DNA from: an uncultured bacterium
Lineage (GTDB): Bacteria; Verrucomicrobiota; Verrucomicrobiia; Opitutales; Coraliomargaritaceae
Reading direction: 5' to 3'
Assembly: GCA_965546855.1 (NCBI GenBank)
Contig: CBEUWO010000001.1
Span: forward strand, 20,769 to 84,768
DNA length: 64,000 nt
The notes under the pieces are model-generated. The model did not search any database, was not told the origin of the DNA, and was given only the letters and a program-made list of their open reading frames with translations. Shown in pieces: positions 1 through 64,000 of this stretch; the stretch's first letter is position 1, and every line of letters starts with the position of its first letter. A program made the translations under genes and the position numbers.

Positions 1-330
1 GCTGAGCAAACTTTCCAGGGCGAGCACGGCTTCGCCTTTGGTGAGTGATCCGCGGGAGTTGAAATTGATTTTTACGGCGGCAATGTCTTGGCGGCGTAGG
101 ATGATCTTGCCGGTCATCTTCTCCAGCATGTCGAGCACTTGCAGTGCCGTCTCGTCGCTGAGTACGATTAGGCCGATCATTTCATCCGGATTCTCGACCT
201 GTGGCTCAAGTGGGACAATCGGTGCGACCGCTTCGGTGGCCGGCGTACTCTCCTTCTGTGCATGCCCCGTGGCAGCCAAGGCGAGGAGCAGGCTGATAAA
301 AAGAGAGGATTTGTGGAAAATGGGTGTCAT
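1..330 (-). CDS. gspD: Type II secretion secretin GspD, N-terminal part (runs off window start)
   Basis: Not in the ORF track. Manual translation from ATG at 330: MTPIFHKSSLFISLLLALAATGHAQKES...VLDMLEKMTGKIILRRQDIAAVKINFNSRGSLTKGEAVLALESLLS, a signal peptide plus a secretin N0-like segment, directly downstream of gspM-like gene. Confidence 0.8.
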   Translation of the reverse strand, partial: MTPIFHKSSLFISLLLALAATGHAQKESTPATEAVAPIVPLEPQVENPDEMIGLIVLSDETALQVLDMLEKMTGKIILRRQDIAAVKINFNSRGSLTKGEAVLALESLLS

Positions 331-358
331 GCTCGAAAGTGTGCGAAACGGATTCGTC

Positions 359-910
359 TTATTGGGTCTTTAGGTCGAAAGAGTTAATTTTAAAGCGGGC
401 ATCGAGCTCTTCAGGATTACGTCGGTTTTTAGTCACACGGACGCTCTGGAGGTTGATGTAGGGAGTTTCTTGACTAAGTAGTTTGTTGAATTGGATCAAT
501 TGCGCAATAGAGATTCGGCTCAGTCGTATGCGGATGTTGTGATCGTTAAAGATCTCGCCCTCGCGTGTTTGCACAGGGTCGATATCTGCCGAGGCGGATA
601 GTGAGACTTGGCGTAGGATGCTGTCGATACGGCCAGAAAGCTGCGATCCGGCATAGGTCTTCTCAGGATCGACCCGCTCGAGTGCATTGGCGAGGCCGAC
701 GCTGAATTGATCACTGCGGTCGAGCCATTGCTGCTGGCTCTGCAAGTCGGACTGAGCTTGCTTACGATGATCGTTCCACGCCGCACAACGGTTGAGCAGA
801 TTCCCCGCCCAGAGAAATACCATCACGAGGATGAACAGCAGGGTGAGGGTTTTCTCGCGCACCGTCATCCGCAGGAAGAGTCGCTTCGCTTGGTGGAGGA
901 TTTTTTGCAT
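359..910 (-). CDS. gspM: T2SS inner-membrane platform protein, GspM/PilO-like
   Basis: 183 aa, one N-terminal TM, coiled segment then ferredoxin-like C-terminus. Its ATG overlaps the upstream TGA. Position in gsp cluster. Confidence 0.65.
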   Translation of the reverse strand: MQKILHQAKRLFLRMTVREKTLTLLFILVMVFLWAGNLLNRCAAWNDHRKQAQSDLQSQQQWLDRSDQFSVGLANALERVDPEKTYAGSQLSGRIDSILRQVSLSASADIDPVQTREGEIFNDHNIRIRLSRISIAQLIQFNKLLSQETPYINLQSVRVTKNRRNPEELDARFKINSFDLKTQ

Positions 911-2301
911 CAGATTTTGGCCTCCTCTGTGGGTACTACGAATCCGGGAATCTCTGGCGACTTCGGTGTTGTCGAACGTTTTGGCATGACCGGAGTCCTT
1001 GGCGTCCTAGGAGCCCTCGGGGCTGCCGCCTCTGGTGCTTTAGATGGCATCTGTGTTTCAAGAAGATCGGGAGTGTCAACAGGTGATGTTGTCTCGATGT
1101 GGGTGTAGCCGAGAGTCACGGTGAAGGTGGTCTTGCCGGAGCGGGTCAGGGACTCGGGGCCAGAGATGACCTCGAATTGCCCGGATTGCTTTAAGCTTTC
1201 GGCATAACTGTTGAGCGCATTGATACTGGTCGCCTTGCCTTCGATGGTGATGTGGTTTTCCCCTTCGACGAAGGCACTATCGTATTCGATGCCGAGCTTC
1301 AGTTTGAGGCGGATATTGTTGGCGGCTTCGAGAATAGCGACTGGGCGCAGCTCATTTTGTGCGACTTGTTCCAGTTTGACCATCAGTGCTTGTTTGTCTT
1401 CAATCGTAAGCACGGCAGTGCGCTGTTTTTCGATCTGTTTATCGAATGTGCCGAGCCACGCTTGGCTGGCGAGTAGCAGGATTTCAAAGCCGATGAGCAC
1501 GAGTGCGAATATCGCGGCCCAGCTGGTGATTCGCCAAAGCAATGCGCCGAAGCGACGGGCGCTACGCTCGGTCACTTTGAAGTCTGCGCTACGCACATCA
1601 GTTTGCCATAGTTGCTTTTCAGTCGGAGCCAGTGTCGTCCACGAGCCGTATTCAAGATCGCTACGCGAATCGTCGATTGATTTGTGATTAAAAGTAGGCA
1701 GCCCCTGTTCGCTCAGTTCGACCGCGTCGGTGCGTATTCTGAGAGTGTGTGCGGTTTTGGGTATATCGGACGAGTTCGCCTTTAGTTGCTTGAGCGCTTG
1801 GTCTGCGTCGATATCAGTCAATTGCTCAACCAGAGCGACATGGGGAATACTCGTGCCTTTTTCAAACAGTAGCAAGCTGAGGTTGTTCGCTGATTCCAGC
1901 GCGATCAGTGTTTCCTCTGGGAAACATGCGCCTGAGAGTGTGGCGAAATCCGGTAACACCCATGCGTAGGCCTGCAGTTCGGTGTAGCCGGCATTTTTTA
2001 GGCGGTCGCGGTGCGTGGCATAGACGAGGATTGAGGGGGCATCTTCGTTGTAGAGATAGCCCCAATTCAATTGGTCGATGGGGAAGGGCGCGATGGATTC
2101 GAGGCTTAATTCGACAAAATCCGCAATCTCGGTCGCTTCTAGATCAATCGGCACTTCGATGGATTCGACGAAAAACAGGTGTCCGGGTAAGACCAGCACT
2201 TGCTCTGCCAGAGCAGTTTCAGTGGGGGGCGATGGTGTGCTGGTGTCTTTCACGGCGGCTAAATGTCTATATGGCTTAGAAGGAAGCACTTTCTTCGCCA
2301 A
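910..2301 (-). CDS. gspL: T2SS GspL/PilN-like protein
   Basis: 463 aa: cytoplasmic N-region ([11 protein letters not shown]), central TM, PilN-like periplasmic domain ([20 protein letters not shown]), Pro/Arg-rich tail. Lies between gspK and gspM. Confidence 0.65.
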
Positions 2302-3406
2302 TGTCCATAGCTGAATAACGGGCAGATACGGTTTCTGGCCCGCCTTGAGTGTATTCGCTCAGTTGTAGGATCTTAAAGGGGAACCGAATGGCGTCTTGCT
2401 CTTCGACTGATCCAGTCTTTGGCGCGTCCTCGGAGGAGCTGCCTGGTGCTGAGCCTGATGCAGCTGAACCAGACTTTGAATCGTCACTGACATTTGGTTC
2501 GACCAGCGCGCTGATGGTAAATGGCACATCGCCTCGCTTGAGATTAACGGTAACGCGCAGTAGAGTGATCTCGACGCCACTGGTTTCAGATGCACCCTCT
2601 GGCGTATTCTTCAAATACGACTCTTCGAGTCCGTCAAATAGGTAGTCATCCTGCCAACCATCTTGTAGGGCCAAGAGCTTCAAAACCTCTGCGGGTGCTG
2701 CGTTGAGATTGACCGCTCCGGTGTTGATGACCGACACCAAGCCGGAGAGCTGCATGAAGCGTTCGTTTGGATGGCCGTCTTGATCGAAGAATTCATCCTC
2801 CCAGACCTTGAGTAGTCGTAATTCCTCCAACGATTGGAGCGGTGCGTTGGCCGCGCGATACGGCGGGTTGTTGCGGAGATAGTCATCCGATTCGGCGCCG
2901 TTCAGGCGTTGCTTGTCGTCCTCGTCGATCCAGTCACTCAAAGTGCTGCTGAGCTCGCGGGTCGTGCCGAAATCGAAATCCAATTGTTGTTCGAGGAGTT
3001 TATTGAGCAGCTCTTCGGGCATCGTATTGAGTGCGAGTTTGCCACCTTCGTCGCGAATGCTGATGCTGACCTCCCATCCGTGCGGGATGCTGATGCCCGC
3101 GTATGTGATCGGGTCATTCCAGCCTTGTTCGCCAGCGTAGAGCTTGCCGTCGTCAATCAGTGCGACTTCTTGGATGGTCGCTAAGGCGACTTCGAGCATG
3201 CCATAGGCAAAGGAGCGCACGTCTGAGGGCTCGTTGAAAATTGCGCGATATTCGAGGTCCTTGACCGCTTCGTTCATGAAGCGTGTGACCATGAATGTAA
3301 TGACCAATATGATGGCAAGCACAGCGACCAACACACTGCCACGCTGCCGCTCGACATGTGCAGTCAGTCTCCTGTATTGCGGTGGAATGGTGATTTTTTT
3401 GGCCAT
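2276..3406 (-). CDS. gspK: T2SS minor pseudopilin GspK
   Basis: RG|[11 protein letters not shown]-terminus, [37 protein letters not shown] and [11 protein letters not shown] motifs typical of GspK. Confidence 0.9.
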
Positions 3407-3407
3407 G

Positions 3408-4151
3408 CTAGTATATCAATGCGCTCTTGGATGGCACGGGAATCATCAATGTGCGCTTCTGTGTGTCACCCTCATACTCGAATATGAGTATCAGAAAGCG
3501 GGGGAGCAAATATTGGTCATCACCGTCGCCTTCCATCGGTTCATCTGTTGTCTCCCATTTTTCGAAGCTTTCGTCCCAATAAATGTATTGGATCTTCGTC
3601 ACCAACGAACTGATCACCGTGCGACGCAGGTCGTTGATGTGCTCAGTCTCTTCTTGCAAAATAGAATACCACAGTAAGCTGAGGCCTTCCGTGCGGTCGA
3701 AATAAAGAAAGGCATCGATGCCCAGTAGCGGGGCATTTTCGAGGCCGACGAGTAGCGGAGGCGCTTCGGTGAGCTGGAAATTTAGCAATGGCTCTTTGTT
3801 GTCTGAATATCCCGGTGGCCGCGCCCATCCGACTGGCTCGTCTGCGGCGCGAACCAATCCGCCGCCATTAGTCGATGAGCTGCCGTCCCCGGCTGCGATC
3901 TCGCCACCTGCGTTTATAAAGGTGGCATTGAGGAATTCGGTGACGCCATCGACGTGATCAACAAAGAAATGGCGTTCCGACCGTTCCGACCAAATACTAC
4001 TGATGGAGACGAGTAAAGAAACGGCGGCTGCGAGCAAGAAGCCAGCCACCGCAATCGCGAGAATCACTTCGAGCAAGCTCATGCCTGACCTAGATGACTG
4101 ATGGCTGATCGCTGATGGCTGATCGCTGACGGCTGATGGTTGGTGGCGCAT
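3408..4151 (-). CDS. gspJ: T2SS minor pseudopilin GspJ-like, with a heptamer repeat in its leader
   Basis: Prepilin cleavage motif G|MSLLEVILA. Its ATG overlaps the gspI stop (TAATG). Confidence 0.75.
4099..4147. repeat. 7 degenerate heptamers TGAYSGY inside the gspJ leader
   Basis: tgatggc tgatcgc tgatggc tgatcgc tgacggc tgatggt tggtggc, encoding [16 protein letters not shown] on the minus strand. Confidence 0.9.
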
Positions 4152-4615
4152 TAGAATCGGTCGAAGTCGCGTGAGCTTTGAAGGGCGTCTTTTTTATCCT
4201 GCAACAGGGTGGAGCGTTCGTCGGATTTGGACCATGTCGGGCGTAATAGGTAGAGCGACTCGGTATGAGTTGCTTCTTGCTGCTCTTGTGGCTCGCTAAA
4301 TTCGATCCTTAGCTGCACCTGAAATAGATCGACCACGTTGGTCGGCTCGATCGCTGCTTGCCAATTAGCCGTGCCGTTGTTGAGTGTTTGGTAGCGGTCG
4401 CCTTCTTCGGCATCATTCAGATTCGGCTCTAATAGTAGCTGCATGCGCACTGCACGGATATCTGCGTGGCGCAGGTCATTGCTTTGCCCATGTTCGCGTG
4501 CGAGCAGGGCGTTGACAAATGAAGCGGTCAATACAACTGAGGCCATCGCAAATAGCGCCAGTGCGACGACCACTTCGATCAGCGAAAAACCAGAAACTGT
4601 GCGGCATTGGCTCAT
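4151..4615 (-). CDS. gspI: T2SS minor pseudopilin GspI-like
   Basis: G|FSLIEVVVALALF prepilin motif, 154 aa, between gspH and gspJ. Confidence 0.75.
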   Translation of the reverse strand: MSQCRTVSGFSLIEVVVALALFAMASVVLTASFVNALLAREHGQSNDLRHADIRAVRMQLLLEPNLNDAEEGDRYQTLNNGTANWQAAIEPTNVVDLFQVQLRIEFSEPQEQQEATHTESLYLLRPTWSKSDERSTLLQDKKDALQSSRDFDRF

Positions 4616-5145
4616 TTGCGGGTGATTAACAGGCTGGAGAAGGGGTCGAAGATTAAGCGCGTCGGCGTGCCGTTACCGCTATCGATATCCACTACGAATG
4701 GGCTGGAGCTGCGATCCGGTGCAAATCTGACTGCATTGGTTTCAAGTTTGGTGCGACTGGCGTCGTTGGCGGGCGCTAGGCCTTCAGCGGCAGGCACTAG
4801 GTAAAACAGAATCTCAGCTGGGCCGCTTTGATTGAAATTTTCGTTCAGCTTAAAGGTTTCGCCGACGCTCTCTGCGTTCGAAATCGACAGGCTGCCACTC
4901 TTTTTATCAAACCTGAGTTCGGTGATGGTGCGCTCACTGGCAGCCACAAATCGCGCTTCGCGCACCGCTGCTTGCAAGATTTCTTCGCTGGTTTGCGAGT
5001 CACCCCGATCTGCGAGCGAGGCAAAGTTGGTAATCACCACCGCTGCTGCAAAGGCCATCAGTCCGAGGACGAGGACGATCTCGATCAGCGTAAAGCCCGA
5101 GGTGTCGGGTACTTGGCTGGTATGCTTACCAGTTGCCAATGTCAT
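4612..5145 (-). CDS. gspH: T2SS minor pseudopilin GspH/FimT-like
   Basis: G|[13 protein letters not shown] motif. Start chosen at ATG 5145, which is uncertain (track start is 5184). Confidence 0.75.
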
Positions 5146-5575
5146 CGGCGCTTTCGGTGCCATCTGGACCGAGCGACCATGCATCGTAGCCGCGGGCTCC
5201 GTTGATGTTCTTAGTCCCCGGGTAGCGGTATTGGTAAGGGTTATCCCAAGGGTCGAGCGGTAATTCTTTCAGGTATGCACCTTTCCACTTCGCCTCTTTG
5301 CCAGAAGGAGCCTTCGTTAGTGCTGCTAGGCCTTGCTCGGTGGAAGGGTAGTTGCCTACATCGAGTCGGTAGGGCACCAGCGCTGTATCAAGTGTCTGAT
5401 TTACAAATAGGCTGGCGACTTTTTCTTGCTGACCACTGAAAATACCACCTAAATTACCAATCGCGACCGTTGCAAGCACTGCGATCAGTGCAATTACAAT
5501 GAGGATTTCGATTAAACTGAAGCCGCTGTTGCGCTTAAGCTGACGTTTTGAAATAAGAGACGGTGATGATTTCAT
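5126..5575 (-). CDS. gspG: T2SS major pseudopilin GspG
   Basis: G|[46 protein letters not shown]...DDIGNW. Start at ATG 5575 (MKSSPS). Confidence 0.95.
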
Positions 5576-5628
5576 AAGAAAATACAGTGAAGAGAGTGTA
5601 GTAATGATGGCTTTGGAGATGTTCCTGA

Positions 5629-6120
5629 TTATGTATTCGGGACGGCAGAGGCTGTGCCGATTGTACGAGCATCGCGTGCGTTTGTGCGGCACTGGTTCTC
5701 TTCTTCGCGGATACGAACAACTTCGTCGTAGATTTCGGGACTAAAGAACTGTTTGTCGTGTTGCACTGCGTGGAGCGCCTTTGTGAGCTCTTCCAAGCCA
5801 GAAATCTTGTTGATCAATCCGTCGGCATTGCCGCGCACTGCGATCTTTATAGTCTGTGGGGATATCTCCCCTGTAAATACTAAGATCTTTATGTTCGGGT
5901 ACTTACGCTTTAAGAGGTGCAGGATTTCGAGGCCATTTACCTCTGGGAGTTGGATGTCGACGATGACGAGATCGGGAGAGAGTTGGAGGCATTGTTCGAC
6001 GCCTTCGCCGCCGTTGCCGGTCATGCCGAGCAGTTCTAAGTCGGGAAAACTTGCGGCAAAGAAGATCGAGAGCAGATCCCGAAGGATTTCCTGATCTTCA
6101 ATGATATAGACAGTTTTCAT
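5629..6120 (-). CDS. Single-domain response regulator (NarL-type receiver, no HTH)
   Basis: [19 protein letters not shown] (phospho-Asp), VFTG, ADGLINK, then NarL linker FFSPEI and stop with no LuxR HTH. Confidence 0.85.
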
Positions 6121-6372
6121 GTGTTACGGATAAGATTTTGATGTTTCACAATTAAGTTGTCGAGGGGCATGGCTGTCGAGGGGTTTTTCGGATAAAGATA
6201 ACGATTGGCTGTAATTATCAGAGGGGCGCGCACTGGCGTCGAATCCTCGAGATCCTGCTATCAAAACGCTTTAGATCGGGAAAGGCGCGGCTTGAATGGT
6301 ATTCACTGCTTGCGACCAAGAAGAGGACACTTCAAGTTGCTTTAGTTGTCATCTCTTCACATTATTCGTATT

Positions 6373-7341
6373 ATGAAACAAGGAACCGTCATCCCAGCTC
6401 CAAGAGCACTCGAAGTCGTCGACCGTCTGCGTCAAAATATTGAACGTACCATCAAAGGAAAGACCGATGCGGTCGATAAGGTAATTATTACTTTATTAGC
6501 GGGGGGGCATATTTTGATCGAAGATTTACCAGGCCTCGGTAAGACCACACTGGCGTATTGTTTGGCGCGTTCGCTCGACTGCTCCTTTTCGCGCATACAG
6601 TTTACCAGTGATATGCTGCCTTCGGATATTATCGGAGTGTCGATCTACGATGAGAAGGAGCGCGAGTTCACGTTTAAACGCGGTCCGATCTTTGCAAATA
6701 TTGTGCTCGCTGATGAAATCAACCGAACCACGCCTAAGACACAATCTAGTCTGCTCGAGGTGATGGGACGCGGCAAACTCTCAGTGGATGGGCAAACATA
6801 CACAGTGCCGCCGCCGTTCATGGTGATCGCCACTCAGAATCCTGTCGACTACGAGGGTACGTTCCCGTTGCCCGAAAGCCAGATGGACCGCTTCTTGATG
6901 CGTATCAATATTGGGTATCCAGAACGTAAATACGAATTGGAGATCTTAAAACATGGCAAGTTGCACTATGATCATCTAGAGGCGGACGCGGTGGTGTCTC
7001 GCACGGAGGTCGGTGAGTTGCAGTCTTATGTGCGTGAAGTGTTTATCGAAGATACCGTGTATGATTATATCGTGGAGATTGTGCATGCTACGCGCGAAGA
7101 GCGCTCGTTTCGCTCTGGAGTCAGTCCGCGTGGCACGCTTTCATTAAAAATCGCGGCGCAAGCCAAGGCCTTATCGCAGGGGCGTGGCTTCGTATTACCA
7201 AGCGATGTGCAGCAACTCGTTGTTCCGGTCTTTAGCCATCGACTTGCGTTAGCCAAGCCGATGTCGGACCCGATCGAAGAGCGACGCTCGATCGAGGGAC
7301 TGCTGATTGAGCTATTGGAGGCTACGCCAGAACCTGCTTGA
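6373..7341 (+). CDS. moxR: MoxR-family AAA+ ATPase
   Basis: Walker [59 protein letters not shown]. Start at ATG 6373. Confidence 0.95.
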
Positions 7342-7361
7342 TCGACCTATTGCTTCGATAG

Positions 7362-8513
7362 ATGGCACAAGCAAATGCAGAGCTGAGGAATTGGCACGAC
7401 TGGACAGATCCAGACTTTTTTGCCACCAATCGTCAGCAAGAGAAACGTTTTGTGCCGTTGTTCCTCCGGCAGATCTTGCCTAGTCATATGCTGCAAACGC
7501 GGCTTACTTTGACTGGTTGGTGCTTGATCGTGGTGTCATTTGGTATCGGACTCGCGGCTTACAATACCGCGAGTAATATTTTGTTTCTGACGCTCTCATT
7601 GCTACTCAGCAGTTTGGTGTTGAGCGGTATATTGTCGTGGGTGAATTTTAGAAAGCTTCAGTGGGCGCTGCAGGCACCCTTACACCTAAAGGTCGGCGAA
7701 GTTGGTATGGCCGAAGTTGATTTAGCGAATGGCAAAACGCTATTTCCAGCGATGGCTATTTGTTTTCGAGTGAATTCGGAGATGACAAATGAGACGGAGC
7801 GACTCTATATGCAACAGGCGCTAGGTGCAGGTGAATCGTGTAAGTTGGAATGGACTTTCGTGCCGCAACAACGTGGGAGTTTTCAATTACGTCTATCGGG
7901 CGTGCAATCGCAGTTTCCTTTTGGTTTCTTGCAAAAGACGATTGGCAGTGATTCGGAGACTTCAGTGCTGGTCTGGCCTGCGCGAATTAATTATATTTTT
8001 CAAGCTAGTCCAGGGGGGCAGCGCATTGCTGCGGGAGTCTCACGCAAGCATGCGGGCCTTGGTAATGATCTATTAAATATACGGCCGTATGTGCCCGGCG
8101 ATCCGCCACGACTGGTGCATTGGAAAGCCACTGCTCGCACTCAGCGAGTGATGGTTCGGCAACTCGCGCAGGAGGGGGAGAGTGGTTATCATCTTCAACT
8201 CGACTCAGATGCATCACGCTGGAATAGTGTGCAGTTTGAGATTCTTTGCTCGCTCGTTTGTTCGTTAGCAGATGATCTTTTCCACCTCGGACGCTTGGAG
8301 TCTGTACGTGTCGATAATTTGGGCTCGATGCCAGTGCGCACCATTCATGAGTTACATGATTTTTTCGACCAATTGGCTCAGTTGGAGCGCAAGCCACGGA
8401 AGCAAGAGGCTCAACCGCACGTGCGATCCAATCGTTTAACTTTTAGACCATGCGAGGAGAGTGGAATTGCGATTTATGTTGATGCGAATCAAGCAGGCCA
8501 GACTGACACTTGA
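7362..8513 (+). CDS. DUF58 domain protein
   Basis: Two N-terminal TMs, FPFGF, IRPYVPGDPPRLVHWKATAR motif. Follows moxR. Confidence 0.9.
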   Translation: MAQANAELRNWHDWTDPDFFATNRQQEKRFVPLFLRQILPSHMLQTRLTLTGWCLIVVSFGIGLAAYNTASNILFLTLSLLLSSLVLSGILSWVNFRKLQWALQAPLHLKVGEVGMAEVDLANGKTLFPAMAICFRVNSEMTNETERLYMQQALGAGESCKLEWTFVPQQRGSFQLRLSGVQSQFPFGFLQKTIGSDSETSVLVWPARINYIFQASPGGQRIAAGVSRKHAGLGNDLLNIRPYVPGDPPRLVHWKATARTQRVMVRQLAQEGESGYHLQLDSDASRWNSVQFEILCSLVCSLADDLFHLGRLESVRVDNLGSMPVRTIHELHDFFDQLAQLERKPRKQEAQPHVRSNRLTFRPCEESGIAIYVDANQAGQTDT

Positions 8514-10707
8514 AGAGCTGCACCAGCTGAAGTGGTTAACGGGAGGCCTTTTGACCTTGCTGTCCTTGTGGGCGCTCTGCTCCTTGGAGCTGGATAGCGA
8601 GGTGCACCTGACTCTTGGTATCATTGCCGTTTGCGTGTCGTTGATTAGACCTAGGTGGATTGCGGCACTTCCGCCTGTGGTGTGGCGCTTGGCTGGACCT
8701 GTTGTACTGGTCATTACCTTGGTTGATTTTGCCTTTGGTTTTATCAATTTCTTCCCGCCTTTGATGCGAATGGTGATTCTGCTGCTGCTATATCGAGCAT
8801 TTGCGCCGCGCACTCGACGTGAAGATCTTCAACTTGTTCTGTTGTGTCTATTTAGTGTCGTCGTGTCTGGTGCGTTGACGGTGTCACTACTGTTTGCTGT
8901 GCAGATTCTATTGTTTACGCCCGTTGCTATGTCTTTGCTGTTTACCGTTTGCATACTAGATCGTGGCCTCTGCAGCGTCGCTATACAGCCAGATTGGGAA
9001 CAGTTTAGTTGGGGGCGGTTTGTGAGGCGTGCTTGGCGTGTCCTGGATTTTCGATTGTTGGGGTTGGGCGCGTTGTTGTTTACTTTTGTGGTGGCGGCTT
9101 CGACTGGATTTTTCGTGTTGATTCCGCGCTTTAATTTAGAGCAGGCGATTCCGTTTCTACAGCTTCAGGCTAAATCAAAATCGGGATTCAGTGATCAAGT
9201 GACACTCGGTTCGGTTTCTGAGATTACTAAAGACTATAGCATCGCATTGCGGGTCGATGTGCCCAGCAAAGAGGCTATCATTTTGACCCCGTATTGGCGC
9301 ATCTTAGTGTTAGATCAATATCGCGATGGTGAGTTTTGCCTATCGCCGCAGGCGCGTGAATTTCGCAAGTATGAGCGGGTGCGGGCATTGTCTGCGTGGT
9401 CGGGATGGACGATTCCGCTGCGCGATCGAAAGGCGCAGCAGTGGACCTTTTATTTCGAAGATGGTGTCAGCCAGTATTTGCCTCTGCCAGGGGTGTTCCA
9501 CTCGATGCGTTTTCCTACGTATCAGGATATGGTGCTGATGCCAGATCTGCATGTGCTCGGTCTCGATGCGGTGCCAACAAGTACGTTTTCCTATCAAGTT
9601 GAGGACTTGATGTTCGGAGTGCGCTCTCCGGCTTCGGATGCAGAAAATGAAGCGTTTTTAAATTTCCAAGAAAATCATCGAGGCAAGGACGACGAGGTGG
9701 TGCAGTATCCGCTGACCACTTTGGAGTTGGACCTCGACTCGGCAGATCGTGCACGCCTCTCGCAATTAAATCGCCATTTGATTGGCGAGGCGGTGGATTT
9801 ATCGGCTTCAGAATATAGTCAGTTGGTTGTGAGTCATTTGAGAGGGAATTTTCGCTACTCCCTGAAGTCGAATGGCACGGACGGTGCTGGGGACCCTGTT
9901 GTTGGCTGGATTACTGCTGGCAGTTTGGGGCACTGCGAGCTGTTTGCGGCTGCGTTTGTTTTATTGGCAAGAGATGCTGGATATCCGGCGCGCATGGTCG
10001 TCGGTTTTGCTGGTGGCGGTTGGAATGGAGTCGAAGACTTTTTTGTTGTTCGCAATAGTGACGCACACGCGTGGGTTGAAATCTATGATGGACACGCGCA
10101 AGAGTGGTTACGTGTGGATCCGACGCCCGGAGCGAGCCCGAACGATCCTGAACTGTCGCTACCCGCTACTTTTGAAGAAGAGACTGGTGTGAGTGCATGG
10201 GTGGATAGTTTGCGGATGCAGTGGTATCGGCGGATCGTGAATTTTGATCAGACAGATCAAGTTGAACTGGCGACAACGATGATCGATTTAGGCGATGAGT
10301 TGTTGGCCGTAATTTCGACTCGACTCAAGGAGATCGGTGCCTCACTTAAGCAATGGATAGCCACGCCGTTCAGTCGCAGCAGTTTTGTTCGTTCGGGAGT
10401 GGCGATAGGGATCTGTTTCGGGCTCGTCGTGCTATGGCGGGCGCGCTATTATTGGCTGAGCCTTGTATTTAAATTATTGAGACGTCCGCAGGCACTGAAT
10501 CCAATCCGGCGGGAGGCGGCTCGGCATTTGACACGATTACGGGTGCGCCTCGCGGAGACGGATCAAGACTCACCGCGACTCGAAGCATATCAAGGCATTC
10601 GCATGGAGTTGGAAGTATTACGCTTTGGGCCTGAGGTGCCGATTGACACCGCAAAGCCGATTTTTACTCAAGCGAAGCGACTTCTGCGCCGTCGGTCCAA
10701 GATTTAG
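8476..10707 (+). CDS. Membrane transglutaminase-like protein (DUF3488 + TGase core, TgpA-like)
   Basis: Multiple N-terminal TMs; [28 protein letters not shown] give a Cys-His-Asp triad. Confidence 0.9.
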
Positions 10708-11153
10708 CTTTCGAGGCGAATGCGATGTGCAGTGTTTACATCGATATCGAGGTGCAAGTGCCATGCGTCGCCTGGCAAACTGTTGGCGATGCGCTCAGGC
10801 CATTCGACAGCGAGGCACCACGGTGGAGCGAGGAAATCGTCGATCATCAGGGCGTCAAGGTCCGCCCCAGAACTGAGGCGGTAGGCATCCAAATGCACGA
10901 GCTGGCGACTGCCTTTATAGAGCGTGTATAAATTGAAAGTAGGGCTGGTGACTGGCTCTACAATATCCCATGCACGGGCTAATCCACGGATAAAGGTCGT
11001 TTTGCCCGCACCGAGGTCGCCGTGAAAGGCAAGCACCTGATCGTCTGGCACGTAGTCCGCAAACGCCCGTGCGATTTGCTCGGTTTGCTTGGCAGAGGTG
11101 GTGACAATGCCTTGCCGGAGTTGTTGGAGGAGATCTGTGTCTGCGCAGCTCAT
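10704..11153 (-). CDS. tsaE: tRNA threonylcarbamoyladenosine biosynthesis ATPase TsaE
   Basis: [31 protein letters not shown]. Confidence 0.95.
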
Positions 11154-12127
11154 GAACCTCTCAAATGCTCAAATCCGTGTGACCATGGCAAGGCTGTGTT
11201 TGTTTTTGCGTCAATTAATTGCCCTGCATTGGCGGATTGGCGGATGACCCCGATGTGGTGCAATTCGGTTGCAGGGAATTGCTCCGACCACTGAGTTTCG
11301 AATACATGTCGGTTGATCTGCGTATCGAGTGTGAAGATCAGCTCGTAGTCTTCACCATCGCAGCAGGCGTGCTCCAGTGCACTGCGCTCCGAAGTGTTGG
11401 CTAGCGTGTGTGCTGCTTCGGCGATAGGAAGGGCTGCTAGGTCGAGCGCGGCATGTGTATCAGATGGCAGTAGGGACTTTAGATCCTTCGCCAAGCCGTC
11501 GGTTAAATCCATCATCGCATGGCAGTATTGCTGAGTGCTCAACCATTGGCCTTCGGCAAGCCGAGGTTGAAATTGGAAATGCTTGCCTAGAATACTGCCG
11601 CCAAGGGTGCCTGTCACATAGATGTGATCACCGGATTTAGCGGTGCTGCGTAGCTTCGGGCTCTGTGCCTGACCGGTGAGTGTCAATACTGCCGAAAAGT
11701 TGCCGTGTGCAAGGCTGCTGATGTCGCCCCCAACTAAACTGACTTTATGGCGCTCGCAACACTGATGAATTCCGCGAAAAAAGGCTTCCAACCATCGAGT
11801 TGATAGATCCGGTCCACAGAGTAGTGCCAGCACTGCGGGGCCGGGTGTGCCACCCATTGCTGCAATGTCGCTTAAGTTGCGTTTCACCAGTTTCGCACCT
11901 GCATCCTCAGCAGATACACTGGCATCAAAGTGTTGCCCATAACTGACACTATCGACGGTCAATAGTTGCTGCCCTTGGTTGACGAGCGGCAGCACGGCAC
12001 AATCGTCGCCGATGCCGTGTGGTGCGGATGGGCTTACGAGGCCAAGCCATGTGCTGATTTTTTCAATCAATGCGACTTCGCCCAGATGCGAAACGCTATC
12101 GGCAGAATTGAGAGTAAAGGGCTCCAT
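11150..12127 (-). CDS. thiL: Thiamine-monophosphate kinase
   Basis: [38 protein letters not shown]. Start at ATG 12127. Confidence 0.95.
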
Positions 12128-12135
12128 CTTGTGAC

Positions 12136-12921
12136 TTATTGTAGAATCAGTGCGACTGGGCAATGATCAGAGCCTTCCACTTGATCCAAGATTTGGGCAT
12201 CCTCGATCTGTGGACTCAGCGCTTCGGATACGCAAAAGTAGTCCAAGCGCCATCCGATATTTCGTGAACGAGCTGCTGCGCGATAAGACCACCAGCTGTA
12301 GCGCTCGGTGGCATCCGGATAGAGTTGTCGAAAGCTATCGACGAAACCGGCTTCTAGGATCGCGTCAAAGCGTGCCCGTTCTTCAGCTGTAAATCCGGCA
12401 TTCTTGCGATTCGGCTGGGGATTGCTCAGGTCGATCTCTTTGTGAGCCACATTTAGATCGCCGCAGAAGATGACTGGCTTCTTTGCTTCGAGCGCTTTGC
12501 AATGTGCGAGGAAGTCGACATCCCATTCTTTAGTCCGGTAATCGAGTCGCTTGGGGCGTTTGTTTTCGTCGTGGTTCTGCGCGTTCGGCGTATAGACCGT
12601 GACGAGAAAGTAGTCTTCAAATTCAGCAGTGATAACGCGCCCCTCGTTGTCGTGCTTTTCGATGCCGAGGCCGTATTGAACCCAGAGTGGGGCGGTTTTA
12701 CTGATAATTGCAGTGCCCGAATAGCCCTTTTTGTCGGCACAGTTCCAGTAAGCATGTGGGTAGCCTACAAAGGCGAAGTTTTCGACTAGATCTTGAGAGA
12801 TCTTAGTTTCTTGCAAGCAGATGACATCTGGCTGCTCGCTATCAAGAAAAGACTCGAAGCCCTTTTTAATTGCAGCGCGTATGCCGTTGACGTTCCATGA
12901 GATGAGTTTGTGTGGAAACAT
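12136..12921 (-). CDS. xth: Exodeoxyribonuclease III (AP endonuclease)
   Basis: [37 protein letters not shown]. Confidence 0.95.
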
Positions 12922-13069
12922 AAATGTAAGCTATTGCTAACCGACTAATGAGGGCAACAGACTTCTGTGACCTCGGTGGCGAACAATTGTCCTCAGCGAA
13001 AAGTTGCATCAACTAGGCAGGCATCATTGATATGGTGCTTTTGATGATTGTGACGAGCTCGGATGGATG

Positions 13070-14215
13070 CTAACGATCAAGCAGTTTTAGGAACTCGGCG
13101 TTGTTTTCTGTTTGCGTGAAGCGGTCGATCATGATCTCGGCGGCGTCTTCGATCTTTTGCCCCGAGAGTGCGCGGCGCAGAAATTGAGCGCCTTCCAAGT
13201 ATTTACCAGAAAGGATCATTTCTTCCTTACGTGTGCCGGAAGCATTGAGATTAATCGCGGGCCAGAGGCGCAGTTCTGCGGCTTTGCGGTCGAGTACCAT
13301 TTCCATATTACCGGTGCCTTTGAATTCTTGGAAGATGAGGTCGTCCATCTTGCTGCCTGTCTGCACGAGTGCGGTGGCGATGATGGTGAGACTGCCGCCT
13401 TCTTCGCAATTACGCGCAGCGGAGAAAAATTGGCGTGGCTTTTCGAGGGCGCGGCTATCGAGGCCACCGGTCATGGTGCGGCCACCTTTGCCGGATGCAG
13501 CATTGTAGGCGCGAGCCAAGCGGGTAATAGAGTCGAGCAGTAGGACGACATCTTTGCCAGCTTCGACGAGGTGCTTCGCGCGCTCGATTGCGAGCTCAGC
13601 GAGACGGGTATGATTGGTAATTTCTTCGTCGTTTGAAGATGCGTAGATCTCGGCATCGACACTGCGCTTGAAGTCGGTGACTTCTTCGGGGCGCTCGTCA
13701 ACGAGCAGCACAATGACGTGACACTCGGGGTGATTCTCCATCACGCCGTGAGCGATGTCGTGTAGAATAGTGGTCTTGCCTGTGCGTGGCGGTGCGACGA
13801 TGAGGCCGCGGGTGCCTTTGCCGATGGGGCAAAACATATCCATGATGCGTGTGGTGACGCGGCCATCTTTTGACTCAAGCTTGAGCTGCTCGTCAGGAGC
13901 GATGGAGACCATCTGTTGGAATGTGTAGCGACCTTTGCGCTCCTCTATTGTGCATCCGTCGACGGTGTCGATGAAGTTGACCTTTGGGTTAGGAAAACGC
14001 GGGTTGCTGATGGCGTTGCCTTCGATGAAGTGGCCTTGCTTGAGTCGGAAGCGCTTGATCAGCTCGCGTGTCACGAAAGGATCTGTTGGACGAGTCTTAC
14101 CGTTGCGGGCAGGGTCGAGGAGCTGGCCGGTCTTATTCGGGAGCATTTCCAGAATGCCTGATACGGTGATTTGATTATCCTGAGGTGCTTCTTTGGGTGT
14201 TGCTTCGTTACTCAT
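13070..14215 (-). CDS. rho: Transcription termination factor Rho, short atypical form
   Basis: [62 protein letters not shown]. Start at ATG 14215. Confidence 0.9.
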
Positions 14216-14492
14216 GTTCGAGTGCCACGTATGGCGGTAGTAGGTCTTTGAGAAAGTGGCGTGCGGACGCACGTCATTTCGTGGGGGCTCAACGGAAGAT
14301 AATCCGAAGATTAGTTAAATATCGTTTTTCAGCTGTTAGATGGACACTAGGTCCGCTCGATTGCGAGCCCTCGGCTGCGCATGCTTTGTAAGCGATGTGT
14401 AAGGATTTGAAGGACAAGTTTGTCGATGTCAAGCGCAGCTTCGCTGCCCTGTGAGGACTGGTGAGGACTCGGCTACGCTACCTGATGGAAAT

Positions 14493-14554
14493 CGCGGGAT
14501 AAACCCACTCGCTACGAACAGAATCCGTGTAGGGGCTGGCTTTATGCCATGCCC
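14493..14554. repeat. Divergent pair of GTAG-type REP-like palindromes
   Basis: Minus strand 14515-14493 GTAGCGAGTGGGTTTATCCCGCG; plus strand 14529-14554 GTAGGGGCTGGCTTTATGCCATGCCC. Each is GTAG plus an imperfect stem with TTTAT loop. Confidence 0.6.
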
Positions 14555-14653
14555 TTTGTCTTGGCAGGGTCTGTCAGTCTGGGGTATTCACTTTCACTCC
14601 TTAGCTCTGCCTAGTTGCCGAAGACATCACTTCCTTGATTCGGATCCTCCGAA

Positions 14654-15979
<1,326 letters not shown>

Positions 15980-16190
15980 CGCCTACCACCCTAACTGAGT
16001 ATGGACATCTGACAAGTCCGCTTGGCAATTATATTTCAAGTGCTAAGATAAGAAGCTTGATAATATTAATTTTGCCTGTGTTCTTTTGTGACCTTCGAGT
16101 CTTTTATAGGGAAGTTAGCATTAAGTTAAATTGTAGCTTGCATGAGATAGGCTAAAAATTAGGGTCTCAGCGTTTTGAGGGCGTCCGCTT

Positions 16191-16754
16191 ATGGACCTCA
16201 CAATTAGCATGCAAAATACAACCATAGCTTATGATAGTAAGGTCGAGGGTGAAGTCATTGTCACTCAGGCGGATGCTGTAATTAACTGGATTCGTAAACA
16301 TTCGGTCTGGCCGATGCCCATGGGCCTCGCTTGCTGCGCGATTGAATTGATGGCTGCAGGTGGTGCGCGGTTCGACATTTCCCGATTCGGGATGGAAGTG
16401 ATGCGTTTCTCGCCTCGTCAAGCGGACTGCATGATCGTGGCAGGCACGGTGACTTACAAAATGGCAGAAGTCGTGCGTCGTATTTATGATCAAATGGCAG
16501 AGCCCAAATGGGTGGTAGCGATGGGCGCTTGTGCGAGCACAGGTGGGATGTATCGCTCATATGCGACGCTGCAAGGCGTGGATCAAATTATCCCAGTCGA
16601 TGTTTATGTAAGTGGTTGCCCTCCGCGTCCGGAGGCACTGTTGGATGCTATGATTAAACTACAGGACAAGATCGGGACCGAGCGTTCGGTGAAGAACTTG
16701 ATCCCTGAAAAGGTCGATTCTAAGGAATTTGCCGGAGCTGATAAGGAACCTTAA
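16191..16754 (+). CDS. nuoB: NADH-quinone oxidoreductase subunit B
   Basis: [30 protein letters not shown]. Confidence 0.97.
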
Positions 16755-16757
16755 GCT

Positions 16758-17375
16758 ATGACTACTAGTGATTTGGCTCTTCTCAAGGAGCGCTTCGAAA
16801 CTCTCACAGAGCGCGAGTCTTCGGATCATAGCGCTTTGAATTGCCCGGCAGATCAGTTGATCGAGTTGTGCATGGTACTGCGCGATGAACTCGGCTACGA
16901 TATGCTGGTCGATGTGACTGCGATCGATTGGGATGCACAGAGTCCGCGTTTTACCGGGATCTATCACTTCTTATCTACCACGACGCATGAGTATCTACGT
17001 GTGGCTGCGGATTGCACTGATGATATTAATCCAGCACTGCCATCGCTCGCTGGCCTGTATGCTGCGGCGAATTGGCACGAGCGCGAAACATACGATTTGT
17101 TTGGCATCCGCTACGAGGGTCACTCAGATCTAACACGTATCTTGATGTGGCACGACTATCCGTATCATCCATTACGCAAGGATTTCCCATTGGCTGGTAT
17201 CGAAGTGCCGCTACCAGCGGCCGATGTCGCTGAGACTACCGGTATGTCCGTTAAGCCCGCGCCAATGGCGGGTGGACCATTCGTCTCTTCGGCCGATGGC
17301 CCGATGAGTCAGACTGAGCCACGGGGACGTGATGAGAGCTGGAATGAGAAACAGGAAAAACCCTGCGGGAAATAG
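16758..17375 (+). CDS. nuoC: NADH-quinone oxidoreductase subunit C
   Basis: ANWHERETYDLFGI, HPLRKDFPL. Confidence 0.95.
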   Translation: MTTSDLALLKERFETLTERESSDHSALNCPADQLIELCMVLRDELGYDMLVDVTAIDWDAQSPRFTGIYHFLSTTTHEYLRVAADCTDDINPALPSLAGLYAAANWHERETYDLFGIRYEGHSDLTRILMWHDYPYHPLRKDFPLAGIEVPLPAADVAETTGMSVKPAPMAGGPFVSSADGPMSQTEPRGRDESWNEKQEKPCGK

Positions 17376-17388
17376 GAATTTTTTTAAA

Positions 17389-18627
17389 ATGGCCACTACC
17401 AAAGAACTTTCAATCGGCGATGCCGGCGCGCGCGCAAGCGATGTCGAAGGCGAGCTATCCGGCGAAACCATGTTGCTCAACGTCGGGCCTTCACACCCGA
17501 CCACCCACGGCGTGCTGCGCCTGAAGATGGAGCTCGACGGCGACGTCGTTAAAAAGTGTGAGCCTGTGCTCGGCTACCTGCACCGCGGTGCTGAGAAAAT
17601 CGCTGAGAACATGACTTACAATCAGTTCGTGCCTTACACGGATCGCTTGGACTATATCGCACCGCTTTCAAACAATGTCGCATATGCGATGGCAGTTGAA
17701 AAACTTGCGAACCTGGAAGTGCCAGAGCGTTGCCAAGCCATTCGTTTGCTCTGCTGTGAGTTGGCTCGTATCTCTTCTCATTTGTTAGGGGTCGGTGTTT
17801 ACGGCATGGATGCGGGTGCGTGGACGGTGTTCATGTATACCTTCACTGAACGTGAAAAACTCTACACACTCTTCGAAGAATTGACCGGAGCACGTTTCAC
17901 CACCAGCTACACACGCATTGGTGGAGTCGCACGTGACATCCCTGAGGGGTGGTTGGGCCGAGTGCTTGATTTTTGCAAAGGCGTGCTGCCAGTGCTGGAT
18001 CAGGTCGACAAGTTGCTTACTCGCAATCGTATCTTCATGGACCGCACAGTTGGAATTGGTGTAATCTCTAAACAAGACGCGCTTTCTTACGGTTTGACTG
18101 GACCAAATCTGCGCGCCTGTGGAATCGATCACGATCTACGTAAGGACAAGCCATACTTAGGCTATGAGAATTACGACTTTGAAGTGCCAATCGGCACCAA
18201 CGGAGATTGCTACGATCGCTATTTGATGCGTGCTGAGGAGATCCGTCAAAGTGTTGGCATTATTCGTCAGTGCATTGGAAAATTCCCTGAAGGCTCTTAC
18301 TATGCTGAAGATGCGAAGAAGATTTTCGCACCACAAAAAGCCAAAGTGCTCACCAGCATGGAAGAACTGATTCAGAATTTTATGATTGTGACTGAAGGGC
18401 CACAGATACCTGCGGGCGAAGTATATTTCGAAGCTGAAAACCCGAAGGGTGCGCTTGGCTTCTTCATTCACTCAAAGGGTGGGGGCGTGCCGTATCGCTT
18501 GAAGATTCGCGGTCCATCATTCTGTAATCTCAGCATCCTCGATAAATTGATCCCCGGCCACTATTTGACCGACATCACCGTGATCCTTGGATCGCTCGAT
18601 TTCGTGATGGGTGAGTGTGACCGCTAG
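17389..18627 (+). CDS. nuoD: NADH-quinone oxidoreductase subunit D
   Basis: NVGPSHPTTHGVLRL, GYLHRG, DRLDY, ENPKG, DFVMGECDR. Start at ATG 17389. Confidence 0.97.
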   Translation: MATTKELSIGDAGARASDVEGELSGETMLLNVGPSHPTTHGVLRLKMELDGDVVKKCEPVLGYLHRGAEKIAENMTYNQFVPYTDRLDYIAPLSNNVAYAMAVEKLANLEVPERCQAIRLLCCELARISSHLLGVGVYGMDAGAWTVFMYTFTEREKLYTLFEELTGARFTTSYTRIGGVARDIPEGWLGRVLDFCKGVLPVLDQVDKLLTRNRIFMDRTVGIGVISKQDALSYGLTGPNLRACGIDHDLRKDKPYLGYENYDFEVPIGTNGDCYDRYLMRAEEIRQSVGIIRQCIGKFPEGSYYAEDAKKIFAPQKAKVLTSMEELIQNFMIVTEGPQIPAGEVYFEAENPKGALGFFIHSKGGGVPYRLKIRGPSFCNLSILDKLIPGHYLTDITVILGSLDFVMGECDR

Positions 18628-18691
18628 GAAACGCTGAAATTTGGAAATACTGAAACGCTGAAATTTCGAAACTTTGAAATGCTGAAACGAT
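18628..18691. repeat. 8 tandem octamers GAAAYNNT filling the nuoD-nuoE spacer
   Basis: gaaacgct gaaatttg gaaatact gaaacgct gaaatttc gaaacttt gaaatgct gaaacgat; the last unit supplies the nuoE ATG. Confidence 0.9.
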
Positions 18692-19169
18692 GAATTTAAA
18701 ACCCGAAACAATCGAAAAAATTGATACGCTGGTGCCGCGCTATCCAACGATGAAGAGCGCCGCGCTACCACTTTGCCACTTGGTGCAAGAGGATCAGGGC
18801 TATCTTTCGAATGAGGCAATGGAATGGATCGCAGGGCGTTTGAATTTGCAGCCGATCAACATTCTTGAGTTAGTGACGTTCTACCCGATGCTGCGCACTG
18901 AGCCGACTGGTCAGCATCACGTGCGCGTTTGCCGCACACTGCCTTGCGCATTGGCTGGGGCCTATCAGACCTGCGAGCGCCTTGAGAAAGAGTTTAATTG
19001 CAAGGTCGGTCACACCAGCGAAGACGGTGCGGTGACGCTCGAGTTTGTCGAGTGTCATGCGGATTGCGGTAAAGGTCCAGTCGTGATGGTCGGTGAAGAC
19101 GAATACACTGATATCGATCCCGACAAGGCATCCGAGCTCGCTGCTAAAATCAAGAACGGCGAAATTTAG
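18690..19169 (+). CDS. nuoE: NADH-quinone oxidoreductase subunit E
   Basis: VTFYPM, VCRTLPC, VECHADC 2Fe-2S ligands. Confidence 0.95.
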   Translation: MNLKPETIEKIDTLVPRYPTMKSAALPLCHLVQEDQGYLSNEAMEWIAGRLNLQPINILELVTFYPMLRTEPTGQHHVRVCRTLPCALAGAYQTCERLEKEFNCKVGHTSEDGAVTLEFVECHADCGKGPVVMVGEDEYTDIDPDKASELAAKIKNGEI

Positions 19170-19181
19170 TCGCGCTCTTCA

Positions 19182-19204
19182 TTCCTAATTTTTAATTTCT
19201 AATT
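19182..19204. repeat. Heptamer array YYYCTAA-type in the nuoE-nuoF spacer
   Basis: ttcctaa tttttaa tttctaa tt, followed by gcttcgc. Confidence 0.75.
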
Positions 19205-19240
19205 GCTTCGCCATTTCCGGCAGACCTCCATCCCAATCAC

Positions 19241-20608
19241 ATGCCAACACCACAGGAACATAGGCTTATTTTTAAGCACATCGACGAGCCGGGTTACACC
19301 AACGACATCGACTGCTACGTTAAACACGGTGGCTACGAGCAGCTCAAGCAGGCGGTCACCATGAAGCCCGAAGACATTTGCGCGGATGTGCTGACGTCTG
19401 GCGTGCGTGGTCGTGGTGGTGCAGGTTTCCCAGCTGGGATGAAGTGGAAGTTTCTCGACCGCAAGTCGGGCAAGCCGATCTATCTTGTCTGTAATGCGGA
19501 TGAATCGGAGCCAGGCACTTTCAAAGACCGTCAAATCATTCACCAAGATCCGCATCAGTTGATCGAAGGTATGATGTGTTCGGCCTTTGCTATTCAGGCA
19601 AAGCTCGCTTTCATTTATATCCGTGGTGAGTTTTTCCAAGGTTACAAGATCCTCGAACAAGCGATCGAAGAGGCCCGCGAGAAGGGGTTCCTTGGTGAAA
19701 ACATTCTAGGCACTGGTTACTCGTGCGATATCATCGTCCACCGTGGTGCTGGCGCATACATTTGTGGTGAGGAAACTGGGCTGATCGAATCGATCGAAGG
19801 CAACCGTGCGAATCCACGTATTAAGCCTCCCTATTTCCCAGCGGCCCTCGGCCTTTATCAGTGCCCGACGATCGTCAACAACGTGGAAACACTGTGCGAC
19901 GTGAAGCACATCATCGAGCTCGGCGGCAAAGGTTTCTCTGAAATCGGCACTCCGGGTAACACTGGCACACGTATTTGGTGTGTGTCTGGCCACGTGCAAA
20001 AGCCGGGCTACTACGAATTTCCTTGTTCCGCAGTCACGTTGGGACAGCTCATCTATGATGTCTGTGGTGGCCTGAAGCCAGGGCGCAAGCTCAAGGCAGT
20101 CATCCCCGGTGGCTCTTCGGCGAAGATTCTGCGAGCGGACGAACGTTTCACTGGTAAGCTCAAAGATGGCACCGATTTTGATTGGGGCATCGAAGATATC
20201 CCGATGGATTTCGATAGCCTCGGTTTAGTCGGTTCTATGTCTGGATCTGGTGGTGTGATCGTGATGGATGACTCGACCGATATGGTTGAGGCGCTCGCGA
20301 ACATTAACTATTTTTACGCACACGAAAGTTGCGGTCAGTGCACACCATGCCGAGAAGGTGTGCCTTGGATGCGTAAGGTCACGCAGCGTATGGTCGATGG
20401 TGAAGCGCGCGAAGAAGATGCGCAGTTGCTCAAGAACATTGCTGACCAAATCGCGGGTCGCACGATTTGCGCGTTCGGTGAAGCGGCCTCATGGCCTGTG
20501 CAGAGTTTTATCGCTAAATTTAATGACGAATTTGTGGAAAAAGCCCGCACGCAAGCGGCCCTTCGTAAAGAAGGTAAACCCACAGCTGAGAAAACTACTT
20601 TGATTTAA
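19241..20608 (+). CDS. nuoF: NADH-quinone oxidoreductase subunit F
   Basis: GRGGAGFP, NADESEPGTFKDR, GAYICGEET, ESCGQCTPCREG, ICAFG. Confidence 0.97.
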   Translation: MPTPQEHRLIFKHIDEPGYTNDIDCYVKHGGYEQLKQAVTMKPEDICADVLTSGVRGRGGAGFPAGMKWKFLDRKSGKPIYLVCNADESEPGTFKDRQIIHQDPHQLIEGMMCSAFAIQAKLAFIYIRGEFFQGYKILEQAIEEAREKGFLGENILGTGYSCDIIVHRGAGAYICGEETGLIESIEGNRANPRIKPPYFPAALGLYQCPTIVNNVETLCDVKHIIELGGKGFSEIGTPGNTGTRIWCVSGHVQKPGYYEFPCSAVTLGQLIYDVCGGLKPGRKLKAVIPGGSSAKILRADERFTGKLKDGTDFDWGIEDIPMDFDSLGLVGSMSGSGGVIVMDDSTDMVEALANINYFYAHESCGQCTPCREGVPWMRKVTQRMVDGEAREEDAQLLKNIADQIAGRTICAFGEAASWPVQSFIAKFNDEFVEKARTQAALRKEGKPTAEKTTLI

Positions 20609-20612
20609 GACC

Positions 20613-22334
20613 ATGGAAATCCAAAGCATAGTCGAAAATATCACCATCAATATTGATGGGCAGGATATTGATGTGCCGAAGGGCATCAACATCATCGAAG
20701 CGGTGAAGCTTGCCGGTAAGGGCAAGGAAGTGCCGCATTACTGCTACCATCCGAAACTATCCATCGCCGGTAATTGTCGCATGTGCATGGTTGAAATGGG
20801 CATGCCGATGCGCGACCGCGCGACTGGCGAAGCCGTTCTCGACGAGAACGGTGTGCAAAAGGTTGGTTGGATGCCAAAGCCGACTATCGGCTGTGCGACC
20901 AACGCGTCGCCTGGGATGCACATCCGCACGAATTCTGAGATGGTGAAGGAGTCGCGCAATGGCGTGACTGAGTTCTTGTTAATCAATCACCCGCTGGATT
21001 GCCCAATTTGCGACCAAGCAGGGGAGTGTAAATTGCAGGAGTTCTCCGCTGAGCATGGCCGTGGTTATAGCCGCTTTATTGAGCAAAAAAATGTGAAGCC
21101 CAAGCGCACGAAGCTCGGCTCGCGTGTCACACTCGATGATGAGCGCTGCATCCTTTGCTCACGTTGCGTTCGTTTTTCTAAAGAAGTCGCGGGTGAAGAT
21201 GTGCTCGGTTTCGTTGACCGTGGCACTTACTCAACACTCACTTGTTACCCTGGCAAACAACTGGAGCACAATTACTCGCTCAACACTGTCGATATTTGCC
21301 CCGTTGGTGCACTCACTAGCACAGACTTCCGCTTCAAGATGCGTGTTTGGTTCCTCAAGCGCACCAACAGCATCTGCACCGAAAGTAGTGTTGGTGCGAA
21401 TACAGAAATTTGGAGCCGCGAAGGTAAGATCTACCGTATCACGCCGCGTCGTAATGATGCCGTGAATGATACATGGATGACGGACTCGGGCCGTGAACTG
21501 TTCAAAGCATCCGAGTCCGACGATCGCCTGATACACTACACGATTGAAGGTGTGCACAATACCGATCTTGAGACTGCGCAGGCTGCAGCTGACTTGTTGA
21601 AGGCTGGTGATGTCGCACTGGTCGGCTCTGCAAATAGTTCAGTCGAAGAGCAATTCTTTTATCGCCTGATGGCAGATCGTTGCAGCGCATCAGTCATACT
21701 CGTCGGTAAGGCAGGTGAGGGCGATGGCATCTTACTTTCCGAAGACCGCACACCGAATCTTCGTGGCGCACTCTTGAATGGTTTGATTACCACGCTTCCA
21801 GGAGCTGATTTGACTACGCTTGCGGGTGACATCAACTCAGGTGCAGTGAAGACCTTGGCTGTGGTGAATGAAGACGTCACTAAGCTCGGTATCTCTTCTG
21901 AACTACTCGCAAAAGTTAAGGTCGTGTATTTCGGCACCCATGCGAATGAAGTGAGCCAAATCGCCAATGTCGTTTGCCCATCGTTGATGGTTTACGAGAA
22001 GGATGGTTCATTTGTGAATCAAAGTTTCCGTTTGCAGAAATTCAAGGCAGCGGTGCCTGGGCCACGTGGAGTTCAATCCGACATTACCGTGTTGGAAAAG
22101 ATCGTGGCGATCTTGGGCGACGAAAAGCCAAGCGCACTTACAATCGACGAGGCGTGGGTGCGTATTGCTGGTAGGGTGAGCGCCTTCGAAGGACTTAGCT
22201 GGCGCGATATTTCTGATGAGGGCGTCGCACTCGATCCGGCACAGTTGATCGACCTGCCGTTCGTTGAAACCAAGAATTTAAAGTTCGATCCAGTCGCGTT
22301 CAAGGAGGCGCAAGTCGCTTCCACTGAAGCTTAA
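20613..22334 (+). CDS. nuoG: NADH-quinone oxidoreductase subunit G
   Basis: PHYCYHPKL, CRMC, HPLDCPICDQAGEC, CILCSRCVR, DICPVGAL. Confidence 0.95.
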   Translation: MEIQSIVENITINIDGQDIDVPKGINIIEAVKLAGKGKEVPHYCYHPKLSIAGNCRMCMVEMGMPMRDRATGEAVLDENGVQKVGWMPKPTIGCATNASPGMHIRTNSEMVKESRNGVTEFLLINHPLDCPICDQAGECKLQEFSAEHGRGYSRFIEQKNVKPKRTKLGSRVTLDDERCILCSRCVRFSKEVAGEDVLGFVDRGTYSTLTCYPGKQLEHNYSLNTVDICPVGALTSTDFRFKMRVWFLKRTNSICTESSVGANTEIWSREGKIYRITPRRNDAVNDTWMTDSGRELFKASESDDRLIHYTIEGVHNTDLETAQAAADLLKAGDVALVGSANSSVEEQFFYRLMADRCSASVILVGKAGEGDGILLSEDRTPNLRGALLNGLITTLPGADLTTLAGDINSGAVKTLAVVNEDVTKLGISSELLAKVKVVYFGTHANEVSQIANVVCPSLMVYEKDGSFVNQSFRLQKFKAAVPGPRGVQSDITVLEKIVAILGDEKPSALTIDEAWVRIAGRVSAFEGLSWRDISDEGVALDPAQLIDLPFVETKNLKFDPVAFKEAQVASTEA

Positions 22335-22349
22335 AGCAAATTGCCGGAT

Positions 22350-23462
22350 ATGGAATTTATAACCAATACACTTCCGTTCACGTTGCCGATTGTTTTTTCA
22401 ATCGCGATGATCTCCGTGTTCATGGGGCTTTGCAGTTACTCTGTTCTCGCGGAGCGTAAGGTGTCCAGCTGGATTCAAGGCCGCACTGGCCCGAATCGCA
22501 CACGCCTGCCATTACTTGGACATATTCCGATTCTTGGTAATATCCTCACTCGCTTGGGTATCTTCCAGCCCGTCGCCGACGGCCTGAAATTCCTATTCAA
22601 GGAAGAGATCACTCCTGGCCACGTAAAGAAGGGCTATTATTATTTGGCACCTATCTTGGCCTTGGCGCCAGCACTGACTACAATGGTGGTGCTTCCGTTT
22701 GGTCGTTACGTCGATCCGTCCGGTGTCGTGCAGCCGCTCGTGCTCGCTAATATCGACGTCGGCATGCTGTTCATCTTGGGGGTTTCCTCGTTGGGTGTCT
22801 ATGGTATCGTTTTAGCCGGCTGGTCTTCGAACAGTAAATATCCATTCCTCGGCGCGATTCGTGCATCTGCACAAATGGTATCCTACGAATTGGCGATGGG
22901 ACTTTCAATCCTACCAGTCTTCATGTGGGCTTCTGCTCCAGGCACTGATTACGGTCTGTCACTCTTCGGTGTGGTCGAGTCGCAGTCAGGTCTTTGGTTA
23001 GTTTTTTGGCAGCCATTGTCTGCATTAATCTTCCTCGTGTCTGTCTTTGCTGAAACCAATCGTCTACCGTTCGATATGGCAGAGTCCGAGACCGACCTCG
23101 TTGGTGGTTTCCATACTGAGTATGGTTGCTTCAAATTCGGTCTATTTTTCGTGGCCGAATATGCACACGTCATAATGGGCTCGGCACTGTTCGTGTTGTT
23201 GTTTCTCGGTGGTTGGAATTTCCTTCCCGGGATGGCAGACCCTTGGGGTGCAAGTGAGTATGGCGCAGTGCTTTCGGTACTGTGGTTTATGGGCAAGGTA
23301 TTTGCCATGATCTTCTTTTTCATCTGGGTGCGCTGGACGCTGCCACGTTTCCGCTATGACCAAGTGATGGCACTTGGTTGGAAGATTTTACTACCACTCG
23401 CAATTGGTAACCTTATTTTCAACACAGTGCTGATCGCTTTGCATGATACAGCTGGCTTCTAA
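22350..23462 (+). CDS. nuoH: NADH-quinone oxidoreductase subunit H
   Basis: ERKVSSWIQGRTGPN, QPVADGLK, SYE, ETNRLPFD..ESE, RWTLPRFRYDQ. ATG 22350 preferred over TTG 22341. Confidence 0.97.
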   Translation: MEFITNTLPFTLPIVFSIAMISVFMGLCSYSVLAERKVSSWIQGRTGPNRTRLPLLGHIPILGNILTRLGIFQPVADGLKFLFKEEITPGHVKKGYYYLAPILALAPALTTMVVLPFGRYVDPSGVVQPLVLANIDVGMLFILGVSSLGVYGIVLAGWSSNSKYPFLGAIRASAQMVSYELAMGLSILPVFMWASAPGTDYGLSLFGVVESQSGLWLVFWQPLSALIFLVSVFAETNRLPFDMAESETDLVGGFHTEYGCFKFGLFFVAEYAHVIMGSALFVLLFLGGWNFLPGMADPWGASEYGAVLSVLWFMGKVFAMIFFFIWVRWTLPRFRYDQVMALGWKILLPLAIGNLIFNTVLIALHDTAGF

Positions 23463-23474
23463 ACCGTAACTAGT

Positions 23475-24023
23475 ATGGCTAAAACAAAAGTTCTAGAGCG
23501 TAAGCCGCTCACTTTCGCGGAAAAAACATTTATTCCGCAAATCGTTACTGGGTTGAAGACAACTCTGACAGCAATGCTTGATAAGACGATCACTCTGGAG
23601 TATCCGGAGCAACGTCCTGTCATCCCTGAAAACTACCGTGGCGTGCCCACACTGGTGAAGGATCCCAATGGTCGTGAAAAGTGTGTCTCTTGCCAATTGT
23701 GTGAATTCGTTTGCCCGCCCAAGGCGATCAAGATCATCCCTGGTGAGATCGATGCCGAAGCTGAACCGGATCGCGCACACGTCGAAAAGGCTCCGAAGGA
23801 GTTCGAGATCAATATGCTGCGCTGCATTTATTGTGGCCTGTGCCAGGAAGTGTGCCCGGAAGAGGCGATCTTCTTAAAAGATATTTTCTCCATGTCCGGC
23901 TACACGCGCGAAGAGATGATCAATAAGAAGGACAAACTCTATAAACTGGGCGGCACTTTGCCGGATCAACACTACAAGTGGGATAAGAAGAAAGCCGCTG
24001 AAGAGGCGGGTAACGCACATTAA
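23475..24023 (+). CDS. nuoI: NADH-quinone oxidoreductase subunit I
   Basis: CVSCQLCEFVCP and CIYCGLCQEVCP. Confidence 0.97.
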   Translation: MAKTKVLERKPLTFAEKTFIPQIVTGLKTTLTAMLDKTITLEYPEQRPVIPENYRGVPTLVKDPNGREKCVSCQLCEFVCPPKAIKIIPGEIDAEAEPDRAHVEKAPKEFEINMLRCIYCGLCQEVCPEEAIFLKDIFSMSGYTREEMINKKDKLYKLGGTLPDQHYKWDKKKAAEEAGNAH

Positions 24024-24027
24024 TCGT

Positions 24028-24050
24028 TTCCTAATTTTTAATTCCTAATT
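24028..24050. repeat. Heptamer array in the nuoI-nuoJ spacer, 22/23 identical to 19182-19204
   Basis: ttcctaa tttttaa ttcctaa tt. Confidence 0.75.
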
Positions 24051-24058
24051 CTCATACA

Positions 24059-24598
24059 ATGTTAGACATACTGTTTTACGTCTTTTCAGCGATCACGCTG
24101 ATTGCGGCCGTGCTGATGGTCCTTACACCGAATGCGGTGAATGGAGCGATGTGCATGATTGTCGCTTTCATCGGCACTGCGGCGCTCTTTGTTCTGTTGG
24201 AAGCCTACTTCCTTGCGGTCGTTCAAGTGGTGGTCTACGCGGGGGCGGTCATGGTGCTGTTTCTCTTTATCATCATGCTTCTAGACGTCGATAAAGGGGA
24301 GGGCGCGACCGAATATAAAGATAAGCTGACTATCGGTGCGTCTGCGATTGGATTTTTGTTACTGGCAGTGCTGATTTGCTCTGCCTTCTCGGGCGCTCAT
24401 CTTCCTGAGCCAGGTCTGCCTGCTGTCACGGAAAACCCAGAGGTGTTTAATGGCGGTGTGCCGTTTACCACGTCCTCCAAGTCGTTCGGCTACAGCCTCT
24501 TTACTAAATACATGCTGCCATTCCAAGTTGCAGGCTTCCTTCTTCTTGCCGCTATGATCGGCGTGATTGTTGTGTCGAAAAAACACGAGGAGAATTAG
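24059..24598 (+). CDS. nuoJ: NADH-quinone oxidoreductase subunit J
   Basis: VVYAGAVMVLFLFIIMLL. Confidence 0.95.
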   Translation: MLDILFYVFSAITLIAAVLMVLTPNAVNGAMCMIVAFIGTAALFVLLEAYFLAVVQVVVYAGAVMVLFLFIIMLLDVDKGEGATEYKDKLTIGASAIGFLLLAVLICSAFSGAHLPEPGLPAVTENPEVFNGGVPFTTSSKSFGYSLFTKYMLPFQVAGFLLLAAMIGVIVVSKKHEEN

Positions 24599-24607
24599 AA
24601 ATTTATC

Positions 24608-24913
24608 ATGACTGTCGGACTTAATGCTTTTCTAATCGTAGCCGGACTGCTCTTCGCAGTGGGGCTGCTCGGGGTGACCTTGCGTCAAAACACGCTCGTC
24701 ATTTATATGTCGCTTGAGCTCATGCTTAATGCCGTGAATTTGGCATTCGTCGCATTTTCTCGTTACAACGGGACAATGGATGGTAACCTCTTCGTCTTCT
24801 TTATCATCACCGTGGCGGCTGCCGAAGTTGCCCTCGGCCTGGCAATTGTCGTCGCGCTGTTCCGACGTCGTCAGTCTGTAATGGTGAACCAATTGAACGC
24901 CCTGAGTCACTAG
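24608..24913 (+). CDS. nuoK: NADH-quinone oxidoreductase subunit K
   Basis: [24 protein letters not shown]. Confidence 0.97.
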
Positions 24914-24917
24914 TATC

Positions 24918-26780
24918 ATGACCGACGCTCAAATACTTCTCGCCGCTCTTCTCACGCCACTGCTGTCCGCAGTACTGATTGCCTGTTTCTTGCGTCGCCG
25001 CGGAACACTGGCTTCCTATCTCTCTGTCGCTGCTGCTGCCGGTATCTGTGTTTTCAGTTACTTGGCGATCCAGGCTGCGAATGCGACTGATGATAGCACC
25101 ATTCGTGCCGCTGTCGATTGGTTGCACTTGGGCAACTTCACCGTGTCGATGGGCTTCCTGTTTAATGGAGAAGCAGCCACAATGCTGGCGATGGTCGCCT
25201 TTGTTGGGTTCCTGATTCACGTATTCAGTGTTGGATACATGGCCGACGACAAGGCTAAGGGGCGCTTCTTCGGTGGCCTGTCGATCTTCATGTTTTCCAT
25301 GATTGGTATTATCCTCGCGGACAACTTGATCATGATCTTTGTGTTCTGGGAGTTGGTCGGCTTTAGTTCTTACATGCTGATCGGTCACTACCTTGATACA
25401 GACGAAGCCGCCGCTGCTTCGAAGAAGGCATTCATCGTCAATCGTATCGGTGACCTTGGGTTCCTTGTCGGTATCGTCTATGCTTACTGGCACTTCGGCA
25501 CTACCAACCTCGAAGCAATGGGCGCAGCAGTTGCTGTCGATCCTAGTCTAATCAGTTGGGTAATTGCAGCGCTACTCATGTGCGGCTTCATCGGTAAGTC
25601 TGCTCAATTTCCGTTGCACGTCTGGTTGCCAGATGCGATGGCTGGCCCGACTCCGGTATCGGCTCTGATCCACGCGGCAACAATGGTCGCGGCGGGTGTT
25701 TATTTCCTGATCCGTATCGCCTTTTTGTTCCCACCAGAGGTGCTTGGTTGGATTGCGATTCTCGGCACATCGGTCGCAGTCTATGCAGGCCTCTGCGCGT
25801 ATGGTCAGAATGACATTAAGAAGATCCTGGCATACTCAACGCTTTCGCAGCTCGGCTATATGTCTGCAGTATTTGGGCTCGGCTTTCCTGGGATCGCTCT
25901 GTTCCACCTGATCACACACGCCTTCTTCAAGGCACTGTTGTTCCTCGGTGCAGGTTCGATTATCCACGGCTGCCACCACGAGCAGGACATCTTCAAGATG
26001 GGCGGTATGCTGAAGAAGATGCCGATCACTTCGATTACTTTCTTCATTGGTGTGTTTGCACTCTGTGGTGTGTATGGTTTTTCTGGCTTTTACTCGAAAG
26101 ATGCGATTCTTGTCGCAGGTGGACTTGATAGCACTGCGATCTTTGCATTGTTGACACTCGGCGCTTTCTTAACCGCTGGTTATATGGGGCGCTTAGTTTG
26201 GATCGTCTTCTTCGGCGAGCCGAAGTCCGATGCGGCTTCGCATGCGCATGAGAGTGGTTTCATGATGTTGTTACCATTGGTAGTCTTGGCAGTGCTCTCG
26301 GTTGCGGGTGGTTGGCTGGGTATTTGGCCAGAAGAGATGGGCCAGATGATTAATGATCACATGGATCAACTGCACCACGCCGATGGCCACGATGCGATGC
26401 ACAGTAGAGTAATGATTCTTGGCACTGCGGCATGGGTCGTCGGTCTGCTAGGTTCGTTCTTATTTTACCGGGTTGGTAAACATGGCGATGCACTAGAGAA
26501 CTGTGCGAAACCAATTTACGATTTTCTTAAAGCCCGTCTTTGGTTCGACGAGATCTACGGCTTCTACGTAGCGAAGATTCAGCAGCGACTTGCGGTGCTC
26601 CTTAGCTTCCTCGATGTGTTCCTGATCAAAGGGCTGTTCGTCCGTGGCAGTGCCGGCCTAGTCGGACTGGTGGGTGCATGCGCACGTTCGCTGCATGTGG
26701 GTAACATTCACGGCTACGTTTACTGGTTCCTTGCCGGAATCATCCTCCTTTGGGCACTCGCTTCCGGCGTGGCTCTATAG
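24918..26780 (+). CDS. nuoL: NADH-quinone oxidoreductase subunit L
   Basis: KSAQFPLHVWLPDAMAGPTPVSALIHAATMV, STLSQLG, THAFFKALLFL. Confidence 0.97.
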   Translation: MTDAQILLAALLTPLLSAVLIACFLRRRGTLASYLSVAAAAGICVFSYLAIQAANATDDSTIRAAVDWLHLGNFTVSMGFLFNGEAATMLAMVAFVGFLIHVFSVGYMADDKAKGRFFGGLSIFMFSMIGIILADNLIMIFVFWELVGFSSYMLIGHYLDTDEAAAASKKAFIVNRIGDLGFLVGIVYAYWHFGTTNLEAMGAAVAVDPSLISWVIAALLMCGFIGKSAQFPLHVWLPDAMAGPTPVSALIHAATMVAAGVYFLIRIAFLFPPEVLGWIAILGTSVAVYAGLCAYGQNDIKKILAYSTLSQLGYMSAVFGLGFPGIALFHLITHAFFKALLFLGAGSIIHGCHHEQDIFKMGGMLKKMPITSITFFIGVFALCGVYGFSGFYSKDAILVAGGLDSTAIFALLTLGAFLTAGYMGRLVWIVFFGEPKSDAASHAHESGFMMLLPLVVLAVLSVAGGWLGIWPEEMGQMINDHMDQLHHADGHDAMHSRVMILGTAAWVVGLLGSFLFYRVGKHGDALENCAKPIYDFLKARLWFDEIYGFYVAKIQQRLAVLLSFLDVFLIKGLFVRGSAGLVGLVGACARSLHVGNIHGYVYWFLAGIILLWALASGVAL

Positions 26781-26810
26781 AAATAGGTGAACGATTTAAT
26801 TTAGATAGAT

Positions 26811-28400
26811 ATGACACCCGTCGATACATCATCACTTTGCCTTTTGGCAGCGATACTAACACCGCTCTCCGCGGGCTTGTTCTTGCTGTTTGGAGCCCGT
26901 TTTAGCAAATCAAGCCTCCGCGCAGTCAGCGTGATTGGCTTTGCCACACCGCTGCTCATCGCTCTGGCGCTTTACTGCCAATTCGAGCCGTCGCTGGTCG
27001 GTGGCTATAATTTCGAGTTACGCCTTGCGACTGGCCTCGAAGCAGTTGGCATTTACCTGCACCTGGGTCTGAATGGTATTTCGATGCCGCTCTTCATGTT
27101 GGCGGCTGTGGTCGGATTTGCTGCTGGAATGTATGCCATGTTTTCCAAGGCAGAACGTCCGCATCTGTATCTCGCGCTGTTGCTGTTTATGCTCGGCGGT
27201 TTGATGGGCACCTTCGCTTCGGTCGACATTTTCTTTTTCTACTTCTTCCACGAGTTCGCACTTATCCCGACCTTCATCATGATTGGTGTGTGGGGCGGCG
27301 CTGGTAAGCGTGGCGCCGCGATTGAGATGACGATCTATCTGACACTAGGTGCGTTGCTGTCATTGATTGGTTTGATTGCTCTATATGTGCAGAGTGGGGC
27401 GGATTCGTTCTCGTTGATCACACTGCGTGAGTATTTGGCGGCGCAACCGATTGCTGACACGGTGCAGAATAACATCTTCGCATTATTACTATTCGGTTTC
27501 GGCATTTTGGTCTCGCTCTTTCCGTTCCACAGTTGGGCACCTAAGGGCTATGCGACTGCGCCAACCGGTGCAGCGATGCTGCACGCGGGTGTGCTTAAGA
27601 AATTTGGCCTATATGGTCTGCTGCAGATTGCAGCGCCGTTGTTGCCAGTAGGTGCGGCACATTGGTTCCCTTGGATTGTGTGGCTCGCGTTGGGTAACAT
27701 CATTATCATCGGCCTGATCACCATGGCTCAGAAAGATGTGAAGATGATGCTCGGTTATAGTTCGGTCATGCACATGGGCTATGCCTTCCTCGGTATCGCA
27801 ACGTTCTCAGTTGTCGGTGTCGGTGGTGCGTTGTTGATGATGATCGCACACGGTCTATCGGTTGCACTGCTCTTCATGCTTTCCACTTGCATCTATCACC
27901 GTAGTCAGACCTTCGACATGTCATCGATGGGCGGTCTAGCAACCAAGGCACCAGTATTGGCTGCTTTCTTTGTTGCAGGCACCATGGCGAGTATCGGTCT
28001 ACCAGGGTTTGGTAATTTCTGGGGTGAGTTTACGATCTTCGCAGCATTAGCCGAAACGCCGACCACAGAGTGGATCGTCGCACCGGCTGCACTTGGTATT
28101 ATTATTTCTGCGATCTACGGATTGCGTGCCGTGGCGAATATTTTCTTTGGTAAGCCGACAGAAGCTTTTGCTGAACGTTTAAAGAGTGATGAAATTGTGG
28201 ATCTTAAAATCCATGAGCGTATGCCAGCGTTGGTATTGATTGTCGCACTGATCATCGTTGGTATTTGCCCACGACTCTTTTCCGATGCAGCCGATGGCGA
28301 GCTGTCACAGCTGTATTCAAACAAAAGCACTTTGCCAGTCATTGAAGTCAATGCAGCGCTTCCTCAAACAGTCGAAGTACATAAGGAGGTTACACACTAA
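26811..28400 (+). CDS. nuoM: NADH-quinone oxidoreductase subunit M
   Basis: FHEFALIP, PFHSWAP, LKKFGLYG, YSSVMHMG, AHG, LPGFGNFWGE. Confidence 0.95.
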   Translation: MTPVDTSSLCLLAAILTPLSAGLFLLFGARFSKSSLRAVSVIGFATPLLIALALYCQFEPSLVGGYNFELRLATGLEAVGIYLHLGLNGISMPLFMLAAVVGFAAGMYAMFSKAERPHLYLALLLFMLGGLMGTFASVDIFFFYFFHEFALIPTFIMIGVWGGAGKRGAAIEMTIYLTLGALLSLIGLIALYVQSGADSFSLITLREYLAAQPIADTVQNNIFALLLFGFGILVSLFPFHSWAPKGYATAPTGAAMLHAGVLKKFGLYGLLQIAAPLLPVGAAHWFPWIVWLALGNIIIIGLITMAQKDVKMMLGYSSVMHMGYAFLGIATFSVVGVGGALLMMIAHGLSVALLFMLSTCIYHRSQTFDMSSMGGLATKAPVLAAFFVAGTMASIGLPGFGNFWGEFTIFAALAETPTTEWIVAPAALGIIISAIYGLRAVANIFFGKPTEAFAERLKSDEIVDLKIHERMPALVLIVALIIVGICPRLFSDAADGELSQLYSNKSTLPVIEVNAALPQTVEVHKEVTH

Positions 28401-29902
28401 TGAACGAGCTTCTCGCTGAATTCCTTCGCAGTTTCACTGCGACAAATGACTGGGCTGCGATTGCACCCGAAATCATGTTGGCGGTCCTCGCCCTAGGCCT
28501 ACTTGGGGCTGAGATGGTGTTGCCACGAGCAAAGCACGAGTTGATCGCGCCTCTTGCGATCTGGGGACAAGTGCTGGTGTTAGGCATTACTTTGTGTTGC
28601 TCTGCATATTATACGATCGCAGAGCAGACTTTTTTCAGTGGAATGATCGCACAGACAGATGTGACGCAGATCATGCGTGCCTTCTTTTTGGTCAGTTCGA
28701 TTTTGGTCTGCTATCTCGGTAAGATTTACTTGGCCAAGCAGAAGCTGCCGCGCACCGAGTTCTTCCACTTGGTAATTATCATTGCTGCGGCGATGATGCT
28801 GTTAGTGCAGAGCGCTAATTTCGTGATGTTGTTCGTGGCGCTCGAAGCTGTGACAATCGCATTCTATGTGTTGGTCGCTTATTGCCGCACCAGTTCACTA
28901 TCACTCGAAGCGGGCTTGAAGTATTTAATCCTCGGCGCGTTGAGTTCGTCGATTCTGTTGTTTGGTATCGTGCTGCTCTACGGAGTTGCAGGTAATCCAG
29001 AGCTAAGTGACTTCAGTGCTAATTCATTGGATTTTGCTGAATTGAAGACATTCGTCCTGGTGCATCAGGAGAATGCCTTGGTCCGCATCGGAGCGATTTT
29101 GGTCGTTGCTGGTATCTGCTTTAAAATCGGTGCCGTACCTTTTCAAATCTGGGTGCCTGATGTCTATCAAGGCGCGCCAACTCCAGTGGCTGCGTATCTT
29201 GCGATCGCATCGAAGGCCGCAGGTTTTATCATATTACTCCAGCTGTTGACTGGGCCACTCATCGGCTTGGCTTCGTTTATGATTCCTGTGTTGTCGTTCA
29301 TCGCGGCTGCGACGATCCTGTTTGGTAATTTCACCGCAGTGCGTCAGCGCAACGTCAAGCGCTTGATGGGGCTCTCCGGCATTGCGCATGCGGGCTATCT
29401 TCTTGTTGGAGTGGTGGCAGCACTGACGATTCCATGGGCACAGTATGCGGTGATCTTCTACCTGGTGACTTACTTGCTGGCTTCCTTTGCGGTCTTCGCA
29501 GTGATGTCGCATATGGCCGACTCAGATGATGCAAACCAAGAGCTTGCAGATTATGAGGATCTCGCTCGTAAGCGTCCGTTTCTTGCTGGCGTGCTTGCTG
29601 CTGGCTTAGGCTCGCTGGCTGGTATCCCGCCATTGGGTGGCTTTATTGGTAAGCTGTTTATCTTTATCGCTGCGTATCAAGCAGGGCTTTACGGCTTACT
29701 CGGTGTTTCCGTGCTAGGTGTGGTCATTTCGATCTATTACTACTTTGGCTGGGTGCGCGTTGTATATTTCGCGAACCCTACAGAGGGCACCGCTGAAGTA
29801 GGGCAATCGCTCTGTCTCTGTGATCGTGTTGTTCTAGGCACACTCGTTTTTGCGACAGTGCTCGTCGGTATCTTCCCGGGGGGCCTACCGATCATTCCGT
29901 AG
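28400..29902 (+). CDS. nuoN: NADH-quinone oxidoreductase subunit N
   Basis: EAGLKY, FKIGAVPFQIWVPDVYQGAPTP, KRLMGLSGIAHAGY, AGIPPLGGFIGK. Confidence 0.97.
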   Translation: MNELLAEFLRSFTATNDWAAIAPEIMLAVLALGLLGAEMVLPRAKHELIAPLAIWGQVLVLGITLCCSAYYTIAEQTFFSGMIAQTDVTQIMRAFFLVSSILVCYLGKIYLAKQKLPRTEFFHLVIIIAAAMMLLVQSANFVMLFVALEAVTIAFYVLVAYCRTSSLSLEAGLKYLILGALSSSILLFGIVLLYGVAGNPELSDFSANSLDFAELKTFVLVHQENALVRIGAILVVAGICFKIGAVPFQIWVPDVYQGAPTPVAAYLAIASKAAGFIILLQLLTGPLIGLASFMIPVLSFIAAATILFGNFTAVRQRNVKRLMGLSGIAHAGYLLVGVVAALTIPWAQYAVIFYLVTYLLASFAVFAVMSHMADSDDANQELADYEDLARKRPFLAGVLAAGLGSLAGIPPLGGFIGKLFIFIAAYQAGLYGLLGVSVLGVVISIYYYFGWVRVVYFANPTEGTAEVGQSLCLCDRVVLGTLVFATVLVGIFPGGLPIIP

Positions 29903-29958
29903 GCACTGCGTCGATGTATTCTCGGTTGTAGTCAATGCGGGCGAGAGTTTGTTACATT

Positions 29959-29997
29959 AAAAAAAGCGGCTCTCAATTTGAGGGCCGCTTTTGTTTT
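29959..29997. terminator. Bidirectional intrinsic terminator between nuoN and lpdA
   Basis: aaaaaaagcggctctcaa t ttgagggccgcttttgtttt: GC stem with A-tract and T-tract between convergent genes. Confidence 0.8.
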
Positions 29998-30037
29998 AAA
30001 AGAGTGGAAGGGGCTGTGCCTGTTGTTTGATCCGTGT

Positions 30038-31441
30038 TTATACGCTGTGCAGGGCGTTGCCGTCGACTGCGAGCGCGGCTTCCTTGATCGCTTCACAAAT
30101 TGTTGGATGCGCGTGCACGGTGCGGGCCAGATCTTCGGCGCTGCCGCCGTATTCCATGTGCGCCACTGCTGAAGCGATGAGCTCGGAAGCGCTTTTGCCG
30201 ATTAGCTGAATGCCGAGAATACGGTCGGTCTTTTTGTCGGCGATGACCTTGGCAAAGCCGTCGGTTGCATCACTAGCAATTGCACGTCCATTACCTGCAA
30301 AGTTGAATTTACCAACTTTGGTTGCGTAGCCCTGTGCTTTCGCATCGGTCTCGCCGAGACCGACACTGGCGATTTCCGGCTCTGTATAAATGACGTTGGG
30401 AATGACGTCATAATTGACGTGACCTGCTTGCCCGGTGATGCACTCAATACAGGCGACGGCTTCTTCTTCGGCCTTATGCGCTAGCATTGGGCCGGGGATG
30501 ACGTCGCCAATTGCATAGACGCCTGTTGCGGATGTCTTGTAGTCTGCGTCCACGGGAATGCGTCCTTTGTCGTCGGTTGTGATGCCAACGGTCTCAAGGC
30601 CGAGGCCTTCGGTGTAAGGCTTGCGGCCAACTGCGACGAGTACCTTGTCGACTTCAAATTCGATGGCGTTACCAGCTTTTTCGGCGGTTAGGATTTGCTT
30701 GCCCTTGGACTTCTTGAGGCCAGTGACTTTAGTCTTGAGGTGGAAGTTGAGTCCTTGCTTTTTCAACAGACGCTCAGCCATTTTAGAGACGTCCTTATCG
30801 TAGCTAGGTGCAATGACTGGGAGAAATTCGATCACGTTGACCTCTGCGCCCAGACGTGCCCAAACCGAACCAAGTTCGAGGCCAATAGCGCCGGCACCGA
30901 CGACTGCCAGCTTTTCGGGCACGCTGTCGAAAGCAATGGCTTCGGTGCTGCTGACGACTGTCTCGCCGTCATATTTAAGGAAGGGTAGTTCAATCGAGGC
31001 GGAACCTGTTGCGATAATGATATGCTTGCCGGTGAGAACCGTGTCTTCTCCGGTGGCACGCACGCGCACCTTGCTATCGCCATCCAAGATCCCTTGCCCG
31101 TTAAACACCTTGATCTTGTTGGCCTTCATTAAGTGTTGAATTCCGCCGCACAGTTGAGCGACGGTTTTGTCTTTCTTCGCCATCAATTGCTCGATGCTGA
31201 TTGAAAGATTAGTCAAATCAATGCCGTGTGCCGCTGCGCCATGTCTAGCGAAGTGATACATCTCGGTGGAGTGTAACAGCGCCTTGCTTGGAATACAGCC
31301 GACGTTGAGGCAAGTGCCGCCGAGCGTCTTGCTTTTCTCGACGAGCGCGGTTTTGAGGCCGAGTTGTGCACCACGAATGGCTGCGACGTAGCCGCCGGGG
31401 CCGGAGCCGATGATGACGAGATCAAATGTATTTTCAGACAT
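30038..31441 (-). CDS. lpdA: Dihydrolipoamide dehydrogenase (E3)
   Basis: [33 protein letters not shown]. Confidence 0.97.
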
Positions 31442-31448
31442 AATGAGA

Positions 31449-31582
31449 ACGGCTAAAGCCGTAGTGGGAAGGTATTAAGGTTTCAAGGTATTAAAGTGGG
31501 AAGGTTCAATAGCGGGAAAGTTAAATAATAGTTACTTTCATACTTTCGCACATTCCTACTTTTCCACTCCGCCTGTGGGCGG
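31449..31582. repeat. Hairpin-capped inverted octamer array (element A), sucB-lpdA spacer
   Basis: Hairpin acggc-taaa-gccgt; 8 x GTNNNAAR (31464-31527); ~4.5 reverse-complement units (31533-31568); hairpin ccgcc-tgtg-ggcgg abutting the sucB stop. Confidence 0.8.
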
Positions 31583-32842
31583 CTAGATGCCAAACAGCAG
31601 ACGGCTCGGATCTTCGATCGCGTCTTTTATCTTGTTGAGGAAGGTGACTGCTTCCTTGCCGTCGATGAGACGGTGGTCGTAGCTGAGTGCGAGATACATC
31701 ATTGGCCGAATGACGATTTCGCCATTCACGACGACAGCGCGCTCGGTGATGTTGTGCAGGCCTAGGATCGCAGGCTGTGGATAGTTAATGATCGGCGTGC
31801 TGAGCATGGATCCGTAGATACCACCGTTGGAGATGGTGAATACGCCGCCTTCGAGATCACTCATTTGGATCTTACCATCACGGGCTGCTTTGGCGTAGCC
31901 AAGGATGTCTTGTTCGATTTCGGCAAAGCCCTTTTGGTCACAATCACGGATCGTTGGAACCATCAGTCCTTTATCAGTGCCGACGGCGACGCCGATGTCA
32001 TAGAAATGTTGAGTGATGATTTCGTTGCCTTCGATGCGTGCATTGACTGCAGGCACTGCTTGCAACGCGTGCGTCACGGCCTTGGTGAAGAAGGACATGA
32101 AGCCGAGCTTGATGCCGTGGCGGTCGACGAACTTTTCTTGATGCTGCTTGCGCAACTTCATGACGCTGCTCATGTCGACTTCGTTGAAAGTCGTGAGTAA
32201 TGCGCACTCTTGAGTGGCAGTGACGAGGCGTTCGGCAATCTTGCGACGTAGCGGGCTCATCTTCTTACGAGTCTCACGTGTGGTAGGATCAATGAAGACG
32301 GGGGCAGCCTTAGGTGTAACGGGTGCGCCGGCAACAGCGGCAGGGGCTGCGACTGCTCGAGCTGGTGCGGCGGCTGCAGCAAGAATGTCGGATTTGGTCA
32401 CGCGACCGTCTTTGCCTGAGCCAGCGATGCTGGAAGTGTCAACGCCAGTTTCCTCGGCAGCTTTACGAGCAGCGGGGGAGAGTGAGTGTTGTGTGCCAGT
32501 GGGAGCTGCGGCAACGGCTGCGGCAACCGTTTCGACTGGCGCGGCTGCGGCCTGAGTTGCCGCAGTAGCTACTGCGGCTGGCACGGCGTTACCAGCTGGC
32601 GCCGCGGCGCTCTCATCGATCGTGGCGACGACTTGGCCGATATCGACTTCGTCATCGACTGCGACTTTGAGAGAAATGACACCGGCGACTTCAGCATTTG
32701 CCTCGGAGGTGATTTTGTCGGTTTCAAGTTCGAAGATCGCTTGATCTTTTTCGACGTAGTCGCCGTCTTTGACATGCCAAGCGGCAAGGGTGCCGCTGCT
32801 GATGGATTCGCCCATCGCGGGGATTGTAACTTCAGTAGCCAT
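31583..32842 (-). CDS. sucB: 2-oxoglutarate dehydrogenase E2 (dihydrolipoyl succinyltransferase)
   Basis: Lipoyl domain ELETDKIT, Ala/Pro linker, [29 protein letters not shown]. Confidence 0.97.
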
Positions 32843-32860
32843 AATATGTGAGAGGGAAAT

Positions 32861-32973
32861 TCGGCTTCGCCGAGTGGGAAGGTGAGACGGTTTAAAGGTT
32901 AGAAGGTCGATTTGTTAGACTTGAATACATTTCTACTTTCGCACTTTTTAACCTTGATACAACGCGAAGCGTT
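32861..32973. repeat. Hairpin-capped inverted octamer array (element B), sucA-sucB spacer
   Basis: Hairpin tcggc-ttc-gccga; gtgggaag gtgagacg gtttaaag gttagaag...; reverse units tacatttc tactttcg cacttttt aaccttga; hairpin aacgc-gaa-gcgtt overlapping the sucA stop. Confidence 0.75.
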
Positions 32974-35710
32974 ACTTTATAGCGAATGCTTCTTTAACGA
33001 GCTTAGCTTGTTCGCGTTTGTGAAGTGCGAGTGATCCGACCGCAGGGCTGGCAGCTTCGTCGCGACCGGCGTAACGTGGCATCTTCTCGATGGTTTCCAT
33101 CAAGCGCGGTGCGATGAACGTCCAGCCGCCCATGTTCTTTGGCTCTTCTTGGCACCAGGCGATGTCTTTGGCCTTTGGATAGTTATCTGTGATGCGCTTG
33201 AGCAGTTCGGTATTGAGCGGGTAGAATTGCTCGATACGAACGATTGCGGTGTCCTTGATTTGGTTGGCTTCGCGATATGTGGATAGATCATAATAGACCT
33301 TGCCTGAGCAGAAAATAACGCGTTTGGCGGTCTTCTTAATAATGAATTCGTCATCGAGAATTGACCAAAATTCGTTGTCGGTAAAGTGCTCGACCTTAGA
33401 TACGCAATCCTTGTGACGCAGCAGACTCTTAGGAGCCATGATAATCAGTGGCTTCTTAAACTCGCGCTTCATCTGGCGACGTAACACGTGGAAGTATTGT
33501 GCTGGAGTTGTTAGGTTACAGACTTGGATGTTGTTTTCCGCACAAGCCTGAAGGAAGCGTTCGAGGCGAGCTGATGAGTGCTCTGGGCCTTGGCCTTCGT
33601 AGCCGTGTGGGAGCAACATGACGAGCCCGCTCAAACGGCCCCATTTGGACTCACTGCAAGTTAGGAATTGGTCGATAATGACTTGCGCACCGTTGACGAA
33701 ATCGCCGAACTGCGCCTCCCAGATTGAGAGCATTTGCGGGTAGTCCAGCGAGTAACCGTAGTCGAATCCGAGCACGGCCGCTTCGGAGAGTAGCGAATTA
33801 TGCACGCAGAACTGTGCTTGCTCGTCTTGCAGGTCGAGCAGGGGAACGTAGCGTTCGCGTGTTTCGTTATCGTAAAGAACGGAGTGGCGGTGACTGAAGG
33901 TGCCGCGTTCACTATCTTGACCACTGAGTCGGACTGGCGTACCATCCATCAATAGACTCCCGAAGGCAAGCGCTTCGCCCATACCCCAGTCGATACCAGT
34001 GTCGGCCTTGACGGCCTTCAGCTTCGTGTTGAGCTGTCGAATTATTTTCTTGTTAGCGTTGAAGCCGTCGGGGAATTGTACGAGGCGCTCAGCGATGTGC
34101 TCGATTTGGGCCTGGGGCACGCGAGTGTCGAAACCCTTGAAATTGTAAGGCGGTTGCTTCTTGGCGCTCGATTCAGAAAGTAAGTTGCCCTTGAGGCTTT
34201 CTTGCTTCTTGGCTATTTTGAAAGCCGCTTCAAGGCGTTGATGGTAGTCGGCCTCAATAGTGTTAATTTCTTCGGCGGTAAATTCACCAGAAGCGACTAG
34301 ACGCTCTCCGAGCGTACGACCAATCGGCTGCATGCTGGAGATTTTCTTATAGAGAGTCGGCTGTGTGAAGGCAGGTTCGTCGGACTCATTGTGCCCGTGC
34401 TTACGCCAGCAATACATGTCGATCACCACGTCACTGCCAAATGTTTGGCGGTAGTCAAAGGCTGCTTCGATTGCTGCGATAGCGGCGAGCGGGTCGTTGC
34501 CGTTTACGTGGAAGATTGGTGCATCCACGACCTTGGCTACATCTGTGCAGTAGCGACTGGAGCGTGCCTCATCGGGGCCGGTGGTGAAACCGATTTGATT
34601 GTTCACGACAATATGGATCGTGCCTCCTGTGCGATAGCCTGGAAGTTGCGAGAAGTTAAACACTTCGGCGACAACCCCCTGGCCTGCAATCGCTGCATCA
34701 CCATGGATCAGCACTGGAAGCACACGCTTACGCTCCAAGTCGCCGATGATGCGCTGTCGTGCGCGGGCCTTACCTTCGACGACTGAGTCGACTGCTTCGA
34801 GGTGACTGGGGTTGGCGGCGAGGCGGATATCGACCTCGTGTCCTTCGCTTGTTTTGCGTTTGGTCTCAAAGCCGAGGTGATACTTTACATCGCCATCACC
34901 ATGCATGGTGTCAGGAATGTAGTTTTCTGAGAATTCGCGGAAGATGTATTCGAAGGACTTACCAAGGAAATTCGCTAAGACATTGAGACGGCCACGGTGC
35001 GCCATGCCCATTACGATTTCATCGACCTTATTTTTACCGCAACGCTCAAAGATACTTTCCAAGCAGGCAATCAGAGTTTCGCCACCTTCAAGCGAAAAGC
35101 GCTTCTGACCGACATAGCGTGTCTGTAGGAAATTTTCAAAATCCTCCGCCTGCATAATAGTGCGGACGATACGCTTCTTCTCGGCTTTGGTGAAACGAGG
35201 GACGAAGCACTCTGGCTCAATGCGTGCCTGCAACCAGCGGCGGCGCGGTGTTTCCTGAATGTGGATATACTCAAAGCCGACGGTGTGGCAGTAAGTCTTT
35301 TGCAAGCGGTCAAGCAACTCACGGGCAGTCATCTCGACTCCGCCCAAATAGTTGCCAGTATGAAAGACCGTATCTAGGTCTGACTCTTCCAGACCTAGAC
35401 GCTCCAGCGTGAGCCGTGGATTGAGAGGGGCTTCTTTTGTTAACGGATTAAATGCGGCAATGGTATGACCAATCGAGCGATAGGCGTAGATTGCACCAAT
35501 CAGGCGCGATTGCTTGCTAGCAAAACTTTCTGATGTCGGATCGGCAGACAGAGAGGCTGGGGGAGTTGATTCTGTGCTCTGCGCGAGCTCGAAGCCTTCG
35601 AAAAAGGCACGCCACTCGGGAGTGAGCGAGTCTGGGCTGGATAGCCATGTCTCGTAGTTTTGGTCGATCAGATCTGCGTTCCAGCGGCTGGCGATTGTAG
35701 AGTGCATCAT
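32972..35710 (-). CDS. sucA: 2-oxoglutarate dehydrogenase E1
   Basis: [61 protein letters not shown]. Confidence 0.97.
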
Positions 35711-35924
35711 GGCTTCAAATAGAGGGATAAGATTAGCAGGGAAGTTAGGATTTCGGCATTAGCGTTACAAATCTTAAAAGAACATCCTGGGGGTTATTCG
35801 TTTTGCTAATACTGAAATGACTTGATGTCATGTTTTATATCTTGATGGCAAGGTAATTGGGTGGGGTTTAGACTGCAATCTTTATGGGCTTGCGCCTACT
35901 GTAAGCCGTTGACGAGTATAGCGT

Positions 35925-36137
35925 ATGGATGAAGATCAGTTGAAATTGGATTTGGAATACATTACGCAGGCGCGTGCGTTGCCAGAAGGTGAGTCTTTGC
36001 GAGGCGTACTCGCTAGGCTCGATATTTGCGCGCAAGCACCTGATCTACATGATCGTTTGGAGCACTATTTGACTAAGCGCAGTTATGCTAAGGCCTTGGT
36101 CTGGCTCGATCATCCCGACAGCCCGCATCAGCGATGA
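35925..36137 (+). CDS. Small hypothetical protein
   Basis: 70 aa with ATG, helical composition; its stop overlaps the next ATG (ATGA). Confidence 0.65.
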   Translation: MDEDQLKLDLEYITQARALPEGESLRGVLARLDICAQAPDLHDRLEHYLTKRSYAKALVWLDHPDSPHQR

Positions 36138-36532
36138 GTAAGCGCTCTAAAAATAAAATTTCGACCGACAGCGCGCATAATGCTTTCGCCAGTAATCCAT
36201 TCGGCGCGCTCAATAGTGGAGGGCTGCTCAGCGGACCAAGGCCTTCGGAAATGCAACCGAAGGCTGTCGCGAATAAGCCGAAGTCAAAGGGGCGCGTCGA
36301 AGTGCGTCGTGAAAAAGCAGGTCGCGGTGGTAAGACGGTGACAACGTTGCGCGAGTTTCCAAGCCACATTTCACTCAAGGAATTGGAAGCGATGACCTTT
36401 AATCTAAAGAAGACCTGCGCCTGTGGCGGAACGCTCAAAAGCCGCGCCATTGAGCTGCAAGGCGACGTCTGCGACCGTGTCATGAGTGAACTCGAAAAGC
36501 TAGGCTACAAGCCGGTGCGAGCAGGAGGGTAG
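36134..36532 (+). CDS. yciH: Translation initiation factor SUI1/YciH family
   Basis: RREKAGRGGKTVT, LKKTCACGGT, IELQGD. Confidence 0.9.
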   Translation: MSKRSKNKISTDSAHNAFASNPFGALNSGGLLSGPRPSEMQPKAVANKPKSKGRVEVRREKAGRGGKTVTTLREFPSHISLKELEAMTFNLKKTCACGGTLKSRAIELQGDVCDRVMSELEKLGYKPVRAGG

Positions 36533-36682
36533 TCATCAGCCGCGCCTGTCTGGCGGCGTCGCGGACTGAGGGCCGACTGGTGAAAGTGCCTGTTGGTGAT
36601 GCGCTGCGCGTTGGTTGCGCAGCAGAGAGTGCGCAGTGATCGAACCATTTGTATCGCAGCAGCGACTTCGCGTTTGGCTGGT

Positions 36683-37225
36683 TTACTCGACTGGGCCTTC
36701 GTAGATGCCGATGTAGGGCACGTTGCGGAATTTTTGAGCGTAATCGAGGCCATAGCCGCAAACAAATTCGTTTACGATATCCACGCCGCAGAAGTCGATG
36801 TTTACCTCGACCGTACGACGAGACGGCTTGTTGAGCAGGGTGCAAATGCGCAGCGAAGCAGGTTTGCGCCCGTTGAGTAAACGGACGACTTTGCTGAAGG
36901 TATTGCCAGTATCGATAATGTCTTCTACCAGAAGCACGTCGCGGTCGGTAATGGATTCGTCGAGATCCATGATGACCTTCACATCACCCGAGCTTTCAGT
37001 CGCATCGCCATAACTGGAGACAGTCATAAAGTCGGTGACCATCGGGCATTTGATTTCGCGCACGAGGTCAGCCATGAATACAAACGAGCCGCGCAATAGA
37101 CCCACCACTATCAGTTCCTTGCCCGAATCCTTGTAGTGGTCGGTTATCTCACGGCCAAGTCGTGCCACTATTTGGGCGATTTCCTCTTTCGAGAATAGTG
37201 TTTTTTTTAGTCCTTGTTCAGACAT
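36683..37225 (-). CDS. hpt: Hypoxanthine phosphoribosyltransferase
   Basis: GLLRGSFVFMADL, VSSYG, VLLVEDIIDTGNT, FVCGYGLDY. Confidence 0.95.
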   Translation of the reverse strand: MSEQGLKKTLFSKEEIAQIVARLGREITDHYKDSGKELIVVGLLRGSFVFMADLVREIKCPMVTDFMTVSSYGDATESSGDVKVIMDLDESITDRDVLLVEDIIDTGNTFSKVVRLLNGRKPASLRICTLLNKPSRRTVEVNIDFCGVDIVNEFVCGYGLDYAQKFRNVPYIGIYEGPVE

Positions 37226-37338
37226 TGTCAGTTCTTCGTTATTTCACAGGCCATGTCCATTTTTAGCGAGCTGTTCTGAATCGCGTAAACACTACGAGCA
37301 CACAGTCGCTAGCTTTGATGCCATGACCCTGCTCGTGC

Positions 37339-38400
37339 CTACGCTTTGCGTCGTGCTTGAACGGCTCGTGCGAGCGTGTTCAGGATCGCTTCGGTCGCCG
37401 GCATATCGATGCATTCGTCGGTGATGCTTTGGCCGTAAGTGTTGTTGCCGTTGATGTCGTAATTTTGACGACCTGCAACGAGGTTACTTTCCAGCATGAC
37501 GCCTGCGATACCTTGTTGGCCGGCTGAAATTTGATCTGCGAGATCTTTGGCAACCGTGGTTTGGCCGGTATAGTCTTTATTGCTGTTGCCGTGACTGCAG
37601 TCGACGATGAGCTTTTGCGGTAGGTCGACTGCGGCTAGTTGCTCCAGGACCGGCTCGACTGCCTTTGCCTCGTAGTTTGGACCTGTGCGATTGCCGCCAC
37701 GCAGGATCAAGTGTGCAGAGGGATTGCCTTTGGTCTGGAAAATTGCGGTTACACCTTGCTTGGTAACGGAAGGAAACCAGTGTGGCTGTCCAGCCGAACG
37801 CACGGCATCAATGGCGATTTGAACGTTGCCGCTGGTGCCATTTTTAAAACCTATTGGCATCGAGAGGCCAGAAGCTAGTTCGCGGTGCACTTGGCTCTCC
37901 GTAGTACGTGCGCCAATCGCAGACCATGCAATGGCATCGGCGATGAATTGCGGAATGATGGTATCGAGGAATTCGGCGCCAGTTGGGAGACCGAGTTCGC
38001 AAATATCGACGAGCAGCTTGCGGCCGATGCGTAGGCCAGAGTTAATCTCGAAGCTGCCGTCAATCTTGGGGTCGTTAATGAGGCCTTTCCAGCCGACGAC
38101 GGTGCGTGGCTTTTCGAAATACACGCGCATGATTACCTGCAAGTCTGCCTTATACTTCTGCGCGAGCGCGAGGAGTTGCTCGGCGTATTCGATTGCTGCC
38201 TTAGTATCGTGTATCGAACAAGGCCCCACGACTACGATCAAGCGATCGTCAGTGCCATTGAGGATCGCTTCGCTCTCGGCGCGTCCGTTCTCGACCACAG
38301 TAGTCGCCTTGTCGGTGAGCGGGATCTCTTCAATTAGGATCGCTGGTGGCAAGAGAGGGCGGTTGCCGGCGATGCGGCGATTGTCGTGTGTGGTAGACAT
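37339..38400 (-). CDS. aroF: 3-deoxy-7-phosphoheptulonate (DAHP) synthase, class I-alpha
   Basis: GPCSIHD, RVYFEKPRT, IGARTTESQ, GFKNGT, DCSHGNS, ITDEC. Start placed at ATG 38400; the track extension to 38565 is only the repeat array. Confidence 0.92.
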   Translation of the reverse strand: MSTTHDNRRIAGNRPLLPPAILIEEIPLTDKATTVVENGRAESEAILNGTDDRLIVVVGPCSIHDTKAAIEYAEQLLALAQKYKADLQVIMRVYFEKPRTVVGWKGLINDPKIDGSFEINSGLRIGRKLLVDICELGLPTGAEFLDTIIPQFIADAIAWSAIGARTTESQVHRELASGLSMPIGFKNGTSGNVQIAIDAVRSAGQPHWFPSVTKQGVTAIFQTKGNPSAHLILRGGNRTGPNYEAKAVEPVLEQLAAVDLPQKLIVDCSHGNSNKDYTGQTTVAKDLADQISAGQQGIAGVMLESNLVAGRQNYDINGNNTYGQSITDECIDMPATEAILNTLARAVQARRKA

Positions 38401-38412
38401 GTAGAGATTCAA

Positions 38413-38538
38413 GGGCTGAGACTTGAGGGCTGAGACTTGAGAGCTGAGACTTGAGGGCTGAGACTTGAGGGCTGAGACTTGAGGGCTGAGACTTGAGGGC
38501 TGAAACTTGAGAGCTGAGACTTGAGGGCTGAGACTTGA
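38413..38538. repeat. 9 tandem 14-bp units GGGCTGAGACTTGA (VNTR)
   Basis: 9 contiguous units; units 3 and 8 start GAG, unit 7 has AAA for AGA; no spacers. Confidence 0.97.
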
Positions 38539-38599
38539 GGGGGCAGAGCTGCTGCATGTTGGCATCAGTCGTGCGAGCAGATTTTAAGTTGACGTGTTC

Positions 38600-39958
<1,359 letters not shown>

Positions 39959-40205
39959 TTTCGTGGTAAAGTTAAGGTGTCGGAGCTAATAGGCAGCCGC
40001 GCTGGAGGCAAAGGAATTTTTTCAGTAGATCCAATCGACGATTGAGATCGGCTGAGATGACCAGATCTATCAGTGTGTCTGTTCATTGAAATGGTCGAAA
40101 TTCAGGTCGAAACGCATGCTTTACATGTAGCCCGCTTCTCGTAGTTTAATCCGCTTTGGCTCGCTTGACCGCCTCTTTGTCACAGAGCCGCATACTTATA
40201 AATTT

Positions 40206-41543
40206 ATGAAGCAACGTACCATCCTCAGAGAAGTTTCAATCAGTGGTAAATCATTGCACACAGGTGAAGAAGTTCAACTGACTCTAAAACCAGCAGCCGT
40301 TAATCACGGCATCGTGTTTCAGCGCATGGATCTTTTTGGCAAGCCAGAGCTGAAGCCGCTGGTTGATTTTGTGACCGACCTAGTTCGCAGCACGACAATT
40401 GCCGATGGGCATGCGAAGGTCAACACCGTGGAGCACGTGTTGAGTGCGCTGAGCGGTTGTGGTGTGGACAATGTCCTCGTCGAGATGGATGCCAGCGAGC
40501 CACCGATTTTGGACGGTTCTGCAAAGCACTTTGTGAATTTGATCCAGCAGGCCGAGCCAGTTGAGCAGGATGCAGAGCGTGTGTATTTCGAGTTGGATGA
40601 GCCGATCTCAGTCACACGTGGTGCGAGCTCGATCATCGCGTTGCCGCATGATGGTTTCCGTGTGACTTGCACATCCACGGATGATCGTGGCATTCATACG
40701 CAACATTTAAGCCTCGATATTGACCCCGAGTCCTATGTAGCACAAGTCGCACCGGCTCGCACATTCACGATTTACGAAGATATCGAAGAGCTACTGAAGC
40801 TCGGTAAGATCAAAGGTGGTAGCCTCGACAGCGCGATCGTGATCAAGGGAGATAAAATTCTCTCCAAGGAGCCACTTCGCTTCAAAGAAGAGTTCGTGCG
40901 TCATAAAATCCTCGATATCGTGGGTGACATCGTGTTAGTCGGCATGCCGATCAAGGCCCACTTCATCGCTGTGCGTCCTGGCCATGCGCTAAATGCTGAG
41001 CTCTCTAAAGTGCTTCGCCAGAAAATGCTCGAGAAGATCAAAGGTGCAAAGAAAGCAGCTGAGCCTAAGAAGGCTGCTGCTGTAATGGATGTGCCTGAGA
41101 CGGTGATGGATATTCGTCGTGTGATGGATCTGTTGCCGCATCGCTATCCTTTCATCATGATCGACAGGGTGATTGATGTGGTGAGTGAAGACGAGTTGGT
41201 GGCATTGAAAAATGTGACGATCAATGAACCGTATTTCCAAGGTCACTACCCAGGCCGCCCAGTGATGCCAGGTGTCTTACAAGTCGAAGCGATGGCGCAG
41301 GCGGCTGGTGTTTTACTGCTTCGCAAGTTGCCCGTCGAGGAGAACAAAATCGCCTTCTTCATGAGTGTCGATAAGGTGAAGTTCCGTCAGGCAGTTGAGC
41401 CTGGTGACTCGGTCGAGATCCGCGTAAAGCTGGTTAAGATTCGCGGCAACAAGATCGCAACTGCGACTGGTGTCTGCACCGTCGGTGGTAAAGTCGTTTC
41501 GAGCGCTGAGCTGATGTTCATGTTGGCAGATGTTTCGGAATAA
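40206..41543 (+). CDS. lpxC-fabZ: Bifunctional LpxC-FabZ fusion
   Basis: [21 protein letters not shown] (LpxC), then [31 protein letters not shown] (FabZ). Confidence 0.95.
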
Positions 41544-41558
41544 GGGAGACCGCATCGA

Positions 41559-42335
41559 ATGACTACAGACATTCATCCTACTGCAATCATAGAGCGGGGT
41601 GCCGAACTTGACGAAGGTGTCACAGTCGGTGCGTATGTGTATATTGGTGCTCAAGTAAAAATCGCCAAAGGCACAGTGGTGATGCACCACGCGACTGTCG
41701 ATGGCGTGACCACGATGGGCGAGAGTAATGAGGTGCACCCGTATGCCTATGTCGGCGGCAAGACGCATGATTTGAAATATCAGGGTGGCGTGCATCGCTT
41801 GCAGATTGGCACCCACAATGTCTTTCGCGAGTTCACGACCGTGCACTGTGCGACTTCGGCTGATCAGCTGACAGTGGTCGGTAACCATAATAACATTTTA
41901 TCTTACAGCCATATCGCCCACGAATGTGTGGTCGGTGATCATTTGGTAATGAGCAGCCACGCTGCACTCGGAGGGCATGTGATCGTCGATGATTATGCCA
42001 ATATTGGCTGGGGGGCTGGGGTTCATCAGTTTTGCCGAATCGGTACACGTGCGATGGTTGGCGCCACTTCGAAAGTCGTGCAAGACGTGCCGCCATATGT
42101 GATTAGTGATGGTAATCCAGCCGTTGCGCGCACGATTAATAAGGTCGGCCTCGAACGCGCAGCTTATAGTAAGGAAGACATCTCTCTGGCGCGCCGCGTA
42201 TTTAAAGCGTTTTTTAAGGACGGTCTGAATCGCAGCCAAGCTGTCGAGTGGCTACGTGCGCATGAAGACATTGAACATCGTGTGGTGAAAACCTTCCTAG
42301 ACTTCACCGCAGATAGTCAGCGTGGTTTGGGTTGA
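41559..42335 (+). CDS. lpxA: UDP-N-acetylglucosamine acyltransferase
   Basis: Hexapeptide repeats, [30 protein letters not shown]. Confidence 0.95.
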
Positions 42336-42406
42336 TCTGTTTTCAACGACGCGCGTGCGTCTGGAGTAAGCTAGTCGTAATCGACCGACTTGACATCTAA
42401 ATTTAC

Positions 42407-43141
42407 TTAGAGCAGTTTCTGAATGTCGGGCACGCGATAGGCGCGTTGTCCGCTCTCTAGACGCTCGATGTATTTATCGGGCTTGGTGTCTTCTGGTTGT
42501 TCGTCGTCTTCGAATTCATCGTCCTCGATCGGGATGAGTTCGTCAAAATAGAGTGAGAGGCGGCGGGCTTCGGGCTCGAGGACTTCGAGCGGATTGGCGA
42601 CGCGACCTTTTTTGACCATGATGAAGCGAGCAGGGGAAAATTGTTTTTGGTAGCCGAGCTCAAAAGCTCTGATCCACTTGTTGTTCACGCTTTCGCGACG
42701 ATTCATTAGGACGATATCTGAAAAGTGTATACAGGCATCGAACCACGCTTGCGCGGTGCTGTTGTTAGAGAGGAAAGCGCAGTGGACGACTGTGATGACT
42801 CGTGCAATTTGGCAATTGTTGAGCTCTGTCCATGTCTTGACTGCTTCGGCTGCGTCGGCGGGATCGCAGCTGCCAGGCGCGAGGAAAATGATCTTCTCGG
42901 GCGCGGCGTTAATTTCACCGTGAGTTACCTTGGCATCGCTGAGCTTCCAATCGACAATGCCGACAGTGTCGAGCGCTTCGAGTTGTTCATCAAAGGGGCT
43001 GGCAGCTTCACCTTCGGGGCGAAAGTAGAGCACTTGCTCCTTACCTTCTAGGCCGCCATCGATCAGGTCGAAGAGGACTTCGCGTCGACCGCTGCCAGGG
43101 ATGCCGTAGATGAGATATACCAGTGGTGTTTGTTCGGACAT
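42407..43141 (-). CDS. Hypothetical protein with a degenerate CobW/G3E-type P-loop fold
   Basis: LIYGIPGSGRR (Walker A-like) and HFSDIVLMNRRE (G4-like). Start at ATG 43141; the upstream track extension is repeat-derived. Confidence 0.7.
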   Translation of the reverse strand: MSEQTPLVYLIYGIPGSGRREVLFDLIDGGLEGKEQVLYFRPEGEAASPFDEQLEALDTVGIVDWKLSDAKVTHGEINAAPEKIIFLAPGSCDPADAAEAVKTWTELNNCQIARVITVVHCAFLSNNSTAQAWFDACIHFSDIVLMNRRESVNNKWIRAFELGYQKQFSPARFIMVKKGRVANPLEVLEPEARRLSLYFDELIPIEDDEFEDDEQPEDTKPDKYIERLESGQRAYRVPDIQKLL

Positions 43142-43150
43142 AAAAAGAGA

Positions 43151-43221
43151 GAGCTGAAAGCTGAGGCTTGAGTGCTGAGGGAGAACCGCGTGAGGCGTCA
43201 CCTTTGAGGCTGGAGGGCTGA
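43151..43221. repeat. Heptamer arrays RRGCTGA flanking a mini-hairpin, downstream of aroC
   Basis: gagctga aagctga ggcttga gtgctga ... gtga-ggcg-tcac ... ggctgga gggctga; same unit family as 38413. Confidence 0.8.
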
Positions 43222-44322
43222 CTATTTGGCTTCGAAGTCGAAGGTCTGGCATTGTGCCTGATGACGCATCCAGTGATCGACGATCACTAGGGCGGCCATG
43301 GACTCGACGATCGGCACGGCGCGTGGCACGACGCAAGGGTCATGACGTCCGCGGCCCATGAGCTCAGTTTCGTTGCCGTCTTTATCGACGGTGCGTTGAT
43401 TTTGAATCAGTGTGGCCGTGGGCTTGAAGGCGACGCGGAAGACGACTTCTTCGCCGTTGCTGATACCGCCTTGGACGCCGCCGGAGCGATTTGTCGCAGT
43501 GCCGACTTTGCCGTCTTTATTGATGAAAACGTCGTTGTGCTCGGAGCCGAGTTGTAGGGAGCCGCCGAAACCGCTGCCGATCTCAAAGCCCTTGGTGGCA
43601 GGGAGCGAAAGCATGGCTTTGGCCAGATCCGCTTCGAGACGATCAAACACCGGCACGCCTAGGCCGACGGGAAGGTTGCGCACGCGGCATTCGATGATGC
43701 CGCCGACAGAGTCGCCGTCGTTACGCACGGCTTTGATACGCTCGACCATTTTCTCGGCAGTTGCTGGGTGCGGGCAACGCACTGGGCTGGTTTCGACTTC
43801 TGCGAGCGTTGGAAACGAGTTTTGGGCTGGCATTTCGATGTCGTGCACGCGTGTGATGTAGGCACGCACGTCGATATCGCCAGCCAACTTGAGGATCTTC
43901 TTGGCAATTGCACCGGCTGCGACGCGGCCGATGGTCTCGCGTGCGGAGGAACGTCCGCCGCCTTGATGGTTGCGGATGCCGAATTTAGTTTGGTAGGTGA
44001 AGTCTGCGTGTGAGGGGCGAAATTTGTCCTTCATCTCGGTGTAAGCGGAGGGGCGTTGATCGCCGTTGGGCACGTAGATGCCGATCGGGGTGCCGATGGT
44101 CTGGCCTTCGAACACGCCCGATACGATGGTCGCTGCGTCGCTCTCTTTACGAGGCGTGGTAATGTCGCTCTGCCCTGGGCGGCGGCGATCGAGTTCGAAT
44201 TGAATCTCCTCGACTGTAATAGGCAGGCGCGGCGGGCAGCCGTCGATCACGACGCCGATGCCGCCGCCATGGCTTTCGCCCCAAGTAGAAATACGAAAAA
44301 GTGTGCCGAAGGAGTTGCCCAT
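43222..44322 (-). CDS. aroC: Chorismate synthase
   Basis: [40 protein letters not shown]. Confidence 0.97.
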
Positions 44323-44333
44323 GGGTGTCAGGA

Positions 44334-44354
44334 GTGATTAGTGAAAAATGAAAA
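44334..44354. repeat. 3 degenerate heptamers just upstream of the aroC start
   Basis: gtgatta gtgaaaa atgaaaa. Confidence 0.45.
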
Positions 44355-44470
44355 GATTAGCGCCACCTATGACTGTGGCAGTAGGGGTGCAATGCAACGT
44401 GTGGTTGGCGGGAAGTCAATATTGCGGCGTCATGGATATTGGTTAAGTAATTCGAATCATTCATTTGATT

Positions 44471-45883
44471 ATGGAATCTGGGTTGCGCTTACCGGTGGGA
44501 GCGGCATGGCTGGTAGGTATGACTCAATCACTCAGAGCTGGCGATAAGCCCAAGGGGCGAATCTGGCATCCAGACTTCCCGCTTCGGCCGAGTCGCTGTC
44601 CGATGTTCTACGGTTGGGTGATTGTTTGTATCTCTACACTGGGCATGTGCGCCAGTATGCCGGGGCAGACGATCGGGGTGAGTGTGTTTACCACTCGCCT
44701 GATGGAGGCGTTGAGGCTGAGTTCGATGCAATTGAGCGTAGCTTATATGCTTGGAACGTTTTTGAGTGCATTATTGTTAAGCTGGGGCGGACGGCAGTTT
44801 GATCAGTTTGGCGCGCGCAAGGCGATGTTCCGCTCGAGCGTCGCGTTGGGAGGGGGGCTGATTGCGATGAGCTTTCTGGAGCCGATTGTTGCGACTTTGC
44901 AGGCGCTGACTCGGAGTGACGCGAGTGCATGGTGGCCGGCATTTTTGGTGTTAGTATTTGGCTTTGCACTGCTACGATTCACCGGGCAGGGCATGTTGAC
45001 GCTTAGTTCGAGAGCAATGTTGGGGAAATGGTTTGATCGGCGTCGTGGCACGGTGAGTGCGTGGAGCGGAGCGATCATTTCATTTGCCTTTTCTGGTTCG
45101 CCTATGGGCTTTGAGTTGCTGATTCAGCAGGTCGGCTGGCAGTGGGCATGGCGCTGGATGGGCTTGGTCTTAGTTGGCGGCCTAGCTACGGTTTTTTGGG
45201 CGTTTGCGCGCGATAATCCGGAAGAATGTGGTTTACAAATGGATGGCAACTACGTCGGCACGGCACGACAGGCGAATCCGGATGCAGTGATTTATCGCGA
45301 CTACACATTAGCGGAGGCACGTCGGACATTTTCATTTTGGGCATTTGCACTGATATTTGGGCTGCAGGGCTTGGCGGTGACCGCGTATGCGTTTCACGTG
45401 CTGGCAATCTCGGAAGAGCTCGGTGTGACCTCCAATTATATCCTTGGGCTGTTCATGCCGATTGCGGTCGTGTCTGTCATTTTCGGGTTTGTCATCGCTT
45501 GGTTGACTGACCTGCCGACGATTCGCATCAAATATCTCCTCTGTGTGATGGCTATCAGTTCGATGCTTGGATTTGGTGCGCTTGCAGGTGGCGACTATCC
45601 GCAGAGTGGCTGGCTGCAGATCCTTGGCTTTGGCATCAGTGGTGGTTGTTTTGGCGGGTTGTCGTCGATCGTGTGGCCACGCTTCTTTGGGCGTGAGCAC
45701 TTGGGCGCGATTTCGGGCCTGTTTATGACCGTCATTGTCCTAGCGAGTGCGGTCGGTCCGTTTCTGTTGAGTGCCGCTGAACTTTTTATGGGGTCTTACC
45801 GAGCGGGATTTATTTTCGTTACAATGCTAGCTGCCATACTTGCAATTGCCGCTTTGCACGCGGATAACCCGCAGCGTCGCTAG
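44471..45883 (+). CDS. MFS transporter
   Basis: About 12 hydrophobic segments, GRQFDQFGARK loop motif, RFFGREHLGAISG. Confidence 0.9.
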   Translation: MESGLRLPVGAAWLVGMTQSLRAGDKPKGRIWHPDFPLRPSRCPMFYGWVIVCISTLGMCASMPGQTIGVSVFTTRLMEALRLSSMQLSVAYMLGTFLSALLLSWGGRQFDQFGARKAMFRSSVALGGGLIAMSFLEPIVATLQALTRSDASAWWPAFLVLVFGFALLRFTGQGMLTLSSRAMLGKWFDRRRGTVSAWSGAIISFAFSGSPMGFELLIQQVGWQWAWRWMGLVLVGGLATVFWAFARDNPEECGLQMDGNYVGTARQANPDAVIYRDYTLAEARRTFSFWAFALIFGLQGLAVTAYAFHVLAISEELGVTSNYILGLFMPIAVVSVIFGFVIAWLTDLPTIRIKYLLCVMAISSMLGFGALAGGDYPQSGWLQILGFGISGGCFGGLSSIVWPRFFGREHLGAISGLFMTVIVLASAVGPFLLSAAELFMGSYRAGFIFVTMLAAILAIAALHADNPQRR

Positions 45884-45897
45884 GTGGAGCTTAACGC

Positions 45898-46473
45898 TTA
45901 ACTGTAGCGTTTGACTATCTCAGTGAACTCGCGAAATTGCGGATGCTCTGCGCCGCCGAGTAGACTGTAGAAAATCGTCTCGGAGGGCAGCACGTGGGCA
46001 TCCATTGAGAGGAGCTGGTCGAGCACGGGCTCGCGATCTTCGGGGCGACGCTCGCTGATGCAGTCCGAAAGTAGAGTGACGCCGATATCGTTGCCAAGGG
46101 CTTGGATCGCTGTTTGATAGATGCAGATCGGAGTTTCGATACCGATCAGTAGCAGGTGATCGATTTGGTTGCTCTCGATCCAGCGATTCAGCCCGTCGGC
46201 CTCGATTGCGGAGAAGATGCTTTTATCAAAGATGGGGGTCTTTTCTGGTAAGATCTGTTTGAGCTCTGCAGTGGTGTGACCGAGTTTTTCGGGGACTTGC
46301 TCGGTGACTGCCAGTGAGCAACCGAGGAGTGTGGCGGCCTCGACTGCGAAGCTGGTGCGCTGAAGCAGGCGTTCGCGATCTGGTATGGCGTTGAGAAACG
46401 GATTCTGAAAATCAATCAATAGGAGGCCGAGGTGTTGTGCTGGATTGGACATATTGGGATCAAGGTCGAACAT
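45898..46473 (-). CDS. Isochorismatase/cysteine hydrolase family protein (YcaC-like)
   Basis: LLLIDFQ, TEQVPEKLG, KSIFS, GIETPICIYQT. Alternative start at 46452. Confidence 0.88.
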   Translation of the reverse strand: MFDLDPNMSNPAQHLGLLLIDFQNPFLNAIPDRERLLQRTSFAVEAATLLGCSLAVTEQVPEKLGHTTAELKQILPEKTPIFDKSIFSAIEADGLNRWIESNQIDHLLLIGIETPICIYQTAIQALGNDIGVTLLSDCISERRPEDREPVLDQLLSMDAHVLPSETIFYSLLGGAEHPQFREFTEIVKRYS

Positions 46474-46640
46474 TGAACTTGCGACGTCGAACTTTGAATG
46501 AAGCGGAGAGCGTTTTTATTGGTAGAGGCGACCGCCTCGACCGCCACCTAGGTTGTATTCGCAGCATTTTTGCTGACTTTAGCTCTGCCTTGCAGGTCAA
46601 ATGCCATTCAGGATCCACCTTCACTACTATGGGATTGGGA

Positions 46641-47321
46641 CTAAACTGGATTAGGGAGCCGCTTGCTGTGGGCATACGCTTTGCGCGCACGCACTTGCAC
46701 AAAGGATTCCTCTTCGACGATGTAAGCTGTCAAATGGCCGCCATAGACGCAGCCGGTGTCGATGCCGATCGAGCCGTGGCGTAACATGACTTTGGGGCGA
46801 GGTGTATGCCCATAGATCACGAAGGGTGAGCCATGCCAATGATCTGCCCATGGCGATGCCGTGGGGGCATCGGATCGCTTGGCGGCCTTGCCGTTCTTAT
46901 CAATCACTTGAATATGGGCAGTGACGTCGGCACTTTGCTGATGCCAGTTTTTTTCGGGAAGAAAGCCTGCGTGCACGTAGACGGTGTCGGCCTCTGCGAT
47001 GTGGTAGTAGTTCGGCAGTGATTCGAGCACTTCCCAGTCTGGTTCAGTCAACTGGCGGAGCGTGTCGTAATCATAGTTCTTCAATAATTCCGGGCACTTT
47101 TCACGTCGAGCGCGCAGCAGCCTGATTTCATGATTCCCCAGAATGGCTTGCACCTTATATTCTTCCGCTAGTTGGATGACATCATGACTGTCTGGACCTC
47201 GATTAATGAGGTCGCCGACTTGTATGACACGATCGCTCGGTTGTAATTTGAGCGCGATTAAGAGTTCTTCAAATTCAGCGGCGCAGCCGTGGACGTCTCC
47301 AATTGCAATGGTTCGGGGCAT
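46641..47321 (-). CDS. Metallophosphoesterase, PPP/ApaH-like
   Basis: GDVHGC, GDLINRG, GNHE, VHAG, GHTP, DTGCVYGG. Confidence 0.92.
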   Translation of the reverse strand: MPRTIAIGDVHGCAAEFEELLIALKLQPSDRVIQVGDLINRGPDSHDVIQLAEEYKVQAILGNHEIRLLRARREKCPELLKNYDYDTLRQLTEPDWEVLESLPNYYHIAEADTVYVHAGFLPEKNWHQQSADVTAHIQVIDKNGKAAKRSDAPTASPWADHWHGSPFVIYGHTPRPKVMLRHGSIGIDTGCVYGGHLTAYIVEEESFVQVRARKAYAHSKRLPNPV

Positions 47322-47518
47322 TTAAAATTAGTAGTAGTGGGCGCGGTGAGTATCTGCTAGCCTTACTTTAAGGACATGATGCTGCAACTTAAATTGTGAG
47401 GTTGTGTAGCTGTCGGCATGGCCTCGCCGTGCCACCCGATGATCTGTATTCTGTGAGAGCTTTTGTTTGCATTGCAGGCAAACGGAGGCACAGTCACAGC
47501 TTTCATTGTTACGCTCTC

Positions 47519-48016
47519 ATGGAATGGCACTTTAAAAGTATTGCACGCAAATCTTCGCTCTCGCAGGTTCCGTTTACACCGGGGGATCGCGTTGCTTGCT
47601 TGATTTTTAAAGATGTCGAGGCAGGCGAAATGGGCCGTGCGGATGTGTTGCCAGATGAAGTGGATGCTTTTGACCTGCCGGGTGAGATTCTCGGGCGTTG
47701 GGTGCGCGTGGTGAAAGATCCGGATGATCAGAGCACTAGTGTGGGCGAAACCGTCGCCTCTGCGGAGGACTTTTTTCTATCGCTGTATGAGAATGATCAA
47801 ACGGATGGCTTGGCAGAGACCGATGCGTTGAAGCATTTACTGGCGCTGATGCTGGAGCGTAAGCGCGTAGTGCGCGCCCTTGGCAAGCGGCAGACCGAAG
47901 GCACGCAGCTGTATCGACATGTAAAGACTAAGATGGAGATCGAAGTGCCCATCGTGGAAATCTCAACTGACTTGATGCTCAAGATTCAGGATACACTCGG
48001 CGACATTATTTTATAA
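47519..48016 (+). CDS. Conserved hypothetical protein
   Basis: 165 aa from ATG 47519 (MEWHFKS); natural composition; first of three co-oriented genes. Confidence 0.7.
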   Translation: MEWHFKSIARKSSLSQVPFTPGDRVACLIFKDVEAGEMGRADVLPDEVDAFDLPGEILGRWVRVVKDPDDQSTSVGETVASAEDFFLSLYENDQTDGLAETDALKHLLALMLERKRVVRALGKRQTEGTQLYRHVKTKMEIEVPIVEISTDLMLKIQDTLGDIIL

Positions 48017-48031
48017 TCACAATTCAATACT

Positions 48032-48550
48032 ATGATCTTACGTAAATACCTGACTATTATTGGTCTGTTAATTTCGCCTCTTTTTCTGTCTGCTTGCTTT
48101 GAGAGCATCGAAGGCTTCAAAAACGAAATCGATAATATGCAAGTGCCTCGTTTGATGATGGAAGCGCGTGGCATGGATTATGGTGGCGGCAGCGGTAGCA
48201 GCGTGACTTTACCGATTTCAGGCACATCGATCAAACTCGAGCGCGAGCCAGTCGTCGGTGAATATGATATTATTAATGTCGAGATGGTGAAGGTCGACAT
48301 GGGGATGGCTTTGTTGATTCAGATTACGGATAAGGGAAGTCGTGAGCTGTATCGTCGCTCAGTGACACATCGGGGCAGTCGCATCGTGTTTACTAGCAAT
48401 GGTGAACCTGTCGGGGCGACACGCTTAAGTGGCACGATCGAAGATGGGCAGTTCTATACCTTTGTGGAAATTCCTGATGATGAACTTGGGCAGTTTGTCA
48501 TCGATCTGAAGGCGAGCATCGCAGAGCTTCAGTCGCATTATAAGTATTAA
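48032..48550 (+). CDS. Lipoprotein with a SecD/SecF P1-head-like domain
   Basis: Lipobox LSAC (Cys22); PVVGEYDI...LIQITDKGSRELYRRS...RGSRIVFTSNGEPVGATRLSGTIEDG resembles the SecD P1 head pattern. Confidence 0.6.
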   Translation: MILRKYLTIIGLLISPLFLSACFESIEGFKNEIDNMQVPRLMMEARGMDYGGGSGSSVTLPISGTSIKLEREPVVGEYDIINVEMVKVDMGMALLIQITDKGSRELYRRSVTHRGSRIVFTSNGEPVGATRLSGTIEDGQFYTFVEIPDDELGQFVIDLKASIAELQSHYKY

Positions 48551-48571
48551 TTTTGGCAACCTGCCTGGTTT

Positions 48572-49588
48572 ATGTATTTGAGACTGTTTCGATTACTGGC
48601 ACTCGGTGGGGCTTTGTTACTCTCGCAGGTGTGTTTGAGTGCTGGACTGATTTGGCCAACACCAAACCCTGCTTTTCAAAATAGTCAGCCGATAGAGTCG
48701 TTTATCCAGCCGACTGCTTCTGGCGTACCTGAGTCCGGTTTGTTTGGTTGCGTGCGCAATCACGGTGGGCGCTTCCATGAAGGCTTGGATCTGTATCCGA
48801 TCGATCGCGATCAACGCGGTGAACCTACGGATGCTGTTTATGCTGTCTTGCCGGGACGTATTGTGCATCTGAACAAGACTGCGGGGTACAGTAGTTACGG
48901 TCTTTATATTGTGGTTGAGCATGATCAACAAGTGCCTGCGTTTCACACGCTCTACGCGCACTTAGCGAGCGTCGACGAGGATATTAAGCTGGGTGCTCGT
49001 GTCGAATCCGGCACGCAGCTCGGCATCATGGGGCGTTCGGCATCGTATTTGATTCCACGCACACGGGCGCATTTGCATTTTGAAATGGGTTTTCGCCTGA
49101 CGAATGATTTCCAAGCGTGGTATGATCGCCAAAAATATGACAGCAAAAATCGTCATGGCATGTGGAATGGCATGAATCTAGTGAGTATCAATCCGCTCGA
49201 TTTTTATGAATCAATCCGTCAGGGGCAGGTCAGCAACCTGTATGAATATCTGAAATCGATTCCAGCTTATGCGCGTATTCGGGTGCAAACATCGAAGGTT
49301 CCAGATTTCGTCAAAGAGTATCCTTCCTTGGTCACACGTCCGTATGCAGCGAAGCAGCTCATTGCGTGGGATATTGCGTTCTCGCAGTATGGCGTGCCGA
49401 AAGAGTGGACGCCGCGTTTTGCAGATGAAGCCATCGGCGGACGCCCCGGAGATGTAAAGGTACTGGCTTATAGCCCGATGCTGTTAAAGCAGCAAAGCTG
49501 CCGCCGTGTAGTGGATCTGGGAGGGGCGACGCCAAGGATTTCGTCTGGCACCTTGGACACCTTGAAGAAGCTATTCGGGTTTAAGTAG
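48572..49588 (+). CDS. M23 family metallopeptidase
   Basis: Signal peptide, HEGLD, YGLYIVVEH, LYAHL, AHLHFE. Confidence 0.92.
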   Translation: MYLRLFRLLALGGALLLSQVCLSAGLIWPTPNPAFQNSQPIESFIQPTASGVPESGLFGCVRNHGGRFHEGLDLYPIDRDQRGEPTDAVYAVLPGRIVHLNKTAGYSSYGLYIVVEHDQQVPAFHTLYAHLASVDEDIKLGARVESGTQLGIMGRSASYLIPRTRAHLHFEMGFRLTNDFQAWYDRQKYDSKNRHGMWNGMNLVSINPLDFYESIRQGQVSNLYEYLKSIPAYARIRVQTSKVPDFVKEYPSLVTRPYAAKQLIAWDIAFSQYGVPKEWTPRFADEAIGGRPGDVKVLAYSPMLLKQQSCRRVVDLGGATPRISSGTLDTLKKLFGFK

Positions 49589-49646
49589 AAGAGTCCTCGT
49601 CGGTCAGGACTGTTCCAAGCTAAAATTGAAGGTGGATACTACTTGG

Positions 49647-51383
49647 TCACAGTTCCTCACTAAATATCTTTTCGGTCACCTTCCAAAAATGCCCCTGCTT
49701 GCGAGCGATCACAAAGCACGGCATACGAAGCTGTGATTGTATTTGTACTGCCTCGCTCACCGAGCTGATGTTGAGCTTTAATTCAGGCGTTCGCATGTGC
49801 GACCTCAGGAAATTGATCGAAAACTTCTTCAGACTGGTTGGATTGTTGAGGTAGTGCATTTCAGCGACGAACTGTGCGTCGTAATCGTAATACTTCACCT
49901 GTAAGTAAGGCGTCCCTTTTTTGTCAACGCGCTCCAGCATCTCAATTGAATCGGGCGTGAGTACATGGGCGTCTTTAGAGAGCCTCGCCTGTTTAAGCTT
50001 CGTGTCGGGGTCGATCAGCACACAGGCGCAGCTGCGACAATCACGCGCGGCGATATCATTTTCAGCCCCGCAGTGGTCGCAAATCTTAAAGCGAAAACGA
50101 TAGTCGCACGGCGTGAATTCGTAGGTGTTCGGATTTACCAGCCCGCCTCGACACTTTCGGCCGAAGTGCTCCAGCAGATTGCCATCTTCATCTACGATCC
50201 CCCAGAAGTCATTCACAAAGCCACATTCGGGGCAGGGGATTTGGACTGCGACCGATTCGGATGCCATCTTCTTTTCGCCGATCTCTGGGCTGAAAATACT
50301 ATGCCCCATCCCTGTGTAATCCAAAACAAGACAATCCTTTTTATTTGTATCCAAACGCAACCCGCGGCCGATGATTTGTTGATACAAACTAATCGATTCT
50401 GTTGGGCGTAGGATCGCAATCACATCGACATGCGCTGCGTCGAATCCAGTCGTCAACACCGATACGTTCACTAAATACTTAAATGCTCGCTTCTTAAAAT
50501 CACTCACGATCTGATCGCGCTCGCTCAGCTCGGTTGTTGCCACCACCAGCTTGGCCTGTCCCGGCGGCAGGTGATCCATGATCTCCTGCGCATGTTTCAC
50601 CGTTGAGCTGAAAATCATTACGCCCTGCCGCTGGTCGCTATCTGTGATATCAATGATGTTTTTGATGATCAGAGGCGTGAGTCGTCTTTGCTGATGGATC
50701 GCTTCCTCTAGTTGAGCCATGGTGTAAGATTGGCCACCTTCGATGAGCTCCGAGAAGTCATAAGAGGTCACGGGAATATCGACTTTTACCGGGGGCGTCA
50801 GGTATTGGTGCCTGATCATATACTCAAGTGGTAGATCGTAGATGCAGTGCTTAAAGAAGCGCAGCTCCTGAGTTTTTATCTCTCCACGGAGCGCGTAATT
50901 ATAGATCCAGCCGAGTCCTAAGCGATACGGGGTGGCGGTCAGGCCCAAGATACAAATACGCGGATTGTTCCGCTTAAGTTGCGTGATGACTTTTGCGTAT
51001 TGACTGTCTGGCTCGAGGCCGACGCGGTGGCATTCATCGATCACGACGAGTGTGAAATTACTAAAAAAAGCATCTTTAGCCTTAGCGACCGACTGGATGC
51101 TACCGAATATGACCTTCTGCTCGCTATCCTTTTGATTCAACCCTGCGGAGTAGATTCCCGCTTGTAGGTCATAGCTTTGATACTTCAAATAGTTTTGCTC
51201 GACCAGTTCTTTGACATGAGCGAGCACCAAGACTCGGCCTTTGGCGATTTTAGCCAATTCAGCGATGACCAGACTCTTACCGGCACCCGTAGGCAAAACG
51301 ATCACCGCAGGGCTACGTCGCTTCCTGAAGTAATTGAGGGTGCGATCCACCGCTTCTTGTTGGTATGTCCTGAGTGTATACAT
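49647..51383 (-). CDS. radD: SF2 DNA repair helicase RadD/YejH
   Basis: [42 protein letters not shown] and CDHC Zn motifs. Confidence 0.9.
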
Positions 51384-51539
51384 GGGGTGGACAGACTATG
51401 TAAAGCTTCCCTCAAAGTATAGGGAAATAGCCAGATGCAGTTCCTAGGTTTCTTTAGTGATCGATCGATTGTTTCAATGAGTGAGCTGGTACTGTATTGC
51501 GACTTGGTTGGAGTGTAAATTTTTAAGATAATACTTGAT

Positions 51540-51560
51540 TTAGTGTAGTAGTTACACTTA
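51540..51560 (+). promoter_or_regulatory. Predicted NrtR operator
   Basis: 21-bp palindrome TTAGTGTAGTAGTTACACTTA with GT-N7-AC core, 9 bp upstream of the pncB ATG; nrtR lies two genes downstream. Confidence 0.75.
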
Positions 51561-51569
51561 TTGGAGTGC

Positions 51570-52736
51570 ATGGCGACATTACTAGATAACGACCTCTATA
51601 AATTCACGATGATGCAAGCGGTGTGGCTTAAGTATCCGACGGCCGAAGTGCGCTATCAGTTTATCAATCGTCGCCCTACGGATACCTTTACTGAAGAGGC
51701 TGTTGTGTTGATTCAGCAACGGATCAATGCACTTGCTGAATGTCAGATGACTGAGGAGGAGTTGCAATTTTTAGCGAAATTGCCATTTATCAACGGGGAT
51801 TTCATTGAGTTCTTACGTGGTTTTAAGTTAAAAGCGGACACAGTTCAGTTGGAGTTAATCAATGGTCAACTGGGCATTTGGGTTACTGGCACTTGGGTGG
51901 ATACAATTCTTTGGGAGGTGCCTTTGATGGCGATCATCAGTGAAACCTATTTCGAAGTGGTGGATACGAATTGGCCAGATGAACTCGATGCCTACGGAGC
52001 ACGTGCTATGATAAAAGGAGATCGTTTGACGGAGGCTGGCTGTGATTTTTTTGAATTCGGCACGCGTCGTCGCCGTAGTTATGCGTATCAAGATGCTGTG
52101 GTGGCCGCGTTTAAAAAAATCGGCGGCACCTGTGGCGGCACGAGTAACTTACATTTCGCGATGAAGCATGGTTTGAATCCTGTTGGCACGATGGCGCACG
52201 AATGGATTATGGGACATGCAGGTTTGATGGGGGTTAAGCAGGCAAATGTGAATGCCTTGGATGCGTGGCTGGAGGTGTATCAAGGGCGTCTTGATACCGC
52301 GTTGACCGATACGTATACAACGGAGTATTTCCTCAAGAATATTGCCGGTCGTCTTGCTCAGACGTATGACGCGGTGCGACATGATAGTGAATGCCCCTTT
52401 GTATTCGCTGATCGGATACTGGAATTCTACCAGGATGAGGCGATTGATGCGGGCACCAAGGGAATCGTATTCAGTGACAGCTTGAACGTGGATAAAGTGA
52501 TCGCCATCGAGCAGCATGTGGCTGAGCGTATTAAGACGTGGTATGGAATCGGCACTCATTTCACGAATGATTTTGGTGACAGTCCTGCGCTGAATATCGT
52601 GATCAAGCTGTATGAAGTGAACGGTGTGAAAGTTGCTAAGATCAGCGATAACCCAATCAAAGCCAGTGGCGACCGGCTTGCTGTCGAGCAAAGTCTCGCC
52701 GCGCTCCAACTGACTGTAGTCGGAGTTAGCAACTAA
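51570..52736 (+). CDS. pncB: Nicotinate phosphoribosyltransferase
   Basis: LLDNDLYKFTM, EFGTRRR, GTSN, GTMAHEW, LTDTY, VRHDS, FSDSL, GIGT, AKISD. ATG 51570 after GGAG. Confidence 0.95.
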   Translation: MATLLDNDLYKFTMMQAVWLKYPTAEVRYQFINRRPTDTFTEEAVVLIQQRINALAECQMTEEELQFLAKLPFINGDFIEFLRGFKLKADTVQLELINGQLGIWVTGTWVDTILWEVPLMAIISETYFEVVDTNWPDELDAYGARAMIKGDRLTEAGCDFFEFGTRRRRSYAYQDAVVAAFKKIGGTCGGTSNLHFAMKHGLNPVGTMAHEWIMGHAGLMGVKQANVNALDAWLEVYQGRLDTALTDTYTTEYFLKNIAGRLAQTYDAVRHDSECPFVFADRILEFYQDEAIDAGTKGIVFSDSLNVDKVIAIEQHVAERIKTWYGIGTHFTNDFGDSPALNIVIKLYEVNGVKVAKISDNPIKASGDRLAVEQSLAALQLTVVGVSN

Positions 52737-52776
52737 CTGCTGCCTCCTGAATTTTCTTCTAATACCACATCATATC

Positions 52777-53130
52777 ATGAAACATATTCACCTTGGCGCA
52801 GCGGCGCTCAACACGACTCCTAAGGACTGGACTGGGAATACTGCTAAGATTCTTGCTGCGATTGAGGCGGCGAAAGCGCGTGGAGTTGGCTTACTGTGTT
52901 TGCCTGAACTGGCTACGACTGGTTATGGCTGCGAGGACGAATTCCATGCGCCTTATGTATCGGAGTGGGCGATGAATCAGGTGCTTTGCGATATTGCGCC
53001 GATGACTGTCGGAATTGCGGTTACTGTTGGTTTGCCGATTCAGTTTGGAGGAGCGACTTACAATGCGATCTGTGTGCTGGCTGATGGGGCGGCCTTGGGC
53101 TTTGCAGTTAAGCAGAACCTTGCGGGCTGA
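52777..53130 (+). pseudogene. nadE: Truncated glutamine-dependent NAD+ synthetase (N-terminal 117 aa of the glutaminase domain only)
   Basis: LNTTPKDWTGN, LCLPELATTGYGCEDEF, GLP..YNA, KQNLAG then TGA from a heptamer array. No nucleophile Cys or synthetase domain follows; context is pncB-nadE-nrtR. Confidence 0.85.
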
Positions 53131-53158
53131 AACCTGAGGGCTGAAACTTGAGACCTGA
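53124..53158. repeat. 5 heptamers at the nadE truncation point
   Basis: gggctga aacctga gggctga aacttga gacctga; same family as 38413 and 43151. Confidence 0.88.
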
Positions 53159-53303
53159 GAGTAGGGGCTTTGCTTTGTGAAGACCGCGTAAAGGGCACGG
53201 GCTCACGGAGTTCTATCGCGCCTGATACAGACTCGAAAATCCGCCTAACCTTGCCTGATCCATTCAGATAAACGTTCAATTTACTGGCGCTGCTGCGTTT
53301 ACC

Positions 53304-53331
53304 TTCTAAATTCTAACTCCTAAATTCTAGC
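53304..53331. repeat. 4 heptamers TYCTARM upstream of nrtR
   Basis: ttctaaa ttctaac tcctaaa ttctagc. Confidence 0.75.
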
Positions 53332-53342
53332 TCCTCTTCTAT

Positions 53343-54053
53343 ATGCCACCGAAAAAGAAATCACCATCACCTATAGCGTTGTCCTCGTTTATCGTGTCCG
53401 TGGATAGCGTGATCTTTGCATACATGAACAAGGCGGTTTATATCCCGCTGATTATGCGAGGGGTTGAGCCATTCCTCGATTGCTGGAGCCTGCCTGGTGG
53501 GCCGATTCTCGAGCAAGAAGCTCCAGAGGCTGCGTGCCTTCGAAAGCTTGAAGAAGATATGGGACTGAAGGTAGAGTATCTGGAGCAGCTGTATACCTTT
53601 GGTGCGCCCGATCGCGATCCGCGTAAGCGAGCGTTCAGTATTAGTTATTTTGCGTTGATTGCAGAGAGTGAGGAGCCCTTGTCGTGGGGGCAGGATTCTC
53701 GAACGGCACAATGGTTTCATATCGATCAGTTACCCTCTGAAGCGTGGGCTTTTGATCATCAAACGATTGTGCAGATGGCGATCAAGCGTCTGCGTGCCAA
53801 GCTGAGTTATGAGCCTGTCGGGCTGAGCCTCCTTCCTGAGGAGTTCGGCTTGTCAGAGTTGATGCATATTTATGAGGTGATTTTAGGCACTGAATTAGAC
53901 CGTCGCAATTTCCAGAAGAAAATGAAGTCGACCGGTCTGTTGATTCCGACCCGCACCGTCCCAAGTCCACGTGGCAGGCCGAGCCAACTCTATCGCTTCG
54001 ATGAAGCACGGTATGCAGAGTTGAAGGAAGAAGGTTTTGCTTTCGGGTTTTAG
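53343..54053 (+). CDS. nrtR: NrtR-family transcriptional regulator (Nudix + winged HTH)
   Basis: VSVDSVIF, WSLPGG, LEQLYTFGAPDRDPR, AFDHQTI, LPEEFGLSEL, LDRRNFQKKM, GRPSQLYRF. Confidence 0.92.
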   Translation: MPPKKKSPSPIALSSFIVSVDSVIFAYMNKAVYIPLIMRGVEPFLDCWSLPGGPILEQEAPEAACLRKLEEDMGLKVEYLEQLYTFGAPDRDPRKRAFSISYFALIAESEEPLSWGQDSRTAQWFHIDQLPSEAWAFDHQTIVQMAIKRLRAKLSYEPVGLSLLPEEFGLSELMHIYEVILGTELDRRNFQKKMKSTGLLIPTRTVPSPRGRPSQLYRFDEARYAELKEEGFAFGF

Positions 54054-54120
54054 TCGCTAGCCTGCAGGCAAACGTTGGAGTTTTTTAACCGCTTAACCAG
54101 CATGACGAAAAGAGCGCCCT

Positions 54121-54396
54121 ATGGATTTACTAAGTGATATTAAAAGTAGAAAACTGCTAATTGCAAAAGGTTGCTTGTTTGGCTTGGTTGCGGCGCTGGC
54201 TGGGGTAGGCTTATTGCTGCAGACTTTGCAGTGGGAGACCCTGTGCTTGCTGCTGATTTTCGGGTGGAGTGTCTGCCGGTTTTATTACTTCCTCTTCTAT
54301 GTTTTGGAGCATTACGCGGGGCGCGACAGGAAATACGCTGGGATCTTAGACGAGTTGAAGCACTTGTTGAAGAAGCGAGAGAATCGACAGAAGTGA
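54121..54396 (+). CDS. Small hypothetical membrane protein
   Basis: 91 aa, two hydrophobic segments, CRFYYFLFYVLEHY motif. Confidence 0.7.
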   Translation: MDLLSDIKSRKLLIAKGCLFGLVAALAGVGLLLQTLQWETLCLLLIFGWSVCRFYYFLFYVLEHYAGRDRKYAGILDELKHLLKKRENRQK

Positions 54397-54420
54397 AGCA
54401 TGAGCTAGTCGGGCAGTCAT

Positions 54421-54843
54421 ATGGGGCATTATTGTTATTACTGTGGAGAGTCGAAGTCGAATGAAGCCTTTTCGGGAAAGGGGCATCGTCGGCATTTGTG
54501 CCGTGCCTGTTATTCAATTCCTGCTGCAGAGCGTGAGGAATCCGAGCTTTGGGGGCGCTTGCATGGTCTGATGGATCAGTCGAATATTTCGAAGAAGAAT
54601 ATTGTCTGGCTGAAGTCGCTTCTCAAGCATTCGAATCAGTCGATGCGAGCGCATGCCCAGCTGATTCTGCATGTCGCCGAGGTTGCTCCTTTTCGTAAGA
54701 AGCGTTACCAGCGTATCGCGGTGTCTTCGACCAAGCTGTTGAAACTATGTATTGATTCGGGTTTGTTGTATCAACCAGATTATTCAGGGGGCGCAGATTC
54801 TGGTAGTGAGGAGAGCTTCGAAGAGGATCATGTGCCGTTCTAA
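54421..54843 (+). CDS. Hypothetical protein with an N-terminal Zn-finger-like motif
   Basis: MGHYCYYCG...FSGKGHRRHLCRAC, QSNISKKNI. Confidence 0.75.
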   Translation: MGHYCYYCGESKSNEAFSGKGHRRHLCRACYSIPAAEREESELWGRLHGLMDQSNISKKNIVWLKSLLKHSNQSMRAHAQLILHVAEVAPFRKKRYQRIAVSSTKLLKLCIDSGLLYQPDYSGGADSGSEESFEEDHVPF

Positions 54844-54900
54844 TCAGCAGTGAATTCTGTGTGTTCTTATACTCGCACAGCGTGGGCAGCGGAAGCGGTA

Positions 54901-55591
54901 TTATGGAGTCCTTATTCCTATCTCTTTCAAATCCTTGCCTAAACATTCCAATGTTCAATCGGAGTTCAGTGTTTCGATAACGGTCGAGCTAATTTCATGT
55001 TTAAACACTTTGGATAACGCATCTTTGTCCAGAACCCGTTCATAGTATTCTTCCGCCCATTGTTGGCTTGTTCGACATTCTGACTCAAGCACGGAGGTGT
55101 TCGACGAGTGTGAGCGGCGGCGTGAAAGTGGTGTGATGTGGGCGGTTTGATAATCCTCTAGATTCTTAAGTTCCTCACCTAAAAACCGACAAAATTCTCC
55201 CCGTCACGGGGTTGCACTTCATTTTCTTGTCTTTTTGCAATCTCCTTACCTCGCTTCTTGAAGCGTATCATCATCGCCCGAAGCTCTTGAAGATTTTCGG
55301 TATCGAAAAGCATTGTAAGTCCTAGGATGAGAGGATCTTCCGTAATCCTATGGGCTTCTCGATCAAGTGTGAAGCCTCATGAAGCTCAGCGGGATTTTCT
55401 CCGCCGATTCAGGTTTCGTCGCTTGGTTGATTCAAACTCGACTTTGCTGCTCGACTGCGTCGTTGAGAACGCCTGCGACGCTCTCGCTGGCACTCAGGGA
55501 TTGAGCAGTGGGCCTGCCGCTCCTTTACGCGTCGATCCGGTTCAAATGGCTGCTCACAGGCTTCGCAGGTCTTTACTGTTTTGATTTTCAT
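54901..55591 (-). pseudogene. Decayed gene(s): Cys-rich N-terminus plus frameshifted downstream fragments
   Basis: ATG 55591 MKIKTVKTCEACEQPFEPDRRVKERQAHCSIPECQRERRR stops at 55409; further stop-interrupted protein-like segments in shifted frames (EDPLILGLTMLFD..., GEFCRFLGEE...). Confidence 0.5.
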
Positions 55592-55871
55592 GTACCTTAG
55601 AATTAATTTAGCGACAGAACACAGCAATATTAACCTGCTGCAACAAATACATGCACTTCGTCGGGCAGATTGACGATGACAGCATCTGCACCGTTCCCCC
55701 CATAAGGAGCAAAGATGTGGTGGCATGATCAAGCGAGTGTCTACGTCTTCAATCGCTTGACGAACTCAGCGAATGCGCGACAATTTAATGTGTCATTAAG
55801 TGACCAGACACCTCAGTTCGTAACGATTGGCGCGTCACTGATACTGTTCGCAAACAACAACAACGACGACG

Positions 55872-56726
55872 ATGATGATGCGATTATCATATACACAAAA
55901 GGGAGTGGCGTGGATTACATTAATCGTCTTGCTCTTTTCGGTCGCGCTTTTTTACAACCGCGACGTCACCCTAGTGGATGCGCTGCTGCTGTTTGGTCTA
56001 TGCTTTGTTTGTGAGCTAATCGATAGTGGTTTAGGCATGGGTTATGGAACCATCCTGACCCCATCGCTGCTGCTCTTGGGCTACGATGCTCAGGATATCG
56101 TGCCGACCATCTTACTCTCGGAACTTTTGAGCGGGTTCACTGCCTCGTTTTTCCACAACGAGATCAAGAACGTTGATTTGAGTTTTCGGGGGAAGGATTT
56201 AAAATCCGCAGCGATCCTTGCCGGTGGCAGCATCGCAGGAGTGACCGCAGGGGTGTTTCTAGCGGTCAACATTTCCAAGCAACTTCTCAACGTCGGCGTC
56301 GGGTGCATTATTCTATTGTCAGGTCTCTTTGTGCTATTGTTGGCTCGAACCGTAGTTGAGTATCGGACTTGGAAAATGGTTCTTTTATCGATTGTGGCGT
56401 CCTTCAACAAGGCGGTCAGCGGAGGTGGCTACGGGCCGTTGGTCACCAGCGGTCAGGTTTTGAGCGGAGTGCAAGGTAAGTCTTCGGTTGGAATTACTTC
56501 ATTTGCCGAGGCCTTTACCTGCCTATTCGCCGTTTCCCTGTTTCTCGCTAAAGGGGGCGGAGTCAGCTTCGTGATCTTTATTCCCATGTGCGCTGGAGCG
56601 TTGATCTCCGTTCCATTTTCGGTGTTTGCGATTAACAAAACCAAGGAAAGCTACCTGAAGGTCATTATCGGGGTGGTGACGATGCTGATGGGAGGGCTGA
56701 CGCTTCTTAAGGCACTATCATCTTGA
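55872..56726 (+). CDS. Sulfite exporter TauE/SafE (TSUP) family membrane protein
   Basis: DSGLGMGYGTILTP, VSGGGYGP duplicated half motifs, about 9 TMs. Confidence 0.88.
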   Translation: MMMRLSYTQKGVAWITLIVLLFSVALFYNRDVTLVDALLLFGLCFVCELIDSGLGMGYGTILTPSLLLLGYDAQDIVPTILLSELLSGFTASFFHNEIKNVDLSFRGKDLKSAAILAGGSIAGVTAGVFLAVNISKQLLNVGVGCIILLSGLFVLLLARTVVEYRTWKMVLLSIVASFNKAVSGGGYGPLVTSGQVLSGVQGKSSVGITSFAEAFTCLFAVSLFLAKGGGVSFVIFIPMCAGALISVPFSVFAINKTKESYLKVIIGVVTMLMGGLTLLKALSS

Positions 56727-56750
56727 GTGTATATCGAGTCTGGTAAGCAC

Positions 56751-57023
56751 TCAACATGCTCTAAAGTGTCGAGCGCCGAAAAAGTCATGGTAGCGCCGCA
56801 TCGGCTCATGCGGCATCTGATCGCAAACGAACCGCGAGGCCTTCTCTAATTCATTATCGATTCTTGCCAAAGTTCGACGAGGAAGCAAAACACCGGACTT
56901 TATGGCCTGTTGACTCTTTTTGCTAGGCGAATGGCATTCTTTACGATACACCTCAATTTCTATCTTCACCGCACCATGAAAGAGCGGTCGCATGCTTCGG
57001 GAGAGTTCCGACTTTTTAGGCAT
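56751..57023 (-). CDS. Possible hypothetical protein (MPKKSELSRS...)
   Basis: Open frame of about 90 aa inside track ORF 56751..57119 filling an otherwise empty gap; no recognisable family. Confidence 0.3.
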   Translation of the reverse strand: MPKKSELSRSMRPLFHGAVKIEIEVYRKECHSPSKKSQQAIKSGVLLPRRTLARIDNELEKASRFVCDQMPHEPMRRYHDFFGARHFRAC

Positions 57024-57137
57024 GCATTTATTATCCAAACTGTGGTCAAACAGACCCAGGCATCCAAGAGTCGCATGATCGGAGTATCGTCTTATATATA
57101 GGCGGCCAGCGCGTCTCACTACTCAAAGCAAATCGTT

Positions 57138-58520
57138 ATGTCATTTTCTGAACTGGGACTTCTTCCCGAACTCGTTGCAGCCGTTGAAGCCAAAGGCTAC
57201 ACCACTCCTTCACCGATCCAAGCGCGTGCGATTCCTGCGGTCCTAGAGCGCCGCGACGTCCTCGGCGGCGCACAAACTGGCACGGGTAAAACCGCTGCCT
57301 TTAGTTTGCCTATGCTACAGATCCTTGCCGGCTCTGAGTTTAATGGCCAGAACAAGCGCCCCCGTGCGCTCGTCCTCGCGCCGACTCGTGAGCTCGCAGC
57401 ACAGGTGCATCAAAGCATTGTTGATTACGGTCAGCATGTGAAGATACGCTCGTGTGTGATTTTTGGTGGGGTGGGCTTCCAGCCACAGATCAATGCACTG
57501 CGCCGTGGGCTCGATATTGTCGTCGCTACTCCGGGTCGCTTGCTCGACCTCTGTCAGCGTGGTGAGATGCAACTCTCGAACATTGAGATGCTAGTCCTCG
57601 ACGAAGCCGACCGCATGTTGGACATGGGCTTTATCAATGACATTAAGAAGATTCTGCAATTGATGCCTGCCAAGCGTCAGAATTTGTTCTTCTCGGCCAC
57701 CTATACTAAGGAGGTCAAGAAGCTTGCCGACTCGATGTTGCACAATGCTGTCGAAGTCGAAGTTGCCGCCCGTAATGCCACTGCAGACCGCGTTGATCAA
57801 GAGGCGTATGTCGTCGCCCAAAAGGCAAAACCACAATTTCTAGCCGAACTGATCGAGCAGGGGGATTGGACGCAAATCCTGGTCTTTTCTCGCACCAAGC
57901 ATGGCGCTAATAAGCTCGCTACGCATTTGGATAAGCAAGGTATCAGCGCAATGGCGATTCATGGCAACAAGAGCCAGTCCGCCCGTGAGCGTGCCCTCGC
58001 AGCCTTCAAAGCGAACAAGATTCGTGTGCTGGTCGCAACTGATATTGCCGCACGTGGTCTCGACATCGCCGATTTGCCGCATGTGGTGAATTACGAGCTG
58101 CCAAATATCCCCGAAGACTATGTGCACCGCATCGGCCGCACAGGTCGTGCAGGTAGAGCGGGTAACGCAGTCTCACTCGTCAGTGATGTCGAAGAGGGCT
58201 ATCTCTGGGACATCGAGAAGACGATGAAGAAGCACATTCCACTTTTCAGAATCGATGATCGGGGCGAAAAGATTGCTGTGCCACGTCCGGCGACACGCTC
58301 AAAGCTCTCACGCCCTGCACCCGGTCAACAGAACCGTGGCGGTGGTGGCCGTGGTCGTGGCCGTCAGGGCGGCGGCGGTGGACGTCCACAAGGAGGTGGT
58401 CGTGCAGGCGGTGGTCGTTCCCAAGGCGGCGGTCGTGCAGGCGGCGGTCGTTCTGGCGGTGGCTCACCAGCTGGTGGGTCGAGCGCAGCGCCGACTCGTT
58501 CACGCGGACGCAATCGTTAA
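57138..58520 (+). CDS. rhlE: DEAD-box RNA helicase RhlE-like
   Basis: Q motif, AQTGTGKT, PTRELA, TPGRLLD, DEAD, SAT, ARGLD, HRIGRTGRAG, Gly/Arg-rich tail. Confidence 0.95.
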   Translation: MSFSELGLLPELVAAVEAKGYTTPSPIQARAIPAVLERRDVLGGAQTGTGKTAAFSLPMLQILAGSEFNGQNKRPRALVLAPTRELAAQVHQSIVDYGQHVKIRSCVIFGGVGFQPQINALRRGLDIVVATPGRLLDLCQRGEMQLSNIEMLVLDEADRMLDMGFINDIKKILQLMPAKRQNLFFSATYTKEVKKLADSMLHNAVEVEVAARNATADRVDQEAYVVAQKAKPQFLAELIEQGDWTQILVFSRTKHGANKLATHLDKQGISAMAIHGNKSQSARERALAAFKANKIRVLVATDIAARGLDIADLPHVVNYELPNIPEDYVHRIGRTGRAGRAGNAVSLVSDVEEGYLWDIEKTMKKHIPLFRIDDRGEKIAVPRPATRSKLSRPAPGQQNRGGGGRGRGRQGGGGGRPQGGGRAGGGRSQGGGRAGGGRSGGGSPAGGSSAAPTRSRGRNR

Positions 58521-58531
58521 TCATTTTGAAG

Positions 58532-58559
58532 GGCGGGCTGAACAGCCCGCCTTTTTTTT
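58532..58559 (+). terminator. Intrinsic terminator of rhlE
   Basis: ggcgggctg-aa-cagcccgcc followed by T8. Confidence 0.9.
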
Positions 58560-58638
58560 ATGCCTGTAGAACGCTGGTGAAGCCAGTGTGACCCTCCGAC
58601 TCAAGATTCATCGCATAAAACGCATAAACCTAGATTCG

Positions 58639-58785
58639 GGAGTTAGAAGTAATGAGTTAGAAGTTAGTGTCTCTGTGTCAGAGACTTACGGGATGTTGAG
58701 GACTAGCCAACTTGGCGAACCTCTCTGATACTGTAAACAACTGATGATCTGAGACTAACTCCTGACTACTAGCTTCTAACTACTC
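58639..58785. repeat. Inverted heptamer arms around a ~80-bp core, upstream of hemN
   Basis: Left: ggagtta gaagtaa tgagtta gaagtta gtgtctc. Right: gaga ctaactc ctgacta ctagctt ctaacta ctc, an imperfect reverse complement. Confidence 0.75.
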
Positions 58786-58793
58786 TTTTTAGG

Positions 58794-58807
58794 TTGATGT
58801 AGATCAT
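58794..58807 (+). promoter_or_regulatory. Possible FNR/Crp-family box upstream of hemN
   Basis: TTGAT-gtag-ATCAT, one mismatch to TTGAT-N4-ATCAA, 91 bp before the hemN ATG. Confidence 0.45.
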
Positions 58808-58898
58808 TGAATCGGCTGAAACCTGCGGCATGTGGCGCTTGCGTCTTGGCAAAGCCCTTCGCGAGTGCTTTCCTGTTTAGAAAATAGGATTCCTAGCC

Positions 58899-60263
58899 AT
58901 GCGCATTACAGCCGAAGATCTTCAACTCATTGATAAATATAACCGCCCAGGACCTCGCTATACTAGCTATCCACCGGCGAATCATTTTCGTGAATACGAA
59001 GACCCAACACCTTTGCTGAGCTCGGTCGAAGAGGGTGATGCACCGCTGTCGCTGTATTTTCACCTGCCGTTTTGCGAAACGCTATGCTGGTTCTGTGGCT
59101 GTCATACCATTACGACCCTCGATCATGATCGTGCGGATCATTATCTCGATCTGTTGGAGAAGGAGTTGGAGATTTTTTGCCAGCACCTCAAGCTCGGGCG
59201 TAAGGCAGTGCAGCTGCATTTCGGAGGGGGCACGCCGAACTTTTTTAGGCCGGAGCAGATTGATCGCCTCGCCGCGATGATAGATCGGCATTTCACATTT
59301 ACCGGCGATGCGGAGAAATCCGTCGAGTTGGATCCGCGTCGTCTGACGTTGGAGCACATACAAGCTTTTGCCCGCATGGGAGTCACACGAGCTTCGTATG
59401 GTGTGCAAGATTGCGACCTAGAGGTACAAAAAGCGATTCACCGCATCCAGCCACATGCGATGAATGTGGAGACGATGGAGCATCTGCGCGACAGTGGTTA
59501 TGATTCGGTCAACATGGATTTGATCTATGGCCTGCCACTACAGACACCGGAAAGTTTTTCGCGGACCTTGGATCTAGTGTTGGAATTGAAGCCAGATCGT
59601 TTTGCGATTTTCAACTATGCACATGTGCCTTGGATGCGTCCCGCGCAGAAGCTGTTGGAGCGCCATGGGCTACCATCCGCTGAGGCCAAGCTGGAGCTGC
59701 TGCAGCTCTGCATCGAGCGCCTCACGGAGGCGGGCTACGTGTATATCGGCACGGATCACTTCGCGCTGCCGACTGATGAGCTAGTCAAGGCGCAACGCGA
59801 GCAATCGCTACAACGCAACTTTCAAGGCTACAGCACGCGTGCCGGAGTCGAAATCTGCGGTTTCGGAATTTCTAGTATTTCGCAGGGAGCCAATGGTTTT
59901 CGTCAAAATAACAAAGATATGTTGTCCTATCAGGCCTCGATTGACGCCGGCCAGTTGCCGATCACCAAAGGCTACGAACAGACTGATGAGGACAAGATGC
60001 GCTCGGATGTTATCATGCGCTTAATGTGTGACTTGTTCTTAGATTTTGGCGCGATGTCGGAGAAGTGGGATATTGATTTCCGAGTACACTTTGCCGATGC
60101 AATGGTTCAGTTGGAGGAGCCGCTCAGCGATGGGTTGATCGTTTTGACAGATAAGGGCTTTGCAGTGACCGAACGCGGGCGCCTGTTTGTCCGTAATCTA
60201 GCGATGTGCTTCGATGCGTACCTTCAGCCGACCGAGACTGCACGCTACTCGAAGACGATCTAG
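58899..60263 (+). CDS. hemN: Oxygen-independent coproporphyrinogen III oxidase
   Basis: GPRYTSYPPA, YFHLPFCETLCWFCGC radical-SAM motif, HFGGGTP, YGLPLQT, RNFQGYST. Confidence 0.97.
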   Translation: MRITAEDLQLIDKYNRPGPRYTSYPPANHFREYEDPTPLLSSVEEGDAPLSLYFHLPFCETLCWFCGCHTITTLDHDRADHYLDLLEKELEIFCQHLKLGRKAVQLHFGGGTPNFFRPEQIDRLAAMIDRHFTFTGDAEKSVELDPRRLTLEHIQAFARMGVTRASYGVQDCDLEVQKAIHRIQPHAMNVETMEHLRDSGYDSVNMDLIYGLPLQTPESFSRTLDLVLELKPDRFAIFNYAHVPWMRPAQKLLERHGLPSAEAKLELLQLCIERLTEAGYVYIGTDHFALPTDELVKAQREQSLQRNFQGYSTRAGVEICGFGISSISQGANGFRQNNKDMLSYQASIDAGQLPITKGYEQTDEDKMRSDVIMRLMCDLFLDFGAMSEKWDIDFRVHFADAMVQLEEPLSDGLIVLTDKGFAVTERGRLFVRNLAMCFDAYLQPTETARYSKTI

Positions 60264-60407
60264 CCTGCTTCACGTTAGACGCACGTCATCGAAACCGTTG
60301 CCGACTTTGCCATCGCTCAGATTGCGATACACGTTATCACAGGAATCTTCGTAGCGAATTGGCGAAGTCATTTCGACTCCAGTGTTGCTGCTCGTATGAC
60401 GCATACG

Positions 60408-61388
60408 CTAAAACCACTTTAGCTTTTTGAAGAACAGGATCTGCAGTGTGATGATGCCTGCGAGTATCATGCAAAAAAGGTAAAAAGCATTGCCGTTTTC
60501 TGAACCGGGAATGCCGCCGACATTGATGCCGAGCAGGCCAGTCAGGAACCCCAATGGCAGGAATATGGCTGCGATGACTGACAGCATATACATATTTTTG
60601 TTCATCTTGTCAGATAGGGCATTCGTCAGCTCGTCTTTGATGATTTGGGCGCGCTCACGGATCGCATCCAAATCCTCGAGATAGCGGATCACGTGATCGA
60701 GCGATTCCTGTAAGCGTCGCTTGTCGATTTGACTTAACCACGCTTGCTCGGATATGCGTAGGTGTGCCATGACGTCACGTTGTGGTGCAATATAACGCCG
60801 ATACATGATCGCCTCTTTACGGATCGAGGTAATATCAGAGCGATGCTCTGCGTCTGGGCTCTCCATAACTTGCTCTTCGGTCAGATCCAAGCGATCATCC
60901 AACTCCGAGAAAATAGGCTCCATTCGCTCAAACAGTCGCGCGCTCAACGTCGTGATGAATTCGCCGGGAGTTTTCGGTCCTCGACCTGCCAATAAGCGCT
61001 CACAGATGTCAGTGATTGGCTTGAGATGTCGACGTTGCAGTGTAATGATATTCGACTGATCGATCCACATACGAATCGAAACCATGTCTTCCGGTTGCGC
61101 ATTTTGATTGAGATTGATACCGCGCAAAATCAGCAAGATGCCTTGCTGGAATTCTAAGATTCGGGGACGTGTTTCTTCGGCAAGCAGCGCATCCAAAATA
61201 ATTGGATCTAGATAACTCACTTTTTGCTCCAACCATTCGCGACTCTCAGGGGCGTTTACATCGAGGTGCACCCAGGCTAATGTGTCTGCCGCCTGCACGC
61301 ACTTCGTAATCGCCTCGTCGGTCAATGCGATACCTTGGCCTGTGTTATCTATTTGATGTGCGTGAAGGATGCTTGGGTTATGACTCAT
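60408..61388 (-). CDS. zntB: CorA-family zinc transporter ZntB-like
   Basis: WVHLD, ALLAEETRPR, MVSIRMWI, FLPLGFLTGLLGINVGGIP. Confidence 0.88.
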   Translation of the reverse strand: MSHNPSILHAHQIDNTGQGIALTDEAITKCVQAADTLAWVHLDVNAPESREWLEQKVSYLDPIILDALLAEETRPRILEFQQGILLILRGINLNQNAQPEDMVSIRMWIDQSNIITLQRRHLKPITDICERLLAGRGPKTPGEFITTLSARLFERMEPIFSELDDRLDLTEEQVMESPDAEHRSDITSIRKEAIMYRRYIAPQRDVMAHLRISEQAWLSQIDKRRLQESLDHVIRYLEDLDAIRERAQIIKDELTNALSDKMNKNMYMLSVIAAIFLPLGFLTGLLGINVGGIPGSENGNAFYLFCMILAGIITLQILFFKKLKWF

Positions 61389-61451
61389 GTTTTGGGGGGG
61401 ATATTTACGTCGGAGGTTTTCAGATGTAGATCGCGCTGAGGAAATGGAATC

Positions 61452-61612
61452 TCAATTCGAAACCATCACTTCTTTACCATCAAAGGTCTCGATTACGGTG
61501 AAGCGTGCACTCGATCTGCGGATAAAACCAGCCGTGCCGTCTCCCATCTCTACCAAGTCATCTTGCTCCACCGATTTTTCCATCAGTAATATAATTCCAC
61601 TAATGCGCTTTT
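61452..61612 (-). pseudogene. Remnant of a MscS small mechanosensitive channel gene
   Basis: ISGIILLMEKSVEQDDLVEMGDGTAGFIRRSSARFTVIETFDGKEVMVSN* matches the MscS TM3b/beta-domain pattern; no N-terminal TMs, premature stop. Confidence 0.7.
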
Positions 61613-62056
61613 TCAAACAGATGAATCGATTCGAGCTGGCTTGTTGGGCGTTAGCCAATGATCGACGGCAGAGTCTACTAGGAACGCGTCGCTCAATGTT
61701 TCTCGCCCCAGCAGCATGCGATGAATCATGTTTTTACGGCAAACGAGGTTGACCAATATGCGTTGCTCTACATGCGCTAATCGTAATGTTGTTTCTACGA
61801 AAATACGGTCGTGGCCGTGGCCCGCGCTACTGCGGACGCGCTTGCGTAACTGTATCGGCTCTTCGAGTGTGAGGAGTCGTTGCTGCTTGCGATCTAAGCG
61901 CACGGTGAAACGTACACGTTCGCCAGGCAATTCTGTGATCTCTCCACAATCAATTGCGCTGCTCTTTGCGCCAGTATCTGCTTTCGCGCGAATGCGAATG
62001 CCCCAATCGGGCAATTCAACCCATTCGCGCCAACCAATTGTTGTTTTTGATCTCAT
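61613..62056 (-). CDS. RimK-associated retropepsin-like protease (so-called ATP-dependent Zn protease family)
   Basis: IGWREWVELP, AKADTGAKSSA, MLLGR. Confidence 0.9.
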   Translation of the reverse strand: MRSKTTIGWREWVELPDWGIRIRAKADTGAKSSAIDCGEITELPGERVRFTVRLDRKQQRLLTLEEPIQLRKRVRSSAGHGHDRIFVETTLRLAHVEQRILVNLVCRKNMIHRMLLGRETLSDAFLVDSAVDHWLTPNKPARIDSSV

Positions 62057-63129
62057 GCGTCCTCTTCTAGTTCGGTGACCGTAATATTTGTCGCCAGCTG
62101 AGAGCGAATGTCGGTTTCGATCATGCCTTCTTCTAGGCCGTCGATACTCGCCTCCATCTTACGCTGTGAGCGCTTTGTGTTGTGTAGCGCAATGTGGACG
62201 ACTGGATCGCCTGGACCCACTGCCGGCATCGTCGTCATGCCCATCACGATACCATCGTGTGGGCTGCGAATGACTTCCTTTTCCATGCCTAGTAAACTCG
62301 TGCTGCTGGCTACAGGTTGTCCTTTCGATACGGTTTCGCCTGGAGCTACGTGGAAGCGCAGGAAGCCGCCTGTTTCTGAGCGGATCCAGCGTGTTTCTTC
62401 AACTATGACTTGATGAGGCGGTGCTTCGTAGGCATCGCTATCCGTCATTTTTAGTTCGTGTAAAACGTTAACGATACCGCGGGTAGTTAAATCCTGAACC
62501 GCTGGCTCGACTTTCCACACTTCGCCTGCTTCAAGCACGATGGTCGGGCAACCTGCTTTGACTGATTCCTTGCGCAGCGAGCTGTCGGGGCCGGTGCCAT
62601 TGACGATCACTTCACAACCGAAGGCCTTCGCTAAGCGCTCACAATCGGCATTGTCACAGTCGGCACGAACGTTGGGGAAGTTGGTGCGTCGTACGGCTGC
62701 GGTATGTAGATCGACGATGTAATCGCAGCGAGCAACCACTTCGCTAAAGATCAATTTTGCCAAGCGTGCGCTTAAGCTGCCGGTGGCACTGCCAGGGAAG
62801 CAGCGGTTGAGGTCGCGCCGATCTGGGCTGTAGCGACTGTGACGCTCAAAGCCCATGATGTTGAGCACTGGTGCGAGTATCAATGCACCGCGCTTCAATT
62901 TAAATGGTGGTTCTTGAATAATCCCACGAATGGCACCCGTGCCGTTGATTTCATCGCCATGCAGTGCGCCAGTAATTCCCAACACGGGGCCAGGCTTGGG
63001 TGCGCGCCAGACCATGAGTGGTAAGTTGATATTGGCCCCGCTGAAGCTTTTGCCGACTTGGAGTTGCAAGCGTTTGCGTTGGTCGGGGGCGATTTGCTGA
63101 GTGCCCCAAACTCCGACATCAAGGCTCAT
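62053..63129 (-). CDS. Succinylglutamate desuccinylase/aspartoacylase family protein
   Basis: GALHGDEING, DLNRCFPG, DLHT, LEAGE, C-terminal biotinyl-like hairpin. Confidence 0.9.
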   Translation of the reverse strand: MSLDVGVWGTQQIAPDQRKRLQLQVGKSFSGANINLPLMVWRAPKPGPVLGITGALHGDEINGTGAIRGIIQEPPFKLKRGALILAPVLNIMGFERHSRYSPDRRDLNRCFPGSATGSLSARLAKLIFSEVVARCDYIVDLHTAAVRRTNFPNVRADCDNADCERLAKAFGCEVIVNGTGPDSSLRKESVKAGCPTIVLEAGEVWKVEPAVQDLTTRGIVNVLHELKMTDSDAYEAPPHQVIVEETRWIRSETGGFLRFHVAPGETVSKGQPVASSTSLLGMEKEVIRSPHDGIVMGMTTMPAVGPGDPVVHIALHNTKRSQRKMEASIDGLEEGMIETDIRSQLATNITVTELEEDA

Positions 63130-64000
63130 GTTGTGTGCCCTTCGGTGACTGGTGTGCTTGGCAATGGCTTTAGCTTGCGACGCTTTTTAGGCTGATCGGG
63201 GATCAACCCTTTCATGTGATCGGAGCGACCGTAACAGAGTAGTGAGTCGTCTGCTTCTAGCAAGCGACTTCCTTTTGGATTTGAAATCACCGAACCGCCA
63301 CGTCGCAGCGTAAGCACAACTACGTCTTGCTCGCGTAGGTTCGTCGCTTCGATGGTCATTCCAACAAATTTGCTGCCATCGGGGATGTGGATGTCTGCGA
63401 CTCCGTAACCACGGCTCACGGTGAGGCGTTGGCGAATATCAATTTCAGGGAATTTTACCTGATCTGCAACATAGTCGACCACTGCGCCGGCAATATCTAA
63501 GCCTGTGGCCCCTTCGATGCCTTCGAGGCCAGGAGATGAATTAACTTCCATCACCTGTGGACCGTTTGCTCCTTCGAGCATATCAACGCCACACACGCGG
63601 AGCCCCATGATCTGTGCAGCACGCACGGCGGCTTCAGCGTAAGCCGGATCGAGGTCAATGGCTTCTGCTTTTCCGCCTCGATGCACATTGCTGCGGAACT
63701 CTTGGCCCTGAGCTGTGCGGCGAATCGCAGCGACCACACGATCGCCAATCACAAACGCACGGACGTCTTTGCCTTTACTTTCTGCAACAAACTTTTGCAG
63801 CAAGACTTGTTGGTTGGTGCTGTGTAGCGTCTCAACAATTGCTTTCGCAATTTCTGACTTATCTGCAAGAATCACGCCAACGCCTTGAGTGCCTTCAAGT
63901 AGTTTGATGATCACGGGCGCACCGCCGACACGTTCCAATGCCTCTGCGACATCACGTTTGTCGTTGACGTAGGCAGTGAGTGGAATTCCGATGTCGTGGC
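63126..64000 (-). CDS. rimK: RimK-family alpha-L-glutamate ligase with a C-terminal TrkA-C (RCK_C) domain (5' end beyond window)
   Basis: Frame stays open to the window edge (HDIGIPLTAY). IIKLLEGTQGVGV, DVRAFVIG, FRSNVHRGG, GVDMLE, EVNSSPGLEGIE, then VGMTIEATNLREQDVVVLTLRRG...LEADDSLL (RCK_C). Confidence 0.92.
   Translation of the reverse strand, partial: HDIGIPLTAYVNDKRDVAEALERVGGAPVIIKLLEGTQGVGVILADKSEIAKAIVETLHSTNQQVLLQKFVAESKGKDVRAFVIGDRVVAAIRRTAQGQEFRSNVHRGGKAEAIDLDPAYAEAAVRAAQIMGLRVCGVDMLEGANGPQVMEVNSSPGLEGIEGATGLDIAGAVVDYVADQVKFPEIDIRQRLTVSRGYGVADIHIPDGSKFVGMTIEATNLREQDVVVLTLRRGGSVISNPKGSRLLEADDSLLCYGRSDHMKGLIPDQPKKRRKLKPLPSTPVTEGHTT

Follow-up and report, generated by a model that had tools for sequence, protein, structure and literature searches.

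Which process places tandem repeats of 7, 8 or 14 bp in the spacers of housekeeping operons, and why do they take a preferred orientation relative to the neighboring genes? The question is raised by a 64,000-nt stretch of DNA, here called the window, from an uncultured member of the Coraliomargaritaceae (assembly GCA_965546855.1, contig CBEUWO010000001.1, positions 20,769 to 84,768). An initial annotation of the window had regarded these arrays as footprints of an element that inserts at gene junctions.

Arrays in the window and across the genome

Arrays were called with Tandem Repeats Finder (TRF) in the window and in the intergenic DNA of the whole genome, an assembly of 205 contigs in which genes were delimited with our own crude open reading frame model. 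The program confirmed most of the annotated sites; those at 32926-32957, 43202-43221 and 44334 fall under its threshold, their units being nonetheless visible by eye. Throughout the 281 kb of intergenic DNA, tandem repeats of periods 7, 8 and 14 lie 10- to 15-fold above shuffled controls, with 113 TRF rows for period 7 (2-10 in five shuffles), 67 for period 8 (4-10) and 79 for period 14 (0-3), and the shuffles rule out chance as the source of the arrays. Dozens of unrelated unit sequences share one design. Neighbors in the window are housekeeping genes (nuoD/E/F/I/J, sucA-sucB-lpd, ffh-DAHP synthase, aroC), and the features are as follows:

4093-4147, minus strand: GATGGCT x 7.9 (sense AGCCATC), between two pseudopilin-like genes (TRF and sequence)
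18628-18694, plus strand: GAAAYNNT x 7.5 in 8-base units, purine-rich, occupying the entire nuoD|nuoE spacer and reaching the nuoE ATG
19181-19204, plus strand: ATTTCTA x 3.4 in the nuoE|nuoF spacer, sense strand G-free (G/C skew -1.0)
24028-24051, plus strand: TTCCTAA x 3.4, occupying the 35-nt nuoI|nuoJ spacer, sense strand G-free
31442-31582, minus strand: hairpin element occupying the sucB|lpd spacer (TRF and sequence); on the mRNA, 5' arm 31533-31562 (GAAAGTA type) and 3' arm 31463-31505 (CCTTCCCA type)
32843-32971, minus strand: second element of like design in the sucA|sucB spacer, arms 32926-32957 and 32878-32907
38412-38541, minus strand: solo array, 9.3 x 14 bp, 94% matches, sense CAAGTCTCAGCCCT, ending 11 nt before the DAHP-synthase start
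43142-43221, minus strand: spacer from aroC to the next open reading frame, with heptamers that are C-rich in sense at either end, one run following the stop (43202-43221) and one preceding the start (43149-43179)
44323-44365, minus strand: weak, degenerate pyrimidine-rich heptamer run directly upstream of the aroC start, seen in the sequence
53124-53160, plus strand: G-rich array of 5'-arm type, GGGCTGA / AACCTGA, its first TGA being the stop of a truncated carbon-nitrogen hydrolase reading frame
53304-53335, plus strand: C-rich array of 3'-arm type, CTAAATTCTAACTC, 7 nt before the nrtR start
58629-58793, plus strand: a 165-bp MITE copy in which heptamer arrays (58641-58667 and 58754-58784) form the subterminal inverted arms

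Two of these features differ in kind from the rest. The array at 4093-4147 had been taken for a spacer array but is probably coding, translated within a long prepilin leader that ends at G|MSLLE. The sole in-frame start ahead of this site is the ATG at 4151, and the gene upstream of the array (4151-4615) has an N_methyl motif. The arrays at 58639/58755 had been grouped with those at junctions but belong to a true MITE with target duplications, moved by a different route. The genome contains at least 45 copies of it that are 93-99% identical, many of them situated at the end of a contig. The termini, taken from 29 aligned full copies, are CCTAGA...TTTAGG, and 19 of the 29 have a perfect 5-bp A/T-rich target duplication (2.4 expected), which is absent at the window copy. 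Most copies stand at a distance of 50-800 nt from genes, and the genes on their two sides are often convergent.

The arms of the sucB|lpd element are imperfectly complementary arrays of 8-mers, with small terminal hairpins at 31569-31582 and 31449-31462, and the element folds to -36.6 kcal/mol in sense (z = -3.9) and -42.4 kcal/mol in antisense (z = -3.15). The sucA|sucB element, which includes the small hairpin CTCGGCGAAGCCGAG, folds weakly (z = -1.4). RNA of the spacer 43142-43221 is unstructured (z = +0.96), and that of the array 38412-38541 is less structured than 200 of 200 shuffles (z = +2.95). The truncated hydrolase frame (52777-53130) spans just positions 3-104 of the 256 in its profile. 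The earlier statement that the two forms, where both occur, make an inverted pair was borne out at 31463/31533 and 58641/58754 and weakly at 32878/32926; it failed at 53124/53304, where the arrays belong to unrelated unit families and are not mutually complementary.

Cargo cassettes and junction alleles in the genus

The window contains no cargo gene, as had been stated. The initial annotation had also mentioned similar arrays around small four-helix-bundle or GxxExxY-type genes in other genomes, a link that proved true both here and across the genus. In this genome all six genes of PF05635 (23S-rRNA-IVP, four-helix-bundle; IVP genes below) lie between a stop and the next start and have arms, and PF13366 (GxxExxY) gave ten matches, nine of them assessable, of which six likewise occupy a stop-to-start gap and have inverted arms of 8-10-nt units. 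The layout is a G- or purine-rich repeat arm on the 5' side of the cargo gene and a complementary arm on the 3' side. TRF arrays stand on 10 of 11 assessable flanks of PF05635 genes, compared with about 17% of the intergenic gaps of this genome. When the flanks of 1935 genes were scanned for inverted repeats, five of the best eight were these cargo genes; the other three were an IS1595 transposase, an IS200-like gene and a host gene with a cassette on either side. Of 29 IVP cases among 22 congeners, about 22 show arms of period 7, and the arms of GxxExxY genes mostly have period 8-10 (with three calls of 6, one of 5 and one of 11) and never 7. Related IVP proteins at different junctions have unrelated arm families; the arms either turn over fast or do not travel together with the cargo.

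For most unit families of the window a cargo-bearing copy exists in this genome or genus. That of the array 4093-4147 (TGATGGCT / TAGCCAT) is found in three congeners on the flanks of IVP genes that lie upstream of purM, that of the sucB|lpd element flanks an IVP gene in one congener (G007), and that of the array 53304-53335 (AGTTAGAAG/CTTCTAACT) flanks IVP genes at gltB|gltD, at five congener loci; the MITE arms are heptamers of the family found around IVP genes at gltB|gltD. The array 19181-19204 is a member of the TTCCTAA/TTAGGAA family, which forms hairpins at pdhA|pdhB in at least 12 congeners and flanks IVP genes at three loci. The CAAGTCTCAGCCCT family supplies the 3' arms of both IVP cassettes on one contig of this genome (C37), and 3-5 of its units stand at the DAHP-synthase start in congeners, where they follow an hpt gene that is missing from this genome. 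No cargo-bearing counterpart was found for the unit family of 18628-18694.

The empty and cargo-filled alleles to be sought at orthologous junctions were found among the 22 congeners, along with hairpin-only alleles and alleles filled with different cargo. At gatA|gatB, this genome has a GxxExxY cassette, G034, G006 and G031 have hairpins without cargo bounded by AACC...GGTT, G011 and G016 have an antitoxin or RelE plus antitoxin within arms of like kind, and G008 has a clean empty site of 37 nt. At pdhA|pdhB, this genome has an IVP cassette with its own arms, about 12 close relatives have 75-111-nt hairpins of another family, and the arrays of the most distant relatives are shorter. Because the IVP arms differ from the hairpin family resident in most relatives, they arrived or were replaced with the cargo. 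Across relatives the suc junctions range from 11-18 nt (empty) up to 176 nt: at sucB|lpd, two distant congeners have a spacer of 11-15 nt and close congeners one of 92-176 nt that contains different mixtures of units, and at sucA|sucB the spacer is free of repeats in G014, at 18 nt, and reaches 144 nt in G011. Array copy number differs between congeners in unit steps. The proposal that the arrays are tied to an element at gene junctions is supported. No target duplication was seen at the junction cassettes, and no enzyme that moves them was identified in the analysis.

Orientation relative to starts and stops

That the purine-rich form tends to follow stops and the pyrimidine-rich form to precede starts had been noted in the window, and this polarity is non-random genome-wide. 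With genes called by our crude model, 38 purine-rich and 19 pyrimidine-rich arrays lie near stops and 20 and 65, respectively, near starts (Fisher p = 3.5e-7), and the bias is significant for each gene strand taken separately. By G/C skew on the sense strand, 58 arrays in the 40 nt ahead of start codons are C-rich and 18 G-rich (p = 5e-6); of those that follow a stop and are not close to a start, 5 are C-rich and 14 G-rich. The array 18628-18694 breaks the rule of C-rich arrays before starts.

This genome does not use Shine-Dalgarno (SD) sites, an SD-like motif being present in 11% of leaders and at 8.6% of control positions. The G content upstream of starts is 13-17%, and C-rich arrays contain 0.78 start-like codons per 100 nt compared with 5.4 in G-rich arrays. 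Two causes probably underlie the polarity. Cassettes sit in one orientation and, as the stronger cause, SD-independent initiation would require that the roughly 40 nt before a start be poor in G, form no structure and contain no start-like codons, so that the G-rich complement would be tolerated behind stops only. The absence of SD use probably fixes the orientation of the arrays, and such a leader constraint accounts for the polarity at least as well as element insertion does. The stems are equally stable on both strands, and no G-U enrichment was found among stem mismatches (33 G-U, 55 A-C). Nothing indicates selection on the sense RNA stem.

Origin of the arrays and related systems

The window arrays are probably what is left of the arms of selfish gene cassettes, small elements flanked by hairpins that colonize operons at the junction between one stop and the next start. 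In a complete cassette, the upstream stop is followed by an arm of tandem 7-10-nt units that is rich in G or in purines, then by a single small gene that has no promoter and by a complementary G-poor arm that leads to the next ATG, the whole being co-oriented with the host operon. Its cargo is the four-helix-bundle "23S rRNA IVS protein" or a GxxExxY PD-(D/E)XK nuclease, at times a toxin-antitoxin pair. In the window the cargo would have been lost or never there: the suc arrays would be decayed hairpins, those at nuo, ffh|DAHPS, aroC and nrtR solo arms shortened or expanded by slippage, and 58629-58793 a MITE derivative that transposes. As happens in rRNA intervening sequences, paired arms may form a stem, here in the polycistronic mRNA, that is cleaved by RNase III, and this genome has a gene for that enzyme.

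The term footprint fits in part. Shared unit families suggest that solo arrays descend from cassette arms. On the other hand, 157 of 172 arrays are solo, with no significant complementary partner within 900 nt in a strict test, so it is the shared families that point to a cassette origin for most arrays, and slippage must expand arrays too. Slippage in place could by itself be the source of most of them. Carried to its end, this idea holds that slippage of short leader motifs creates the arrays, that they are kept since G-poor, unstructured, repeat-rich leaders aid SD-independent translation (e.g., via ribosomal protein S1), and that they are landing targets of selfish genes rather than parts of an element. 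It would explain the solo arrays, their unit-step changes, an orientation bias strongest beside start codons in a genome without SD sites, a large C-rich array that is unusually unstructured and nearly devoid of start-like codons, the differing arms of related IVP genes, and toxin-antitoxin cargo within GxxExxY-type arms; the same orientation rule is given for TAACTGA repeats (MacGregor, 2015). However, it leaves unexplained the G-rich arrays behind stops and the mutually complementary arms that bracket cargo genes, and does not fit the foreign arm family at pdhA|pdhB, the dependence of arm period on cargo type (7 for IVP, 8-10 for GxxExxY), or the clean empty site of G008 set against the whole bounded hairpin element of G006 and G031. 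We consider it unlikely.

Much less likely still is an origin of all arrays as termini or pieces of conventional MITEs on which a DDE transposase, with its gene at another site in the genome, acts in trans. The copy at 58629-58793 fits such an origin exactly, its arms are heptamers of an IVP-flanking family, and an IS1595 transposase is present, but the terminal repeats of IS1595 do not match the MITE termini. Moreover, the arrays and cassettes at junctions do not occur as dispersed copies of near-identical sequence, lack the duplication, and lie within a few bases of stops and starts. Contingency (phase-variation) repeats or arrays of regulator binding sites, whose unit number would switch or tune adjacent housekeeping genes, are the most improbable origin. 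Although unit number varies between congeners and a change of one unit at 4093-4147 would shift the frame of the probable leader, the neighboring genes (nuo, suc, aro, ffh) belong to constitutive core metabolism, arrays stand equally behind stops, and no single regulator site fits dozens of unrelated units of one design.

Several known systems resemble the cassette arms favored here. The short tandemly repeated repetitive (STRR) heptamers of heterocystous cyanobacteria are likewise dispersed, intergenic and tandem, and differ in phylum and unit sequences; to our knowledge, neither gene-relative polarity nor a cargo link has been reported for them. TAACTGA direct repeats occur in marine Beggiatoaceae, some Cyanobacteria and Bacteroidetes, and in Beggiatoaceae were proposed to aid SD-independent translation, e.g., via ribosomal protein S1 (MacGregor, 2015, PMC4679880). 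Like the arrays here, these tandem heptamers are nearly all intergenic, mostly of one orientation and end a few bases before starts, also those of essential genes, in genomes with few SD sites, and strains differ by 7-nt indels (PMC4679880). That work concerns a single heptamer and reports no complementary form behind stops, hairpins or cargo link (PMC4679880), whereas dozens of unit families are found here, the closest units being CTAACTC and CTAACTT.

Bacterial MITEs are short and non-coding, with inverted termini, target-site duplications and many near-identical copies, as is 58629-58793, which is set apart by arms made of the tandem heptamers that bracket IVP genes elsewhere; the remaining window arrays lack these hallmarks. 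Integron gene cassettes are also small promoterless genes bounded by imperfect, hairpin-capable inverted repeats (attC), with a single orientation, expression from host promoters and cargo exchangeable at one site. They differ in that there is no integrase or attI platform here, the cassettes are scattered singly over many operon junctions, and the arms are tandem short units instead of attC.

We found no paper on this hairpin-flanked cassette design outside rRNA, between protein genes. Within rRNA, the closest counterparts are the ORF-bearing 23S rRNA intervening sequences (IVSs) of Coxiella burnetii and Leptospira, which have the cargo family S23p (PF05635) in common with the cassettes here. 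The Coxiella IVS has a terminal stem of 28 bp and, on the 5' side of its S23p ORF, GACAGAT heptamers in tandem that vary in number between strains, and it is excised by RNase III (PMC4990558). Both kinds of element have terminal inverted repeats forming a long stem, purine-rich tandem heptamers of strain-variable number 5' of the ORF, and an ORF that is decayed or missing in many copies. The stem is cut by RNase III in Coxiella, and cutting here is putative. The IVSs occupy helix 25 or 45 of 23S rRNA, whereas the elements here lie between protein-coding cistrons, include a second cargo family of the same design (the GxxExxY nuclease, with 8-10-nt units), and are far exceeded in number by solo arms and expanded arrays.

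Cassette anatomy and array families

The initial annotation described dispersed, polarised 7/8/14-bp tandem arrays embedded in housekeeping operons and took them for empty sites of an element that inserts at gene junctions. The observation itself is confirmed. Tandem Repeats Finder (TRF) recovers nearly all of the claimed arrays, and the three it misses (32926-57, 43202-21 and 44334) are made of degenerate units that can be read in the sequence. Their neighbours (nuoD/E/F/I/J, sucA-sucB-lpd, ffh, DAHP synthase and aroC) indeed belong to core metabolism. The window is part of a 2.62-Mb assembly of 205 contigs, and in the 281 kb of DNA lying between our own ORF calls genome-wide, TRF reports 113 rows of period 7 (2-10 in five shuffles), 79 of period 14 (0-3), 67 of period 8 (4-10) and 15 of period 16 (0-1). 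Merging of arrays with period 7, 8 or the multiples 14, 16, 21, 24 and 28 leaves 374 in the genome, 285 of them in non-coding DNA (~13% of the genome).

Two protein families had been named as companions of such arrays in other genomes, and both ties hold in this one. All six matches to PF05635, the four-helix-bundle 23S-rRNA-IVP/S23p protein (IVP; 57-105 bits, and 78-98 bits for TIGR02436 'four helix bundle protein'), lie elsewhere in the genome, with none inside the window, and every one of them sits in the same layout, here called a cassette: an upstream stop, a run of G- or G/T-rich 7-nt units, the small gene, a complementary G-poor run and, only a few bases past this 3' arm, the ATG of the next gene. 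Of the 11 assessable flanks, 10 contain an array flagged by TRF. The second family is the GxxExxY nuclease (PF13366, PDDEXK_3), for which six of ten matches, two of the six being pseudogenes, are found between inverted arms of 8-10-nt units; at the junction of gatA and gatB (gatA|gatB) in this genome the arms of the GxxExxY cassette read CTCACGCAAAGACGCAGAGACGCAAAG ... CTTTGCGTCTCTGCGCCTTTGCGTGAG. A long terminal stem is present for six IVP and six GxxExxY cassettes. When the flanks of all 1935 called genes were scanned blindly for inverted repeats, the best eight comprised five of these cargo genes, one host gene between two cassettes and two transposase genes, and the recovery of two bona fide transposase genes alongside five cargo genes validates the scan. 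The transposase genes are of the IS1595 family, with 25-bp terminal inverted repeats (C105:7655-8344; L181), and of the IS200-like Y1 type, the latter possibly a RAYT and placed between REP-like GC-rich hairpins (C163:173-841; L182).

Across 22 congeners, copies of PF05635 and PF13366 number 0-9 per genome, many of them broken. IVP arms have a period of 7 in ~22 of 29 cases and a nearly G-free 3' arm; GxxExxY arms never have period 7; most have periods of 8-10, the others being 6 (three calls), 5 and 11 (one call each), and many terminate in AACC...GGTT. The arm stems of the genus set average about -40 kcal/mol. Inside the window, the sucB|lpd element at 31442-31582 is a real hairpin (z = -3.9). 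Solo arrays show no long inverted-repeat stem in the partner test or in folding, and by the strict test a complementary partner is absent for 157 of 172 arrays. Judged by their repeat units, most families of the window have a cargo-bearing counterpart, as listed below; for the GAAAYNNT array at 18628 none was found in this genome or the congeners. From the shared unit families we infer that partnerless arrays descend from cassette arms.

Unit families of the window and their cargo-bearing counterparts (unit; window position; counterpart)
GGGCTGA/GACTTGA; 38412, 43149 and 53124; arms of two IVP cassettes on contig C37
GGGAAGGT/GAAAGTA octamers; suc operon; flank an IVP gene in congener G007 (locus L145)
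TTCCTAA/TTAGGAA; 19181 and 24028; flanks IVP genes at loci L130, L143 and L144
AGTTAGAAG/CTTCTAACT; 53304 and the arms of the MITE at 58629-58793; flanks the gltB|gltD IVP gene at five congener loci
GATGGCT; 4093; brackets the IVP gene that three congeners have upstream of purM

Alleles at orthologous junctions

Alignment with relatives, in which unit-number and allele differences are comparisons between species, revealed both insertion and deletion alleles; since spacers vary at the compared junctions, they are not conserved. The sucA|sucB spacer of G014 lacks repeats and measures 18 nt; that of distant congeners is 25-46 nt long and that of close ones 58-144 nt, with varying unit mixes. The sucB|lpd spacer ranges from 11 nt to 176 nt. 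Small hairpins of the CGGC-N3-4-GCCG type (e.g. CTCGGCGCAGCCGA) occur in the window at 31449-31462, 31569-31582 and 32864-32878 and recur within and at the ends of suc-operon elements in many congeners (loci L008-L021), sometimes two per spacer. A RelE/ParE-like insert lies between sucB and lpd in G019 (L023). A decayed GxxExxY gene discerned by eye in the same spacer of G015 was dropped, as it gives no PF13366 match even at E <= 1.

At gatA|gatB, cargo-less hairpins in G034, G006 and G031 correspond to the GxxExxY cassette of this genome, and G008 offers a clean empty site of 37 nt whose flanks match the surroundings of the G006 element. The loop of GxxExxY-type arms at this junction holds a small antitoxin-like ORF in G011 (L082) and a RelE-like toxin with its antitoxin in G016 (L087). 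The pdhA|pdhB junction has an IVP cassette with CAGAGGC/GCCTCTG arms in this genome, hairpins of 75-111 nt of the TTAGGAA or AGTTAGAAG families in ~12 close relatives and shorter arrays in the most distant congeners. Upstream of purM, where three congeners possess an IVP gene, a decayed GxxExxY gene with other arms is present in this genome. IVP proteins that are related but occupy different junctions share no arm family, except for two adjacent copies on C37; together with the toxin-antitoxin cargo in GxxExxY-type arms, this indicates that arms either turn over quickly or are re-usable by new cargo. On contig C202 (780-1711), the 3' end of the upstream gene precedes an IVP cassette, and a second, diverged copy of that gene's last ~40 codons follows the cassette, so that the cassette looks as if it had arrived with a foreign copy of that end. 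Within the genus, synteny breaks down around the junctions of nrtR and the hemN-like gene.

Between ffh and the DAHP synthase gene, hpt is present at 14 of 18 congener loci, with 3-5 units of AAGTCTC/AGCCCTC behind it. That hpt has been lost from this genome, where the array has grown to 9 x 14 bp; beside it, at 38542-38599, an apparent trace of the lost gene's first codons remains. Slippage clearly enlarges arrays. A second, different hpt (38% identical) is found at 36683-37225, just downstream of the DAHP synthase gene. Marine and estuary metatranscriptome runs contain this organism, in contigs that are short, of low depth and direction-less, with no ends or joints readable at the arrays; high depth and loose ends at 38412-38541 show only that the repeat is present in many other contexts. 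One such contig (run X1) has a 26-base deletion relative to the window at 36638, probably through strain variation. Farther along, a carbon-nitrogen hydrolase ORF (52777-53130, forward strand) covers only positions 3-104 of the 256 of its profile, and its terminating TGA belongs to the first unit of the 53124 array; it is thus truncated exactly at the repeat. Arrays mark hot spots of neighbour-gene loss or truncation, as with hpt and this hydrolase.

One pair of arrays needs a different account. The inverted pair at 58641/58754 belongs to a separate component, forming the inverted subterminal region of a 165-bp MITE (58629-58793). At least 45 copies of 93-99% identity exist, many at contig ends, an example of how arrays break assemblies. 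The 29 aligned full copies share the termini CCTAGA...TTTAGG, and 19 of them have a perfect 5-bp A/T-rich target duplication (2.4 expected by shuffling). The element therefore has what defines a MITE, being short and non-coding with terminal inverted repeats, near-identical copies and target-site duplication, and it moves by ordinary transposition. Its copies mostly lie tens to hundreds of bases from genes, often between convergent ones. As its arms belong to the family bracketing the gltB|gltD IVP genes, the MITE may be a derivative of such a cassette. The assembly, where repeats break contigs and one could be missed, showed no longer element with CCTAGA termini, and the terminal repeats of the IS1595 copy differ from those of the MITE.

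Array polarity and leader composition

Polarity, too, was seen as initially claimed. Our gene calls come from a crude ORF caller of our own, with starts that ran through arrays re-trimmed. Read on the sense strand, 38 of the arrays closest to a stop are purine-rich and 19 pyrimidine-rich; for those closest to a start the counts are 20 and 65, respectively (Fisher p = 3.5e-7, start vs stop). Replication-strand bias was considered as the cause and ruled out, because the bias flips with gene strand and is present separately for genes on each strand. G/C skew describes the polarity more sharply than purine/pyrimidine content. Co-directional junctions have 58 C-rich and 18 G-rich arrays no farther than 40 nt upstream of a start (p = 5e-6); among arrays that follow a stop and lie over 40 nt from a start, 14 are G-rich and 5 C-rich. 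The unit CAAGTCTCAGCCCT, for example, is the C-rich form and its reverse complement the G-rich one.

This is a genome without Shine-Dalgarno pairing: among 903 well-defined starts, a Shine-Dalgarno-like tetramer occurs at -18 to -4 in 11%, compared with 8.6% at a control position. G makes up 13-17% of the last 20 nt before starts vs ~26% genome-wide. The 9 x 14 array (38412-38541) is less folded than 200 of 200 shuffled sequences (z = +2.95); the aroC spacer, too, is unstructured. Start-like codons number 0.78 per 100 nt in C-rich arrays, which often lack any stop, and 5.4 per 100 nt in G-rich arrays, half of which have stops in each of the three frames. The simplest reading of array orientation is a filter beside starts, under which only the G-poor strand of any repeat would be tolerated and its complement would persist only behind stops. 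Given such a filter, and cassettes needing co-transcription with the operon, the G-rich arm would therefore end up on the 5' side. The leader-composition rule accounts for the polarity, and the orientation of arrays becomes a clean natural read-out of the requirements on a Shine-Dalgarno-free leader.

Arrays also mislead start-codon calling, several longest-ORF versions of genes extending through them. At 4093-4151 (reverse strand), a heptamer array is enclosed by the only in-frame ATG (4151, which overlaps the upstream stop) and a site of prepilin-type cleavage, G|MSLLE. Its translation would thus give a leader of 23 residues, an unusual length, and the reading frame would shift with a one-unit change. 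The Rho factor (13070-14272, reverse strand) lacks the N-terminal helical bundle, its alignment with E. coli Rho beginning only at about residue 45, and has LPNKTGQLL in place of the motif LQDGFGFLR, so that F62, F64 and R66, residues of the primary binding site for C-rich RNA, are replaced. These changes stand out in a genome so rich in long, unstructured and untranslated C-rich arrays, which resemble ideal rut sites.

Relation to heptamer repeats and rRNA intervening sequences

The interpretation given in the initial annotation was largely right as regards a junction element, its cargo and its alleles, yet it was incomplete, lacking the MITE component and the leader rule. Orientation is not random, spacers do not stay unchanged and a gene family co-occurs with the arrays. 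The feature is a hairpin cassette of the type of the 23S rRNA intervening sequence (IVS), in a habitat undescribed in the literature searched, plus a conventional MITE and a leader-composition rule; full-text searches on both cargo families, heptamer repeats and MITEs returned no description of the cassette design outside rRNA. If correct, our reading would give dispersed heptamer and octamer repeats, a puzzle ever since the first description of cyanobacterial STRR, a concrete origin and tie them to PF05635 and PF13366, two protein families that are very common but functionally uncharacterised. A broader version is tentative, and we would sooner expect it to fail than to hold: hairpin cassettes with tandem-unit arms would be a widespread, essentially undescribed class of mobile element with rRNA IVS merely as its best-known members; each cargo protein would act on the periodic arms of its own cassette, the pentameric four-helix-bundle protein on 7-nt units and the GxxExxY nuclease on 8-10-nt units; the elements would home to operon stop-start junctions, RNA-level excision keeping them harmless; and decayed arms would explain the STRR-like heptamer excess in several phyla.

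Oriented TAACTGA heptamers just upstream of starts were reported in Beggiatoaceae, Cyanobacteria and Bacteroidetes, with a proposed translational role and an account that includes no hairpins and no cargo (MacGregor, 2015; PMC4679880). The arrays studied here are likewise tandem heptamers in forward orientation that end a few bases before starts lacking a Shine-Dalgarno site. However, their units are different (CTCAGCC/CTCAAGT, TTCCTAA, CTAACTC, AGCCATC and others).

The cassettes share their anatomy with ORF-bearing 23S IVS, including, in this genome outside the window, an S23p/PF05635 ORF in the loop. The Coxiella 23S IVS has a 28-bp terminal stem and tandem GACAGAT heptamers, variable in number among strains, 5' of its S23p ORF, and is excised by RNase III (PMC4990558). 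By analogy, paired arms would be expected to serve as an RNase III substrate within polycistronic mRNA, and an rnc gene is present in this genome. Neither G-U vs A-C mismatches (33 and 55, respectively) nor sense vs antisense folding energy gave a signal of selection on a sense-strand RNA stem; the antisense strand is as stable as the sense strand, and this equality together with the A-C excess counsels caution about the RNase III step. The arms may instead matter at the DNA level. As for an IVS within the lineage, the 23S rRNA of G029 contains no insert, and the gene is unassembled in this genome. Unlike IVS, all elements described here reside between protein-coding genes and not in 23S helix 25 or 45. 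If our reading is correct, IVS in rRNA may be just one of the habitats of a wider type of element that lives between the cistrons of essential operons.
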